A stretch of DNA of 64,000 nt from Gammaproteobacteria bacterium (lineage in GTDB: Bacteria; Pseudomonadota; Gammaproteobacteria; Eutrophobiales; Eutrophobiaceae), in contig CBDCTH010000004.1 of the NCBI GenBank assembly GCA_965222155.1, positions 512,001 through 576,000 of the forward strand. The letters run 5' to 3'. The position numbers were made by a program, and so were the translations under genes. The notes beneath the pieces are model-generated. The model was not told where the DNA came from and searched no databases. It was given only the letters and a program-made list of their open reading frames with translations. This document shows positions 1-64,000 of this stretch, one piece after another; within the stretch, counting starts at the first letter, position 1, and the number at the start of each line of letters is the position of its first letter.

Positions 1-231
1 ATACCCCTGAGCCGTTCGTCCCCCCGGCAGGGGAAAAATGAAAGGGTATTCACGGCTGCGTTGATATTTGCGGTGTATTACAACCTCAGCGGTGTTGCCC
101 AGACCTGGGTGGAGCAGGGCATAATGGATGAGATCCCCGGGGTCTGGTGGTTGCATGTACTGATGGCGCTGGTTGTTTTCATGTTCCTTTACGAGAGATT
201 TAATCGGCGTTTCCTGCAAGGGTTTCGTTAG
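1..231 (+). CDS. lptF: LptF-type LPS/lipid export permease, C-terminal part (truncated by window)
   Basis: Frame 1 reads IPLSRSSPRQGK...YYNL...WV...PGVWWLH to TAG at 229-231, typical of the LptF C-terminus; directly upstream of lptG. Confidence 0.85.
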   Translation: MPLSRSSPRQGKNERVFTAALIFAVYYNLSGVAQTWVEQGIMDEIPGVWWLHVLMALVVFMFLYERFNRRFLQGFR

Positions 232-276
232 CTCGGATATTGCACCAGATGGTCTTCACCAGCGAAAAGCCAGGTA

Positions 277-1347
277 GTGTCGATGAGTATCTCTGAAAAA
301 TACCTGATGCAGCAGATCAGCGTGGGGTTATTGATCGCAGCCGCAGTCTTGTTGCCGCTGTTCAGTTTCTTTGACCTGATTGATCAGATGGATGATATCG
401 GGGAAGGTTTTTATCGCGCGCGGGATGCGTTTTACATTGTTCTGTTGTTGTTGCCCAGGAGGTTGATTCAACTGCTCCCGTTTATTGCGCTGATCGGCAA
501 TGTGATTGCGCTCGGGCGGCTGGCGCTGAATTCGGAAATTATTGCCATGCGCGCCGCCGGACTGTCCCCTGCGAGCATCAGCCTGGCGTCTTTCAAAGTC
601 GGCCTGTGTCTGTTGCTGCTGCTGGGGGTACTGGAGCAATTTGCTGCCCCGTATTTTCAGAATAAAGCCATTGCCCATCGACTGGAAGCCTTGAACCAGA
701 GCGCCGAACTGGGCGCCGACCTGGGTATCTGGACGCGGGATAAAAACCGGGTTTTGCGGCTTGGAGAAGCGATCCGTGCGTCCTACGTGGAGGACGTGGA
801 AATATTCACCCTGGATGAACAGGGTTTGCTTAGCGGGTATATCCATGCGCAGGGCGCAGAGATAGGCAGTAGTGAACAGTGGAGCCTGTATAACGTAACC
901 ATGAAAGAATTCACTGGGGGCCAGGTAAACACGACGTCTTCAGCGCGCATGAACTGGCGCCCTTTTTTGAGTTCCGAGCAGGTTGACAAACTGACGCGGC
1001 CGGCTGAAAGCCTGGCCCCGACGGATTTATACCGCCATATCGATTACCTGAAGAGAACGGGGCAGCAACACGACGAGATATCACTGACCTTCTGGAGGAA
1101 ATTCGGCGCCGGCCTGATCATGCTTGCCATGCTGCTGCTGTCGGTGCCTTTTGTGTTCGGCTCGATACGGACGGGCATCGGCTCGCGCCTGGTGCTGGCC
1201 GGCATCACGGGAATCTGTGTCTACCTGCTGGACCAGATATCATCCAACGCCGGGTTATTGCTCAACCTGAATCACGCACTGGTTGCATTGACCCCCGGAC
1301 TTGCCCTGATGCTGATCGGTCGTCTGTGGTTGGAGCGGGTAGCCTGA
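277..1347 (+). CDS. lptG: LptG-type permease (YjgP/YjgQ family)
   Basis: Multi-TM protein with LALNSEIIAMRAAGLS and PFVFGSIR motifs; ATG at 283 is a possible start. Confidence 0.9.
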   Translation: MSMSISEKYLMQQISVGLLIAAAVLLPLFSFFDLIDQMDDIGEGFYRARDAFYIVLLLLPRRLIQLLPFIALIGNVIALGRLALNSEIIAMRAAGLSPASISLASFKVGLCLLLLLGVLEQFAAPYFQNKAIAHRLEALNQSAELGADLGIWTRDKNRVLRLGEAIRASYVEDVEIFTLDEQGLLSGYIHAQGAEIGSSEQWSLYNVTMKEFTGGQVNTTSSARMNWRPFLSSEQVDKLTRPAESLAPTDLYRHIDYLKRTGQQHDEISLTFWRKFGAGLIMLAMLLLSVPFVFGSIRTGIGSRLVLAGITGICVYLLDQISSNAGLLLNLNHALVALTPGLALMLIGRLWLERVA

Positions 1348-1382
1348 AACGGCAGGAATCCACCACGATGCCTGCGAAAGCA

Positions 1383-1471
1383 GGATATCTGGGGTCAGAG
1401 TAAAAATACCGTCAGGTTGGCAAGTGGCGCTTGTTTCTTGTAGAGCATTTTTACTCTGACCCCAGATATCC
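1383..1471. repeat. Perfect 25-bp inverted repeat (GGATATCTGGGGTCAGAGTAAAAAT), REP-like hairpin
   Basis: Arms 1383-1407 and 1447-1471 are exact reverse complements; right arm contains the stop codon of the convergent phosphoesterase. Confidence 0.85.
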
Positions 1472-2365
1472 CAGTTCCCGCTTCAGGTTTGCCTCGAATT
1501 TTTGTGTTTCTGCGTTGAAAATGAACGACTTGACGCGGGCCTGCCAGCCCTCCGCTGTTTTGCTTACCTGGTAGATGTTGTAGCCGGCGGATTTGTCCGG
1601 GTCTTTATAAGAGGCCGACGCGGACGGTACGCCGAACACCGGTATCGAGTGAGCGCCGGCTTCCAGCATTGCCTGCATCTGGCGGTGTCCGTGCCCGTGA
1701 ATAAGCAACTCCGCGCCCGTATCCGTCAGGGTTGACAGCAGTTCGTCCGCATCGTTCAAGCCGCGTCTAAAACTTGAGGAGTGCGGACTGTGATGCAGCA
1801 CAACGATACGGTATAAACCCCGTTGCGCGGTCGTCTCAAGCAGGTGACGGAGGCGCTGTAACTGTTCGCCGCCCAGCTTGCCGCTGGCGCAGAAGGGCGC
1901 CGTAGGTAGTGCGGTTGAAAGGCCGATAAGCGCTACCGGGCCGCGCACCCGCAGGTAGGGGAAGACATGGCTGTAGCGCGGTTCACCCGGGTCGCTCTGC
2001 ATATAGGCAAGCCAGCGCCCGGTTGTTTCGGTAAAATCAGTGGCCACGTATTGATCATGATTCCCCGGCACGATTGATATATAATCGGGCCCGCCGATGC
2101 TGTTCAGCCAGGTTTCGGTCTCGCGGCATTCGTTTGCCGTACCCAGGTGGGTGAAGTCCCCGCTGATGATCAGGTGGTCAGCCTGATGTCTTGCCAGGTC
2201 GGCAAGCGTACGGGACAGGACTTCCCTGCTGTGCGAGTCACGGCGTTTCAATTTCCATGAAAGATAACCGAGGATACGCTTGTTCAGCAAGTCATCCCAG
2301 TTAATGTGGTCGAGCGACGACAGGTGGGGATCGGAAATGTGGGCAATCTTCAGGGTTGAATTCAC
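1451..2365 (-). CDS. Calcineurin-like metallophosphoesterase
   Basis: Motifs HISDPH, ISGDFT, PGNHD, LHH, HGHGH. Confidence 0.9.
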   Translation of the reverse strand: MNSTLKIAHISDPHLSSLDHINWDDLLNKRILGYLSWKLKRRDSHSREVLSRTLADLARHQADHLIISGDFTHLGTANECRETETWLNSIGGPDYISIVPGNHDQYVATDFTETTGRWLAYMQSDPGEPRYSHVFPYLRVRGPVALIGLSTALPTAPFCASGKLGGEQLQRLRHLLETTAQRGLYRIVVLHHSPHSSSFRRGLNDADELLSTLTDTGAELLIHGHGHRQMQAMLEAGAHSIPVFGVPSASASYKDPDKSAGYNIYQVSKTAEGWQARVKSFIFNAETQKFEANLKRELGYLGSE

Positions 2366-2403
2366 GTTGACTGGTTAAGGGTGTATTATCAGGTAAATAT
2401 AAA

Positions 2404-2526
2404 GCCACAGAGTACACCGAGTACACAGAGAAAAAAACAGGTAAACTCCAGCTTAATCGATCAACATTCAGGTTGCCCAGGTATCAGGAAGATGCTTTCT
2501 TCCTGGCGCAAGGTACTCTCTGTGGC
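2404..2526. repeat. 9-bp-period hairpin cassette (GCCACAGAG...CTCTGTGGC), copy 1
   Basis: GCCACAGAG-TACACCGAG-TACACAGAG left arm; GTACTCTCTGTGGC right arm. Confidence 0.75.
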
Positions 2527-2544
2527 ACACCAGAAAGATAATTA

Positions 2545-3705
2545 ATGAATACTTATGTTCAAATCATCGGCAACAGCCGGACCAGAATATGGGGGATGAC
2601 CGGCCGTGAACGGCTGGTGCGTATGTTGGATAAAATCGCCGGGGTGGAAATCATTAGCGAACAGGCAGACTTGCCGTCCGGCGCGCCTGTCATTTTTTTC
2701 AGGGGGGATTATATATACGATACCCGGGTTTTACAGGCAGTTATCGGCATGGACGGCGAGTTTGTATTATACCGGCAGGATGGCGCTACTGCCGTCGCAA
2801 TACGGGCAAACAACTATGACGTAAATATATTCGATCTTGACCATTACCCGGAAGCATTGGCAAAGGTAGCGCTAAATCACCTGGTCAACCCCTACAACGA
2901 TCAGTTGAAAAAATATGAGCAGGCCAAGGTTTGGCAGATTAGGCCGGACAACCGGGACTTTCTTGAGCAGGCGTTGTTCAGCGGTTCTTATAAAGGCGTA
3001 ACTGACCTGGTGACCAAATGGGTCTGGCCGTTACCGGCAAGATGGGCGACAAAATTCTGCACATGGCTTAAATTGAAACCGAACCATGTGACCTTATTCA
3101 GCCTGGTGCTGGCAATCCTGGCCGGTGTTGCCTTCTGGCATGGTGCATTCACCAGCGGCTTGTTGCTGGGCTGGTTCATGACCTTTCTGGATACCGTGGA
3201 CGGTAAGCTGGCCAGGGTGACGCTGACCTCAAGCCGTTTCGGCGACCTGCTGGACCATGGCCTGGACCTGATACATCCCCCGCTCTGGTATATCGCCTGG
3301 GGAGTGGGATTAACCGTTCAAGCGGCAGAGTTGATGTCATTGACGTTGCTGATCGGCCTGATATTTGCCGCTTACCTCGGCGGCCGGTTCTGTGAAGGGA
3401 TTTTTCAACATTTCATTGCCGGTTTCTCGATCTTCATGTGGCAGCCTGTTGATTCATTGAACCGGTTAATCACTGCCCGGCGTAATCCAAATTTGCTGAT
3501 ACTGACAGCCGGGGTGATAGCGGGACGACCTGACATGGGACTTGCGCTGGTCATCGCCTGGCATCTGCTATCCACTTTGTTCCTGATCATCAGGCTCGCC
3601 AACGCCTGGCAGGTGAGACAAAACCAGGGCTCACTGGTGAGTTGGCTGGAACGGGTCGGAGCGGAAGTCCGCCATAACAGAGTGGCCGTAAAGATATTCA
3701 CATGA
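2545..3705 (+). CDS. CDP-alcohol phosphatidyltransferase family protein with N-terminal extension
   Basis: Signature PNHVT...LDTVDGKLAR...SRFGDLLDHGLD. Confidence 0.9.
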   Translation: MNTYVQIIGNSRTRIWGMTGRERLVRMLDKIAGVEIISEQADLPSGAPVIFFRGDYIYDTRVLQAVIGMDGEFVLYRQDGATAVAIRANNYDVNIFDLDHYPEALAKVALNHLVNPYNDQLKKYEQAKVWQIRPDNRDFLEQALFSGSYKGVTDLVTKWVWPLPARWATKFCTWLKLKPNHVTLFSLVLAILAGVAFWHGAFTSGLLLGWFMTFLDTVDGKLARVTLTSSRFGDLLDHGLDLIHPPLWYIAWGVGLTVQAAELMSLTLLIGLIFAAYLGGRFCEGIFQHFIAGFSIFMWQPVDSLNRLITARRNPNLLILTAGVIAGRPDMGLALVIAWHLLSTLFLIIRLANAWQVRQNQGSLVSWLERVGAEVRHNRVAVKIFT

Positions 3706-4664
3706 GTCGGTTTTCAGGGCCGGACATAGCGCCGGCATTACTCGACGTCATCGCCCGACAGTGCGCCGAGCCCGTTCCGGAATCCTGTGCTGCCATCACC
3801 ACGGCAATCAGGGAATCCTACGGCGCTGCGCTTCAGGGAGTCCTGTTATACGGTTCCTGCTCAAGGGATGAGGCTATGGAAGACGGCATTGTTGATATTT
3901 ACGCCATCGTCGATGACTATAATTCTGTTTATGAAAAACGTTACCTGGCATACCTGAATGCCTGGTTGGCGCCTAACGTCTTTTATCAGGAAATCTCCGG
4001 CGAGCACGGTTTAATCAGGATTAAACTGGCGCTAATCAGCCTGGCGGATTTTACCGGTGGGATCATGAACTGGTTTCATTCCTACCTGTGGGGGCGGTTT
4101 GCCCAACCGGCGCGGATACTCTATACGCGTGATGAGACAGTGCGGCGCGCAATACACAAGCTCATGGCGCAGGCTGTGTTGACCCTGCTTGAGACATCGA
4201 TCCCAACCCTGCGGGAAGAGTCCGGGAATGCAGAATCAATCTGGACCCGGGCCTTGTCTTTATCCTATTCCGCGGAATATCGACCTGAACCCGGGGCCAA
4301 AGCCGGCCAGTTGGTCAGGTCCGATTTGGCCGCTTACGCCGGCCTGCTGGACGCTGCTTTACCCATGCTCGATACGATACTGCTTCGTCAAAACGAAGAT
4401 AATTATCTGCGCCTGAGTGATCACAGTACCATGAAGGCGGTGCTACGCCGCTGGCGTCTGCGGCGCTGGCAGGGACGCGTCCTGTCTGTCCTGAGGTTGA
4501 TGAAAGCGACCCTGACGTTTCAAAACGGTGTTGATTATGCCGCCTGGAAGATCAACCGGCATACCGGCGTCACGATTGAAGTCACCCCCGAACTGCGCCG
4601 CCATCCCCTGTTGTTCGGCTGGCGGGTATTCCGGCAATTGATAAAACGGGGCGTTATACATTAA
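3702..4664 (+). CDS. Nucleotidyltransferase-fold protein, Tam41/Mmp37-like putative cytidylyltransferase
   Basis: LLYGS...IVDIYAIVDDY pol-beta-type motif; SYLWGRFAQP and GVDYAAWKINRH resemble Tam41-like proteins; coupled to upstream gene (ATGA overlap). Confidence 0.65.
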   Translation: MSRFSGPDIAPALLDVIARQCAEPVPESCAAITTAIRESYGAALQGVLLYGSCSRDEAMEDGIVDIYAIVDDYNSVYEKRYLAYLNAWLAPNVFYQEISGEHGLIRIKLALISLADFTGGIMNWFHSYLWGRFAQPARILYTRDETVRRAIHKLMAQAVLTLLETSIPTLREESGNAESIWTRALSLSYSAEYRPEPGAKAGQLVRSDLAAYAGLLDAALPMLDTILLRQNEDNYLRLSDHSTMKAVLRRWRLRRWQGRVLSVLRLMKATLTFQNGVDYAAWKINRHTGVTIEVTPELRRHPLLFGWRVFRQLIKRGVIH

Positions 4665-4671
4665 ATATAGA

Positions 4672-4817
4672 GCCACAGAGGACACAGAGATCACAGGGTG
4701 GACCGAGAAGGCCGGCAGGCCTTTGTTTCATCCGCAGATGACGCAGACGACGCAGATTAGCACAGATTAAAACTTGTCTATTTATTTTTTCTCTGTGATC
4801 TCTGTGTCCTCTGTGGC
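4672..4817. repeat. 9-bp-period hairpin cassette, copy 2, with nested CGCAGA(T/C) array
   Basis: Perfect 25-bp IR GCCACAGAGGACACAGAGATCACAG; interior CCGCAGATGACGCAGACGACGCAGATTAGCACAGAT. Confidence 0.85.
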
Positions 4818-4873
4818 ATGACAAATCTATGCTAATCTGCAACAAAAAAGGGTTCTGGCCCATATCCTGAAAT

Positions 4874-5605
4874 ATGCAGACTGGAAAGAAAAAACATCGC
4901 CTCAGCGTGGCGCTGGGATTGTGGATCATCAAGCGGGTAGAGCAGGTTTTGATCAGGTTTTCCCTGGTTGGCGATACGCCTTTCCTGCCGCCCTCGGCAT
5001 TTGCCTGGGTGGAATTACTGGAATCCAACTGGGAGGTGATTCGCGCGGAACTGGACCAGGTATTGAAGACCCCGGAACGCATCCCGAATTTTCAGGACAT
5101 CTCGACCGACCAGGCCAATATCACCCGGGATGACAAGTGGAAGTCTTATTTCCTTTACGGATATGGCTATAAAATGCCCGACAACTGCAAGCAGTGCCCG
5201 GAAACGACGCGGATTATCGAAGCGATACCCGGTATGTTTACCGCTTTTTTTTCCGTGCTGGCGCCGGGCAAGCACATACCCAGGCATCGGGGACCTTACC
5301 GGGGCCTGCTGCGCGGTCACCTGGCGCTGGTTGTCCCTGAGCCGCGGGAAGCCTGCTGGATAGAAGTGGGCGACGAGACTACTCCCTGGGAAGAGGGACG
5401 CTGTATTGTTTTTGATGATACCTACAAACACCGGGTGGAGAATAATACCGACGGTGTCCGGGTGGTGTTGTTCCTTGATGTATTGCGTCCGTTGAAATTT
5501 CCCGGTTCGTTCCTAAACCGGGCCATACTTCAACTGATCCGACTATCGCCGTTTATCCAGGATGCCCGCCGCAACCAGGTAGCCTGGGAGAAACGCCTTG
5601 ACTAG
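4874..5605 (+). CDS. Aspartyl/asparaginyl beta-hydroxylase-family Fe(II)/2OG dioxygenase (LpxO-like)
   Basis: FSVLAPGKHIPRHRGPY, HLALVVP, FDDTYKH, RVVLFLD. Confidence 0.85.
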   Translation: MQTGKKKHRLSVALGLWIIKRVEQVLIRFSLVGDTPFLPPSAFAWVELLESNWEVIRAELDQVLKTPERIPNFQDISTDQANITRDDKWKSYFLYGYGYKMPDNCKQCPETTRIIEAIPGMFTAFFSVLAPGKHIPRHRGPYRGLLRGHLALVVPEPREACWIEVGDETTPWEEGRCIVFDDTYKHRVENNTDGVRVVLFLDVLRPLKFPGSFLNRAILQLIRLSPFIQDARRNQVAWEKRLD

Positions 5606-5633
5606 TTTAAAGTTTTTAGTTATTAGTTTTTAG
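5603..5633 (+). repeat. 7-mer tandem array (TTTTTAG)x4, left arm of four-helix-bundle cassette
   Basis: TAG-TTTAAAG-TTTTTAG-TTATTAG-TTTTTAG. Confidence 0.8.
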
Positions 5634-5642
5634 TGTGAGGTA

Positions 5643-6011
5643 TTGAATATGGAGCATTCAAGAAGTTATCGGGACTTAATAGTATGGAAGAAATCGATCA
5701 ACCTGATTGGCAGAATTTATTCTTCTACATGCTGTTTTCCCAAGGAAGAGATGTATGGCATTACTTCTCAGCTCAGGCGGGCTGGGATTTCTATAGCAGC
5801 CAATATAGCAGAAGGACAGGCCAGAAACACCATCGGGGAGTTTCGGCAGTTTCTTGGAATAGCTCAAGGCTCATTGGCAGAGTTGGAGACATTACTCATA
5901 ATATCAGAGAATTTGGGTTATCTGAAAGCACAGGAAGCTGAAACCTTGCTGAACGGATGTGAAGAAATTGGCAAGTTATCAGCAGGCTTAAAAAAATCGC
6001 TAACCCACTGA
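5643..6011 (+). CDS. Four-helix-bundle protein (23S rRNA-IVS protein-like family)
   Basis: SYRDLIVWKKS...FPKEEMYGITSQLRRA..SIAANIAEG...FLGIAQGSLAELET; ATG at 5649 is the likely start. Confidence 0.92.
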   Translation: MNMEHSRSYRDLIVWKKSINLIGRIYSSTCCFPKEEMYGITSQLRRAGISIAANIAEGQARNTIGEFRQFLGIAQGSLAELETLLIISENLGYLKAQEAETLLNGCEEIGKLSAGLKKSLTH

Positions 6012-6020
6012 ATTATCAAT

Positions 6021-6062
6021 CTAAAAACCAAAAACTAAAAACCAAAAACTAGAAACTAAAAA
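6021..6062 (+). repeat. 7-mer tandem array (C(T/C)AAAAA)x6, right arm of four-helix-bundle cassette
   Basis: CTAAAAA-CCAAAAA-CTAAAAA-CCAAAAA-CTAGAAA-CTAAAAA, reverse complement of the left arm. Confidence 0.8.
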
Positions 6063-6993
6063 CAAACCGGAGAGTCGTTTCAGCCAGGTCAATCCTGTCC
6101 TGCATGGAGCGCATGATGGTATCAGTGACCTCCACCCTGACTCCCAGTTTTTCTATTTCTTCCGTTTCATGCTCGTCGATCCGGTCAATAATCAATCCGT
6201 CCAGGAAGTCGCGGTAATAGTCGGCGACTGACAGGTTGCTCGCCGGCATATTCAGTTCCTGCATGATCTTGGCCGCGGGGCCTCTCAGCGCGTTCCCCCC
6301 GATGATCGGGGAAACCGCGACAACAGGGGCGGCAACCGACTGCAGGATTGGGCGTATGTGTTTCAGGGACAGGATGGGGTCTATGCTGAGGAAAGGGTTC
6401 GACGGGCACAGGATGACAGCATCCAGGTCATTGGAGGTGAGCAGGCCGGCGAAATCCGGCTGGGCGCAGGCTATATCAGAACCGGCAAATTCGATTGATG
6501 CTACTTTGGGCTGACAACCCAGGCGTACGAAATAATCCTGGAAGGATAGCTTTCCCCGGTCAGTCACGATGAGCGTCCGCAACGGGTCATCGGTCATTGG
6601 AATGATCCTGTGTTTAATGCCGAATGAACGGCTGAGCGCCTGAGTAACCGCATCCAGCCCCAAACCCTGTTTCAATGCCCGGGTCCGGTATAAATGGGTA
6701 GCGAGGTCTTTGTCACCCAGGTTGAACCAAGCCGCCTGCTCAAAGCGGGAAATTGCCTCCATGAAACTCCAGGTTTCGCCGGCAAGTCCCCAGCCCCGGT
6801 CCCGGTCCGACACCTCAGCCAGCGTGTACATGACCGTATCCAGGTCAGGTGAGACATGCAGTCCCAGATGCTCGAAATCATCACCGGTATTGACGACAAT
6901 GACAAGGTCATCCGGCCCGACTACCTTGCTGAGACCGTGGGCAAGTTTCGCTCCACCCACGCCTCCGCACAGGGATAAAACGGTTTTATCCAT
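6049..6993 (-). CDS. cofD: 2-phospho-L-lactate transferase (F420 biosynthesis)
   Basis: GGVGGAKL, VNTGDDFEHLGLHVSPDLDTVMYTLA, FQDYFV, PSNPFLSI, GPAAKIM. Confidence 0.93.
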   Translation of the reverse strand: MDKTVLSLCGGVGGAKLAHGLSKVVGPDDLVIVVNTGDDFEHLGLHVSPDLDTVMYTLAEVSDRDRGWGLAGETWSFMEAISRFEQAAWFNLGDKDLATHLYRTRALKQGLGLDAVTQALSRSFGIKHRIIPMTDDPLRTLIVTDRGKLSFQDYFVRLGCQPKVASIEFAGSDIACAQPDFAGLLTSNDLDAVILCPSNPFLSIDPILSLKHIRPILQSVAAPVVAVSPIIGGNALRGPAAKIMQELNMPASNLSVADYYRDFLDGLIIDRIDEHETEEIEKLGVRVEVTDTIMRSMQDRIDLAETTLRFVFSF

Positions 6994-7061
6994 TGGAGAG
7001 ATAATCAATGTTTATCAAATAATAATAAAGATGTATTTTATACCAGCGAAATTCTCCCTGC

Positions 7062-7386
7062 CGTCATTCCGGCACCCGTTCTCGTCGTCATTCCGGCACC
7101 CGTTCTCGTCGTCATTCCGGCACCTGTTCTCGTCGTCATTCCGGCGCAGGCTGCACGCACGCCGTCATTCTGGCACCTGTTCTCGTCGTTATTCTAGCAC
7201 CCGTTCTCGTCGTCATTCCGGCGAATGCCGGAATCCAGTAAGCAACCTTCCTTATTATAATGAATAAGTTGTCTACTGGATTCCGGCATTCGCCGGAATG
7301 ACAGCAAGGTCGCCGGAATGACGGTAAGGTCGCCGGGATGACGGTAAGGTCGCCGGGATGACGGCAGGGTCGCCGGGATGACGGTA
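7062..7386. repeat. Expanded REP-like palindrome: six ~24-bp units, core doublet, four 20-bp units
   Basis: Units CGTCATTCCGGCACCCGTTCTCGT at 7062, 7086, 7110, 7134, 7163, 7187; core IR 7211-7302; CGCCGG(A/G)ATGACGG units at 7311, 7331, 7351, 7371. Confidence 0.9.
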
Positions 7387-7389
7387 TTC

Positions 7390-8166
7390 TTACCTGAACA
7401 GGTCTTTGTCCGGCGCTCTTATCAGCGCGCTGGCGTCCTCGTCCCGGCCGCGCAGTTCAAGACCTTTGATCAGCACCGCCGGTATGCCCTGTGCCGCCTG
7501 GCCCATGACCAGGGAGGCGGCTGCGGCAATCTCATCTGCGATACCTACCTCGGTCACGCGCAACGGGTTGCCGTGCAAGTCGCGTTCACCGCGCAGGTCC
7601 AGCAGGCAGGGCAGGCCGGCGGCGCCGATGGCGATGCCGGTGACGCCGTTGCGCCAGGCGCGGCCGGCGCTGTCGTTGATGATAACACCGACGTGGGCGC
7701 CCCGACGCGTCTTGATTGCTGCGTGAATTTCAGCAGCGCTGACATTGGCGTCTTCGGGCAACAGCAATACCTTTTCCGAGCTGGTGTTTTGTGGGATATT
7801 GGAGTGGTCGATACCGGCGTTGGCATGGACGAATCCCAGTTTGTGTTCAACGATTAAAACGTCTTCCCGGTACCTGACCAGCCGTTTCGATTGAGCCAGT
7901 ATCAACTCCACCAGGCGCGGGTCTTTATTGACTTTTTGCGCCAGTTGCTCGGCCTGGTCCGATGGTGTTACCTCGGCCAGGTCCACGTAGCGGTTCTCTG
8001 CCTTCGAGATAATCTTCTGGGCGATAACCAGGATATCGCCGTCAACAAGAGGGTATTCCTGCAACCGGGCCAGCAGCAGTTGTGCCAGGTTATCGCCGGG
8101 CATGATTTCAGCAATACCGCGCACGGGCAGCAGTTGAATACCCTTGTCTGATTTGTTGCTGTTCAT
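7390..8166 (-). CDS. cofE: Coenzyme F420-0:L-glutamate ligase
   Basis: DGDILVIAQKIISKAE, ANAGIDHSN, GRAWRNG, IADEIAAAASLVMGQ; start taken at ATG 8166 because the ORF extension runs through repeats. Confidence 0.92.
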   Translation of the reverse strand: MNSNKSDKGIQLLPVRGIAEIMPGDNLAQLLLARLQEYPLVDGDILVIAQKIISKAENRYVDLAEVTPSDQAEQLAQKVNKDPRLVELILAQSKRLVRYREDVLIVEHKLGFVHANAGIDHSNIPQNTSSEKVLLLPEDANVSAAEIHAAIKTRRGAHVGVIINDSAGRAWRNGVTGIAIGAAGLPCLLDLRGERDLHGNPLRVTEVGIADEIAAAASLVMGQAAQGIPAVLIKGLELRGRDEDASALIRAPDKDLFR

Positions 8167-8202
8167 AACAGTGATCCAAGTAACGTTCCGGCGTATGTTA
8201 TC

Positions 8203-8433
8203 GTCGTTCCGGCGCATGCCGAGTAGTGGCACATAGCCTGCCCCTGCATGCTGTAAGCAGGGGGATGTGCCGTCAACGGACCAAAGGACGGAGTAGTGGC
8301 ACATGGATGTGCCGTCAACGAACCAAAGGACGGAAATCCAGTAAATAATGAGTCGCCTCAGGCGACACAATAACATACTGGATACCGGGTCAAGCCCGGT
8401 ATGACGACGGGGGGTCAAGCCCGGTATGACGAC
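8203..8433. repeat. Nested repeat cluster: REP arm interrupted by two GGCACATGGATGTGCC units
   Basis: CGTCGTTCCGGCGCATGCCG...GAAATCCAG split by duplicated GAGTAGTGGCACAT...CAAAGGACG; closing arm CTGGATACCGGGTCAAGCCCGGTATGAC, partly duplicated. Confidence 0.75.
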
Positions 8434-8506
8434 AAAGGCCGCCGCGCTATAATAAACGCCTTTGATGCCTCATGGATGACTTTTAGAACTATTCCGTGTA
8501 TTAATC

Positions 8507-10066
8507 ATGCAAGGGAAAATCATGTCAAACAATAATTACGATCATAAGAACCAGCGTATAAAGCGCATTGGAATTATCGGCGCCGGAGTCATGGGCCGGG
8601 GGATTGCCCAGTTGTTCCTGCAATCCGGTTACCCGGTGTGTCTTTATGACGCGGATACCGGTGCGCTCGACAGCGCCTCCGGGTTCATCGGCAAGATGGT
8701 CAAGCGCCAGGTTGACAAGGGCAGGTATACAAGCCCGGAAGCGGAAAACATACTTTCCAGCCTCACTCGGTGCTATAAAACAGAGGAATTATCCGCGTGC
8801 CACATCCTGATCGAGGCGATCGTCGAGTTGCTGGAAGTAAAAAAACAGTTATTTTCGGAACTGGAAAAAATCGTCTCCGACAGCGCCATCCTGGCAAGCA
8901 ACACGTCGTCGTTGCTGGTCTCGGATATTGCCTCGGCCTGTGCCAATCCGGGCCGCGTAGCCGGGCTGCATTTTTTTAACCCGGTACCGCTCATGAGGGT
9001 GGTGGAGGTCATACCGGCCGTGCTTACCGGACAGGCCGTCGTTGATGAACTGGTGGCATTGGTTGCCTGCACGGGCCATCGTCCCGTCGTTGCAGCAGAC
9101 CAGCCCGGTTTCCTGGTCAACCATGCGGGCCGCGGTTTTACCACGGAGGCGTTGCGCATCCTGGAAGAAGGGGTGGCAGACCCCGTTGACGTTGACCGGG
9201 TGATGCGCGAGGCGCTGGGGTTTCGGATGGGGCCGTTTGAGCTGCTGGACCTGACCGGCCTGGACGTTTCCGGGAAAGTCATGCAATCCGTTTACGATCA
9301 ATTTCAACAGGAACCCATGTACCGCCCCTCGTCACTGGTCCCGCCCAGGGCGGCGGCGGGATTATTTGGCCAGAAGACCGACAGGGGGTTTTACCGCTAC
9401 GAAAATAATAAAAAAATAGAACCCGAAACCCGGCCGGCCCCAAAAATCAGCCTGACAAAAGTGTGGCTGGCCGACACTCAAACCGACCACGGCAGGCAAC
9501 TGGCGCAGCTATTGACAGCCAATGGCGCAGTGATGGCGGACTCGGCCGCGGCTGAGGATACGATGATCGTATTGCAGTTCTGGGGCAATGACGTAAACAA
9601 CGCCTGTGCCGGGCTGAACCTGGACCCTGCCCGTAGCGTAGCCATTGATCCGTTGCCCGATTTAAACTCGAGACGCACCTTGATGCTGTCGCCGATCACC
9701 AACACCGAGGTGCGTGACAGTATGCACGGACTGTTGTCGGCCGATGGCGTTCCTGTCACGGTTATTAACGACAGCCCGGGATTTATCAGCCAGAGAATCA
9801 TGGCGATCATCGTCAATATAGCAGCGAACATCGCCCAACGTCGGATTGCCGGCGTGTCGGATATAGAAGCCGCCGTGACCCTGGGCCTGGGTTATCCTGC
9901 CGGGCCGTTATCCTGGGGAGACAGGATAGGAGGGGCGCAGATCGTCGAGATTTTAACCAATATGTTCAGCTTGACCCAGGACCCGCGTTATCGGTTAAGC
10001 CCCTGGCTGAGAAGGCGGGTACAAGCGGGAGTATCATTGTTGACCGAAGAAGTGGCAAGGGCATAA
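8507..10066 (+). CDS. paaH: 3-hydroxyacyl-CoA dehydrogenase (PaaH-like, duplicated C-terminal domain)
   Basis: GAGVMGRGIA, EAIVE, ASNTSSL, GLHFFNPVP, MGPFEL, second PGFI...YPAGP. Confidence 0.85.
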   Translation: MQGKIMSNNNYDHKNQRIKRIGIIGAGVMGRGIAQLFLQSGYPVCLYDADTGALDSASGFIGKMVKRQVDKGRYTSPEAENILSSLTRCYKTEELSACHILIEAIVELLEVKKQLFSELEKIVSDSAILASNTSSLLVSDIASACANPGRVAGLHFFNPVPLMRVVEVIPAVLTGQAVVDELVALVACTGHRPVVAADQPGFLVNHAGRGFTTEALRILEEGVADPVDVDRVMREALGFRMGPFELLDLTGLDVSGKVMQSVYDQFQQEPMYRPSSLVPPRAAAGLFGQKTDRGFYRYENNKKIEPETRPAPKISLTKVWLADTQTDHGRQLAQLLTANGAVMADSAAAEDTMIVLQFWGNDVNNACAGLNLDPARSVAIDPLPDLNSRRTLMLSPITNTEVRDSMHGLLSADGVPVTVINDSPGFISQRIMAIIVNIAANIAQRRIAGVSDIEAAVTLGLGYPAGPLSWGDRIGGAQIVEILTNMFSLTQDPRYRLSPWLRRRVQAGVSLLTEEVARA

Positions 10067-10073
10067 GTCATCG

Positions 10074-11498
10074 ATGAGCGATAAAATAAAAACCCGGTTC
10101 GCCCCCAGCCCCACAGGCTATCTGCACATCGGTGGGGTGCGCACGGCTTTATTCGCCTGGCTGTATGCCAGACACCATAAGGGTGAATTCCTCCTGAGAA
10201 TCGAAGATACCGACCGTGAGAGATCCGGCGCCGAGGCTGTAAACGTCATCCTGGAAGGGATGGCATGGCTGGGGCTGGACCATGACCGGGACATTGTCTA
10301 CCAGTCCGGGCGCACGGAAATTTATAATGATGCAATACACCGGTTGCTGGACCAGGGCAAGGCGTACCATTGTTTTTGCAGCAAGGAAGAGCTGGAAGCG
10401 ATGCGCAGTGAGGCCATGAGCAAGGGGGAGAAACCCAGGTATAACGGTAAATGCCGCGAGGGAGTTCACCGGGTCCCGGAAGGCGTTGCACCGGTAGTAC
10501 GGTTTAAAAATCCGCTTGACGGGGAAGTCGCCATCGACGATCTCATCCAGGGCAGGGTAGTGATCAGCAACCGGGAACTGGACGACCTCATCCTCGCCCG
10601 CGCCGATGGTTCGCCGACCTATAACCTGACCGTTGTGGTGGACGACGCCGACATGGGTATCACCCACGTCATGCGCGGGGACGACCACCTCAACAACACA
10701 CCCAGACAAATCAATATTTTCAATGCCCTGGATATGGCTGCGCCGAAGTACGCCCATATCCCCCTGATCCTGAATGCCGACGGCAAAAAGCTGTCCAAAC
10801 GTCACGACGCGGCCAGCGTGCTGGAATATAAAGACCAGGGATTTTTGCCCGATGCGTTGTTGAATTACCTGGTGCGCCTGGGCTGGTCCCATGGAGACCA
10901 GGAGATTTTTTCCGTTGCCGAGATGATTGAACTGTTCGATATAGGGCAGGTCAACAAGGCTGCCGCGGCGCTGAACCCGGACAAGCTGACCTGGTTGAAC
11001 CAGCACTACCTGCGGGAAAGCAACGCGGAGCGGATCGCCCCGTTGCTTGAAGAAAAATTAATTGAGCTTGGGGTTGACGTAAGCGGGTCGCCCGACCTGA
11101 CGGAGTTGGCCGAGGTGCAGAAGGAGCGGGTGAAGACAATAGCGGAAATGGCCGATCAGAGCCGCTTGTTTTATGAAGACTTTGAGGAATACGATGAAGC
11201 GGCCGCCAAAAAACACCTGCGACCGGTTGTGTTTGAGGCACTGTGCCAGGTCAAAGAGTCTTTGGCCGGGTTGGGGGCATGGGATAAGGAGGCGATCCAT
11301 GGCGCCATCAATGCCGTTGCGGAAGGACAGACCATGAAGTTCGGTAAAGTTGCCCAGCCCCTGAGGGTGGCGGTAACGGGGGGCGCCGTGTCGCCTTCCA
11401 TCGACGTGACCTTGCAGTTGTTGGGGCGGGATAAGGTGTTGTCCCGCCTGGCGCGGGCTCTGGAAGTGATTGAGCGCAGGATGATGCCCACAGATTGA
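10074..11498 (+). CDS. gltX: Glutamate--tRNA ligase
   Basis: TRFAPSPTGYLHIGG, RIEDTD, KKLSKR. Confidence 0.97.
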   Translation: MSDKIKTRFAPSPTGYLHIGGVRTALFAWLYARHHKGEFLLRIEDTDRERSGAEAVNVILEGMAWLGLDHDRDIVYQSGRTEIYNDAIHRLLDQGKAYHCFCSKEELEAMRSEAMSKGEKPRYNGKCREGVHRVPEGVAPVVRFKNPLDGEVAIDDLIQGRVVISNRELDDLILARADGSPTYNLTVVVDDADMGITHVMRGDDHLNNTPRQINIFNALDMAAPKYAHIPLILNADGKKLSKRHDAASVLEYKDQGFLPDALLNYLVRLGWSHGDQEIFSVAEMIELFDIGQVNKAAAALNPDKLTWLNQHYLRESNAERIAPLLEEKLIELGVDVSGSPDLTELAEVQKERVKTIAEMADQSRLFYEDFEEYDEAAAKKHLRPVVFEALCQVKESLAGLGAWDKEAIHGAINAVAEGQTMKFGKVAQPLRVAVTGGAVSPSIDVTLQLLGRDKVLSRLARALEVIERRMMPTD

Positions 11499-11553
11499 AT
11501 TCGTGTTTGCCGGTAATTTTGCCGGCTATAATATTAACTATAATATTAAAAAC

Positions 11554-11582
11554 TTGACAGTTTCCGCGCGGTAACGTACAGT
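11554..11582 (+). promoter_or_regulatory. Sigma70 promoter of the tRNA-Ala/Glu operon
   Basis: TTGACA-17 bp-TACAGT followed by a GC-rich discriminator. Confidence 0.7.
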
Positions 11583-11621
11583 CTGCTGCCGTTTTGTGGG
11601 AACGACTGAAACAGTTTAATT

Positions 11622-11697
<76 letters not shown>

Positions 11698-11718
11698 GGA
11701 TTTTATATAACCTTATCT

Positions 11719-11794
11719 GTCCCCTTCGTCTAGAGGCCTAGGACACTGCCCTTTCACGGCGGCAACAGGGGTTCGACTCCCCTAGGGGACGCCA
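11719..11794 (+). tRNA. tRNA-Glu(TTC)
   Basis: GTCCCCTTCGTCTAGAGGCCTAGGAC...CTTTCAC...GGTTCGACTCCCCTAGGGGACGCCA. Confidence 0.97.
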
Positions 11795-12228
11795 AAATAA
11801 TTATATAACTGATTGATATATAAAGGAAAAACAGGGATGTGATTAATCAGTTATTACTTCATTTATCTTATTTGTTAGACCCCACCATCATCAGTTTATA
11901 GGCATTTATAGCAGAACTTTCCTATATAGGAATTCTGTGCTATAAACGCCTATATGATCGATGGTCGGGTGACCGGATTATTGAAGACCCTGAATTCTCA
12001 ATGTGGGTAAGGAGGCAAATTAAGGACTAACCCTGGCATGTCGGCAATATTGCAAAAATATGTAATGTGTCCCCCTGAACTTCACTTTCAAAAATAACCA
12101 GATAGCTCGATTCATTAAGTTGTCAATACCGCTTGATGAGATCGAGCGGATTCATATATAGACTATCCTGCGCAACGAATCAGCGGGAGCGGCCAGAAGC
12201 CACCCTGGATTGGGAATTTGAATAACAC

Positions 12229-12256
12229 TTGACAGTGTACGCATATTGCGTATAAT
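12229..12256 (+). promoter_or_regulatory. Consensus sigma70 promoter with overlapping palindromic TA operator
   Basis: TTGACA-16 bp-TATAAT; TACGCA-TAT-TGCGTA palindrome at 12238-12252. Confidence 0.8.
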
Positions 12257-12263
12257 TCACTCT

Positions 12264-12608
12264 GTGAATCTGGTATTTCTTGAAGCTCCGTTGTTTACCC
12301 GGCTGTTGCCTGATTATATGAGCGATGAAGATTATCAGAGGTTGCAGCTTGCGTTGATGGATGACCCTATGCGTGGAGAAGTTATGCCTAGTACAGGAGG
12401 GTTCCGGAAACTACGCTGGCGTGACCCCAATCGAGGCAAAGGGAGACGTGGTGGTCTAAGGATTATATATTACTATTTAATGTCCGATCATCAGGTCTGG
12501 TTTGTCACTATTTACAATAAAGATGAGATGATTGATTTATCCGCTGAAGAAAAACGCATACTGAAGCGGATGATACAGGCAGAATTGGTCGCCAGGAGAA
12601 AAACGTAA
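12264..12608 (+). CDS. RelE/HigB2-type toxin
   Basis: FLEAPLF...GEVMPSTGGFRKLRW...GKGRRGGLRIIYY...IYNKDE; GTG start at 12264. Confidence 0.88.
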   Translation: MNLVFLEAPLFTRLLPDYMSDEDYQRLQLALMDDPMRGEVMPSTGGFRKLRWRDPNRGKGRRGGLRIIYYYLMSDHQVWFVTIYNKDEMIDLSAEEKRILKRMIQAELVARRKT

Positions 12609-12934
12609 TGAGCAACAAACGTAAACTGATTGATGAACTGATTCAAGGTGTTGATGCCATGCGCGCACATCGAGAAGGGAAAATCACGTTACGCACCCAT
12701 ACAGTACAAGATTTGCCGCCGCTGTCGATTGACGCCGACATAATCCGGGAAACCCGGGAGCAACTCAACGTGTCACGAGCGGTGTTTGCCCGCCATATTC
12801 GCGTGTCTATACGCACACTGGAAAACTGGGAGCAGGGACGAGCCAAGCCGAACACACAGGCTGCTGCGCTGATTATGCTGGTTCGTCAGTACCCCGATAC
12901 GTTGCAAAAACTCCATTCCTTGGCCCATGCCTGA
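12608..12934 (+). CDS. HigA2-type HTH antitoxin
   Basis: IRETREQLNVSRAVFA...SIRTLENWEQGRAKP; toxin-first gene order. Confidence 0.88.
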   Translation: MSNKRKLIDELIQGVDAMRAHREGKITLRTHTVQDLPPLSIDADIIRETREQLNVSRAVFARHIRVSIRTLENWEQGRAKPNTQAAALIMLVRQYPDTLQKLHSLAHA

Positions 12935-12971
12935 CAACCCAACCCACTCCGTCTCGCCCTGTGCGTCCACT

Positions 12972-13036
12972 GGGTATTGACAAGTTAACTAATAAATCAA
13001 GGATTTCTTGATTTTTCCGTTAACTTGTCAATACCC
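12972..13036. repeat. 65-bp palindromic element with 18-bp perfect IR GGGTATTGACAAGTTAAC
   Basis: Arms 12972-12989 and 13019-13036; a 15/16 copy lies at 12115-12130. Confidence 0.8.
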
Positions 13037-13133
13037 TAAATTGAGTTGTTTCAGTTATTACTTGCTGAGTAATACCAGCTGAAACACGCTGAAACGTCAA
13101 GAAATTAGATATCGGATAAGATATTGAATAATA

Positions 13134-13619
13134 TCAGTTTTTGGAACTTCCTGAAATCCCCTGAAACGGCCCATTCACGTTCCTAGGGGACGCCAGAAAT
13201 GCCGGCTTGCTCACTTTCAAAAGGTCGCGGATGAAGTGTGAGTAAGCCCCCGGGCCGAGCGGCGCATCCATCCCGAAGATCTCGACAGACGGGCCTGCTG
13301 TCCGCTCACCAGTATTTTTCGACCCGGTCATTCTCCAGGTCAAGCCCCCTTCCCAGCGGTAGGGTTCGGTGAGCGTAACCTCAAGAACCACGTCCCACGC
13401 CCGCCTGGGGAGAGTGTCTGACGGCATATTGCGCCGGACCATGCGATCCGGCGCACGCTTGCCCAACTCAGCCATCAGTGTTTCACAGAGCGTAGCGACA
13501 ACGGTCGCATCGGTCTTCGTCCCGCCATGACAAGAAAGCAGGAGCGGTGCCGGGTCCGCCCAGGCCCCGGATGCGGCTGCCCCGGCGATAAGAAGCGCAA
13601 CCAGATATTTGCAATACAT
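13134..13619 (-). CDS. Hypothetical exported protein
   Basis: MYCKYLVALLIAGAAASGAWA signal peptide; C-terminus crosses the tRNA-Glu direct repeat. Confidence 0.55.
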   Translation of the reverse strand: MYCKYLVALLIAGAAASGAWADPAPLLLSCHGGTKTDATVVATLCETLMAELGKRAPDRMVRRNMPSDTLPRRAWDVVLEVTLTEPYRWEGGLTWRMTGSKNTGERTAGPSVEIFGMDAPLGPGAYSHFIRDLLKVSKPAFLASPRNVNGPFQGISGSSKN

Positions 13620-13906
13620 GGAAGTCAACCGATCAGAAGATGAAGTCCCCGGATCCGGTTTTCCCTCGAATACATCACCGACTGACAGATTGTATTGAGT
13701 TTCAGCGGTTTTCTGCGCGTCACCTTTGTTTTCTCTGATGGTCCTCATGTGATTGTTATCTCCTTCAGGTATACTATAAAAATAGCATATATATGCACGC
13801 TGTATCCTGCTAACCTTACTGCAGGGACTTCCATGACGGGCTTAGTGTTTTCCTGTAGTATATTCTGTTACCTTTCGATCATTTCATTTTGTTTATTTAA
13901 GTCAGT

Positions 13907-14917
13907 ATGGATATCCTTGTTACGGGCTGTGCCGGATTTATCGGCGCGGCATTGACCAGGCGGCTGTTGGAGAGGGGCGATGAAATTATCGGGGTCGATA
14001 ACCTGAATGACTACTACGACCCCGGGTTGAAGCAGGACAGGCTGGCGTTACTGGCGGATTTTGCAAGCTTCCGATTCAGGAAACTGGATATCTCGGACAG
14101 AGAGCAGACGGAAAACCTGTTCAGGGAAATTAATCCCCGACGAGTGGTCAACTTGGCCGCGCAAGCCGGCGTACGCTACTCTATCACTAATCCCCACAGC
14201 TATATCAATTCAAATATTGCGGGATTCCTGAATATCCTGGAAGGCAGCCGTGCTACCGGCGTGGAACACCTGGTGTATGCCTCGTCGAGCTCGGTCTACG
14301 GCGCCAATGAGAAAATGCCTTTTTCGGAATCGGACCCGGCGGTGCATCCGGTCTCCCTCTACGGCGCCACCAAGCGCGCCAATGAATTGATGGCGCACAG
14401 CTACAGTCAACTGTATGACATGCCCGTGAGCGGCCTGCGTTATTTCACCGTCTACGGCCCCTGGGGCAGGCCGGACATGTCGCCTATCCTGTTTGCCGGG
14501 AAAATATACGCAGGTGAACCGATACAGGTGTTCAACCGGGGGGAGCACCGGAGGGATTTTACCTATATCGCCGATGTGGTGGAGGCGACGCTGAAAATAA
14601 CGGACAGGATACCGGACAGGGATGTAAACTGGGACGCGACCCGGCCTGATCCGGCTACCGGCCCGGCAAGATACCGGATTTACAACATCGGGAATCAAAA
14701 CGCGGTGAACCTCATGGAATATATTAATATGCTTGAGGCGGAGATCGGCAGGAAGGCCATTATCGAATTTGTAGGGGCGCAGCCCGGCGACGTGTCCAAT
14801 ACCCTGTCAGATTCGTCTAAACTGCTGGAGGAATTTGACTTTGTTCCCCGGGTATCGCTGGATCAAGGTATAAGACGGTTCATTGAATGGTATAAGAGTT
14901 ATTATAAGGTTGTTTGA
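13907..14917 (+). CDS. NAD-dependent epimerase (UDP-glucuronate 4-epimerase type)
   Basis: VTGCAGFIG, DNLNDYYD, LAAQAGVRYS, YGATK, TVYGPWGRPDM. Confidence 0.92.
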   Translation: MDILVTGCAGFIGAALTRRLLERGDEIIGVDNLNDYYDPGLKQDRLALLADFASFRFRKLDISDREQTENLFREINPRRVVNLAAQAGVRYSITNPHSYINSNIAGFLNILEGSRATGVEHLVYASSSSVYGANEKMPFSESDPAVHPVSLYGATKRANELMAHSYSQLYDMPVSGLRYFTVYGPWGRPDMSPILFAGKIYAGEPIQVFNRGEHRRDFTYIADVVEATLKITDRIPDRDVNWDATRPDPATGPARYRIYNIGNQNAVNLMEYINMLEAEIGRKAIIEFVGAQPGDVSNTLSDSSKLLEEFDFVPRVSLDQGIRRFIEWYKSYYKVV

Positions 14918-14998
14918 TTGAATTCCTGCTTTCGCAGGTATGGTGATTGAGGTTGTTGACTGGATTCCGGCTTGCGCCGGAATGGTTTGGAACAATTA

Positions 14999-16285
14999 GT
15001 GAATAAAGACAGAAAAATCTCCGTCATCGGCATGGGCTATGTCGGCTTGCCTGTCGCCATCGCGTTCGGCCGGCTGGGCGAGGTGATTGGTTTCGATATA
15101 GATGAGCGGCGCATCGCGGAACTGAAAGACGGGCATGACAGCACTGCGGAAGTTTCCGCTGAGGAATTGTCCGCTGCCGCCATTACCTTTACCACGGACA
15201 GTAAACTACTCGAAAGGGCCGACTTTCATATCGTAGCGGTGCCTACTCCGATTAACGATGCAAAAAACCCGGATATGGAGCCTTTGATTGCGGCTTCCAA
15301 AACCCTGGGACGCATCATCGGGGAAGGCGATATTGTCGTCTATGAATCCACCGTCTATCCGGGCGCTACGGAAGAGATATGCGGCCCCATCCTGGAACGG
15401 GAATCGGGACTGGTGTGCGGGCGTGACTTCCACCTGGGTTATTCACCGGAACGCATCAACCCGGGAGACAGGGAGCATACTTTCACAAATATCGTGAAAG
15501 TCGTATCGTCCGCGGACAGTGCAACGCTCGACGTCATCAGCGAACTGTATGGCCGCGTGGTAACGGCAGGTGTGTATAAGGCTCCGTCCATCCGGGTTGC
15601 GGAGGCGACCAAGGTCGTAGAGAACATTCAGAGAGACGTCAATATCGCCTTGATGAACCAGCTGGCGCTGATTTTTGACAAACTGGATATAGATACCCAC
15701 GACGTGCTGGACGCGGCCGCGACGAAGTGGAATTTCTTACGCTTTACGCCGGGGCTGGTGGGTGGTCACTGTATAGGGATTGACCCGTATTACCTGACCT
15801 ACCGGGCAGCCAGGAGCGGTTACATCCCGGATTTAATCCTGGCGGCGCGCAGTATCAATGACGGTCTGGGCAGTTACATCGCAGCGCGTGTGATCAAAAC
15901 CATGATGCAGGCCGGCCATTTATCGGGAGACAGCTTGGTTACCGTGCTCGGACTGACGTTCAAGGAAAACGTGGGCGACACCCGCAATTCCAGGGTTATT
16001 GATATCATCAATGAATTGAAACAATTTAACGTGCCGGTTCAGGTGAATGATGTCCATGCCGAACCCGATAAAGTCCGCGCCCGGCATCAGGTTGAGCTTG
16101 TTGACCTGGATTCATTGCAGCCCGCTGATGTCGTGATATTAGCCGTACCGCATGCTGTATACCTTGATAAAAACTGGGACTGGATCCGCAGCTTGCTCAA
16201 GGGCCAAAACGGCATCGTCTACGATGTCAAGAGCCGGCTGGAACGGGATGATGCGCCTGCCGGCGTTCAGCTTGTGAGGCTTTGA
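14999..16285 (+). CDS. UDP-N-acetylhexosamine 6-dehydrogenase (TviB/WbpO/WbpA family)
   Basis: GMGYVGLP, YESTVYPGATEE, YSPERINPG, PGLVGGHCIG, TFKEN; GTG start after a REP remnant. Confidence 0.9.
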   Translation: MNKDRKISVIGMGYVGLPVAIAFGRLGEVIGFDIDERRIAELKDGHDSTAEVSAEELSAAAITFTTDSKLLERADFHIVAVPTPINDAKNPDMEPLIAASKTLGRIIGEGDIVVYESTVYPGATEEICGPILERESGLVCGRDFHLGYSPERINPGDREHTFTNIVKVVSSADSATLDVISELYGRVVTAGVYKAPSIRVAEATKVVENIQRDVNIALMNQLALIFDKLDIDTHDVLDAAATKWNFLRFTPGLVGGHCIGIDPYYLTYRAARSGYIPDLILAARSINDGLGSYIAARVIKTMMQAGHLSGDSLVTVLGLTFKENVGDTRNSRVIDIINELKQFNVPVQVNDVHAEPDKVRARHQVELVDLDSLQPADVVILAVPHAVYLDKNWDWIRSLLKGQNGIVYDVKSRLERDDAPAGVQLVRL

Positions 16286-16304
16286 CCATTTTGGTTAATC
16301 GAGC

Positions 16305-17609
16305 ATGAACGTCGCGCTGCTGGGTGCCGGTTACGTAGGGCTGGTTTCAGGCGCTTGTTTTGCCGAGTTTGGCGCCAACGTCACCTGTATCGATATTGAT
16401 TCCGACAGGATCGGCAAGCTCAGGGAAGGTATCATTCCCATCTACGAACCGGGTCTGGCGGAACTGATCAAAAAGAACAGGGAACAGGGCAGGTTGTCTT
16501 TCCGGGATGGTTATGATGAGTCAATTGCGGAGTGTGACCTGGTTTTCATCGCGGTCGGCACGCCGGCCCGTCGCGGTGACGGCCATGCCGACTTGAAGTA
16601 CGTATACCAGGCGGTGCGGGAGATTGCACCGTACCTGCAAGGCTATACGGTGATCGTAGATAAATCCACCGTGCCCGTGGGCACTGCCCGAAACGTGAAG
16701 CGAATCATCAGGGAGAAAAATCCGGGCGCGGACTTTGACGTTGCCGCCAATCCTGAATTTTTGCGGGAAGGCGCCGCGCTGTCGGATTTCATGCGGCCGG
16801 ACCGGGTGGTCATCGGTATTGAGACGGAGCGGGCGGAACAAGTGCTGCGCGAGTTGTATCGCCCCCTCAACCTGATTGAAACACCCATGCTGGTAACCGA
16901 CCTGGAAAGCGCTGAGTTGATCAAGTACGCGGCCAACGCGTTTCTGGCTACGAAGATCAGTTTTATCAACGAGATGTCTGCCCTGTGTGAAGCCGTGAAC
17001 GCGGATGTTCATGCCGTTGCCCGGGGAATAGGTCTGGATGGACGCATAGGCAGTAAATTTCTGCACCCGGGACCCGGTTACGGCGGTTCCTGTTTTCCCA
17101 AGGATACCCGGGCGCTGGTGCGTATAGCACAGGAAAACAACGTGACCAGCCGTATCGTCGAAGCGGTGATGGAGGTGAATGAAGCGCAGAAGGCGCGCAT
17201 GATCAGCAAGATCCGGAGTGCCCTGGGCGGCAGTGAAAACGGCAAGACCCTGGCCGTTCTGGGTCTGGCTTTCAAGCCGGAAACAGATGATATGCGGGAT
17301 GCCCCGGCGTTATCCATACTGCCCAAGCTGATTGAAAACGGGGTCAGGGTTCACGCCCATGATCCCCAGGCCGTGTCTGAGGCCAGGGCACTGCTGCCCG
17401 ATTCAGTGTTGTATTTCGATGATGTCTATGCAGCCTTGTCCGGTGTGGACGCGGCCGTCCTGCTGACGGAATGGAATGCCTACCGGGGCATGGACCTGGA
17501 ACGGATTAAAAAGACAATGGATGGTAACGTGTTCATCGACCTGCGCAATGTCTATGAGCCGGATGCGATGCGTGCGGCAGGATTTGAATACTACTGCGTG
17601 GGGCGTTAA
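16305..17609 (+). CDS. ugd: UDP-glucose 6-dehydrogenase
   Basis: GAGYVGL, KSTVPVGT, NPEFLREG, GYGGSCFPKD, FKPETDDMR. Confidence 0.93.
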   Translation: MNVALLGAGYVGLVSGACFAEFGANVTCIDIDSDRIGKLREGIIPIYEPGLAELIKKNREQGRLSFRDGYDESIAECDLVFIAVGTPARRGDGHADLKYVYQAVREIAPYLQGYTVIVDKSTVPVGTARNVKRIIREKNPGADFDVAANPEFLREGAALSDFMRPDRVVIGIETERAEQVLRELYRPLNLIETPMLVTDLESAELIKYAANAFLATKISFINEMSALCEAVNADVHAVARGIGLDGRIGSKFLHPGPGYGGSCFPKDTRALVRIAQENNVTSRIVEAVMEVNEAQKARMISKIRSALGGSENGKTLAVLGLAFKPETDDMRDAPALSILPKLIENGVRVHAHDPQAVSEARALLPDSVLYFDDVYAALSGVDAAVLLTEWNAYRGMDLERIKKTMDGNVFIDLRNVYEPDAMRAAGFEYYCVGR

Positions 17610-17653
17610 CGCGTATTGGCGTACGACACAGCCGGTCGGGATATAAAAAAAGT

Positions 17654-18799
17654 TCAGACAGGGAGTAGTTTCTTGTAGAGCGCTACCAGTTTGTCTGCTT
17701 CGGTTTCCCAATTATAGTATTTTTCAACCGCCTCTCGCCCGCGACGCCCCATGGCTTCGGCTTCAATCGGGTGTTCCAGTATCCACTGCATGGCCGCGCC
17801 AATGGCCTGGGGGTCCAGCGGGTCAACCAGCATCCCGCATCCCGCGTTTTCCACGATACGCCGCCACAGGGGAAAATCAGACACGATAACCGGCAGGCCC
17901 ACGGACATGTATTCGAACATTTTAGTGGGGTAGGCATCCAGGTATTTCGGAGTGGGATGCAATAGCACCAGCCCGGCTCGCACATTGCACAATATTGCCG
18001 CTACCCGGGTTCGATCGGCCCACCCGAAAAACTCTACCTGGCGCCATCCTGATGATGTTTCGATGTCTTTTTTCAGATCGGCTGGTTGAAAGACCCCGGC
18101 GAGGCACAGCCGGATATCTTTTTTTCCGGTATGGCCTAGCGCTTCGACCATTTCGAGAATGCCGCGGATCCGGGTAATTCCGCCGATATACGCAAAGTGC
18201 GCAGGACGACTCTCATATGCTGAGCCAGTTGAAGTGACGAGTTCATCCAATATGGGAAAATTTTGTACCAATACGGTTTTCCGGGAAGGAAAACGCTCGG
18301 CAACATGGGGTTCTGCCGATACGATTGCATCAAACGCCTGACTTGCCAGCCATTCAACCAGTGAAATAACCCAGGAAACCGACTGCCGTGTGAATGCCGG
18401 CAACCAGTATTTTGTCAGTACCTGGCGCGGTACGTCTTCATGCACATCATAAACCACCCTGTAGCCGAAACACTTCAAAACAAGTCCTAATGTCATCAGT
18501 TCAGGATCATGGAAATGCACCACCTGCGGGCGCAACCTGTGCACGGCGCGCCACATTCGCCAGACACCCAGGGTCATTCTCGCGAGACGTCCACCGGGAG
18601 ACGGACCGGTATCAATAATATGAATCTTTCCACCTGCCTCGACAGAATCACCTTTGCCATCCTGGGCGAATAATGCGACCGGTTCTCCCAGGGCCTTTGC
18701 CAGTGACCCTGTTTCCCTTACTCGAATACGGGTGTCTGCGCGTGGATGAACATTGGTTATATGGGCGATTTTTATACGTTCCATATCAGTTATGGTCAT
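17654..18799 (-). CDS. GT4 glycosyltransferase
   Basis: VHFHDPEL, YDVHED, PTKMFEYMSVGLPVIVSDFP. Confidence 0.9.
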   Translation of the reverse strand: MTITDMERIKIAHITNVHPRADTRIRVRETGSLAKALGEPVALFAQDGKGDSVEAGGKIHIIDTGPSPGGRLARMTLGVWRMWRAVHRLRPQVVHFHDPELMTLGLVLKCFGYRVVYDVHEDVPRQVLTKYWLPAFTRQSVSWVISLVEWLASQAFDAIVSAEPHVAERFPSRKTVLVQNFPILDELVTSTGSAYESRPAHFAYIGGITRIRGILEMVEALGHTGKKDIRLCLAGVFQPADLKKDIETSSGWRQVEFFGWADRTRVAAILCNVRAGLVLLHPTPKYLDAYPTKMFEYMSVGLPVIVSDFPLWRRIVENAGCGMLVDPLDPQAIGAAMQWILEHPIEAEAMGRRGREAVEKYYNWETEADKLVALYKKLLPV

Positions 18800-18811
18800 G
18801 CTGCCTGTTTC

Positions 18812-20068
18812 TTAATCGGCCGTACTAAGCCTGAATGAACACAGTGCCTGCAACAGGTAAAACAGACACCCCGATACCGACAGTAGTATCACCAGTAAAA
18901 CCGCATCTTCATTAACCCATCCCAGGAATAGGGATAGCGTCACCATCAGGAAAAAGAAAGCCTGAAGAAATAAAACCAGCATCAGCTTTTCCCTGATGTA
19001 AAGAACACCGCCCAGGGGAGCGCATACCAGCCTGAACAGCGCCATAGGGGCCAGTATTGTTGCGTAAAGTCCCGCTTCACGCCACTCCTCGCCGAATATA
19101 AATGCAAATATTTCCGGGCCAAAGAGCATTATCAGCACAGCCGGTGGTAATCCAATGATAACCAGGAACCTGAAGGTTTTGATGAATAAAGGTTTGCACG
19201 TGCCATGCTCTTTCAAGTCTTCCATCGCTTTATTCCTGAACACGTGCAATATTGATTCTCCAAGCAACGAGATTGGCATCATGAGTACCCTGAACACCAG
19301 AAAATACAGTCCCGCGACAACGCTGGTAAATATTACAGGGATGAACAAGTACGGCATCTGCAATGACAGTATATTCAGCAGGCTTGCCGGCGATCCCAAA
19401 AAAGGGAATTTCCTGTACCTGCGGATCAGTGCAAGTAGTTTGACCCGGTTAAACCCGGGTAGTGTTACGGTTGGCTTTATTGCCTTTATGATTAAAACCA
19501 GCCCTGCAACTCTGCCCAGACAGTCCGCCAGTGCAAGCCCGGACATGATTTTAGTCAGAACCCCGACGATCAGCTGGAGGACTGATATCGAGCCGCTCTG
19601 GATAACCCGGCTCTGACTCATCAGTTCATATTGTTTTTTTCTGTTCAACCAGTGCAGTAAAACCTTGTAAACGGAAAAAAGAAAAATGCTGAACGGCACA
19701 ATATACAACCAACTCTCGATTTCCGGTTGTCCGGAAAGCACTGCAATCTGATGTCCCCATATGACAATCAACAACAGGATGATAATGCTCAATACACCCG
19801 ACATAATAAAGCTGATAAAGGCCAGCTGTACCGCCTCGCTGTCTTTTCTGGCAATCAGTACAGCCATTTCGAGTCGCCCGGTCACGATCATGGCTCCTAT
19901 GGAGATTAAAGCCATATAAACGGCAAACAAGCCAAATTCAGCAGGTGAGTAAATTCGGGTCAGGATCGGCGTGATTACAACCGGAATGGCTTGAGCGATT
20001 GTTGTGCCTGACATCAAGGTCAGCACGTTTCGAGCATATTCTGATTTAACCCATGTGTTGCGGAACAC
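18812..20068 (-). CDS. wzx: Wzx-type oligosaccharide flippase
   Basis: NVLTLMSGTTIAQ...PILTRIYSPAEFG, many TM segments; start uncertain (GTG 20068; ORF open to 20203). Confidence 0.85.
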   Translation of the reverse strand: MFRNTWVKSEYARNVLTLMSGTTIAQAIPVVITPILTRIYSPAEFGLFAVYMALISIGAMIVTGRLEMAVLIARKDSEAVQLAFISFIMSGVLSIIILLLIVIWGHQIAVLSGQPEIESWLYIVPFSIFLFSVYKVLLHWLNRKKQYELMSQSRVIQSGSISVLQLIVGVLTKIMSGLALADCLGRVAGLVLIIKAIKPTVTLPGFNRVKLLALIRRYRKFPFLGSPASLLNILSLQMPYLFIPVIFTSVVAGLYFLVFRVLMMPISLLGESILHVFRNKAMEDLKEHGTCKPLFIKTFRFLVIIGLPPAVLIMLFGPEIFAFIFGEEWREAGLYATILAPMALFRLVCAPLGGVLYIREKLMLVLFLQAFFFLMVTLSLFLGWVNEDAVLLVILLSVSGCLFYLLQALCSFRLSTAD

Positions 20069-20094
20069 TTTGCGATACCAGTTGTATTGTAATT

Positions 20095-21540
20095 TCAGCT
20101 TCGGCCGATCGACGGGTTGACCAATGCCTGGGCCAGAACACCCCATCCCAGTGCGGGCAGAGGCCAATAGACCGATTTGGATACGATTATCAGCAGCAGA
20201 CAAACGAAATTAAGCATAAACGCGAAAGTCCAGAGCGGCGCCTCCTGCTGTTTCAGGATGACTTGGCAGGCGGGCACCAGAAAACCAGACAGTGTCAGGG
20301 ATACGTACATGAGGAAGCCTGCAAGACCGTAGGTAACCCATGCCGACAGGGCATTGTGTGCATAGCGTCCGGTGTGGCCTTTTGCATATTTCCCGGTGTC
20401 TTCCTTTAATACGTGCCCGCCGAATTCACCCGTCAGCGGACTCGCGGCGATTTGTTTGAGGGCAATTTCCTGCAGGGCCAGCCTGCCTGCCCAGGATTTT
20501 GATGAAGAGAAATCAAGCACTTCAAATTGGCGGCTGAGACGGGGGAGTTCGTTCCCTTCGTCGGGAGAAGACCGTGTACCTGCCTGATCAGGGGCTGGCG
20601 TTTGCGCCGCTTCATCCGCGCCGGAAGACTTATCAGTGATTTGCGTCTGCGCACCATCACCGCTGGAAGAGTGGCTGTCCGTGGTCGGCGACTCCACAGC
20701 TTCATCAGGAGAAATGGATTCCACAAAGACTTCTATCCGGGGCGATACATCGGGTTCTGCCAGGATAAATACTTCCAGGCAAAGAAGTAACAGGAGTAAA
20801 AAATACTTTGGCTGTCTTATGCCTGAAATGACACACACCACGGCGGATAAGGCCAGAAACGCATAAAAGTCCGAGCGGCTGACCAGCAGGTAAAGTATAA
20901 ACACGCCGCCAAGAATAAAAAAAGCCCTGGAACGGAATGAGTTGAAGACTGCCATCAGCAACAACAGGGTAATCAGGATACTGCGGGCAAATCCCTGATA
21001 GGTGGATACATCTGTCGTATTCCCGTAGAGACGGTGGGCATTGTACATATTTTCGCCGGTACTGATGTAGAAATAGAGAAGAAAGCCAAGGATCACGACA
21101 AAACTGGTGAAGAATGACCAGCGTAGCGTAGTGGATTGCAACGGAAGCAGTAAGCCGATGAGAAACAGGGCGGACCAGAGGATAACTGTTTCCAGGGATT
21201 GCAGGCCGGCACTGGTTATATAATCACCACTGAGGATTAAATAGTGTGCGAGTGTCCAGACTGAGGTATAGAACAGGAATACCAGCACCGCTAGAACATA
21301 ACGGTTCCTGATGATTTTTTGCAGCCAGACGATATTCCAGGGCAACAGCACAAGGAATGCCGACAGGGCGCCCAGGGCAACGTAACCAAACAACCCGGCG
21401 GCAAATGGCGGGATCAGGCCCATGGCAACTAACTGGTGGTAAAACAGAAAACCGGGGAACAACAGGAATAAGCCGACGCCTGCAATCTTCGCTGACACTG
21501 CTCCGGCTCGCGCGGATTGATCGGGCTTGTCAATCAGCAT
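20095..21540 (-). CDS. Wzy_C-domain membrane protein (O-antigen ligase/polymerase/O-OTase-like)
   Basis: Multi-TM; SRS motif, GRL, YAHNALSAWVTYGLAG; low-complexity S/T/D/A/P insert. Confidence 0.65.
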   Translation of the reverse strand: MLIDKPDQSARAGAVSAKIAGVGLFLLFPGFLFYHQLVAMGLIPPFAAGLFGYVALGALSAFLVLLPWNIVWLQKIIRNRYVLAVLVFLFYTSVWTLAHYLILSGDYITSAGLQSLETVILWSALFLIGLLLPLQSTTLRWSFFTSFVVILGFLLYFYISTGENMYNAHRLYGNTTDVSTYQGFARSILITLLLLMAVFNSFRSRAFFILGGVFILYLLVSRSDFYAFLALSAVVCVISGIRQPKYFLLLLLLCLEVFILAEPDVSPRIEVFVESISPDEAVESPTTDSHSSSGDGAQTQITDKSSGADEAAQTPAPDQAGTRSSPDEGNELPRLSRQFEVLDFSSSKSWAGRLALQEIALKQIAASPLTGEFGGHVLKEDTGKYAKGHTGRYAHNALSAWVTYGLAGFLMYVSLTLSGFLVPACQVILKQQEAPLWTFAFMLNFVCLLLIIVSKSVYWPLPALGWGVLAQALVNPSIGRS

Positions 21541-22784
21541 GAATTGTTTAACTTTTCCAGATAACTTACAAAATTCGGGTAGATAATTTCAGCATTGAAG
21601 CGACTCTCGAACAAATTGAGGGCATTGCCGGAAAGCTCATTCCTGGTTTCGGGAGATTCAATCAGTCTGTTAACGTGTTGCAACAGTTCAGTCGCAGAGC
21701 TATAGGTGAAGCCGCAATTGTACTTCTCTATATATTCTTTTGATATGCCTTGCAACCATGTGATGATGGGCAAGCCGCTGCTGATGGATTCGAAAAACTT
21801 GTTTGACAGTGAATTCTGGTAGTCTTTGCGTCTTTCGACAGGTTGAATTGCCGCCAGGCTGTGCTTCCTGAGCCAGAACAGGTTGTCGAAATCAACCTCT
21901 CCCGGCAGAACAACATTACTGTAATCTTTCGACATGTCTATTATTTTTTCTCTATACTGTCCTGTCCCGCAGAATACGAACTTCACCCCGGGTTTAATCC
22001 GTTGCAGATTTCCGGCAGCACTCAGCACAGTACCATATACGGAATACACGGTCCGATTCAGTCTTCCTGCAAAGTAAATAATGGCATCATCATACAGGTT
22101 AACCTGTTTGCGTTTCCAGAATTCCGAAGAGGCATCCTCGTCCAGTGCCGGGACAGTCTGTTGATACCCCAACTCAAATACGCCGTCGTTTTCACCTGGC
22201 TTCCGTCCTGCATACTTCAACAGGTGATCCCGGAAAAAATCTGTGATGCCGACCAGGCCGGTAGCCTGCCTGCATGCAAAGCGCAGATCTCTTTTCATCG
22301 ACATAATCACCGGGTATGCCAGCACGGATTTCAAGCCGGTCAGTTCCGCTTCGAGAATATCCGGCCACATGTCCCTGGCATCCAGTACCAGGGGGATTTT
22401 GAACTTCCGTGAAATTAATGCGCACGCTTTAGCAAGTGAAGGTGTCGGCATGGCGCATACGACAATATCCGGCTTTTCCAGTTTTAAAGCCTGCTTGTAA
22501 AACTTGTGATATAGCAGCTGATTGTTCAGGAGCCGTGCGCTGGAAACCGGCTTTTGATAGGTGACTGCCGCATGAATGAACTTGATATCGTAGCTTGATT
22601 TATAACTGACTGTGTGGTCTTTTCCGAATCTTCCGGTTACGGTCAGATGATTAAAATCTGAGCACCAGCGCGTTACTGCATGACCTTTTTTGAGTAGTGC
22701 ATCAGCTAGCATGGACATTCTGTAGGGCCGAAAACCTGTATCTGTCGGAACAGGTTCCTCAAGTTTTACCAACCAGACATGCAT
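21534..22784 (-). CDS. GT4 glycosyltransferase (WbuB-like)
   Basis: LDARDMWPD, SNKFFESISSGLPI. Confidence 0.85.
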   Translation of the reverse strand: MHVWLVKLEEPVPTDTGFRPYRMSMLADALLKKGHAVTRWCSDFNHLTVTGRFGKDHTVSYKSSYDIKFIHAAVTYQKPVSSARLLNNQLLYHKFYKQALKLEKPDIVVCAMPTPSLAKACALISRKFKIPLVLDARDMWPDILEAELTGLKSVLAYPVIMSMKRDLRFACRQATGLVGITDFFRDHLLKYAGRKPGENDGVFELGYQQTVPALDEDASSEFWKRKQVNLYDDAIIYFAGRLNRTVYSVYGTVLSAAGNLQRIKPGVKFVFCGTGQYREKIIDMSKDYSNVVLPGEVDFDNLFWLRKHSLAAIQPVERRKDYQNSLSNKFFESISSGLPIITWLQGISKEYIEKYNCGFTYSSATELLQHVNRLIESPETRNELSGNALNLFESRFNAEIIYPNFVSYLEKLNNSC

Positions 22785-22810
22785 TATTATTCAATTACTT
22801 TGACGATCAC

Positions 22811-23926
22811 TCAATGCTGCCAGGAAAATTTGATAAAGTAATCCTTAACGCCGTCAATGATTTGCCGGACGTCCTTATCCGAAAGATGTTCACCCACGGG
22901 TAAACTCAATAATTGAGAATCCGTACGATTACAGAATGTATCGTCTGCTTCCTGGCCTAAATAGTGATAGGCATCCAGTTTTGGCAGTGCAACCGGATAA
23001 TGTATGCCGGTTTGAATTCCTTTTTCATACAGAAACGCTTTGATAGCATCCCGGTTTTCAACTCGTATGACAAATAGATGGTAAACATGCCTGGCCCACT
23101 TCTTTCTGACAGACAGAATGCAGGCTGAAATACCGGAAAGCGCATTAAAATATTTCCCGGCAATATCAATTCTACGTTCTGTCCATTGCTCAATGTGTTG
23201 CAGTTTTACGGATAAAACTGCTGCCTGAAGCCCGTCCAGCCTGGAATTCCTGCCTTCAAATTCATGGTTGTATTTGGAGACCCGTCCATGGTTGGCGATT
23301 TTTCTCAGCCGGATAGCCTTCTCTTCAGTCTGTACGGTAATCGCGCCGGCATCGCCATACGCACCCAGGTTCTTGCCCGGATAAAAGCTGAATATGCCAA
23401 AATGACCTATTGATCCCACGCGCCGATCTTTGTATTCGGAACCATGAGCCTGTGCACAGTCTTCTATTACAACTAAATCATGTTCTTCAGCCAGTTCCAT
23501 AACCGGGTCCATGTCACAGGGGTGGCCGTAAAGATGCACGGCTATAATTGCCTTCGTATTGCCTGTAATGTGGGGCTTAATCGTGTCTGCGCTTATTGTA
23601 TAAGTGTTGTGGTCAACATCTGCGAACCTGACTCTGTGATTTGTACGGGTAACGGCCTCGGCACATGAAATGAACGTATTGCCCGGAACGATAACCTCAC
23701 TGCCGATTGGTAAATTGGCGGCTTCCAAAGCTATCTCTAAAGCATCTGTACCATTGCCGACGCCGACACAATAATTACTTTGGCAATATTCAGCGAATGC
23801 GGTTTCAAACTGCTCTACTGTCTCACCACCAATAAATGCTGCATTTTCTATTACATTGAAAATTGCCGTATCTATCGATTCTTTAATCCCGTGATATTGT
23901 GCCGTCAAATCCAGAAATTTAATCAT
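22811..23926 (-). CDS. DegT/DnrJ aminotransferase (WbpE/WlbC-like)
   Basis: NGTDAL, VHLYG, EDCAQAHG, SFYPGKNLGAYGDAG, NSRLD. Confidence 0.9.
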   Translation of the reverse strand: MIKFLDLTAQYHGIKESIDTAIFNVIENAAFIGGETVEQFETAFAEYCQSNYCVGVGNGTDALEIALEAANLPIGSEVIVPGNTFISCAEAVTRTNHRVRFADVDHNTYTISADTIKPHITGNTKAIIAVHLYGHPCDMDPVMELAEEHDLVVIEDCAQAHGSEYKDRRVGSIGHFGIFSFYPGKNLGAYGDAGAITVQTEEKAIRLRKIANHGRVSKYNHEFEGRNSRLDGLQAAVLSVKLQHIEQWTERRIDIAGKYFNALSGISACILSVRKKWARHVYHLFVIRVENRDAIKAFLYEKGIQTGIHYPVALPKLDAYHYLGQEADDTFCNRTDSQLLSLPVGEHLSDKDVRQIIDGVKDYFIKFSWQH

Positions 23927-24386
23927 TGAACGTCCTTTTCAGGGTTGCAGGGTTGCCGGCGTAGATTCCCGGTTCCAGGATATCTTTAGTCACTACGCTT
24001 CCGGCCCCTATCACTACATGATCGGTAATATTTACCGGTAGAATTGTCGAGTTGCTTCCAATAGATACATTATTTCCTATACGGGTTTTTCCCCACCTGG
24101 ATTTATCTCCGCCCGCGGGTGCTCCATCGGCAAACCGATCGTTTATAAACATGACCCCATGTCCGATAAAACACTCGGACCCTATGGAAACCAGTTCACA
24201 TATAAAGGCGTGTGACTGGATTTTAGTAGAGTCCCCGATAACGGCATCTTTTTGTATTTCAACAAAGGGGCCTATAAAGACATTTTCTCCCAGGACACAA
24301 CCATAAAGATTGACTGGTTGGATAATTGTAACGCTGTCTGGAATTTCAGCGTTCACTATAGAGATGCGCTTGGACGTATAAGGCAT
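23919..24386 (-). CDS. Hexapeptide N-acetyltransferase (WbpD/WlbB-like)
   Basis: GPFVEIQ, KIQSH, GHGVMFIND, GAGSVVTKD, GNPA. Confidence 0.88.
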   Translation of the reverse strand: MPYTSKRISIVNAEIPDSVTIIQPVNLYGCVLGENVFIGPFVEIQKDAVIGDSTKIQSHAFICELVSIGSECFIGHGVMFINDRFADGAPAGGDKSRWGKTRIGNNVSIGSNSTILPVNITDHVVIGAGSVVTKDILEPGIYAGNPATLKRTFND

Positions 24387-24389
24387 GGC

Positions 24390-25457
24390 TTATTTACCCA
24401 GACGACAGTTTACCGGTGAAAAACGTAATTTGACCTCTTTACCTGTTTCAATAGATTCATATATTGCGCTGATCAGTTCCAGGCTGCGTCGACCACCCAG
24501 TCCGTCAACCAGGTGTTGCTTCCCGTTTACGATACTGTCGACTACGTGATGGTAATACTCTTTATGACCAAACCCGTAAACGTCAGGAGGGTTAACGGAA
24601 TACTGTTGAATAACACTCTTATCTTCGTTTATTTCATTAACAAAGTTCCAGACTTTCATATGATTTACCGCAAAACCACCGATTTCCACACACCCTGTCT
24701 CACCCAGGATGGATAAGGACCCTTCCAGATCTACCGGTCTGGTGGCAGTCGTAGCCTCAATCAGGCCGAGCGCTCCGTTTTTAAACTTCAGGGTAACAAC
24801 TGCAGTATCTTCCACTTCGATATCAACCAATGCCGTTGTACTCATTGCGAAGACACTTTCAACCTCACCCATCATCCATTCAAGTAAATCTATATGATGG
24901 CTTGCCTGGTTCGTCAGAACGCCGCCATCCAGTGCCCAGGTGCCCCGCCAGTGATCCTGATCGTAATAAGCTTGTTGCCTGCACCAGCGCACTCTTACGG
25001 TACCCAGTACCAGTTTGCCGAAGCGGCCGGCTTCAAGTGCTTCACGCGTTTTTACAACCGGCACATTAAACCGGTTTTGCTTTACCACAAAGAGTTTACA
25101 GCCGGAAGTGTCACAGGCCTTTATCATGGCGTCAGCGTCGTCCAGCGTCAATGCCATGGGTTTTTCGACGACAATATGCTTGCCATAGCCCGATAGCTCT
25201 ATAACATGTTTTGCATGGTAACCGCTTTCCGTAAGAACAACGACAACGTCGATATCTTCAGACCGCATCATTTCATGCATATCCGAATAGGAAGGCAGAT
25301 CAAACTGGTTTGCTGTTTTTTCAGCTTTTTCAGGCACAATGTCACAGACGGTAGCCAACTTTGCGCCTGCAATTCGATTATATCCCAGTAGTTCAGAGTG
25401 ACGTTTCGAGATCCTGCCACAACCAACCAGGGCAAACTTCAACATGTTTTTTTCCAT
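24390..25457 (-). CDS. Gfo/Idh/MocA oxidoreductase (WbpB/WlbA-like sugar 3-dehydrogenase)
   Basis: GCGRIS, EKPMAL, VKQNRFN, RWCR, DGGVLTNQASHHID. Confidence 0.88.
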   Translation of the reverse strand: MEKNMLKFALVGCGRISKRHSELLGYNRIAGAKLATVCDIVPEKAEKTANQFDLPSYSDMHEMMRSEDIDVVVVLTESGYHAKHVIELSGYGKHIVVEKPMALTLDDADAMIKACDTSGCKLFVVKQNRFNVPVVKTREALEAGRFGKLVLGTVRVRWCRQQAYYDQDHWRGTWALDGGVLTNQASHHIDLLEWMMGEVESVFAMSTTALVDIEVEDTAVVTLKFKNGALGLIEATTATRPVDLEGSLSILGETGCVEIGGFAVNHMKVWNFVNEINEDKSVIQQYSVNPPDVYGFGHKEYYHHVVDSIVNGKQHLVDGLGGRRSLELISAIYESIETGKEVKLRFSPVNCRLGK

Positions 25458-25662
25458 TCCAATGCACTCAGCCAGCAAATTTTTAAAAACCCATCATTAC
25501 ATCATTTGTATAATCAATATAATTTAAACTATAGACAGTTTGAAGTAGTTCCCGAAATTTGATTTAGAGATGTAATATATCAGGATGCTGAAAAGAAGCA
25601 GAATATGAAGAGTCCGGCAAAGCAGCTGGCTGACCTGATGGACAGGTGTTTGGTGGCTTGAC

Positions 25663-26268
25663 TTGTACCTTTTCTCAAAAAGGTTGTTTGATCTGGTTTT
25701 CAGCCTGTTCCTGGTAATCTTGCTGTTGCCGTTGTTTAGCCTGCTGTCCGTTGTGGTTTACGTCAACCTGGGCAGTCCCATATTGTTCCGGCAGCAACGG
25801 CCGGGATTGCATGGTAATCCATTTACCTTTTTCAAGTTTCGCACCATGGACGACAAGACGGAGGAAAACGGACAATTGTTGCCTGATGATGCGAGGCTGA
25901 CCGGCCTGGGCAGCTTTCTGCGTAGAACCAGCCTGGATGAATTACCCCAGTTTTTTAATGTCATCAAAGGCGAAATGAGTCTCATCGGGCCAAGGCCCCT
26001 GTTGATGGAATACCTCGAACTCTATACTGATGAGCAGATGCGCCGGCACGACGTAAAGCCCGGGATCACCGGTTGGGCGCAGGTCAATGGCCGCAATGCC
26101 ATTTCCTGGGAGGAAAAGTTCAGGTTGGACCTCTGGTATGTTGATAACCATTTTTTTTTACTGGACTGCAGGATCATTCTGCTGACCCTGGTAAAGATCA
26201 TGAAAAGAGACGGAATAAATCAGGAAGGCAGTGCGACTATGGAAAAATACAAGGGCCTCAGCTCATGA
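25663..26268 (+). CDS. pglC: Initiating phosphoglycosyl transferase (PglC-like)
   Basis: KRLFD, FKFRTM, SLDELPQ, MSLIGPRPLL, PGITGWAQVNGRN. Confidence 0.88.
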   Translation: MYLFSKRLFDLVFSLFLVILLLPLFSLLSVVVYVNLGSPILFRQQRPGLHGNPFTFFKFRTMDDKTEENGQLLPDDARLTGLGSFLRRTSLDELPQFFNVIKGEMSLIGPRPLLMEYLELYTDEQMRRHDVKPGITGWAQVNGRNAISWEEKFRLDLWYVDNHFFLLDCRIILLTLVKIMKRDGINQEGSATMEKYKGLSS

Positions 26269-26906
26269 GTTCATTGCTGATTTTCGGGGCGGGAGGTCAT
26301 GGAAAGGTGGTAGCTGAAACTGCAAGGGCTATGGATAACTGGCCGGAAATCGTTTTTGCAGATGATGCTTATCCGCAGGTAAAGTCCGTCAGTGATTATC
26401 CGGTCATCGCTGACTTCCAGAGAGCGAGGTCATTGAATGGAACCCATCCGGATGTGATCGTCGCCATTGGCGATAACCATAAACGCCTGGAGTTGACGCT
26501 GGAACTTCAGCGAGCAGGGTTTAACCCGGTTACTCTTATCCATCCTGAAGCAGTAGTAGCGCGCTCAGTTCGTATTGAAACGGGCACGGTAATCTTTGCG
26601 CAAGCGGTCGTACAGGCAGATGCCCGGGTGGGAACTGCCGTGATCATCAATACTGCGGCTACGGTGGATCATGATTGTGTAATAGGTAAAGGGACTCACC
26701 TGTCTCCCGGCTCGCACCTTGGTGGTGAAGTCAAGGTAGGTGATTACAGTTGGCTGGGAATGGGCGCCGTGGTGATCAACCGGGTGACTATCGGACAGGG
26801 CGTGACAGTTGGAGCAGGCTCGTGTGTGATTGATGATCTCCCTGATAAGGTCACGGTGGTTGGTGTGCCTGCCCGTCCCGTACGACAAAAGTCTGCGGCC
26901 TGCTGA
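26265..26906 (+). CDS. pglD: PglD/NeuD-family acetyltransferase
   Basis: GAGGHGKVV, AIGDN, NTAATVDHDC, hexapeptide repeats. Confidence 0.85.
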   Translation: MSSLLIFGAGGHGKVVAETARAMDNWPEIVFADDAYPQVKSVSDYPVIADFQRARSLNGTHPDVIVAIGDNHKRLELTLELQRAGFNPVTLIHPEAVVARSVRIETGTVIFAQAVVQADARVGTAVIINTAATVDHDCVIGKGTHLSPGSHLGGEVKVGDYSWLGMGAVVINRVTIGQGVTVGAGSCVIDDLPDKVTVVGVPARPVRQKSAAC

Positions 26907-26925
26907 AACAGTTAATCCATACGTC

Positions 26926-28089
26926 ATGCTGCCCGCTCTTCCTACCTGGCCGGTATACAGTGAAGCTGAAAGAACTGCGGTCGCCCGGGTACTGGAAACG
27001 GGCCTGGGAAATTACTGGTTCGGCCGGGAGGGAAAAGACTTTGAACGGGAGTTTGCTGCGTACTGCGGCGTCAATCATGGCCTGGCTGTAGCGAACGGGA
27101 CCGTTGCCCTGGAACTCTGTTTGCGGGCATCGGGAATCGGTCCCGGTGATGAAGTGGTGACCACCCCCCGATCTTTTGTTGCCACGGCGAACAGTATAGT
27201 TTTGTGCGGCGCCAGGCCGGTCTTCGCCGACGTCGACCCGGACAGCCAGACTATCACCCCTGCATCCGTTGAAGCCGTTATGACGGACAGGACGCGTGCT
27301 ATCCTGGCGGTACACCTGGCCGGCTGGCCCTGTGATATGGCCGGGTTGAAGGGACTGGCCGAGGAAAACGGCCTGCACCTCATTGAGGATTGCGCCCAGG
27401 CCCACGGCGCTGCCATTGACGGGGTAAAAGTCGGCGCTTTGGGACACATCGCCGCATTTTCCTTCTGTCACGACAAGATTATATCCACCGGTGGAGAAGG
27501 TGGTATGCTTATTACCAATGATGAAGAACTCTGGGCAAAAGCAGCCGCCTTCAGAAATCATGGCCGTGACCCGAGAAGCATGCCGACGGGCAATCATGAA
27601 TACCCCTACCTGCACGGGTCGGTCGGCAGTAATTACCGGATGACGGAAATGCAGTCGGCAATCGGCAGGCATCAATTAACCCGGTTGGACCCGTGGCTTG
27701 AAGAAAGAAGGCGCAATGCCATGCTGTTGAGGAATGCCTTGACCGGTATGGATATCCTCCGTTTACCGGCGCCTGCAGAGAATATAAAACACGCGTATTA
27801 CCGGTTTTATGCATTTTTAAGGAAGGAAAAACTGCATTCGGACTGGAACAGGGCCAGGCTTGTCGATGCCCTGCGCAATACAGGTATCCCTTGCGATACC
27901 GGCATCTGTCCCGAGATTTACCGGGAACCGGCTTATCAGGGCCCAGAACCCCGGGGGCATCCGCGCTTACCTTATGCCAGGGCGTTGGGGGAGACTTCCA
28001 TTGCATTTCCTGTGCATCCGGGCATAGGCGATGAGTTGATGGCAGCCATGGCCGGCATGATACGCGCGGTGCTGTCCAGGGCCTGTTGA
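26926..28089 (+). CDS. DegT-family aminotransferase (PglE-like)
   Basis: NGTVAL, VHLAG, EDCAQAHG, SFCHDKIISTGGEGG, NYRMTEMQ. Confidence 0.88.
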   Translation: MLPALPTWPVYSEAERTAVARVLETGLGNYWFGREGKDFEREFAAYCGVNHGLAVANGTVALELCLRASGIGPGDEVVTTPRSFVATANSIVLCGARPVFADVDPDSQTITPASVEAVMTDRTRAILAVHLAGWPCDMAGLKGLAEENGLHLIEDCAQAHGAAIDGVKVGALGHIAAFSFCHDKIISTGGEGGMLITNDEELWAKAAAFRNHGRDPRSMPTGNHEYPYLHGSVGSNYRMTEMQSAIGRHQLTRLDPWLEERRRNAMLLRNALTGMDILRLPAPAENIKHAYYRFYAFLRKEKLHSDWNRARLVDALRNTGIPCDTGICPEIYREPAYQGPEPRGHPRLPYARALGETSIAFPVHPGIGDELMAAMAGMIRAVLSRAC

Positions 28090-28092
28090 TCC

Positions 28093-30000
28093 ATGATGTT
28101 CAAAAATCTTGTTAACGGTCTGAAAAATTCCCAACCCGTGTTGCGCCTGTACATCCGCACGGGCGTATTTCTGCACGATGTCCTGATGATCCCGGCAGCC
28201 TGGTACTTGGCCTACTGGTTGAGGTTCAACCTGGGGACCATTCCTGAGAACTCCATGCAGGTCGCGACACTCATGTTGCCGGTGGTGATCGTCTGCCAGT
28301 CATTCAGTTACGTAATTTTCGGTTTGTATCGCGGTATCTGGCGCTTTGCCTCCCTGTATGACTTCATCCGCATCGGCAAATCGGTTTACGTCGGCGCACT
28401 GATCGCGACAGTGGTGATATTTGCCATTACCGGGATGGAGCATGTACCCAGGTCGGTGATACCGTTGTATATCATTCTGCTTGTCGTTTTCCTGGGCGGG
28501 AACAGGGCGTTATACCGTTCCCTGAAAGATCAGCGTATGCGGGCCGGCGGCGGTAAACGGGTCCTGATCATCGGCGCCGGCGAGTCGGCCCAGATGCTGG
28601 CGCGTGATATGTTGCAGCAAGCCCGGGGTGAGTACCTGCCGGTAGGCATGATCGATGATAATTCCGACAAGCTGAACCGTGAAATTCACGGGATAAAGGT
28701 GTTTGGCGGGTTCGAGGAAATTCCCGAAGTGGCAAGGAAACAGTCCGTAGACCTGATTGTGATTGCAATCCCCTCATTGTCCTCCGCCAGGATGCAGAAA
28801 CTGGTCAGCATCTGTGAAAGTACCGAAACGGAGTTTAAAACCCTGCCTAAACTTGAAGATCTGATCTCCGGACAGGTCACCGTCAACTCCATTCAGGAAG
28901 TCTCTATTGAGGATCTGTTGGGAAGGGAAAAAATCGAACTGGATCGTGTCATGATGCGGGCCGGATTGTCCGGCAAAGTTATCCTGGTTACCGGTGGCGG
29001 CGGCTCAATCGGAACGGAGCTTTGCCGGCAGGTTGCCGGCTTTGTGCCGGACGCGTTGATCATATATGAACGGAGTGAGTTCAACCTGTACCGGATACAG
29101 AATGAACTGGAACATCAGTACCCGCAACTCAACCTGGTTACGGTATTGGGTGGTGTGTGTGACAGGCAACTTGTCGAGAGCGTTTTGGAACGATATAGAC
29201 CCGACATGGTATTCCATGCCGCCGCATACAAGCACGTGCCCCTGTTACAGGCGCATCCGGCCCAGGCCGTCAAGAATAATATTATCGGCACCCGGATCAC
29301 TGCCGAGGCTGCGAGCAAATTTCAATGTGACAAATTTGTATTTATTTCCACTGACAAAGCAGTTAACCCGACCAGTATCCTCGGGGCAACCAAGCGTGCG
29401 GGAGAGATTTACTGCGAGGGGATGAATGCGGTTTCCTCCACGCGTTTTATTACGGTCAGGTTTGGCAACGTGCTGGGTTCGGACGGCAGCGTAGTCCCGC
29501 TGTTCAGGGAACAGATACAATCGGGGGGTCCGTTGACGGTAACCCATCCTGATATGACCCGCTACTTCATGACAATAAGGGAGGCGTGCCAGTTGATCCT
29601 GCAGGCCAGTGTCGTGGAAGAGGAAGGGGGAATTTACGTACTGGACATGGGAGACCCTGTCAGGATCGACTACCTGGCTGAACAAATGATCCGTTTGTCC
29701 GGTAAAGTGCCCAGAGAGGATATTGAGATAGAATACGTAGGTCTGCGGCCGGGCGAGAAGTTGTATGAGGAACTGTTTTATGGCAGTGAAGAAAAAGAAC
29801 AAACAAGGAATGACAAAGTATTCCAGGCAAAACATACCCCGATTGACTGGAACAAAGTTAAACAGGCGGTTTCCCGTCTGGAACAGGCCCTTGCGGATGC
29901 GGATGACGACAAGATAAAAAGAATACTGGCCGACCTTGTTCCCCATGACAGTGATGAAGGGCCGCCTGAGTTTGCCAGGGTAGCCCATGGTGGTGCATGA
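28093..30000 (+). CDS. pglF: Membrane-anchored UDP-GlcNAc 4,6-dehydratase (PglF/CapD/WbpM)
   Basis: N-terminal TMs; TGGGGSIG, HAAAYKHVP, STDKAV, RFGNVLGS, RPGEKLYEEL. Confidence 0.9.
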   Translation: MMFKNLVNGLKNSQPVLRLYIRTGVFLHDVLMIPAAWYLAYWLRFNLGTIPENSMQVATLMLPVVIVCQSFSYVIFGLYRGIWRFASLYDFIRIGKSVYVGALIATVVIFAITGMEHVPRSVIPLYIILLVVFLGGNRALYRSLKDQRMRAGGGKRVLIIGAGESAQMLARDMLQQARGEYLPVGMIDDNSDKLNREIHGIKVFGGFEEIPEVARKQSVDLIVIAIPSLSSARMQKLVSICESTETEFKTLPKLEDLISGQVTVNSIQEVSIEDLLGREKIELDRVMMRAGLSGKVILVTGGGGSIGTELCRQVAGFVPDALIIYERSEFNLYRIQNELEHQYPQLNLVTVLGGVCDRQLVESVLERYRPDMVFHAAAYKHVPLLQAHPAQAVKNNIIGTRITAEAASKFQCDKFVFISTDKAVNPTSILGATKRAGEIYCEGMNAVSSTRFITVRFGNVLGSDGSVVPLFREQIQSGGPLTVTHPDMTRYFMTIREACQLILQASVVEEEGGIYVLDMGDPVRIDYLAEQMIRLSGKVPREDIEIEYVGLRPGEKLYEELFYGSEEKEQTRNDKVFQAKHTPIDWNKVKQAVSRLEQALADADDDKIKRILADLVPHDSDEGPPEFARVAHGGA

Positions 30001-30869
30001 AAATAAATAAAGCCGTGTTCCCCGTTGCGGGTCTGGGGTCGCGTACCCTGCCGGCCACGAAAGTTCTGCCTAAGGAAATGCTGACCCTGGTGGACCGCCC
30101 CATTATCCAGCAGGCCGTTGAGGAGGCGCTCAGCGCCGGTATCGGCGAGCTGATTTTTGTTACCGCAGAGACAAAACAGATCATCCGGGATCATTTTCAA
30201 CCCAATGCCTTGCTGGAAAAGGAATTGGCGCTGAGGGGGAAACAGGAATTGCTCGAAACTGTCAGGAGTATTCCACCGGAAGGGACAAGCTGCCGTTATG
30301 TCATCCAGCATGAACCCCTGGGGTTGGGCCATGCTGTCCTGTGCGCCAAACCCCTTATCGGAGATGAGCCGTTCGCGGTTATCCTGCCTGATGATTTGAT
30401 TTATCACGAGACGCGCACGTGTCTGCAACAGATGCTTGCCGTTTACCGGAAGAAAAACGCCAGCGTCATCGCGGTGGAGAACGTGGCGCCTGAAGATGCT
30501 TCCCGCTATGGGATCGTTGAAACAAGTGAGGGCGCCGACGGCATAAAAAAAATGAAATCGGTTGTGGAAAAACCCGCCCCCGAGGAAGCGCCGTCAACCC
30601 TGGCGATCGTAGGGCGCTATATTTTCACGCCGCGAATCATGGCGCTGCTGGAAACCACTCCCAGGGGCGCGGGGAATGAAATTCAACTGACTGACGCCAT
30701 TGCTGCGCTGATCGCTGAAGAAGATGTGTACCTGTGTGAATTTGAAGGCAGGCGTAGCGACTGCGGCTCAATCCTGGGATATATGAAAGCCAACGTTGAC
30801 TATGCGCTCAGGCATGAGGCGATTGGAGCGGAATTTCATGCCTACCTTAAAAATCTGGTGAAAGATTAA
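29997..30869 (+). CDS. galU: UTP--glucose-1-phosphate uridylyltransferase
   Basis: KAVFPVAGLGSR.LPATK..PKEML, GLGHAV, EIQLTDAI. Confidence 0.95.
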   Translation: MKINKAVFPVAGLGSRTLPATKVLPKEMLTLVDRPIIQQAVEEALSAGIGELIFVTAETKQIIRDHFQPNALLEKELALRGKQELLETVRSIPPEGTSCRYVIQHEPLGLGHAVLCAKPLIGDEPFAVILPDDLIYHETRTCLQQMLAVYRKKNASVIAVENVAPEDASRYGIVETSEGADGIKKMKSVVEKPAPEEAPSTLAIVGRYIFTPRIMALLETTPRGAGNEIQLTDAIAALIAEEDVYLCEFEGRRSDCGSILGYMKANVDYALRHEAIGAEFHAYLKNLVKD

Positions 30870-30890
30870 CAGTGTGACGCCACACTGATA

Positions 30891-31163
30891 TTATTTCGAT
30901 AAATCACGATAAAAAATTTCGTGTGAACCCAAGGCCAACAGGGTAATGCGGTCCGGTTTCTTCTCATGCCGGTAAGCCAGTAAATACTGTTTATCAGCCA
31001 CCTTGAATTTATACACGCGTACACCGGCAAGTGCGCCCTTTTTCATGGCGCCGATACTGGTGTCGTGAATAATCTTCCTTAGCGCGTCATCAACCGCTGT
31101 TTTATCTGTCTTGTGAAGCTTTTTAATCGTCCTGTAGAAGACACCGGTTTGAATCACGTGCAT
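30891..31163 (-). CDS. RelE/ParE-family toxin
   Basis: IGAMKKGALAGVRVYKFK...LLAY...LLALGSHEIFYRDL. Confidence 0.85.
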   Translation of the reverse strand: MHVIQTGVFYRTIKKLHKTDKTAVDDALRKIIHDTSIGAMKKGALAGVRVYKFKVADKQYLLAYRHEKKPDRITLLALGSHEIFYRDLSK

Positions 31164-31378
31164 CCAAATTGATACTCGCTGAGCTCCCCGGAATCTGCCT
31201 CTTCAAGCCCGATTAATATATCTTTCACAAAGCGTAACGGTAAATCAGGGTTTTCCTCAGTCATTTTGCCAATTATCGCCCAATGTTCAATCTGCTTCGG
31301 TGGCGAACGATGAAACACTTTGGCGTATTTAGTGGCATCCGCGACTAATTGATCTGATAGTTTGATGGCTTTTGACAT
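31154..31378 (-). CDS. ParD-like antitoxin
   Basis: MSKAIKLSDQLV...RSPPKQIEHWA.IGK..EENPDLP; palindrome GAAGGTT-N9-AACCTTC upstream at 31426-31448. Confidence 0.85.
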   Translation of the reverse strand: MSKAIKLSDQLVADATKYAKVFHRSPPKQIEHWAIIGKMTEENPDLPLRFVKDILIGLEEADSGELSEYQFGCT

Positions 31379-31481
31379 GTGTCCTCACAGAAATACAAAT
31401 TTATAAAGAGTATCTATTATAACCAGAAGGTTTCTTTTTGCAACCTTCGATTCTAATAATGACACAAGTCATCGTTTAAAA

Positions 31482-31557
31482 TGGCTCCCCGGGACGGGCT
31501 CGAACCGCCGACCTAGTGATTAACAGTCACCCGCTCTACCGACTGAGCTACCGGGGA
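31482..31557 (-). tRNA. tRNA-Asn(GTT)
   Basis: Reverse complement TCCCCGGTAGCTCAGTCGGTAGAGC...CTGTTAA...GGTTCGAG...GGAGCCA. Confidence 0.97.
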
Positions 31558-31579
31558 ATAGGTTTATATATCAGGGCTG

Positions 31580-31807
31580 TCAAGCCATGGCCTGCCAAAT
31601 GAGGCCCAGTGTCAGTGCCATATTTACGCCTACCATCCATTTAAGTACCTGCATTTCCGCTTTTACCTCAACTCGAAATTCGGTCAGGTCTGTTTTAGTA
31701 GCAACTTGCGTATGATCTAAAATTGATTCAGCGGCTTTGCGGGCTTTCATTTCCGGTACATTCACACTGAGTAATGCATCATATAGTTCCGTGTTTATCA
31801 TACTCAT
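31580..31807 (-). CDS. Small coiled-coil protein with C-terminal TM (DUF1640-like)
   Basis: ELYDALL...ARKAAE...VATKTDL...LKWMVG; GAGAGG-like RBS upstream. Confidence 0.65.
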   Translation of the reverse strand: MSMINTELYDALLSVNVPEMKARKAAESILDHTQVATKTDLTEFRVEVKAEMQVLKWMVGVNMALTLGLIWQAMA

Positions 31808-31868
31808 ATTGCCTCTCCTTATTAATTACGCTTGAGCGCTCCCACACTTGGAGATTATACACTTTTAG

Positions 31869-33053
31869 TCAACCCAGTGCATCTTTTAAACGCCCAATCG
31901 CAATCTCCAGGTTCTCCATGCTGGTGGCATAGGACAGGCGCATGTAGCCTTTTGCCCCGAAAGCCGAGCCCGGCACCAGGGCAACCTCTGCCTGTTCCAG
32001 CAGGTATTCGCCCAGTTCTATATCATTGTTGATGTTGTCCAGCTTATCAATTACACCTTGCATATTGGGGAAGCTGTAAAATGTGCCGTCGGAGGCAGTA
32101 CATTCAACGCCGGGGATGTCGTTTAAACCGGCATGGACGAAATCATGCCGCTGTTTGAAGATCGCCATACTCTCGTTGATATAGGCCTGGTCGCCGTTCA
32201 ACGCGGCGATGGCGGCGTATTGCGAGATGGAAGAAGCATTGGAAGTGCTTTGTGACTGGATTTTTTGTGCCGCTTTAACCAGTGGCAAGGGAGCGCCCAG
32301 GTAACCGATGCGCCAACCGGTCATGGAGTAGGCCTTGGAGACACCGTTGACCACAACAGTCCTGTCGTACAGTTCCGGGCAGACGTTGACGATATTTTTA
32401 AATCCATCCTGCCCCCACAGGATATGCTCGTAAATATCGTCCGTCAGAATGACTATATCCGGGTATTCCACCAGTACAGTTGCGATTTCCGCCAGTTCCG
32501 CCCTGGAATAACTGACCCCGGTGGGGTTCGACGGGCTGTTGATGATGAGCAGGCGCGTCTTGTCGGTGATGAACCTGCCCAGCTGCTTCGGGGTGATTTT
32601 GAAACGGTTCTTGATCCCGGCCCTGATCACCACGGGCTCCGCCCCTGCCAGTTTTGCCATGTCCGGATAGGAGACCCAGTAAGGTGAGGGGATAATCACT
32701 TCATCACCGGGGTTGAGTAATGCCTGCATCAGGTTGTAGATGCTGTGTTTGGCCCCGCAGGAGACGAGGACCTGGTCCGGTTCGTATGCGAGGGCATTTT
32801 CCCGATGAAACTTATCGGCGACGGCCTGTTTGAGGTCGGGCATGCCGCCCGCCGCGGTGTATTTTGTTTTGCCGTCATGGATAGCCTTGATCGCTGCCTC
32901 CTTGATATGGGTCGGCGTGTCAAAATCCGGCTCGCCCGCACTCAGGGCAATGATATCCCGGCCAGCCGCCTTTAATTCCGCTGCCTTGGCGGTAACGGCA
33001 AGAGTGGGAGAAGGCTTAATGCTAGTGGCGCGCTGTGCGACTCGAATTTCCAA
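31869..33053 (-). CDS. aspC: PLP-dependent class I aminotransferase (aspartate aminotransferase)
   Basis: [35 protein letters not shown]. Confidence 0.9.
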
Positions 33054-33203
33054 ACTGGTATCCTCTTTTTCGTACAGTTTCAGGCTATAACAAGCTGTGT
33101 GGCACGTTTGTTTGCGTTATCTGCACAGGCGTCAGAAGACGTCTGCTGCCGGGTTCTGCTTCGGGATGACGATTCGTGTATTATAATGCGGATCATTGCG
33201 GCA

Positions 33204-35228
33204 ATGGCAAAGAAATTCAAATTACAGGCTGATTTTTCTCCTGCGGGCGATCAACCCGAGGCCATTGCACAATTATACCATTCTATCCAAAGCGGGATCG
33301 CACAGCAGACACTGCTGGGCGTGACGGGTTCCGGCAAGACCTTTACCATAGCCAACCTGATCGAGAAATTGCAGCGCCCCACGTTGATCCTGGCGCCTAA
33401 CAAGACCCTGGCCGCGCAATTGTACGGCGAGATGCGGGAGTTTTTTCCCGCCAATGCCGTGGGATACTTTGTTTCTTATTACGATTATTACCAGCCGGAA
33501 GCTTATGTCCCTTCCACCGATACCTATATCGAAAAAGACGCATCCATCAATGAGCATATAGAACAGATGCGCTTGTCCGCTACCAAGGCCCTGCTGGAGC
33601 GCCCGGATACCATCATCGTTGCTACCGTTTCCGCCATTTACGGTCTGGGCGATCCCCAGGCCTACCTGAAAATGGTGTTGCACCTGGACCGGGGCGAGAG
33701 GATGGAGCAACGTTTTTTCCTACGCCGGCTTGCCGAGATGCAATATACCCGCAACGAGGTGGAACTGCACCGCGCCACTTACCGGGTTCGGGGCGACATT
33801 ATCGATGTCTATCCGGCTGAATCCGAGCGCGAGGGAATACGGGTCGAGTTGTTTGATGATGAGATTGAGTCCATTTCAATCTTTGATCCGCTGACCGGGG
33901 AAATCTACAAACAGGTCCCGCGCATCACCATACACCCCAAGTCCCATTACGTGACCGAACGCCAGATCATCCTTGATGCTATTGAAGTCATCAGGGAGGA
34001 ACTGTCACTACGGCTGGAGCAATTCCGCCAGACCAATAAGCTGGTCGAATTACAGCGCCTGGAGCAACGCACCCGGTTTGACCTGGAAATGATGATGGAG
34101 ATCGGTTATTGCACCGGGATTGAAAACTACTCCCGCCACCTGTCCGGCAGAAGGCCCGGGGAACCGCCGCCGACCCTGTTTGATTACCTGCCCCATAATG
34201 CCTTGCTGGTGGTGGATGAAAGCCATGTGACCATACCCCAGTTGGGCGCCATGTACCGCGGCGATCGTTCACGCAAGGAAAACCTGGTGGAGTATGGTTT
34301 TCGCCTGCCCTGTGCCCTGGACAACCGGCCGTTGCGCTTCGATGAGTTTGAACACCTCTCACCGCAAATGATTTTTGTGTCGGCAACGCCGGGTCCTTAT
34401 GAGCGTGACCGATCGGGCGAGATTATCGAACAGCTTGTCCGTCCTACGGGTCTGGTTGACCCGGAAGTGGACATACGTCCGGTTGTAACGCAGGTGGACG
34501 ACCTGTTATCGGAAATCCGTATCTGTGAGCAGCGCAATGAGCGGGTGCTGGTTACCACCCTGACCAAGCGCATGGCGGAAGACCTGACCGACTACCTGGC
34601 CGAACATGGCGTCAAGGTGCGCTACCTGCACTCCGACATAGATACGGTGGAGCGGGTTGAGATCATTCGGGATCTGCGCCTGGGGGTTTTTGACGTGCTG
34701 GTCGGGATTAACCTGTTGCGGGAGGGGCTGGACATGCCGGAGGTGTCTTTGGTGGCCATACTGGATGCCGATAAGGAAGGTTTTTTGCGCTCAGAGACGA
34801 CCTTGATCCAGACCGTAGGCCGCGCTGCCCGCAATATCAACGGCAGGGCGATTATGTACGCCGACAGGATGACAGGCTCCATCGAGCGGGCTATCCGGGA
34901 GACCGAGCGGCGCCGTGAAAGACAACGACGATTTAACCAGGCCCACGGTATTACCCCGCAGGGTATACGCAAGGCGGTCACTGACATACTTGAAGGGGCT
35001 TATAGCGATCAGCGCGGCAGGACGCGGCGCTATGCAAAAGTGGCAGAGCAGAAAACCGTTTACATGGAGCTTCCTCCTGACCTGCTGATGAAAAAAATTC
35101 GCCAGTTGGAAGAACAGATGTATCAACATGCCCGCGACCTGGAATTCGAGCGGGCAGCCGAGATACGCGACGAGATCGCGCGCATCAAGGAATTCAGCCT
35201 GGAAATCCACGAGCAGAGAGCCGGTTGA
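33204..35228 (+). CDS. uvrB: Excinuclease ABC subunit B
   Basis: [30 protein letters not shown]-terminal UVR domain. Confidence 0.98.
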
Positions 35229-35289
35229 CCACTATAACCCGTTGTTTCTTTTGATCGTTGCCTATAACTGATAGTTCTCAGCAAAACCG

Positions 35290-38200
35290 ATGAAACCCCT
35301 TATTTCTGTTACGGATTTATTAATTCTGGGCCTTACCCTGGCGGTGGTGATCATTCTTTTAACCAACAGTGGGGTTGAGGGTGGATACGACCTGTACGGC
35401 GGTGCGGACGCCGACACACTGATTGGTGATTCCGGCGATAACCTGATCTGGGGTGGGGCAGGCGCAGACGCCATAGACGGGAGGGACGGTATGGACACCC
35501 TGGACTACGGTGGGTCGGATGCGGGGGTCAGGGTAAACCTGGCTGCAGGGATGTTTGCTGGCGGCCATGCGGGGGGTGACATGATAACCAATGTCGAGAA
35601 TATTTGGGGGTCTGCTTTTGACGACATTATGACTGGTGACGCCGGTATGAATACGTTCATCGGTGGGCCAGGGGCTGATACCCTGGCAGGAGGGGGAGGT
35701 GATGACAACCTGCGGGGTGGAGAAGGTACTGACAGACTGCATGGCGAGGCCGGAGACGACACCCTGGCAGGCGGTTCCGGAGCCGATATCATTGACGGAG
35801 GAGGTGATCTGGATGCACTGGATTACAGGGAATCCGATGCAGGGGTCAGGGCGAATCTGCTCGATAATATTGTCGCCGGAGGCCATGCCCAGGGTGATCA
35901 TATCAGTGGCATTGAAAATATCTGGGGTTCTGCTTTTGCCGATCTTCTGACTGGCGACAGTGGCAGTAATATTCTGGACGGTGATGCCGGGAGTGACAGG
36001 CTGGATGGTGGAGAAGGCGCAGACATTTTGCGAGGGGGCCAGGATGCGGACGAAATATGGGGGGGTAGTGGTAATGACACGTTAGCTGGCGAGGCGGGCG
36101 CGGACGTGATGGACGGTGGTGAGGGTATTGACATTCTGGACTACAGCGGGTCTTTGGCGGGTGTGGAGGTGGATTTTGTGGCCGGCACGGGAGCCGGGGG
36201 CGATGCTGAAGGGGATCGGATAGTGGCTATGGAGAATGTCTGGGGTTCGCGATTTGCCGACCGTGTGACGGGTAGTGGCGGGGATGATTCGTTCTCGGGC
36301 GATGCGGGCGCAGACGAGTTGGACGGTGGCGCCGGTGATGACCGGTTATGGGGTAATGAGGGGGATGACCGGTTATGGGGCCGTGGCGGCAATGACAGTC
36401 TGGTGGGCGCTGCGGGCGCTGATGAGCTGTACGGGGGTGAAGGTGCTGACAGTCTGCTGGGTGGAGACGGTGATGACAGTCTGCTGGGTGGAGACGGTGA
36501 TGACAGTCTGTCGGGTGGTCCGGGTGCGGACAGTCTGTCGGGCGGTCCGGGTGCGGACAGTCTGGCTGGTGATGCCGGGGCGGATGAGCTGCAAGGCGAT
36601 GCAGGGGCTGACAAGCTCTATGGAGGTGAGGGTGCTGACAGTCTGCTGGGTGGTGAGGGTGCGGATACGCTGGCGGGCGAGGCGGGCGCGGACGTGATGG
36701 ACGGTGGTGAGGGTATTGACATTCTGGACTACAGCGGGTCTTTGGCGGGTGTGGAGGTGGATTTTGTGGCCGGCACGGGAGCCGGGGGCGATGCTGAAGG
36801 GGATCGGATAGTGGCTATGGAGAATGTCTGGGGTTCGCGATTTGCCGACCGTGTGACGGGTAGTGGCGGGGATGATTCGTTCTCGGGCGATGCGGGCGCA
36901 GACGAGTTGGACGGTGGCGCCGGTGATGACCGGTTATGGGGTAATGAGGGGGATGACCGGTTATGGGGCCGTGGCGGCAATGACAGTCTGGTGGGCGCTG
37001 CGGGCGCTGATGAGCTGTACGGGGGTGAAGGTGCTGACAGTCTGCTGGGTGGAGACGGTGATGACAGTCTGCTGGGTGGAGACGGTGATGACAGTCTGTC
37101 GGGTGGTCCGGGTGCGGACAGTCTGTCGGGCGGTCCGGGTGCGGACAGTCTGGCTGGTGATGCCGGGGCGGATGAGCTGCAAGGCGATGCAGGGGCTGAC
37201 AAGCTCTATGGAGGTGAGGGTGCTGACAGTCTGCTGGGTGGTGAGGGTGCGGATACGCTGGCGGGCGAGGCGGGCGCGGACGTGATGGACGGTGGTGAGG
37301 GTATTGACATTCTGGACTACAGCGGGTCTTTGGCGGGTGTGGAGGTGGATTTTGTGGCCGGCACGGGAGCCGGGGGCGATGCTGAAGGGGATCGGATAGT
37401 GGCTATGGAGAATGTCTGGGGTTCGCGATTTGCCGACCGTGTGACGGGTAGTGGCGGGGATGATTCGTTCTCGGGCGATGCGGGCGCAGACGAGTTGGAC
37501 GGTGGCGCCGGTGATGACCGGTTATGGGGTAATGAGGGGGATGACCGGTTATGGGGCCGTGGCGGCAATGACAGTCTGGTGGGCGCTGCGGGCGCTGATG
37601 AGCTGGATGGAGGTGAGGGTGCTGACAGTCTGCTGGGTGGAGACGGTGATGACAGTCTGCTGGGTGGAGACGGTGATGACAGTCTGTCGGGTGGTCCGGG
37701 TGCGGACAGTCTGTCGGGCGGTCCGGGTGCGGACAGTCTGGCTGGTGATGCCGGGGCGGATGAGCTGCAAGGCGATGCAGGGGCTGACAAGCTCTATGGA
37801 GGTGAGGGTGCTGACAGTCTGCTGGGTGGTGAGGGTGCGGATACGCTGGCGGGCGAGGCGGGCGCGGACGTGATGGACGGTGGTGAGGGTATTGACATTC
37901 TGGACTACAGCGGGTCTTTGGCGGGTGTGGAGGTGGATTTTGTGGCCGGCACGGGAGCCGGGGGCGATGCTGAAGGGGATCGGATAGTGGCTATGGAGAA
38001 TGTCTGGGGTTCGCGATTTGCCGACCGTGTGACGGGTAGTGGCGGGGATGATTCGTTCTCGGGCGATGCGGGCGCAGACGAGTTGGACGGTGGCGCCGGT
38101 GATGACCGGTTATGGGGTAATGAGGGGGATGACCGGTTATGGGGCCGTGGCGGCAATGACAGTCTGGTGGGCGCTGCGGGCGCTGATGAGCTGGATGGAG

Positions 38201-41200
38201 GTGAGGGTGCTGACAGTCTGCTGGGTGGAGACGGTGATGACAGTCTGCTGGGTGGAGACGGTGATGACAGTCTGTCGGGTGGTCCGGGTGCGGACAGTCT
38301 GTCGGGCGGTCCGGGTGCGGACAGTCTGGCTGGTGATGCCGGGGCGGATGAGCTGCAAGGCGATGCAGGGGCTGACAAGCTCTATGGAGGTGAGGGTGCT
38401 GACAGTCTGCTGGGTGGTGAGGGTGCGGATACGCTGGCGGGCGAGGCGGGCGCGGACGTGATGGACGGGGGTGAGGGTATTGACATTCTGGACTACAGCG
38501 GGTCTTTGGCGGGTGTGGAGGTGGATTTTGTGGCCGGCACGGGAGCCGGGGGCGATGCTGAAGGGGATCGGATAGTGGCTATGGAGAATGTCTGGGGTTC
38601 GCGATTTGCCGACCGTGTGACGGGTAGTGGCGGGGATGATTCGTTCTCGGGCGATGCGGGCGCAGACGAGTTGGACGGTGGCGCCGGTGATGACCGGTTA
38701 TGGGGTAATGAGGGGGATGACCGGTTATGGGGCCGTGGCGGCAATGACAGTCTGGTGGGCGCTGCGGGCGCTGATGAGCTGGATGGAGGTGAGGGTGCTG
38801 ACAGTCTGCTGGGTGGAGACGGTGATGACAGTCTGCTGGGTGGAGACGGTGATGACAGTCTGTCGGGTGGTCCGGGTGCGGACAGTCTGTCGGGCGGTCC
38901 GGGTGCGGACAGTCTGGCTGGTGATGCCGGGGCGGATGAGCTGCAAGGCGATGCAGGGGCTGACAAGCTCTATGGAGGTGAGGGTGCTGACAGTCTGCTG
39001 GGTGGTGAGGGTGCGGATACGCTGGCGGGCGAGGCGGGCGCGGACGTGATGGACGGTGGTGAGGGTATTGACATTCTGGACTACAGCGGGTCTTTGGCGG
39101 GTGTGGAGGTGGATTTTGTGGCCGGCACGGGAGCCGGGGGCGATGCTGAAGGGGATCGGATAGTGGCTATGGAGAATGTCTGGGGTTCGCGATTTGCCGA
39201 CCGTGTGACGGGTAGTGGCGGGGATGATTCGTTCTCGGGCGATGCGGGCGCAGACGAGTTGGACGGTGGCGCCGGTGATGACCGGTTATGGGGTAATGAG
39301 GGGGATGACCGGTTATGGGGCCGTGGCGGCAATGACAGTCTGGTGGGCGCTGCGGGCGCTGATGAGCTGGATGGAGGTGAGGGTGCTGACAGTCTGCTGG
39401 GTGGAGACGGTGATGACAGTCTGCTGGGTGGAGACGGTGATGACAGTCTGTCGGGTGGTCCGGGTGCGGACAGTCTGTCGGGCGGTCCGGGTGCGGACAG
39501 TCTGGCTGGTGATGCTGGGGCGGATGAGCTGCAAGGCGATGCAGGGGCTGACAAGCTCTATGGAGGTGAGGGTGCTGACAGTCTGCTGGGTGGTGAGGGT
39601 GCGGATACGCTGGCGGGCGAGGCGGGCGCGGACGTGATGGACGGTGGTGAGGGTATTGACATTCTGGACTACAGCGGGTCTTTGGCGGGTGTGGAGGTGG
39701 ATTTTGTGGCCGGCACGGGAGCCGGGGGCGATGCTGAAGGGGATCGGATAGTGGCTATGGAGAATGTCTGGGGTTCGCGATTTGCCGACCGTGTGACGGG
39801 TAGTGGCGGGGATGATTCGTTCTCGGGCGATGCGGGCGCAGACGAGTTGGACGGTGGCGCCGGTGATGACCGGTTATGGGGTAATGAGGGGGATGACCGG
39901 TTATGGGGCCGTGGCGGCAATGACAGTCTGGTGGGCGCTGCGGGCGCTGATGAGCTGGATGGAGGTGAGGGTGCTGACAGTCTGCTGGGTGGAGACGGTG
40001 ATGACAGTCTGCTGGGTGGAGACGGTGATGACAGTCTGTCGGGTGGTCCGGGTGCGGACAGTCTGTCGGGCGGTCCGGGTGCGGACAGTCTGGCTGGTGA
40101 TGCTGGGGCGGATGAGCTGCAAGGCGATGCAGGGGCTGACAAGCTCTATGGAGGTGAGGGTGCTGACAGTCTGCTGGGTGGTGAGGGTGCGGATACGCTG
40201 GCGGGCGAGGCGGGCGCGGACGTGATGGACGGGGGTGAGGGTATTGACATTCTGGACTACAGCGGGTCTTTGGCGGGTGTGGAGGTGGATTTTGTGGCCG
40301 GCACGGGAGCCGGGGGCGATGCTGAAGGGGATCGGATAGTGGCTATGGAGAATGTCTGGGGTTCGCGATTTGCCGACCGTGTGACGGGTAGTGGCGGGGA
40401 TGATTCGTTCTCGGGCGATGCGGGCGCAGACGAGTTGGACGGTGGCGCCGGTGATGACCGGTTATGGGGTAATGAGGGGGATGACCGGTTATGGGGCCGT
40501 GGCGGCAATGACAGTCTGGTGGGCGCTGCGGGCGCTGATGAGCTGGATGGAGGTGAGGGTGCTGACAGTCTGCTGGGTGGAGACGGTGATGACAGTCTGC
40601 TGGGTGGAGACGGTGATGACAGTCTGTCGGGTGGTCCGGGTGCGGACGTGATTGACGGGGGTGAGGGTCTGGATACGCTGGATTACAGCCGCTCGCCGGT
40701 GGGTGTAAAGGTGGATTTTGTGGCCGGCACGGGGACCGGGGGTGAGGCCGAGGGGGACAGGGTTGTTAATATTGAGAATGTTTGGGGTTCGCGATTTGCA
40801 GACTCCTTTACAGGCAGTGAAAACGTTGTTTCGATATCAGGGCTTAATGGAAATGACGTTGTGGACGGAGGTGCGGGAAATGACAGGCTGTCGGGAGGTG
40901 ATGGCAACGACATTTTGCGAGGCCGCGGGGGTGACGACAGACTCCTGGGTGAAGCAGGCTCGGACGAATTGTTCGGTGGAAGCGGTGACGACGGACTGAG
41001 CGGCGATGACGGTGATGATGTAATCTCCGGTGACGAAGGCGTCGACAGGTTGTCCGGCGGCAATGGGAGTGACAGATTCACCTTTGTCAAAGGGGATAAC
41101 GGTACCGATACTATTACCGACTTCGTGAACACAGAGGATCGCATTGACCTGTCCGGTTTTGCCGGTTTGTCTTTCAATGACCTGATAATATCGGTTGAGT

Positions 41201-41307
41201 CCGAAGACAGCGTAATTGATCTGACCGGTCATGGTGGCGGCAGAATAGTCCTGCAGGATGTGGATGTCTCCGACCTGGACGCGCCGGATTTCCTGTTTGC
41301 CCGATAA
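35290..41307 (+). CDS. Large RTX/hemolysin-type Ca2+-binding repeat protein
   Basis: Numerous GGxGxDxL nonapeptides; C-terminal DTITDF...DRIDLS...DFLF type I secretion-like tail. Confidence 0.9.
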   Translation: MKPLISVTDLLILGLTLAVVIILLTNSGVEGGYDLYGGADADTLIGDSGDNLIWGGAGADAIDGRDGMDTLDYGGSDAGVRVNLAAGMFAGGHAGGDMITNVENIWGSAFDDIMTGDAGMNTFIGGPGADTLAGGGGDDNLRGGEGTDRLHGEAGDDTLAGGSGADIIDGGGDLDALDYRESDAGVRANLLDNIVAGGHAQGDHISGIENIWGSAFADLLTGDSGSNILDGDAGSDRLDGGEGADILRGGQDADEIWGGSGNDTLAGEAGADVMDGGEGIDILDYSGSLAGVEVDFVAGTGAGGDAEGDRIVAMENVWGSRFADRVTGSGGDDSFSGDAGADELDGGAGDDRLWGNEGDDRLWGRGGNDSLVGAAGADELYGGEGADSLLGGDGDDSLLGGDGDDSLSGGPGADSLSGGPGADSLAGDAGADELQGDAGADKLYGGEGADSLLGGEGADTLAGEAGADVMDGGEGIDILDYSGSLAGVEVDFVAGTGAGGDAEGDRIVAMENVWGSRFADRVTGSGGDDSFSGDAGADELDGGAGDDRLWGNEGDDRLWGRGGNDSLVGAAGADELYGGEGADSLLGGDGDDSLLGGDGDDSLSGGPGADSLSGGPGADSLAGDAGADELQGDAGADKLYGGEGADSLLGGEGADTLAGEAGADVMDGGEGIDILDYSGSLAGVEVDFVAGTGAGGDAEGDRIVAMENVWGSRFADRVTGSGGDDSFSGDAGADELDGGAGDDRLWGNEGDDRLWGRGGNDSLVGAAGADELDGGEGADSLLGGDGDDSLLGGDGDDSLSGGPGADSLSGGPGADSLAGDAGADELQGDAGADKLYGGEGADSLLGGEGADTLAGEAGADVMDGGEGIDILDYSGSLAGVEVDFVAGTGAGGDAEGDRIVAMENVWGSRFADRVTGSGGDDSFSGDAGADELDGGAGDDRLWGNEGDDRLWGRGGNDSLVGAAGADELDGGEGADSLLGGDGDDSLLGGDGDDSLSGGPGADSLSGGPGADSLAGDAGADELQGDAGADKLYGGEGADSLLGGEGADTLAGEAGADVMDGGEGIDILDYSGSLAGVEVDFVAGTGAGGDAEGDRIVAMENVWGSRFADRVTGSGGDDSFSGDAGADELDGGAGDDRLWGNEGDDRLWGRGGNDSLVGAAGADELDGGEGADSLLGGDGDDSLLGGDGDDSLSGGPGADSLSGGPGADSLAGDAGADELQGDAGADKLYGGEGADSLLGGEGADTLAGEAGADVMDGGEGIDILDYSGSLAGVEVDFVAGTGAGGDAEGDRIVAMENVWGSRFADRVTGSGGDDSFSGDAGADELDGGAGDDRLWGNEGDDRLWGRGGNDSLVGAAGADELDGGEGADSLLGGDGDDSLLGGDGDDSLSGGPGADSLSGGPGADSLAGDAGADELQGDAGADKLYGGEGADSLLGGEGADTLAGEAGADVMDGGEGIDILDYSGSLAGVEVDFVAGTGAGGDAEGDRIVAMENVWGSRFADRVTGSGGDDSFSGDAGADELDGGAGDDRLWGNEGDDRLWGRGGNDSLVGAAGADELDGGEGADSLLGGDGDDSLLGGDGDDSLSGGPGADSLSGGPGADSLAGDAGADELQGDAGADKLYGGEGADSLLGGEGADTLAGEAGADVMDGGEGIDILDYSGSLAGVEVDFVAGTGAGGDAEGDRIVAMENVWGSRFADRVTGSGGDDSFSGDAGADELDGGAGDDRLWGNEGDDRLWGRGGNDSLVGAAGADELDGGEGADSLLGGDGDDSLLGGDGDDSLSGGPGADVIDGGEGLDTLDYSRSPVGVKVDFVAGTGTGGEAEGDRVVNIENVWGSRFADSFTGSENVVSISGLNGNDVVDGGAGNDRLSGGDGNDILRGRGGDDRLLGEAGSDELFGGSGDDGLSGDDGDDVISGDEGVDRLSGGNGSDRFTFVKGDNGTDTITDFVNTEDRIDLSGFAGLSFNDLIISVESEDSVIDLTGHGGGRIVLQDVDVSDLDAPDFLFAR
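36088..40650 (+). repeat. 588-bp (196-aa) in-frame tandem repeat, 7 full copies plus one partial
   Basis: Unit starts at 36088, 36676, 37264, 37852, 38440, 39028, 39616, 40204; only a few substitutions between copies. Confidence 0.95.
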
Positions 41308-41336
41308 TTCAGTTCATTGTATACTATAACATTCAA

Positions 41337-41413
41337 AGGCGCGTAGCTCAGTTGGTTAGAGCACTACCTCGACACGGTAGGGGTCGTTGGTTCGAATCCA
41401 ATCGCGCCTACCA
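41337..41413 (+). tRNA. tRNA-Val(GAC)
   Basis: AGGCGCGTAGCTCAGTTGGTTAGAGC...CTACC-TCGACAC-GGTAG...GGTTCGAAT...CCTACCA. Confidence 0.93.
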
Positions 41414-41524
41414 GACGTTAAGCCCGCATCCTGTTATGAAGGATGCGGATTACAAAACGCGACATTGATTATCTCTAACCCGGATATTGCATCAGTCGAT
41501 GCGATAATCACGCCGGGTAAACAC

Positions 41525-41545
41525 GTGGCCTGTTGTGGGGGCCAC
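41525..41545 (+). promoter_or_regulatory. thrS translational operator (tRNA-Thr anticodon-arm mimic)
   Basis: Stem GTGGCC(T)/(G)GGCCAC with 7-nt loop GUUGUGG (UGU in anticodon position) just upstream of the AAGGAG RBS. Confidence 0.65.
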
Positions 41546-41564
41546 CACTGATGAAGGAGAAGAT

Positions 41565-43466
41565 ATGCCTGTTATTACCCTGCCTGACGGCAGTCAGCGC
41601 AGCTACGAGCAACCCTTATCCATACTGGATATTGCCGCAGATATCGGGCCTGGCCTGGCCCGGGCGACCCTGGCAGCCGAAGTTGACGGCAGGTTGACCG
41701 ATGCTTCCCACCTGATTGACGCTGATGCAGCCCTGCGCATTATTACCAGCCGGGATGAAGAAGGTCTGGAAGTATTGCGCCACTCCTGCGCGCACCTGAT
41801 GGCGCAGGCGGTGAAAGAATTGTTTCCGCAGGCACAGGTGACAATCGGTCCCGTTATTGAAGACGGTTTTTACTATGATTTTGCCTTTGAGCGGTCGTTT
41901 ACCCCGGAAGATCTTGCTGCAATAGAAGAAAAGATGACGGATCTGGCCCGCCAGGACCTCAGTGTCAGGCGCTCTGTCATGCCACGGGATGAAGCTGTTG
42001 CTTTCTTTCGTGGACTGGGAGAGGAATACAAGGCGCAGATCATCGAATCCATTCCTGCAGATGAGGAATTGTCACTGTACCGGCAGGGCGAGTTCATTGA
42101 CCTCTGCCGTGGTCCTCATGTGCCCAGTACCGGCAAACTCACGGCGTTCAAGCTGACCAAGCTGGCAGGGGCTTACTGGCGCGGCGATTCCAATAATGAA
42201 ATGTTACAACGAATCTACGGGACGGCCTGGCCTGACAGGAAGGCCTTAAAGCAATACCTGCATCGCCTGGAACAAGCGGAGAAACGCGACCACCGTAAAC
42301 TGGGGCGTAAACAGGACCTGTTCCATTTCCAGGAAGAAGCGCCGGGCCTGGTATTCTGGCATCCCAGGGGTTGGACGCTGTATGGCATCGTCAGGGATTA
42401 TATCCACGCTAAACTGGCTGGAAAGGGCTACCAGGAAATCAACACGCCGCAGGTGTTGGACCGCAGTTTATGGGAGAAATCCGGCCATTGGGACAAGTTT
42501 CACGCGGATATGTTTACCACCAGTTCGGAAAATCGCGATTACGCTATTAAACCCATGAACTGTCCCGGTCATATACAGGTGTTCAACCAGGGTTTGAAAA
42601 GCTACCGGGACTTGCCGCTACGCTTTTCGGAATTCGGTTCCTGCCATCGGAATGAAGCCTCGGGGACCTTGCATGGCCTGATGCGGGTCAGGGGGTTTAC
42701 CCAGGATGACGCTCATATCTTTTGTAGTGAAGCTCAAATCCAGTCGGAAGTCTCCGATTTTATCGACTTGTTATTCGAGGTTTACGCTGATTTCGGCTTC
42801 CACGAGGTGATTATGAAGTTATCCACCCGACCGGGAAACCGCGTAGGTGATGATGCGATCTGGGACAAGGCCGAGCAGGCCCTGGAGCAGGCGCTCAATG
42901 CCAAGGGGGTGGATTGGGGGTTGCAGCCGGGTGAAGGCGCGTTTTATGGCCCCAAAATCGACTTTTCCCTGAAAGACAGCATTGGCCGGGTGTGGCAATG
43001 CGGCACTATACAGGCGGATTTTTCCATGCCGGGTCGTTTGGGTGCACAGTATGTGGATGATAGCAGTGAAAAAAAGGTTCCTGTCATGCTGCATCGGGCA
43101 ATCCTGGGTTCATTGGAGCGCTTCATAGGAATTATCATTGAACATTACGCAGGTTCGTTCCCGCTATGGCTGGCGCCGGTACAGGTTGTCGTGGCTTCAA
43201 TTACGCAACATCAGGCAGATTATGCCCTGTCCGTGGCGCAAACCGTGAAAGATCAAGGTTTCCGGGTAAATACAGACTTGAGAAATGAAACAATCAACCT
43301 TAAAATCCGTGAACACGCGCTGCAACGCGTGCCTTACCAGTTGATTATCGGCGCCCGTGAGATGGAAAGTAATACGGTAGCCGTTCGTACTCGTGACGGA
43401 AAAGACTTAGGTGTGTTATCATTGGCCGATTTTATGGCTCGGTTGATTGAGAATGGAGCGAATTAA
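41565..43466 (+). CDS. thrS: Threonine--tRNA ligase
   Basis: [40 protein letters not shown]. Confidence 0.98.
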
Positions 43467-43538
43467 GATTGCCGTCGCGGGCTGGCAGGTTCAAGTGCAT
43501 CGTGGTGGATACGTGTCTGAATAACAGGAGGAATAAGA

Positions 43539-44054
43539 ATCGTAATTAAAAAACAGAATCGTGTGAATGAAGGAATTACCGCTGCAGAGGTCAGGTTGAT
43601 TGGCGCGCAGGGTGGACAAGTCGGCGTCGTGAACCTGGATGAAGCTTTGAAACAGGCCGATGATGCTGAACTCGACCTGGTCGAGATCGTTCCCAATGCA
43701 GAACCTCCCGTCTGCAGGATCATGGACTTCGGTAAGTTCCTGTTTGAGCAAAACAAGAAAAAGCATGCCGCGAGGAAGAAACAAAAGCAGATTCAGGTTA
43801 AGGAAGTGAAGTTCAGGCCCGGTACCGATGACGGCGATTACCAGGTAAAACTGAGGAACATTTCCCGGTTTTTAGAGAACGGCGACAAGGTAAAAGTTAC
43901 CTTGCGCTTTCGTGGCCGTGAGATGGCTCACCAGGAGTTGGGCAGCAAAATGCTGGATCGGATAGAAGCTGATATGCAGGAGAGCGCGGAAGTGGAGCAG
44001 AAAGCTAAACTGGAAGGCCGTCAAATGATTATTATACTGGCCCCCAAACGCTGA
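43539..44054 (+). CDS. infC: Translation initiation factor IF-3, non-AUG start
   Basis: [25 protein letters not shown]; AGGAGG at 43526 lies 7 nt before in-frame ATC 43539 (ATT 43545 is an alternative). Confidence 0.93.
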
Positions 44055-44136
44055 GATATTTTCAGCCCTGCGTCCGCAGTTCGGGCCAGTTGTAGAGTAA
44101 ACAGAATAATTGAAGAGTTAGTGGAGTTGGATTGTA

Positions 44137-44334
44137 ATGCCGAAATTGAAAACAAATCGTGGCGCGGCGAAGCGCTTCAGCAAGACTGCGTCGGGCCGGT
44201 TTAAACATCGGCAGTCCCACCGTAGCCATATTCTGACCAAAAAAAGTGCTAAACGGATCAGAAAATTGCGTTCAATGCAGTTGATTGACAAGAGTGATGA
44301 GAAATCACTGGCACAGTTGCTGCCGTATAGTTGA
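44137..44334 (+). CDS. rpmI: 50S ribosomal protein L35
   Basis: [14 protein letters not shown]...HILTKK. Confidence 0.98.
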
Positions 44335-44346
44335 GGAATTTTAGTT

Positions 44347-44700
44347 ATGCCGAGAGTAAAGCGGGGCGTTACCGCACACGCCCGACACAAAAAGGTTATT
44401 GAACAGGCCAAGGGCTACCGGGGTCGTCGGAAAAATGTATACAGGGTGGCCAAACAGGCAGTTACAAAAGCCGGCCAATACGCTTACCGGGATCGGCGTC
44501 AGCGTAAACGGCAGTTCCGCGCGCTCTGGATCACCCGTATCAATGCGGCGGCAAGGGAGAATGGCTTGTCCTACAGCCGTTTTATGGACGGGTTGCACAA
44601 GGCAGATATTCAGGTTGATCGGAAACTGCTGGCAGATATGGCGGTAAATGATAAAAACGCGTTTGCTCAATTGGCGGAACAGGCCAGACAGAACAGCTGA
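44347..44700 (+). CDS. rplT: 50S ribosomal protein L20
   Basis: MPRVKRGV...[23 protein letters not shown]. Confidence 0.98.
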
Positions 44701-44718
44701 ATTGGAAAAGGGCTTTGA

Positions 44719-45735
<1,017 letters not shown>

Positions 45736-45744
45736 TAAATATGA

Positions 45745-45914
45745 GCCACAGAGGACTCAGAGGTAGTGGAGACAGGTTTGCATGAGCTTTTCAAGACCCG
45801 CTGTAAATACGTCCCTGTACGCTTACCATCCGCTGTCCCTGCGGATGATAGTCTTAAAAAGCTCATGCAAACCTGTCGGAGATATTATGGTGCAAACTCT
45901 GTGTCCTCTGTGGC
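45745..45914. repeat. 9-bp-period hairpin cassette, copy 3, with nested long hairpin 45771-45877
   Basis: GCCACAGAGGACTCAGAG...CTCTGTGTCCTCTGTGGC; inner GACAGGTTTGCATGAGCTTTT...AAAAGCTCATGCAAACCTGTC. Confidence 0.85.
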
Positions 45915-45927
45915 TAAATAGTCAAAT

Positions 45928-48360
45928 ATGAAATTCAGTGAACTATGGCTGCGCGAATGGGTTGACCCGCCGGTTTCGACCGAGACCCTGGCGGATCAAC
46001 TCACCATGTTGGGTATGGAGGTGGAGGACGTGGCTGCTGCGGCGCCGAAACTGGACGGTGTGGTGGCGGGTCGGGTGGAGTCTGTTGAAAAACATCCTGA
46101 TGCGGCCAAACTTTCTGTTTGTACGGTAACAAAGGACGCAGCTTCACCGGTTCTCGTAGTGACAGGGGCGCCTGGGGTAAAACCGGGGCGATGTTACCCT
46201 TATGCAGGTGTCGGGGTTATATTGCCCGGCTCCGTGGAAATAAAGGAGACGGATATCCGGGGGGTCACATCCATCGGCATGCTCTGCTCTGCGGCTGAAC
46301 TGGGTCTGTCGGAGGAGGCCGATGAGTTGTTTCTGCTGGCGGATGATAGCATGCCCGGCGCTACGTTATCCGGGTTGATGCAGCTTGATGATAAGGTGTT
46401 TGACATCGGTCTGACGCCCAATCGCGGTGATTGCCTGAGTATTAACGGCATAGCCCGGGAAATTGCGGTCATTAATCAAAAGCCCTTTGAGTCCCCTGTC
46501 AACACCTCTCCGGTAGCTGCCGGCCATGACCATTCCCGCAGCATAAACCTGGTAGCGCCGGACGGCTGTCCACGCTACGCAGGTCGGATTATCAACAATA
46601 TCGATATTTCACGCCCCAGCCCGTTGTGGTTGAGGGAGAAGTTGCGCCGTTGCGGATTGCGCAGCCTGAACCCGGTCGTTGATATCACCAACTACGTGAT
46701 GTTGGAATTGGGGCAACCCATGCATGCCTTTGACAATGATAAGTTAACTGGCGCCATCTCAGTGCGCTATGCTGCTGCCGGAGAGGAAATTACCCTGCTG
46801 GATGGAGAATCCCGGGTAATGCCGGCAGATACCCTGGTGATTGCCGATACTGAACGAGCGCTGGCTATGGCCGGTGTGATGGGCGGTCTGGAGTCAGCGG
46901 TCAGTGACAGTACCCGGCATGTTTTCCTGGAAAGCGCTTTTTTTACTCCGCTTGTCGTAGCCGGCCGGGCTCGACAGTTCGGTATGCATACGGATGCATC
47001 CCATCGTTTTGAACGCGGGGTGGATTTTATGTTGCAACGCCGGGCGATGGAACGCGCCACACAGTTGATTATGGAGATTTGCGGAGGAGAACCGGGGCCG
47101 GTGGCTGAAGCGGTGGTGGAGCAGGCATTGCCGAAAAGGCCGAATATCGGCCTGCGTTCGACCGCAGCAAAAGATTTACTGGGTGAAGCCATAGACATGA
47201 AGCAATGCGCCGGGATTTTAACCCGTCTTGGCCTGGAGGAGATAGCGAGCGACGCTGATAGTCGTCATTTCAATATACCGTCCCACCGGTTCGATATTTC
47301 AATTGAGGCGGACTTGATTGAAGAGATAGCCCGCATCCATGGTTACCGGAACATAAAAAGCGCGCTGCTGCCGGCAAACCTGGCGATGCGCAAACCCGAT
47401 TTCCGGGAACGCCTTGATCTTATGCGCCGGGTGCTGGTCAACCGTGGCTACCAGGAAGCAGTCACTTATAGTTTCGTCAGCCATACTCTGCAAGCCATGT
47501 TGTTCCCCGAAGTTGAAAGTGTTGCCCTGCTCAATGCCATCTCCAGCGCTATGGAGCGAATGCGTCTCAGCCTGTGGCCGGGCTTGCTGACGGCATTGCA
47601 GCATAATCTTAATCGCCGGCAAGAGCGCGTGCGCCTGTTTGAAACCGGCAAGGTTTTCAAGTGTAATGGTGAAATTCAACAGCTGCCGGTTATCGGCGGA
47701 CTGAGTTGTGGAAAAGTGGCGCCGGAGCAATGGGGCAACCGCTACGAAAGTGGTGATTTCTACGATATTAAGTCCGATGTGGAAGCCGTTTTAACGGCCT
47801 GTTGCGGTCCGATTTCAGTGGAATATCGACCTGTTTCCGGCGCTGCACTGCATCAAGGCAAAGCGGCGGAGATCATTTATGATGGTCGACGAATTGGTCT
47901 GGCCGGAGCGCTCCACCCAGGGATACAGTCAGGTCTTGAGATCGAAGACGAGGTTTACCTGTTTGAGATCAGTTTAGAGATGATTCCCGAAAGGAAACAG
48001 GCGAAGTATTCGGAAATTTCCAAATTTCCCCAGGTGAGACGGGATATGTCCATTATTGTAGATAAGGAAACCCCGGCAGTAATCTTTTTAAATCATGTAA
48101 AAAACATGTCTTTGAATTTACCTGGCACTCATCTCTCTCCGGAAGAATTAGAGGCGTTGGGAGATTCGAATTTACTCAGAAACCTGGAGTTACTTGACGT
48201 TTACCAAGGGGAACCCGTCGCTCCCGGGAAAAAAAGTGTAACATTGGGCTTGACGTTTCAACGAATATCAGACACTCTTACAGATAATCAGGTAGATAAC
48301 ATGGTGACTCAGATACTGGATTCACTTTGTGAGGAATTTGATGTGCGGTTGAGAGAATAA
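45928..48360 (+). CDS. pheT: Phenylalanine--tRNA ligase beta subunit
   Basis: [50 protein letters not shown] tail. Confidence 0.98.
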
Positions 48361-48361
48361 G

Positions 48362-48667
48362 ATGGCATCACTGACAAAAGCAGATATGGCCGAGAGGCTT
48401 CATCAACAGGATGGCCTGAACAAGCGGGAAGCCAAAGAAATAGTGGAAATGTTCTTTGAGGAGGTACGTTCAGCACTGGAAGCAGGAAATCAGGTCAAAC
48501 TCTCAGGCTTTGGTAACTTTGAACTGCGGAATAAAAAACAGAGGCCGGGGCGCAACCCTAAAACCGGGGAAGAAATTCCCATCAGTGCTCGCCGGGTTGT
48601 AACGTTTCGCCCTGGACAAAAACTAAAAGCGCGTGTAGAGGCCTATGCTGGAACCGGCACTGAATAG
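48362..48667 (+). CDS. ihfA: Integration host factor alpha
   Basis: VKLSGFGNF...[22 protein letters not shown]. Confidence 0.97.
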
Positions 48668-49001
48668 CGAATTACCCCAGATTCCGAGTAAACGATACTT
48701 TACCATTGGGGAAGTCAGCGAGTTATGTGCGGTTAAGTCCCATGTATTACGCTACTGGGAACAGGAATTTCCTCAACTGAAACCCCTGAAGCGGCGTGGC
48801 AACAGACGTTATTATCAGCGCCAGGACGTTATATTGATCAGGCAGATCAGAAGTCTGCTTTATGAGCACGGGTTTACTATCGGCGGCGCGCGGCAACGTC
48901 TTTCAGGCGATGAAGCCAAGGAAGATTCCAACCAGAGCCAGCAGATTATCCGCCAGTTGTGTGCTGAACTGGAAAAAGTCAGGGAGTTGTTACGGCGTTA
49001 A
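48645..49001 (+). CDS. MerR-family regulator conserved downstream of ihfA
   Basis: [23 protein letters not shown]...KRRGNRRYY. Confidence 0.93.
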
Positions 49002-49385
49002 CCCGGATTTCTCACCAGTTGGTGCGATGATCGCGCCGGATTTTTGCCGCCAGCGGGTGCCTGCGACCGAAAGCATAGCCGTAGCTATGGTTGAGGGAGC
49101 ATGTGCCCGCTGGCGGCAAAAAGACAAGCGAGGGCGCATCAAGCGCAGTCTGTGATGACGAAATACTGCAAGTATTATCATAACTTATTGATAGCAGAAA
49201 GTATCCGATGGAAACAAGCGAACTGGTGAGAAATCCGGGTTGATTCCAATCGCTGTATCGTTTCACGTCATGTCGGCAAACGTCGGCATTCTGTCACAGC
49301 TTATTCCTCGTCTGGCGTCTGCTTACGACATGAAGAGACGAACTCAGGACTATGGTAATCCGGGGGGAGTGTCTGAAAGATTTAA

Positions 49386-49560
49386 GGAAACTCTGAACAA
49401 GTCCATTCCCGTATCAAGTACGGGACAGGCTCTGGACTTGTCAGAGCACGGAAAACAAAAATGCGATTTTTGTTTTCCTGACAAATTCAATGACTTTTTG
49501 TCATTGAATTTGGCGATACATCCCTGTATCGCAGGAACCTCTGACTTAATCAGAGGTTCC
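49386..49560. mobile_element. MITE with IS5-like ends, TTAA on both sides
   Basis: IR GGAAACTCTGAACAAGTC / GACTTAATCAGAGGTTCC (15/18); TTAA at 49382-49385 and 49561-49564; no transposase. Confidence 0.7.
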
Positions 49561-49574
49561 TTAAATAATACGGC

Positions 49575-49651
<77 letters not shown>

Positions 49652-49699
49652 ATTCACAGTTATACTTCGCTTTTCGGGAATTAAGAATACAAAATCAAG

Positions 49700-50236
49700 A
49701 TGCTGAAATCATCATTTCTCTTATTCATTTGCCTGGCCCTGTTAACCGCCGGGTGCGGTACGGAGAAGACCGCGCGCCAGGCATTTGAGGCTGGAGATTA
49801 CATAACCGCGTATAACCTGTTCAGGCCCAGAGCCGAGGCCGGCGATAGCGAGGCGCAAAATTACCTGGGCGTGCATTATTATCTGGGCCTGGGTGTAAAA
49901 CGGGATTGGCACCAGGCACTGCAATGGTATGATAAAGCGGCAAAACAGGGAGACCCCAAGGCTCAACTCAACTATGGCCTGATGTTCCATAACGCCTATG
50001 GTACGGACAAGGACATCGTTGCGGCTTTTATGTGGTATTACGCTTCCTACCGGCAGGGCAATGCGATTGCCGCGCGTTATATGAATTCTCTGGCGGCAGA
50101 TAACCTGCTGAGTCCGAACCAGATAAATTATGCCAAGCTCCAGGCAAAAAAATACATCACCAACCCCGTAGTTGCGGAGCAAGGCTCAGAAGGCAGATTG
50201 TTTCGCGGTCAGCAACAAACCGCGGTCAGCCCGTAA
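49700..50236 (+). CDS. Sel1-repeat lipoprotein
   Basis: Lipobox LTAGC; [16 protein letters not shown] and AQLNYGLMF repeats. Confidence 0.85.
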
Positions 50237-52065
50237 TGTGTGGTATTGTCGGCGCGGTTGCGGAAAGGGATGTTACGCCTATTTTGCTGGAAGGGTTGCG
50301 GCGCCTGGAATATCGTGGATACGATTCCGCCGGCATTGTAGTTGTCGATAAAACTGCCGGTTTCAATCGCCTGAGGGTCCAGGGTAAGGTCAATGTACTT
50401 GCCCAATCCGTCGGCGCATCATCGCTGCACGGCAAAACCGGTCTTGCCCATACCCGCTGGGCCACCCATGGCCGTCCCAGCGTCAATAATGCCCACCCCC
50501 ATATCTGTAAAGATGAAATTGCCCTGGTGCATAATGGCATTATTGAGAATCATGAAGCGCTCCGGACAGAACAGGCAGGCGCCGGCTACACGTTCGCATC
50601 GGAAACGGATACGGAGGTTGTCGTCAATCAGATTCATTACCACCTGCAGGGCAACGGAGACCTGCTCTCAGCGGTAAAAAACACCGTGGCGCAAATTGAG
50701 GGCACCTACGCACTGGGTGTAATCGACAGAAACCGACCGGAACGACTGGTAGCCGCAAGACAAGGCAGCCCCCTGGTTATCGGTGTGGGTATCGGTGAGC
50801 ATTTTATTGCTTCCGACGTCTTTGCCCTGTTACCGGTAACGCGGAAGTTTATTATTCTGGAAGAAGGAGACCTTGCCGAGGTCTGCAGGGACCGAGTAAC
50901 TGTTTATGACCGGGACGGCAACCCGGTGCGGCGTCCACTGGTTACCTCGGAACTTTCTCCGGACAGCGCCGATAAAACCGGTTATCGCCATTATATGGCA
51001 AAGGAAATATTCAACCAGCCGGTCGCTGTCGCTGACACCCTGGAAGGCAGGATTGATAACGGCGGAATTATCGAGTCTGAATTTGGCATGGCAGCCGCCG
51101 GTCTTTTCGACCGTGTGGAAAACATTCATATTATCGCCTGTGGCAGCAGTTACCACGCGGGGCTGATCGCCAGGTACTGGCTGGAAGCAGAGGGCATTCA
51201 GTGCAGTGTCGATATCGCCAGCGAATACCGCTATCGCAGCAGCGTAGTCCCGGCAAATACCTTGTTTCTGACAATTTCCCAATCGGGCGAAACCCTGGAT
51301 GTTCTCGAGGCCCTGCGGCTGGCCGGAACCCGACCTTATCTGGCGAGACTTGCAATCTGTAATGTTCCGGAAAGTTCATTGACGCGTGAGGCGGATATGG
51401 TTTTCCTCACCCGCGCCGGGATAGAAATCGGCGTCGCATCAACCAAGACGTTTACCACGCAGTTGGTTGCCCTGGTTATGCTGACGACCGTACTGGCGCG
51501 TCGGCGCGGATTGGATAAAGAGAAGGAATTGCGACTGGTCAACCAGTTGGAAAGATTGCCCGGCCAGATTAACCATGTACTTGAATTGGATGGGCGCCTG
51601 GAAAAACTGGCTGAGGAGTTCATCCACAAACAGCACACCTTGTTTCTGGGCAGGGGAATGATGCTGCCGGTTGCCATGGAGGGCGCGCTAAAACTGAAGG
51701 AAATTTCCTATATTCACGCAGAAGCCTACGCGGCAGGGGAATTGAAACACGGCCCCCTGGCGCTGATAGATGATGAAATGCCGGTCATTGCAGTTGCGCC
51801 GAACAACAGTTTACTTGGAAAATTAAACTCCAATTTACAGGAAGTCCGGGCCCGTGGCGCCAGGCTGTATGTATTTACAGACGCGGATATCGGTATGGAA
51901 ATGAGTTCCACCATTAAAGTCCTGCAGTTGTCGACAGTCGAAAACAGCATCGCACCGATTGTGTATACCGTGCCGTTGCAATTACTTTCCTACCACGTGG
52001 CAGTACTCAAGGGAGCTGATGTCGACCAGCCCAGGAACCTGGCCAAATCCGTAACGGTTGAATAA
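50236..52065 (+). CDS. glmS: Glutamine--fructose-6-phosphate aminotransferase
   Basis: MCGIVG, EYRGYDSAG, HTRWATHG, ELKHGP, PRNLAKSVTVE. Confidence 0.98.
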   Translation: MCGIVGAVAERDVTPILLEGLRRLEYRGYDSAGIVVVDKTAGFNRLRVQGKVNVLAQSVGASSLHGKTGLAHTRWATHGRPSVNNAHPHICKDEIALVHNGIIENHEALRTEQAGAGYTFASETDTEVVVNQIHYHLQGNGDLLSAVKNTVAQIEGTYALGVIDRNRPERLVAARQGSPLVIGVGIGEHFIASDVFALLPVTRKFIILEEGDLAEVCRDRVTVYDRDGNPVRRPLVTSELSPDSADKTGYRHYMAKEIFNQPVAVADTLEGRIDNGGIIESEFGMAAAGLFDRVENIHIIACGSSYHAGLIARYWLEAEGIQCSVDIASEYRYRSSVVPANTLFLTISQSGETLDVLEALRLAGTRPYLARLAICNVPESSLTREADMVFLTRAGIEIGVASTKTFTTQLVALVMLTTVLARRRGLDKEKELRLVNQLERLPGQINHVLELDGRLEKLAEEFIHKQHTLFLGRGMMLPVAMEGALKLKEISYIHAEAYAAGELKHGPLALIDDEMPVIAVAPNNSLLGKLNSNLQEVRARGARLYVFTDADIGMEMSSTIKVLQLSTVENSIAPIVYTVPLQLLSYHVAVLKGADVDQPRNLAKSVTVE

Positions 52066-52087
52066 TTGTATGCACAGGTTTTTTATT

Positions 52088-52201
52088 GCCACAGAGGACA
52101 CAAAGAAAAAATATCATGAAAACTGCTTCGGAAGAAATAACGAACACTGTGTTTCCCGGGATGTTGATTAAGCCCCCGGTTGACTCTGTGCCCTCTGTGG
52201 C
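52088..52201. repeat. 9-bp-period hairpin cassette, copy 4
   Basis: TATTGCCACAGAGGACACAAAG...CTCTGTGCCCTCTGTGGCAATA. Confidence 0.8.
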
Positions 52202-52219
52202 AATACTAATCCATGTCAG

Positions 52220-52798
52220 TTATCGGATTAACGCCTGAACTTCCTGAGATAGCTGCTCGTCCGCGCCGCGTACCCATTCAAACAACACGGACTCTGCATC
52301 GCAGATGATAATCCCCGCCCTTCCCAGGCGTCGTAATGCAGTTTCATAGTTTTCCCTTTGCCGGGAACATACCGCATCCGCTACCACAAAAACCGTGTAG
52401 CCCCGGTTATGCAGGTCAAGCGCGGTTTGTAATACACAAACATGTGCTTCCATGCCGACCAGTATGGCCTGCTTCCTCCTTGTTGAGGTCAAATCAGCGG
52501 CAAAATTGTCGGCGCCCGTGCAGGAAAACGCGGTTTTTTCATACAGTTTTGCCGTCGGTGGTAACAACTTCCGGATTTCCAGTTCCATATTGCCCAGCCC
52601 ATCGGGAGATCGTTCCGTAGCAAAAACCGGGAGCGCCAGCTTAATGGCCGTATTAACCAGCAACCATGTATTTCTTTGCAGCCTCGCCAGTACCTTGGCC
52701 GGCATGACGGCGGTTAATTCCGTCTGTATGTCAATAATGACCAATACGGAATTTCCGGCGTCACAAAGTGATGTGTAGTTTTCATCGGTAGCTGTCAT
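52220..52798 (-). CDS. Isochorismatase-family hydrolase
   Basis: IIDIQ, KTAFSC, GMEAHVCVLQT, VADAVCSR. Confidence 0.9.
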   Translation of the reverse strand: MTATDENYTSLCDAGNSVLVIIDIQTELTAVMPAKVLARLQRNTWLLVNTAIKLALPVFATERSPDGLGNMELEIRKLLPPTAKLYEKTAFSCTGADNFAADLTSTRRKQAILVGMEAHVCVLQTALDLHNRGYTVFVVADAVCSRQRENYETALRRLGRAGIIICDAESVLFEWVRGADEQLSQEVQALIR

Positions 52799-52823
52799 GA
52801 TCGTTATCCAGGCTGCTATCGTG

Positions 52824-54149
52824 TCAGTCCAGCCAACGGTTCACCTGGGACAGGTCGTCCACCGACAGGCTGCCCGAAGCCTGCTTCAGGCGTAAGCTAT
52901 CCAGCAGGTAATCATAACGGGCGCGGGCATAATCCCGTCTGGCCTGAGAGGTAGCCTGTTCCGCCGCGACGACATCCACCGCAGTGCGCGTCCCGACCTC
53001 AAAGCCGGCCTCAGTAGCTTCCAATGCAGTCTCACTGGAGATCACGGCCTGGTTCAAGGCATTGACCCGGCTTATTCCGGAAATAACACCCAGGTATGCC
53101 TGCCGCGTCATGCGTTGTGCGTTTCTGCGTGCCTGTTCCAGCCGTTCCAGTTCTGCGTTGAGACGTTCATGGGTTTCCCGTACTCGCGAACTTACGAACC
53201 CTCCCTGGAACAGCGGAACGTTGACCTGTACGCCTATTGAATTTATCGTATTTTCATAAGAACCAAAACGCCCTCCGGCACTGTCCAAACTATGCCGGGC
53301 AACCATATCTACGCTGGGAAGGTGGCCCGCGCGTTGCTTTTGCACTTCCCGGCGGGCGCTGTCCACGGCATGCTGTACAGCCAGCACATTCAGGTTTTGC
53401 TCCAGCGCAGCGCCGGTCCAGGTCTCGATTTCCTCAGGTTCCGGGCTTACCAGGGGCATGGTTTCTCCCAGCAATGCCAGGTCGGATAAATAGACGCCGG
53501 TGATCTCGCGCAATGCTTCCTGGGCATTATCAACATTGTTGCGCGCGGCTATTTCCGCGGCAAATGCCCGATCGTAGCCTGCCTGGGCTTCCTGTACGTC
53601 GGTAGTGGCGCTGAGTCCCACTTCAAAACGTTGTTTTGCCTGGTCCAGTTGCCGACTCAGGGATTTTTTTTCGGCTTCTGCAAATCCCAGGTTGTCATAA
53701 GCGGCCAATACCTCGAAATAAGCAGCGGTAGTGCGCACAATCAAATCCTGCCGGGCTGCGATCAATTCCGCGTCTGCCTGTTTTATCAGGTTATCCGCTT
53801 GCAGGTAGCCGATGATGCGGTCACCACTGAACAACGGTTGAGTCAGGTTCAGGCTGTAGCCGTGGCTGTCGTAGCTCACTTTGCCGGGCCTGTCTATGGG
53901 ATTGAACTCAGAGGTGATATCTTCTTCATTTTTAAAGGCGTTAGCGCTGAATGTAAGTGTTGGCAGGAGTTGTGCCAGAGCCTGGGGGCGTTGCTCCAGG
54001 ACCGCGCGTTGTGTTGCGGCCACCTGCCGGTATTGCGGGTCGCTATCCAGGGCATATGCGTAGATTTCGAGTAAATCTGCCGCGTAAGCGATGTCCATGC
54101 AGATAAACAGGAAAATGACATTCAGGAGTTTACGGCAGGCTACTCTCAT
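52824..54149 (-). CDS. tolC: TolC-family outer-membrane channel
   Basis: Signal peptide, ADLLEIY, RFEVGL, GHLPSV, GFEVGTRTAVDV, ARYDYL. Confidence 0.9.
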   Translation of the reverse strand: MRVACRKLLNVIFLFICMDIAYAADLLEIYAYALDSDPQYRQVAATQRAVLEQRPQALAQLLPTLTFSANAFKNEEDITSEFNPIDRPGKVSYDSHGYSLNLTQPLFSGDRIIGYLQADNLIKQADAELIAARQDLIVRTTAAYFEVLAAYDNLGFAEAEKKSLSRQLDQAKQRFEVGLSATTDVQEAQAGYDRAFAAEIAARNNVDNAQEALREITGVYLSDLALLGETMPLVSPEPEEIETWTGAALEQNLNVLAVQHAVDSARREVQKQRAGHLPSVDMVARHSLDSAGGRFGSYENTINSIGVQVNVPLFQGGFVSSRVRETHERLNAELERLEQARRNAQRMTRQAYLGVISGISRVNALNQAVISSETALEATEAGFEVGTRTAVDVVAAEQATSQARRDYARARYDYLLDSLRLKQASGSLSVDDLSQVNRWLD

Positions 54150-54192
54150 GTTGTGTACTTTAGGGTTTCAGTTTGATAAGTGAGGGGATGTT

Positions 54193-56456
<2,264 letters not shown>

Positions 56457-56543
56457 GATAAGGGGATAGATTTGTTTTTATTTCAATAGATACTTGCAAA
56501 CAGGTAGGCAATTTATGTATAGGGTCAGCAAGCAGATGCAAGT

Positions 56544-56639
56544 CGTCATTCCGGCGCATGCCGGAATCCAGTGGATAAAGTCTCCTTTCATTATAATGAA
56601 TTTTCTAGTGACTGGATTCCGGCATGCGCCGGAATGACG
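56544..56639. repeat. REP-like doublet hairpin
   Basis: CGTCATTCCGGCGCATGCCGGAATCCAGT...ACTGGATTCCGGCATGCGCCGGAATGACG; spacer shares TTATAATGAAT with the 7211-7302 copy. Confidence 0.88.
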
Positions 56640-56712
56640 GCAGTGCATTCACCGGCATGAGAACGGGTTTGCATTTCGTTGAGGTTTGCCGGAAGCTGTC
56701 CCAGTCCCTCCA

Positions 56713-59328
56713 ATGACAGACTTCCAACCACTGATTGCGGCAGCGCCTGACCCCGAGGTTGCCGCACTCAGGTTTGATCGACTGCGGGAAGATGATGCCC
56801 TGCGCAAGGAACTGGATCTGCTGCCGGAATCCCGTGCGGCCGATTTCGTCAATATTATTGGTTATTCAGCCTTCCTGTTTAATTATATCTGCCGCAATCC
56901 GCAAACCATTCGCCTGCTGGGCGAACCTTGTGAAATCACTCCCGAACAACTGGACGGCATCCACGACCCTGAAGCCTTGCGGCGTTTCAAGTATGAGCAG
57001 TTGTTGAAAATAACCTGGATGGATGTATCGGGTCGTTATCCTTACGAAATTATTCTGGATCGGCTGAGCCTGCTGGCTGATTACATTCTCAGGAAGGTAT
57101 TTGCCCTTAGCTTCAGCACGGCTGATAAAAATGATCCGGGTAAATACATCAGTATTTTTGCGTTGGGGAAACTGGGAGCAGGCGAACTGAATTACAGTTC
57201 CGACGTAGACCTGATCTTTGTCGGCGGCAATCACGATGGAACCAGCGGATTGAAGCCACACGAATTACAGGGCGCGTTGACAAAAGGACTGAGGCAGTTC
57301 ACCAGAATGCTGGAGCAAACCACCCATAGCGGGTTTTTATACCGGGTTGACCTGAAACTCCGACCCTGGGGGAAAAGCGGACCGCTGTTTCTGTCCGTGG
57401 ACGAGACAGAGAATTATTACCAGGCCAGTACCGAGGCCTGGGAACGGCTGGCGTGGTTACGCGCCAGGTGCGTGGCGGGCAATGCAGACCTCGGCGAGGA
57501 ACTCCTTACCCGGTTGCGTCCCTTTGTCTTCATACGCTCCATGAGCAGCGCGGACCTGGAGCGGTTTGTCGCCATCAAGGGAGAAATGGCCAGGGTCCGG
57601 GCGCGCACTGGTCAATGGCATGTCAAGCTGGGTCGGGGCGGCATCAGGGACATTGAGTTCTTTGTCCAGATACTGCAACTGGTCAGCGCCGCAAAGCACG
57701 CCGAGTTGCGAACAACCAATACCCTGACGGTGCTGGAGAGCTTGCGCAAGCTGAACTTTATAGGAAGGGAGGAAGAACAGGAAATCAGGACCGCCTACCT
57801 GTTTTTGCGGCGCCTGGAAAACCGCCTGCAGATGGCGGATGAGAAACAGGTCCATGCTTTGCCGGATGACGCAGCAGGCAGGATACGAGTAGCGCGTTCC
57901 CTGAACATGGAAGGCCTGTCCGATGATGAAATTCTGGCAAATTTTGAACAATGCCTTAACGCCAACCGCAAGATAGCTGAAAACTATTTTGAAAAAATTC
58001 TGCCGGAGGCCGGGGATGACGGCGCGGGGACGGGTAATGAACCTCGCTTCACATTTGCAGGCGCCTGGAATAAGGTTCAGGCAGAGGTCAGTTTCACCCG
58101 CTGGACCGAATTATGCGAGAAGGAAAAATGGGGCGACAGACCGGCGAACAAAAACCTGATTATCAATATTTTCGGCGCAAGCTGGTATTTCACCCGATAT
58201 GTTTTTTTCCGAGGATATGAAATAACCGAGTTGATCGACCATTACCGGGATAAATCCATCAACGCTGATGAGATGATGCGGACGTTACAGGTGGACGCGT
58301 TCAAACAGGATGTTGAACTAGGGCTGAACGTTCTGTCATCAATAAAAAATCAATGGATGCTGTTGCTGCTCATTCGTTTTTTACTGGGAGAGATGGCGCT
58401 CGTGGAAGTGGAAAAAAACCTGACCCTGCTGGCAGAATGTGTTTTCAGCGCCATGATCAGGCATATGCACAAGGCCAACCGGCAGTTGTTTGACAACGTG
58501 GCGGTTCTGGGCATGGGCAGGATGGCAGGGTATGAGATGATATTCGGTTCCGATCTCGACCTGATATTCCTGTACCGGCCAAAATCCAGCGGAGATACCA
58601 CCCAGGCAGCACGTGAACTTCAGGGTTTAATGCGTCACCTGGCCAGGATATCCCCTGCCGGTCTGCTGTATGAAGTGGATATGCGTTTGCGGCCCCATGG
58701 CACATCCGGCTCACTGGTCACGCCAGTGGATTCCTTTATCGACTATCACCACTCTGAGCGCGCGGTCTGGGAGCGACAGATGATGACTCGCTGCCGGCCT
58801 ATCTATGATCCGCAAAACATGGGTATGGAGGCGTTGCAGGCGATCTCAGGCTCCATCTATGGAGGCCACGACATGGAATTGTTACAGGATGAAATTGTGA
58901 AAATGCGCGAACTGATAGAGGAGACACTGGGCAGCCCGCGCAATAAGCATGAAATAAAACGCGGCAAAGGCGGGATCATGGATATTGATTTTATTACACA
59001 TTTTCTGCAATTAAGTCATGGCGACAAACATGCTGCATTGCAAACGACAAGCACCCGAACGGCGCTAAACCGCTTGTCTGAACTGAATTACATTGACACA
59101 GACACCGCCGGGTTTTTATTGATGGCGTATAACTACCTGAAGAAAGCGGAAATCTGTATGCGCTTGATAGATTTGAAACCCAGCAGCACAATTCCGGCCG
59201 ACCATATACAAAATGCGGTACTGTCCAGGGGCATGGGCTTCGAGGATGGCCAGACCAGGGAATTTATGGAGGAATTTGTTGCGATCAGGGCAAAGGTCAG
59301 GGAAGCGTTTATTCGACTTGTTAGGTAA
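56713..59328 (+). CDS. glnE: Bifunctional glutamine synthetase adenylyltransferase/deadenylase
   Basis: Two nucleotidyltransferase domains: LGKLGAGELNYSSDVDL and MGRMAGYEMIFGSDLDL, each followed by VDxxLRP and GGIxDI. Confidence 0.85.
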   Translation: MTDFQPLIAAAPDPEVAALRFDRLREDDALRKELDLLPESRAADFVNIIGYSAFLFNYICRNPQTIRLLGEPCEITPEQLDGIHDPEALRRFKYEQLLKITWMDVSGRYPYEIILDRLSLLADYILRKVFALSFSTADKNDPGKYISIFALGKLGAGELNYSSDVDLIFVGGNHDGTSGLKPHELQGALTKGLRQFTRMLEQTTHSGFLYRVDLKLRPWGKSGPLFLSVDETENYYQASTEAWERLAWLRARCVAGNADLGEELLTRLRPFVFIRSMSSADLERFVAIKGEMARVRARTGQWHVKLGRGGIRDIEFFVQILQLVSAAKHAELRTTNTLTVLESLRKLNFIGREEEQEIRTAYLFLRRLENRLQMADEKQVHALPDDAAGRIRVARSLNMEGLSDDEILANFEQCLNANRKIAENYFEKILPEAGDDGAGTGNEPRFTFAGAWNKVQAEVSFTRWTELCEKEKWGDRPANKNLIINIFGASWYFTRYVFFRGYEITELIDHYRDKSINADEMMRTLQVDAFKQDVELGLNVLSSIKNQWMLLLLIRFLLGEMALVEVEKNLTLLAECVFSAMIRHMHKANRQLFDNVAVLGMGRMAGYEMIFGSDLDLIFLYRPKSSGDTTQAARELQGLMRHLARISPAGLLYEVDMRLRPHGTSGSLVTPVDSFIDYHHSERAVWERQMMTRCRPIYDPQNMGMEALQAISGSIYGGHDMELLQDEIVKMRELIEETLGSPRNKHEIKRGKGGIMDIDFITHFLQLSHGDKHAALQTTSTRTALNRLSELNYIDTDTAGFLLMAYNYLKKAEICMRLIDLKPSSTIPADHIQNAVLSRGMGFEDGQTREFMEEFVAIRAKVREAFIRLVR

Positions 59329-59336
59329 GTATTCTG

Positions 59337-59477
59337 GCCACAAAGGGCACAGAGTACACAGAGTGGGCTTGTAAAGCGATTATATAGACCTATAGGACTG
59401 AAACAGAGCCCGTTACAGCGGACCTAAACCGGACTATATAGCAGGCATTAAACCTTGATCTCTGTGTCCTCTGCGGC
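59337..59477. repeat. 9-bp-period hairpin cassette, copy 5
   Basis: GCCACAAAGGGCACAGAGTACACAGAG...CTCTGTGTCCTCTGCGGC between convergent stop codons. Confidence 0.8.
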
Positions 59478-59484
59478 TTTAACC

Positions 59485-60483
59485 TTAAATCGGTTCGCAC
59501 GGGAAGAACTTCTCCTCCGGTATGTATGAAAGCAGGGTATTCCTGCAAAAAGATAATAAATCGTCACGCAGGGTCTCCCGGTATGTGACCATACCGTCAC
59601 CGGTTTCCTGCAGTGGTGAAGCGAACAGGACCTCTTCCGGGTAGAGGCGCGACAGGGTCTGATAAAATGATTTGGGTAGACGAAAACTCCCCAGGCTGAC
59701 CGAGTGGAGCAACGCCGTATCGATGTGTTTGAATACCTGCTCGAACAACTTCTCATATTGTTCCATTACCCCTTCCTGATAAATCAGCGGGTCGAAACGC
59801 AGCCCGATTTGCCAGCCGTGCGCCTGTAGTCGTTGCAGCGCTTGCAGCCGTTTACTCACCGGGGGTGTTTTATATTCAATGGCCGCGGCGATTTCAGCCG
59901 GCGTAAAACTGTAGGCGATAATACAATTGGGCGCCGGTTCTTGAGCCAGTAACGAACGGATTTGGGTACTCTTGGTACGTAATTCCAGCAAGGCCCGGGG
60001 ATATGTCCTGAATACGGGTAGAAATTCCTTCACAAAGTCCGTTATGGGTTCTAACGCGAGGCTGTCGCAGTCATAACCGGAAAAGAAATGGATCGAGGCG
60101 TTGTCTGCCGCCCGGATCTTTTCTGTGATGGCCTGGATAAAATCCTCATAGTTCACGAATATGACGTAATGCGCCGAGCGGTACATGCCCTGCAGGAAAC
60201 AGTATCGGCAGTCATAGATGCAGTTCAGCATATGGGAGAAATAATAATTCCGGTCTCCCCCGATGGCGTACTCGGGCGGGGAAGGCAGCACGTGGTTTGC
60301 AAACTTCTCGGCCAGGATCAACGCCGGCTTGATTTTCTGCAGGCGAAAGTTCTGTGCCCTGCGGTTAAAAATTTCGCCGTAACGCGTGCATTCCGTTACT
60401 GTCGCGTCCGGGAATTTCTGCATAATTGCACGCGCCCGGGGGTGCTCAAGCAGGGCTTCCTCAATGTAAATCTGATCTATCAT
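59485..60483 (-). CDS. Spore-photoproduct-lyase-like radical SAM protein
   Basis: NCIYDCRYCFLQG (CxxxCxxC), DSLALE, LELRTKS, GLRFDP. Confidence 0.85.
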   Translation of the reverse strand: MIDQIYIEEALLEHPRARAIMQKFPDATVTECTRYGEIFNRRAQNFRLQKIKPALILAEKFANHVLPSPPEYAIGGDRNYYFSHMLNCIYDCRYCFLQGMYRSAHYVIFVNYEDFIQAITEKIRAADNASIHFFSGYDCDSLALEPITDFVKEFLPVFRTYPRALLELRTKSTQIRSLLAQEPAPNCIIAYSFTPAEIAAAIEYKTPPVSKRLQALQRLQAHGWQIGLRFDPLIYQEGVMEQYEKLFEQVFKHIDTALLHSVSLGSFRLPKSFYQTLSRLYPEEVLFASPLQETGDGMVTYRETLRDDLLSFCRNTLLSYIPEEKFFPCEPI

Positions 60484-60736
60484 TGCTCTTTATTATAAGC
60501 CACAGAGTACACAGAGAGCACAGCGCGCGATAGTGCATGCCTTCGGCCCGTCATACCGGCGCATGCCGGTATCCAGTCGACAAGACAATCCCTTGCTCTT
60601 TATTATAAGCCACAGAGTACACAGAGAGCACAGCGCGTGATAGTGCATGGCTTCGGCCCGTCATACCGGCGCATGCCGGTATCCAGTAAACAACTTTTTC
60701 CTTTATGTTGTCGGTGCCCTTTGTGCCCTCTGTGGC
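60483..60736. repeat. 9-bp-period cassette, copy 6, with 110-bp-period duplication carrying REP halves
   Basis: TTGCTCTTTATTATAAGCCACAGAGTACACAGAG...GTCATACCGGCGCATGCCGGTATCCAGT at 60483 and 60593; right arm ends at 60736. Confidence 0.88.
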
Positions 60737-60737
60737 T

Positions 60738-61550
60738 TTAACGGAACTTGATGGGGGCCTTGTCCAGTTCGTCACGCAGGAATTTAAGGACTTCCCTGGC
60801 GGAGTTCTGCCCGGCCAGGCGCCCGGCCAATCCCGTATCTCCGGGATAAAGTGCTTGCCATTTTCTGAGCGCAGCCTGTAACTGGTGTTGCCGGCTGACA
60901 CTGAAATGACGCTCCTTGATGATTGCATGGTAGTTCGGGCCCGGGTCGTTAAGCCGCTGTTGCAGTGCCGTGAGTGAAAGCAGTTGCCGAATGATGTCTT
61001 CAACCACAGGCAGGTTTTGCATCATCAAGCGGCTGATGAGCTTTGGGTCGACGCCCTCCATGGGCTGGTCGGCATTATCTGAGATAATCTTCACTGCCTG
61101 TACCAATTCCAGGGTCGCAAATCCGGTTACGGCCTGAAAATATCCCGCGCCTTCCATGTCGAATAATTCGCTTCGATATTCGCTGCCGGGTTGCTCCAGA
61201 GTGATCAGGTCGTGGGCAGGCAGTGTTGTGTCAAAAACGCGGGACGGAAACCAGGTCTGTCCGGAACCGGCATCGGTTATCTTTTTTATGATGACCGCCT
61301 GGCCGAGCGGCAAGCTTGCATGACCGGCAATGCCCAGGTTAAGCCAGGCGTGTGACCTGCCGGCCTTGTAATGATCGCGGGTACGGGTCACTGCCGCCGC
61401 CGCCGCGGGTTTGCCGATACCTGAGATGGTGAGTGTGATTTGCCCGTCCGGATTCCGGTAGATTGGAACCCTGCCGGCCAGTGGCTGCATGGCAAAATAA
61501 TCCAGCAATGGCCGGGCCTCAGGTTTCAGGGCACAGATTATGTGGAGCAT
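60738..61550 (-). CDS. Nucleoside phosphorylase/nucleosidase-like protein
   Basis: ALKPEA, TISGIG, NLGIAG, DMEGAG, KIISD (PNP_UDP_1-like). Confidence 0.75.
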   Translation of the reverse strand: MLHIICALKPEARPLLDYFAMQPLAGRVPIYRNPDGQITLTISGIGKPAAAAAVTRTRDHYKAGRSHAWLNLGIAGHASLPLGQAVIIKKITDAGSGQTWFPSRVFDTTLPAHDLITLEQPGSEYRSELFDMEGAGYFQAVTGFATLELVQAVKIISDNADQPMEGVDPKLISRLMMQNLPVVEDIIRQLLSLTALQQRLNDPGPNYHAIIKERHFSVSRQHQLQAALRKWQALYPGDTGLAGRLAGQNSAREVLKFLRDELDKAPIKFR

Positions 61551-62374
61551 TGACCCGCGTAGTGGGCCAGCAACTGTTCACATTCGGCGACATATATCCG
61601 ATTGTTGTATTTTCTGGCGCCGTTTAAATATATCCCGACCTTACTGACCAGTGTGTCTATCGCTGCTTTCCTGTCGGACGTTTCCAGTTCCACTTCATTG
61701 AGAATTCTGTCTATCGACCTGATCCGGTAGCGGTCCATTCCCCAATAGCGGGTTGAGAGTTGGTCACTGTGCCCGCCGTACTTGGTAATCAGGGGTTCAT
61801 GGATAAATAATACCGGCATCCGGGCACAGATGCGCAGCCATAAGTCGTAATCCTCACAAGCCGGCAGCGTTTCATCGAACAGGCCGACCTGTTCGAATAC
61901 GCTCCGGTGAATGATGACGGATGAAGGGGAGATGACGCAAAGAGGCAGACAATATTTGAATATTGAACCACCGTATTTCCGGTGCTTGCGCTGCGGGTTT
62001 ATACGGACGCCGTTACGTATCCATATTTCATCAGTGTGAATGACATTACTGCCGGGAGATTTCTCAATAAGTTGTACCTGCCGCCCCAACTTGCCGGGAG
62101 ACCAGGTATCGTCTGAATCAAGAAACGCCAGCCAATCACCTTTTGCTGCGCGTATACCTGCATTCCTGGCCGCGCTTACCCCCTTGTTTGTCTGCGAGAT
62201 TAAATTTATCCCGGGATAGTCCCGTTGCGCCAGGGACCGGGTCGCGTCGGTGGAACCGTCATCGACGACAATGATTTCAATAGGTGCATAGTTCTGGGAG
62301 ACAACCGAATTCAGGCACCTGGGTAACAGGTGGGCGCGGTTATAACTGGGGATGATAACGCTTACAGATTTCAT
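61538..62374 (-). CDS. GT2 glycosyltransferase
   Basis: SVIIPSYNR, VVDDGSTD, GVSAARNAG, FLDSDD, CEDYDLWLR. Confidence 0.92.
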   Translation of the reverse strand: MKSVSVIIPSYNRAHLLPRCLNSVVSQNYAPIEIIVVDDGSTDATRSLAQRDYPGINLISQTNKGVSAARNAGIRAAKGDWLAFLDSDDTWSPGKLGRQVQLIEKSPGSNVIHTDEIWIRNGVRINPQRKHRKYGGSIFKYCLPLCVISPSSVIIHRSVFEQVGLFDETLPACEDYDLWLRICARMPVLFIHEPLITKYGGHSDQLSTRYWGMDRYRIRSIDRILNEVELETSDRKAAIDTLVSKVGIYLNGARKYNNRIYVAECEQLLAHYAGQCST

Positions 62375-62392
62375 GTGTCTGACGTAGTATAA

Positions 62393-62529
62393 GCCACAGA
62401 GGGCATAGAGATCACAGAGTCCGGTTTAGAGGGTTTTTTAATATGTCCCTGATGGAACATAATCACGAAGAATGCCCGTATATTAAAAAAGCCTTCAATC
62501 CACTCTGTGATCTCTATGCCCTCTGTGGC
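62393..62529. repeat. 9-bp-period hairpin cassette, copy 7
   Basis: Perfect 28-bp IR GCCACAGAGGGCATAGAGATCACAGAGT. Confidence 0.9.
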
Positions 62530-62542
62530 TATACTATACACC

Positions 62543-63298
62543 ATGGCTCGACTTGAGGGTAAGGTAACGGTAATAACCGGGGCGAGTTCCGGGATCGGGC
62601 GCGCTATTGCACTGGCGTATGCCAGGGAAGGTGCGCGCGTAATCGTCAATTACAACGAGTCAATAGACCAGGCTCAAGACGTAGTCAGCGAAATACAGGG
62701 GTTTTCCGGACAGGCAGTCGCCATACAGGCGGATATTGCCGAACCCGATGCCGTGGGCAGTTTGATTAACACGGCCACCAGCGAGTTTGGTCGAATCGAT
62801 GTATGGGTGAATAATGCCGGTGCGGATATTTTGACGGGCAATAGCGCCAGGCTGCCGGACCGGGAAAAACTCGCAGAACTGATAGACGTTGACCTGAAGG
62901 GGACAATCCAATGTTGCTGGGCCATTGCCGACGTCATGCAACAACAGGGCAGCGGGGTGATTATCAATATGTCCTGGGACCAGGCAGTCCATGGTTACCA
63001 GGGTACCAATCCGCAAATGTTTTCCGCGGTAAAGGCCGGCATTCAGGCGTTCAGTAAATCACTGGCCAAGACGATTGCCCCCGCGGTCAGGGTCAACGTA
63101 CTGGCGCCGGGCTGGATTGCCACTTCTTTCGCCAAAGACGTGATGGAAGAAGAGTATTACTCGGAACGCACGGCTGAAATTCCATTGAAAAGATTTGGCG
63201 TACCCGCCGACGTCGCCGCCGCGGCCGTGTTCCTCGCCTCCGAAGATTCAGCCTATATAACGGGCACAGTACTCAACGTAGGCGGCGGAGTTGTATAA
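62543..63298 (+). CDS. SDR-family oxidoreductase
   Basis: ITGASSGIG, VNNAG, RVNVLAPG; catalytic YxxxK reads FSAVK. Confidence 0.88.
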   Translation: MARLEGKVTVITGASSGIGRAIALAYAREGARVIVNYNESIDQAQDVVSEIQGFSGQAVAIQADIAEPDAVGSLINTATSEFGRIDVWVNNAGADILTGNSARLPDREKLAELIDVDLKGTIQCCWAIADVMQQQGSGVIINMSWDQAVHGYQGTNPQMFSAVKAGIQAFSKSLAKTIAPAVRVNVLAPGWIATSFAKDVMEEEYYSERTAEIPLKRFGVPADVAAAAVFLASEDSAYITGTVLNVGGGVV

Positions 63299-63329
63299 CG
63301 ACCCGGCGCCGCTTCTCTGCTTCCGCAGA

Positions 63330-64000
63330 ATGGCAGTCTGCCATTTTCTGATTTCAGCAGTGTTCTCTGCCGGCTTGTCCGCGCAGGACGGCTATGAGAC
63401 TGCGCAGCGCGGGATGATAGCCGATATCAGGGAAATGGTGGTCGATACCCGGAGTTATACCGGTATAGCCGCGCTGGATGAAAAGGTAATGCAGGCTATG
63501 GCTGAGGCGCCGCGCCACGAATTCGTCCCCCATTCCCTGCGCGAATTCGCCTACCTGAACAATCCTCTGCCAATTGGTGAAGGCCAGACCATTTCACAGC
63601 CCTACATTGTTGCATTGATGACCCACCTGATGAATCTGGATGAAGACGCAGTTGTTTTGGAAGTCGGCACCGGATCAGGTTACCAGGCCGCGGTTCTGGC
63701 GCGCCTGACGCGCCATGTTTACACCATTGAGATCATCGAGACACTGGGCAGGCGGGCAGAAAATACCCTGGCGCGTCTGGGTTTCGATAACGTGACGGTG
63801 AGGATCGGAGACGGATACATCGGTTGGGAGAAACATGCGCCTTTCGATGCGATCATCGTGACGGCCGCCCCCGAGGATGTGCCTCAACCCCTGATAGACC
63901 AGTTAAAACCCGGCGCGCGCATGGTGATCCCGGTCGGCCCGCAACACGGCTATCAATCACTGCAGGTGCTGGAAAAACAGCAATCCGGCGAGGTCAAGGT
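63330..64000 (+). CDS. pcm: Protein-L-isoaspartate O-methyltransferase (truncated by window)
   Basis: PRHEFVP, GQTISQPYIVA, VLEVGTGSGYQAA, APFDAIIVTAA; hydrophobic N-terminus. Confidence 0.9.
   Translation, partial: MAVCHFLISAVFSAGLSAQDGYETAQRGMIADIREMVVDTRSYTGIAALDEKVMQAMAEAPRHEFVPHSLREFAYLNNPLPIGEGQTISQPYIVALMTHLMNLDEDAVVLEVGTGSGYQAAVLARLTRHVYTIEIIETLGRRAENTLARLGFDNVTVRIGDGYIGWEKHAPFDAIIVTAAPEDVPQPLIDQLKPGARMVIPVGPQHGYQSLQVLEKQQSGEVK

Follow-up and report, generated by a model that had tools for sequence, protein, structure and literature searches.

Dispersed intergenic hairpins with tandem CACAGAG arms, and their relation to GxxExxY gene cassettes

Seven hairpins with periodic arms are scattered over the 64,000-nucleotide stretch of gammaproteobacterial DNA analysed here (the window). 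What kind of genetic element are they, and how have their arms remained so uniform? The genome hosting the window is denoted G000, and the relatives compared with it carry similar labels.

The hairpins of the window and of the genome

Read directly, all seven sites consist of inverted arms built from two to three tandem 9-bp units. At every site the left arm opens with GCCACAGAG, to which NN-CACAGAG units are added, and its reverse complement, CTCTGTG-NN...CTCTGTGGC, forms the right arm; copy 1 has a single right unit. CACAGAG occurs 30 times in the window (5.6 expected; maximum among 100 shuffles, 12), and the hairpins noticed in the original prediction are real. Ends had been placed close to start or stop codons, and 12 of the 14 ends indeed lie 1-22 nt from ends in the ORF list; distances to the flanking ORFs are, for copies 1 to 7, 38/18, 7/56, 9/13, 22/18, 8/7, 15/1 and 18/13 nt. 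No strand is assigned to any copy.

Copy 1 (2404-2526) separates divergent genes, a metallophosphoesterase gene starting at 2365 and a CDP-alcohol phosphatidyltransferase-like gene starting at 2545. It has three left units and one right unit; the right arm of the G019 orthologue has three. Copy 2 (4672-4817; 3+3 units) lies between two same-strand genes. Its interior (4728-4770) includes a solo arm of the CGCAGAT family, the matching reverse arm is found just outside at 4823-4842, and two arm families are therefore interleaved. In G019 the whole tract of about 210 bp is missing, and 2 nt separate the upstream stop from the downstream ATG. Copy 3 (45745-45914) is inserted between pheS and pheT, and its interior is another palindromic small repeat, AGACCCGCTGT...GGATGATAG, which occupies the copy-6 site in six other species. 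The copy is missing from G014 (pheS stop, 5 nt, pheT ATG), and has a different interior in G019. Copy 4 (52088-52201; 2+2 units) is flanked by convergent glmS-like and isochorismatase-family genes; its G019 orthologue has 3+3 units and an interior 82% identical.

Copy 5 (59337-59477), between convergent glnE-like and SPL-family genes, hosts beside the right arm a remnant of the 3' end of a GxxExxY ORF (...GGCATTAAACCTTGATCTCTGTG; score 15, null maximum 11). Arms and right sub-terminal part are shared with G019, the interior is different, and the site is empty in G014, G015, G016, G020 and G022. Copy 6 (60499-60736), between two minus-strand genes, features two left arms, at 60499 and 60609, resulting from a 110-bp tandem duplication of the left half (60499-60608 and 60609-60718). 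The interior includes a REP-like palindrome, ATACCGGCGCATGCCGGTAT; the G019 version is single, and in G014 arms and interior are inverted in place between unchanged flanks. Copy 7 (62393-62529; 3+3 units) fills most of the spacer between a glycosyltransferase gene starting at 62374 and a divergent SDR gene with ATG at 62543. As originally reported, both arms have CATAGAG as their second unit, which is a derived double change, because the orthologous G019 copy has CACAGAG in both. The site is empty in G001, G011, G018 and G020, features the right arm alone in G015, G016 and G022, and is occupied in G002 by a cargo-less TTTTTAG/CTAAAAA hairpin.

The window had been described as free of transposases. 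In a check covering the 14 element-adjoining genes and the Y1 transposases of the whole genome, the former all belong to ordinary Pfam families, and no CACAGAG arms were found beside the three Y1_Tnp genes of G000. The window also hosts a '7-mer element' (5606-6063, plus strand), in which an ORF (5649-6011) for a four-helix-bundle protein (PF05635 / TIGR02436) is enclosed by TTTTTAG-type (5606-5634) and CTAAAAA(C)-type (6021-6063) arms. In G019 the element is missing, with 27 bp in its place; a four-helix cassette is inverted in place between G006 and G014. The original prediction assigned this element and the seven hairpins to one class: the build is identical, but cargo family and arms differ.

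Genome-wide, 114 arms with at least two CACAGAG units at 9-bp spacing were identified, 58 on the plus and 56 on the minus strand. Six shuffled 7-mers yielded 1-11 arms, and the reversed motif none in the whole genome. Most arms are paired as in the window: 45 convergent pairs were found, and eight further arms have a nearby one-unit partner. The resulting elements, about 52, measure 58-377 bp, and none contains a gene. One arm reaches 15 units, and arms of unequal length are frequent within elements (for example 3/1, 5/2, 15/3 units). At the 104 element ends, termini and first two heptamers are more than 90% invariant, and spacers vary. Since exactly one 'A-type' end is found in 21/52 elements and two in none, the elements are polar. 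Interiors, held to be unrelated, are so in 24 singletons, but 28 of the 52 group by similarity into six small clusters (of 9, 6, 4, 4, 3 and 2 members). The reported lack of target duplication holds for the 52 elements, matches staying near the level of shuffled partners (k=2, 5/52 versus 8.0; k=4, 3 versus 1.1).

GxxExxY cassettes with the same arms

A link of such arms to GxxExxY genes, put forward in the original prediction, proved correct in two genomes of the same genus. At locus L009 of G019, GCCACAGAG/CACAGAG arms of the form GCCACAGAGGACACAGAG(TT/AT)CACAGAG enclose an intact GxxExxY gene, a 120-aa ORF scoring 133 bits on TIGR04256. At locus L015 of G006 an arm variant with an ACC terminus surrounds another intact gene (149 bits on TIGR04256). 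At least two inward-reading CACAGAG units are found on both sides at 29 of the 80 best-matching GxxExxY loci, which come from at least 13 phyla, compared with 0/80 for outward strands and 0/74 for far flanks; a flanking inverted repeat above the control 95th percentile was found at 67/80.

In the protein tree all 30 CACAGAG-armed genes fall in one clade of 40 (support 94) spanning at least 13 phyla. Other GxxExxY clades are marked by GATT-type, CGCAGAT and ACAGGAT arms. On this tree, from which three rows with stops were left out, 5 switches of arm type are seen; the shuffles listed have 16-18. Arm type thus tracks protein clade, not host. Across at least 13 phyla, proteins 45-70% identical are accompanied by one and the same CACAGAG heptamer and GCC terminus, and five unrelated genomes with such cassettes also host further arm matches, numbering 8 to 258 and for the most part arranged as short convergent pairs (control 0). 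The three GxxExxY genes of G000 are decorated by CGCAGAT or ACAGGAT arms, and none is cognate to the CACAGAG arms, the largest family of the genome. G002 has 77 arm matches, yet only a GxxExxY gene fragment of another arm type.

The GxxExxY protein was modelled at pLDDT 95.6. The best structural neighbours of the model are Cas4, restriction-enzyme nuclease domains, NucS and Hjc (Z 6-8), and all of 40 sequences share residues D64, E74 and K76. Judging from the model, the cargo is a credible nuclease of minimal PD-(D/E)XK fold; the available text of PMC3424549 gives the family, PF13366, as 'Unknown'.

Traces of the gene persist in a minority of gene-less copies only. About 30 nt of an L009-type ORF 3' end are retained at 5-6 of 104 element ends, and the 5' end at none of the 104. 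With the family profile, a C-terminal peptide remnant is above threshold in 2/52 elements, and one element has a 28-residue C-terminal match. Shared arms and retained ORF 3' ends bear out the suggestion that the hairpins are related to a class of gene-bearing cassettes and have no cargo themselves.

Age, turnover and constraint

The elements are old. None of 1326 element pairs in G000 is at least 90% identical over 80% of length. In G019, whose genome of 3.47 Mb was compared over its first 2.09 Mb, 53 elements form 1378 pairs, and none is that similar; copies in both are at most 85% identical to one another. The prediction that young copies accompany a cognate gene failed, because G019 has the gene and, in the part compared, lacks such copies.

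Sites are occupied in some relatives and empty in others. Compared with G000, the sites of the 53 G019 elements host an element in 15 cases, one arm in 4 and nothing in 26, with 8 unresolved; the two species disagree at over half of the sites. Within the genus, arm matches range from 0 to 216 per genome, 19 of 22 congeners having some. Interiors have been exchanged, have taken in other small repeats, or have been inverted where they stand, the last at 1 of 13 sites common to G000 and G019. No clean empty-versus-filled junction was seen among relatives only 86-92% identical, filled sites having extra A/T-rich bases, and no excision junction among public contigs matched to the window.

In orthologous G000 and G019 copies, differences affect 10/203 heptamer positions, 13/34 spacer positions and 84/404 aligned interior positions. 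Heptamers thus change about four times more slowly than interiors (4.9% versus 21%), a difference that suggests sequence-specific recognition. From copy 7, homogenisation of the arms, or selection for their pairing, had been suspected. As a general property it is not supported: spacer dinucleotides are equal in both arms of 18/52 elements, against 15.7 with shuffled partners, and among many deviating heptamers a deviation shared by the arms is found in copy 7 only, out of 52 elements.

Relation to known elements and proposed origin

Miniature elements known as MITEs are small, non-coding and intergenic, have terminal inverted repeats, and arise from an element with a gene through loss of internal sequence. 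The hairpins resemble them in all these respects, in the last one probably, but leave no target-site duplication, and their copies are not close (85% identity or less), with largely unrelated interiors and near-invariant arms. No DDE, serine or tyrosine transposase is known for the hairpins.

REPINs are described, in the available text of three sources (PMC3337134, PMC3116915, bioRxiv 10.1101/2022.05.22.493013), as REP doublets that rely on one single-copy Y1 transposase. The likeness to the REPIN/RAYT system, within what these texts report, includes tens to hundreds of gene-less two-arm inverted hairpins in gene spacers, an enzyme gene in 0-3 copies flanked by the same arms, long persistence at orthologous sites, and the pairing of arm types with different enzyme clades. 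In contrast, the gene is here a PD-(D/E)XK-fold GxxExxY protein of about 120 aa rather than a Y1/HUH transposase, the arms are tandem 7-mer arrays at 8-9-bp spacing and not single imperfect palindromes, and an abundant identical 'master' copy is absent from G000 and G019. The cassettes cross phyla, implying transfer, whereas REPIN-RAYT descent is reported there as mostly vertical.

The 23S rRNA intervening sequence (IVS) found in Coxiella burnetii carries, according to the available text of PMC4990558, an S23p ORF and a 28-bp terminal stem within which RNase III cuts, with tandem GACAGAT heptamers varying in number between strains; 23S_rRNA_IVP ORFs are also reported from rRNA insertions of CPR bacteria (bioRxiv 10.1101/2024.02.27.582315, available text). 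Shared traits are a small ORF within terminal inverted repeats forming a long stem, and tandem heptamers of variable number; the window cassette at 5606-6063 encodes the same protein family, PF05635. The seven hairpins, however, reside in gene spacers and not in rRNA, lack an ORF, and have gene-bearing relatives encoding GxxExxY and not S23p. Dispersed gene-less copies are not described for the IVS in the available text of either source.

The seven hairpins are probably old gene-less remnants of a GxxExxY nuclease cassette, which may have been mobilised via recognition of the heptamers by a trans-acting protein. The ancestral cassette would have comprised a T-rich edge, GCCACAGAG with one to four NN-CACAGAG units, a GxxExxY gene of about 120 codons, and a mirror-image arm, the gene starting a few bases past the last unit and ending within or next to the opposite arm's first unit. 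The heptamers would be putative recognition sites, most plausibly for the cassette's own nuclease, which may spread cassettes and deletion derivatives much as RAYT transposases do for REPINs; the inverted arms may then drive local flips, deletions and interior swaps. The G000 family looks like an old population, with neither cognate gene nor recent copying, and with heptamers still intact. Selfish spread by itself does not readily account for heptamers being conserved where copies are orthologous and inherited vertically, and this conservation also fits a host-level role or gene conversion.

A role in RNA like that of the IVS appears unlikely. Transcribed arms would pair and RNase III would cut the stem, the insert being removed or the flanking messages separated or stabilised, and arms would be kept since an unprocessed insert is harmful. 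The arms do pair in the minimum-energy fold of 40/52 elements (DNA parameters), and the Coxiella IVS, with terminal stem, heptamers and RNase III cuts, offers a precedent. Elements take up 74% of their spacers and lie 18-19 nt from ORF ends (medians), and one is inside the pheS-pheT operon; co-transcription with neighbours is therefore expected, and the cassettes offer no space for a separate promoter. Yet the compensatory change predicted is lacking in spacers and restricted to one heptamer pair, arms are frequently unequal, and the 23S rRNA gene of G000 holds a group I intron rather than a hairpin cassette. One heptamer tracking a protein clade across phyla indicates sequence-specific, not merely structural, recognition.

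Much the same doubt applies to adoption by the host, in which arrays would bind a host protein, or terminate or protect mRNA ends as a REP-like function, the GxxExxY link being merely historical. In-place conservation of heptamers fits this, as do the survival of a perfect right arm at the site of copy 7 in species with a mere 77-78% identity, the absence of young copies from both genomes, and the persistence of the G000 population with no cognate nuclease gene. Gene 3' ends, however, are not favoured (spacers split 29/7/5 into tandem, convergent and divergent, versus 1566/495/529 in the background, on crude ORF calls), copies 1 and 7 lying between divergent starts. Site occupancy differs between congeners, 3 of 22 lack any arm match, unrelated repeats fill the same spacer in other species, and in scattered phyla the motif accompanies the cassette gene, not any host lineage. 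That the hairpins are dead relics, their heptamers kept alike by array slippage and by gene conversion between any of over 100 arms, the two of one element among them, is very unlikely. Unit number varies between orthologues (1 versus 3, 2 versus 3, 2 versus 4), one arm has 15 units, copy 7 has its derived matching change, and elements are clustered (median gap on C12, 20.9 kb versus 65 kb at random). Slippage, however, should homogenise spacers too, whereas neighbouring spacers differ and have position-specific preferences, and conversion within a genome cannot explain heptamer and terminus recurring in so many phyla.

No published description of this element class was found. If the nuclease-cassette origin holds, the class would be a widespread kind of selfish DNA.

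Arms and elements in the genome

Inverted arms made of tandem CACAGAG heptamers are present at all seven sites of the window at which hairpins had been noticed (copies 1 to 7, at 2404-2526, 4672-4817, 45745-45914, 52088-52201, 59337-59477, 60499-60736 and 62393-62529), and the initial observation is thus confirmed. Each copy starts with GCCACAGAG, followed by one or two NN-CACAGAG units, and closes with the mirrored end ...CTCTGTG-NN-CTCTGTGGC. The window contains 30 occurrences of CACAGAG versus 5.6 expected, the highest count in 100 shuffles being 12. The genome hosting the window (G000) measures 4.55 Mb in 12 contigs, the window corresponding to C4:512001-576000. When scanned as a whole, as proposed with the original prediction, it was found to host 114 arms (58 on one strand, 56 on the other), an arm being defined as two or more units spaced by exactly 9 bp. 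Six shuffled heptamers gave 1-11 arms, and the reversed motif none. Forty-five convergent arm pairs were recognized. In 44 of these the arms are spaced by 54-373 bp; the remaining pair, which spans 4360 bp and encloses ordinary genes, is better read as two half elements. Eight further arms have a one-unit partner close by. The working set includes 52 elements 58-377 bp long, corresponding to 104 ends, and a plausible gene, of GxxExxY or other type, was found inside none of them. Elements are clustered (median gap 20.9 kb versus 65 kb for random positions, on contig C12), and the window is one of several clusters.

In the logo drawn from the 104 ends, the terminus GCCACAGAG-G(A/G)-CACAGAG is nearly invariant; the third unit is weaker, and the outer edge is rich in T. 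Arms terminate with (G/A)CC. Outside the ends, T is found at positions -4 and -3 in 64-68 of 104 cases, positions -2 and -1 hold A or T, and flanks are A/T-rich. Left and right arms of the same element often differ in length. At C12:1138332-1138464, outside the window, the left arm has grown to 15 tandem units, CACAGAG and TACAGAG being mixed, and the right arm has 3 units; in this respect the behaviour of the arms is minisatellite-like. Minimum-energy DNA folding pairs the two arms with each other in 40 of the 52 elements, and 37% of the interiors (n=46), folded alone, score well beyond shuffles. An extra arm-like unit is found in the outer flanks in the same orientation at 11 of 104 ends and in opposite orientation at one, 1.9 being expected, and the same-orientation excess points to concentric cassettes, one inside another.

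All seven window copies lie between protein-coding genes, and their neighbours are ordinary (pheS/pheT, glmS-like, glnE-like, CofD-family and SDR genes, among others). According to crude ORF-based gene calls, 41 of the 52 elements are cleanly intergenic, lie at a median distance of 18-19 nt from the neighbouring ORFs and occupy 74% (median) of the spacer. No clear preference for a spacer type was observed (7 convergent, 5 divergent and 29 tandem, against a background of 495, 529 and 1566). At the site of copy 7 (62374-62543), divergent start codons are about 40 bp apart in four congeneric genomes; here the gap is filled by the 137-bp hairpin. Each GCC terminus is immediately adjoined on its outer side by a TATACT box, 7-11 nt upstream of the respective start codon, and the promoters of both neighbours must overlap the element or its edges. 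The window also features, at 35290-41307, a 2005-codon ORF containing about eight tandem 588-bp repeats, in which shadow ORFs recur every 588 bp as a ladder. The product is probably a giant surface protein built of repeats, and its counterpart in the congener G014 has a shorter array with a step of about 426 bp.

The GxxExxY cassette and its probable remnants

A link between arms of this kind and GxxExxY genes had been put forward in the original prediction, and is borne out by the data: CACAGAG arms enclose GxxExxY genes in two congeners, G019 and G006, and in other phyla. G019, the congener with most arm matches, hosts a 120-codon gene (L009, 133 bits on TIGR04256) between arms GCCACAGAGGACACAGAG..., the same found in the window; the G006 gene (L015) is flanked by arms of the same type with an ACC terminus. 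At L009, the GAGG preceding the ATG comes from the last arm unit, and the TGA stop codon is made by the first unit of the opposite arm. The pattern GCCACAGAGNNCACAGAG was identified in 19 of 22 congeners, with 1 to 216 matches each, and a control pattern in none; GCCACAGAGNNCACAGAG was missing in two other genera of the family and in 17 other families of the class.

G000 encodes three GxxExxY (PF13366) genes, one of which is frameshifted, and one four-helix-bundle (PF05635) gene at 5649-6011 of the window. All four lie between inverted arms of tandem units, in no case CACAGAG: the arm types are CGCAGAT at 9-10 bp spacing, ACAGGAT at 9-10 bp and TTTTTAG/CTAAAAA at 7-8 bp. The last type, TTTTTAG / CTAAAAA(C) arms of 7-8-mers, delimits the four-helix cassette at 5606-6063, whose gene is annotated as '23S rRNA IVS protein' (PF05635/TIGR02436). 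The cassette follows the stop codon of an Asp/Asn beta-hydroxylase-family gene; in G019, which lacks it, 27 other bases are found, and the upstream gene stops two codons further on. At one chromosomal site of G006 (L029) and G014 (L030), a four-helix-bundle gene is found in opposite orientations between AATTACG/AATTAGG heptamer arrays, and the entire interior has flipped between the arms.

A profile-based sequence search of the PDB retrieved no solved relative of the GxxExxY protein. The AlphaFold2 model built from 40 sequences (pLDDT 95.6) adopts a nuclease fold in which the catalytic triad is intact, and gives no indication on the substrate. D64, E74, K76 and the G-x-x-E-x-x-Y motif are invariant in the 40 sequences. 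Neighbours of the model are generic PD-(D/E)XK nucleases (Cas4 SSO0001, the BpuSI nuclease domain, NucS, Hjc and a XisH-like protein; best Foldseek E 1.8e-3; VIA-align Z 6-8, best 8.1, a range common by VIA-align's own notes), and therefore no specific enzyme type can be named. PF13366 is listed as 'Unknown' in a 2012 superfamily survey (PMC3424549).

The distribution of the cassettes was monitored by a profile search on one genome per species, in which the best 80 of 567 relatives were kept, a selection favouring relatives of L009. Among these best 80, 67 loci have a flanking inverted repeat above the 95th percentile of controls, and in 29 the gene is bracketed on either side by two or more CACAGAG-like units reading inward, an arrangement found in 0 of 80 outward strands and 0 of 74 far flanks. 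In a FastTree tree computed on 86 proteins (after exclusion of three rows containing internal stops), which relies on few columns and has many weak forks, all 30 CACAGAG-armed genes fall inside one clade of 40 (support 94) including at least 13 phyla. GATT-type arms correspond to a Bacteroidota-rich clade, CGCAGAT and ACAGGAT arms to one clade each. Arm type requires 5 changes on the tree, versus 16-18 in five shuffles, and host phylum requires 28. The layout of the cassette is uniform across loci. Five unrelated genomes holding a cassette feature 8-258 arm matches each, mostly short convergent pairs, and gene-less derivatives are therefore a general habit of the family. Approximately 50 elements are present in G000; a congener reaches about 100, and an unrelated genome of the Burkholderiales (G041), with 258 arm matches and an intact cognate gene, about 130. 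Viral contigs contain at least 144 stretches with the 16-base arm pattern, a good share of which, by a rough estimate, may be due to chance. A convergent arm pair was found in 10 of the 80 viral loci examined and a GxxExxY gene in none, and there is accordingly no evidence of phages carrying the full cassette.

The hypothesis that the hairpins are emptied derivatives of such cassettes is supported by traces of the cargo ORF in a minority of copies. By end-anchored local alignment, the last 30 nt or so of the L009 ORF, proceeding inward from the arm, are recognisable at 5-6 of the 104 ends, one of which belongs to copy 5, with scores of 10-15 (shuffled 99th percentile 9, maximum 11). A six-frame profile search found a C-terminal remnant in two of 52 elements, the better reaching 7.7 bits over profile positions 84-111 (shuffled maximum 5.7). 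The 5' end of the ORF is significant at none of the 104 ends in the end-anchored alignment, and short-word blastn of the interiors against those of L009 and L015 gave only chance-level matches of 10-11 nt. The sub-terminal motif C can be securely assigned to the ORF 3' remnant, the only secure case among the motifs A, B and C. Exactly one end of A type is present in 21 of 52 elements, and two in none; elements thus have a polarity, as expected of a gene remnant. All seven hairpins very probably descend from a heptamer-armed nuclease cassette.

Turnover, age and constraint

Collinearity with the window was observed for G019, at about 92% identity, and for G014, at about 86%, distances too large for junctions to be placed to the base. 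Comparison with relatives, also envisaged at the outset, revealed that its sites are occupied in some congeners and empty in others. Copies 1, 4 and 6 are common to G000 and G019, the interiors of copies 1 and 4 being homologous. Copies 3, 5 and 7 are present in G019 with the interior partly or wholly replaced, and are missing in G014; copy 2 and the four-helix cassette are missing in G019. In G014, copy 6 is the same element reversed in place, with unchanged flanks. Matching spacers of other congeners are occupied by small repeats of unrelated sequence, or by a hairpin whose arms belong to another family. The first 2.09 Mb of G019 contains 53 elements; at the corresponding G000 sites, an element was found in 15 cases, one arm in 4 and none in 26, 8 being not assignable. 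Reciprocally, 13 of the 52 G000 elements are present in the fetched part of G019, one is represented by one arm, 9 are absent and 29 not assignable; 27 of the latter have no flank match, partly because the comparison covered 2.09 of the 3.47 Mb of G019. At the 13 shared sites, orientation is kept in 7, inverted in 1, the interior is replaced or unalignable in 4, and one is too short. Public contigs from four runs, analyzed over 44500-64000, end at elements, and no clean excision joint was found in them. In the only informative joint, found in a contig about 95% alike, the interior and right part of copy 5 are swapped for 55 other letters.

Elements of different types are intermingled at several sites. 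Copy 2 encloses a CGCAGAT left arm (4728-4770), whose reverse partner (4823-4842) is placed just past the right arm of the copy; the order C-left, Q-left, C-right, Q-right is interleaved, not nested. The interior of copy 3 (45772-45885) is a palindromic small repeat with core AGACCCGCTGT..CCATCCGCTGTCCCTGCGGATGATAG, which fills the spacer of copy 6 in six other congeneric species (loci L020-L023, L026 and L028). The spacer preceding the glnE-like gene hosts, at 56540-56650, a REP-like inverted doublet (GTCGTCATTCCGGCGCATGCCGGAATCC ... mirror), and a 208-bp CACAGAG element is found at this site in G019. Over the doublet the summed depth of public contigs is 1800-2500, versus about 20-100 nearby, a pile-up suggesting that it is very abundant in those samples. 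A small element at 49001-49240, with terminal inverted repeats of about 25 bp (CCGGATTTCTCACCAG...), corresponds by eye to the interior of the CACAGAG element C12:784380-784756, and both yield the same 43-codon ORF.

Elements are not recent duplicates of each other. None of the 1326 pairs in G000, and none of the 1378 in the first 2.09 Mb of G019's 3.47 Mb, reaches 90% identity over 80% of the length; a threshold of 80% identity is reached by eight pairs in the former and seven in the latter. Young copies were to be expected in G019, which hosts the cognate gene, and this expectation failed, no pair at 90% being found in the 2.09 Mb covered. In six orthologous G000/G019 pairs, differences amount to 10/203 (4.9%) in heptamers, 13/34 in spacers and 84/404 in aligned interiors, the latter a lower bound as poorly alignable interiors are included. 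Heptamers are therefore kept while their surroundings drift, even in G000, which lacks the cognate gene. Protein recognition, a host-level role or concerted evolution are possible reasons for this retention.

Copy 7 carries the same deviation in both arms, from which homogenisation of the arms, or selection for pairing, had been suggested. The double change is real, and it is derived, since the orthologous G019 copy has CACAGAG in both arms. As a general feature, covariation between the arms is rejected, and selection for pairing is not supported. Spacer dinucleotides vary by copy (GA at 50 of the 104 ends, GG at 26, AA at 11, others at the rest); the first spacer is identical in both arms in 18 of 52 elements versus 15.7 with shuffled partners, the second in 9 versus 8.6. 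Heptamers deviating by one base are many, and copy 7 is the only one of the 52 elements in which both arms share the deviation. Both results argue that what is constrained is the sequence of the heptamer rather than its pairing.

Known systems and a possible mechanism

REPIN-RAYT systems, as described in PMC3337134, PMC3116915 and bioRxiv 10.1101/2022.05.22.493013, are the closest in apparent way of working. The three PF01797 loci of G000 (3.2-3.3 kb) contain 1, 0 and 0 CACAGAG words and no arm; membership in the REP/RAYT group is rejected because the Y1 genes are not flanked by CACAGAG arms. No transposase was found adjoining any of the seven window copies. Affiliation to MITEs is rejected on the lack of target-site duplications and of close copies. 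Duplications in the 52 elements, compared with shuffled partners, number 5 versus 8.0 for k=2, 3 versus 3.8 for k=3, 3 versus 1.1 for k=4 (98 of 1000 shuffles as high) and 0 for k=5; 4-nt complementary (palindromic) flanks are in marginal excess (6 versus 2.65, 35 of 1000 shuffles as high). Integron attC sites have conserved ends and a variable middle. This analogy was set aside, as the cargo is inside the arms and no integrase adjoins any copy examined.

The closest in build are ORF-bearing rRNA intervening sequences (IVS). The Coxiella IVS has a 28-bp terminal stem and tandem GACAGAT heptamers of variable number, and is cut by RNase III in the stem; its origin and mobility are left open in the paper (PMC4990558). 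Membership in the 23S rRNA IVS class fails on location, all seven copies being in spacers between protein genes. At gathering score, Rfam detects five tRNAs only in the whole window. The 23S rRNA gene of G000 (L123, C12:1664485-1668657, outside the window) is 4173 bp long versus a 2925-position model; the insert is a group I intron (Rfam RF00028, 55 bits) with a 160-codon LAGLIDADG-type ORF, and no hairpin cassette is present. A published description of GxxExxY cassettes or of gene-less copies was not found in a search covering mostly freely accessible journals and main texts. Among the matches listed in paper texts, those to the arm 9-mer are unrelated, primer-type sequences, and the 16-mer is absent. 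The GxxExxY cassette family is defined here, and we found no published name for it.

Altogether, we lean towards a reading in which the hairpins are old gene-less descendants of the nuclease cassette, the arms would serve as protein-recognition arrays, and the way of spreading is suggested by analogy only. Mobilisation by the nuclease itself, which the same analogy hints at, is conceivable and rather doubtful. Less likely still is a broader scheme, in which hairpin cassettes would form a mobile class, cross-phylum and so far undescribed, with GxxExxY proteins as its enzymes. According to it, a minimal PD-(D/E)XK nuclease would read clade-specific heptamer arrays in the arms and make its cut at GCC termini, extruded hairpins perhaps serving as substrate; cutting would insert, flip or excise the nuclease cassette and hundreds of gene-less derivatives, with no involvement of DDE, HUH, serine or tyrosine recombinases. 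Four-helix-bundle heptamer cassettes and rRNA intervening sequences would be sister branches of one design.

Bacterial genomes commonly carry small hairpins in their gene spacers, most of which lack an explanation; one abundant family is now tied to the uncharacterised GxxExxY (PF13366) gene family. On the practical side, the elements break short-read assemblies and sit inside operons such as pheST, and since interiors flip or swap between species they are relevant to annotation and to the reading of promoter and terminator regions. One heptamer is found from Acidobacteriota to Pseudomonadota and tracks a protein clade, which makes a heptamer-array-specific nuclease a testable hypothesis, and the shared design may offer a route to the origin of rRNA intervening sequences.
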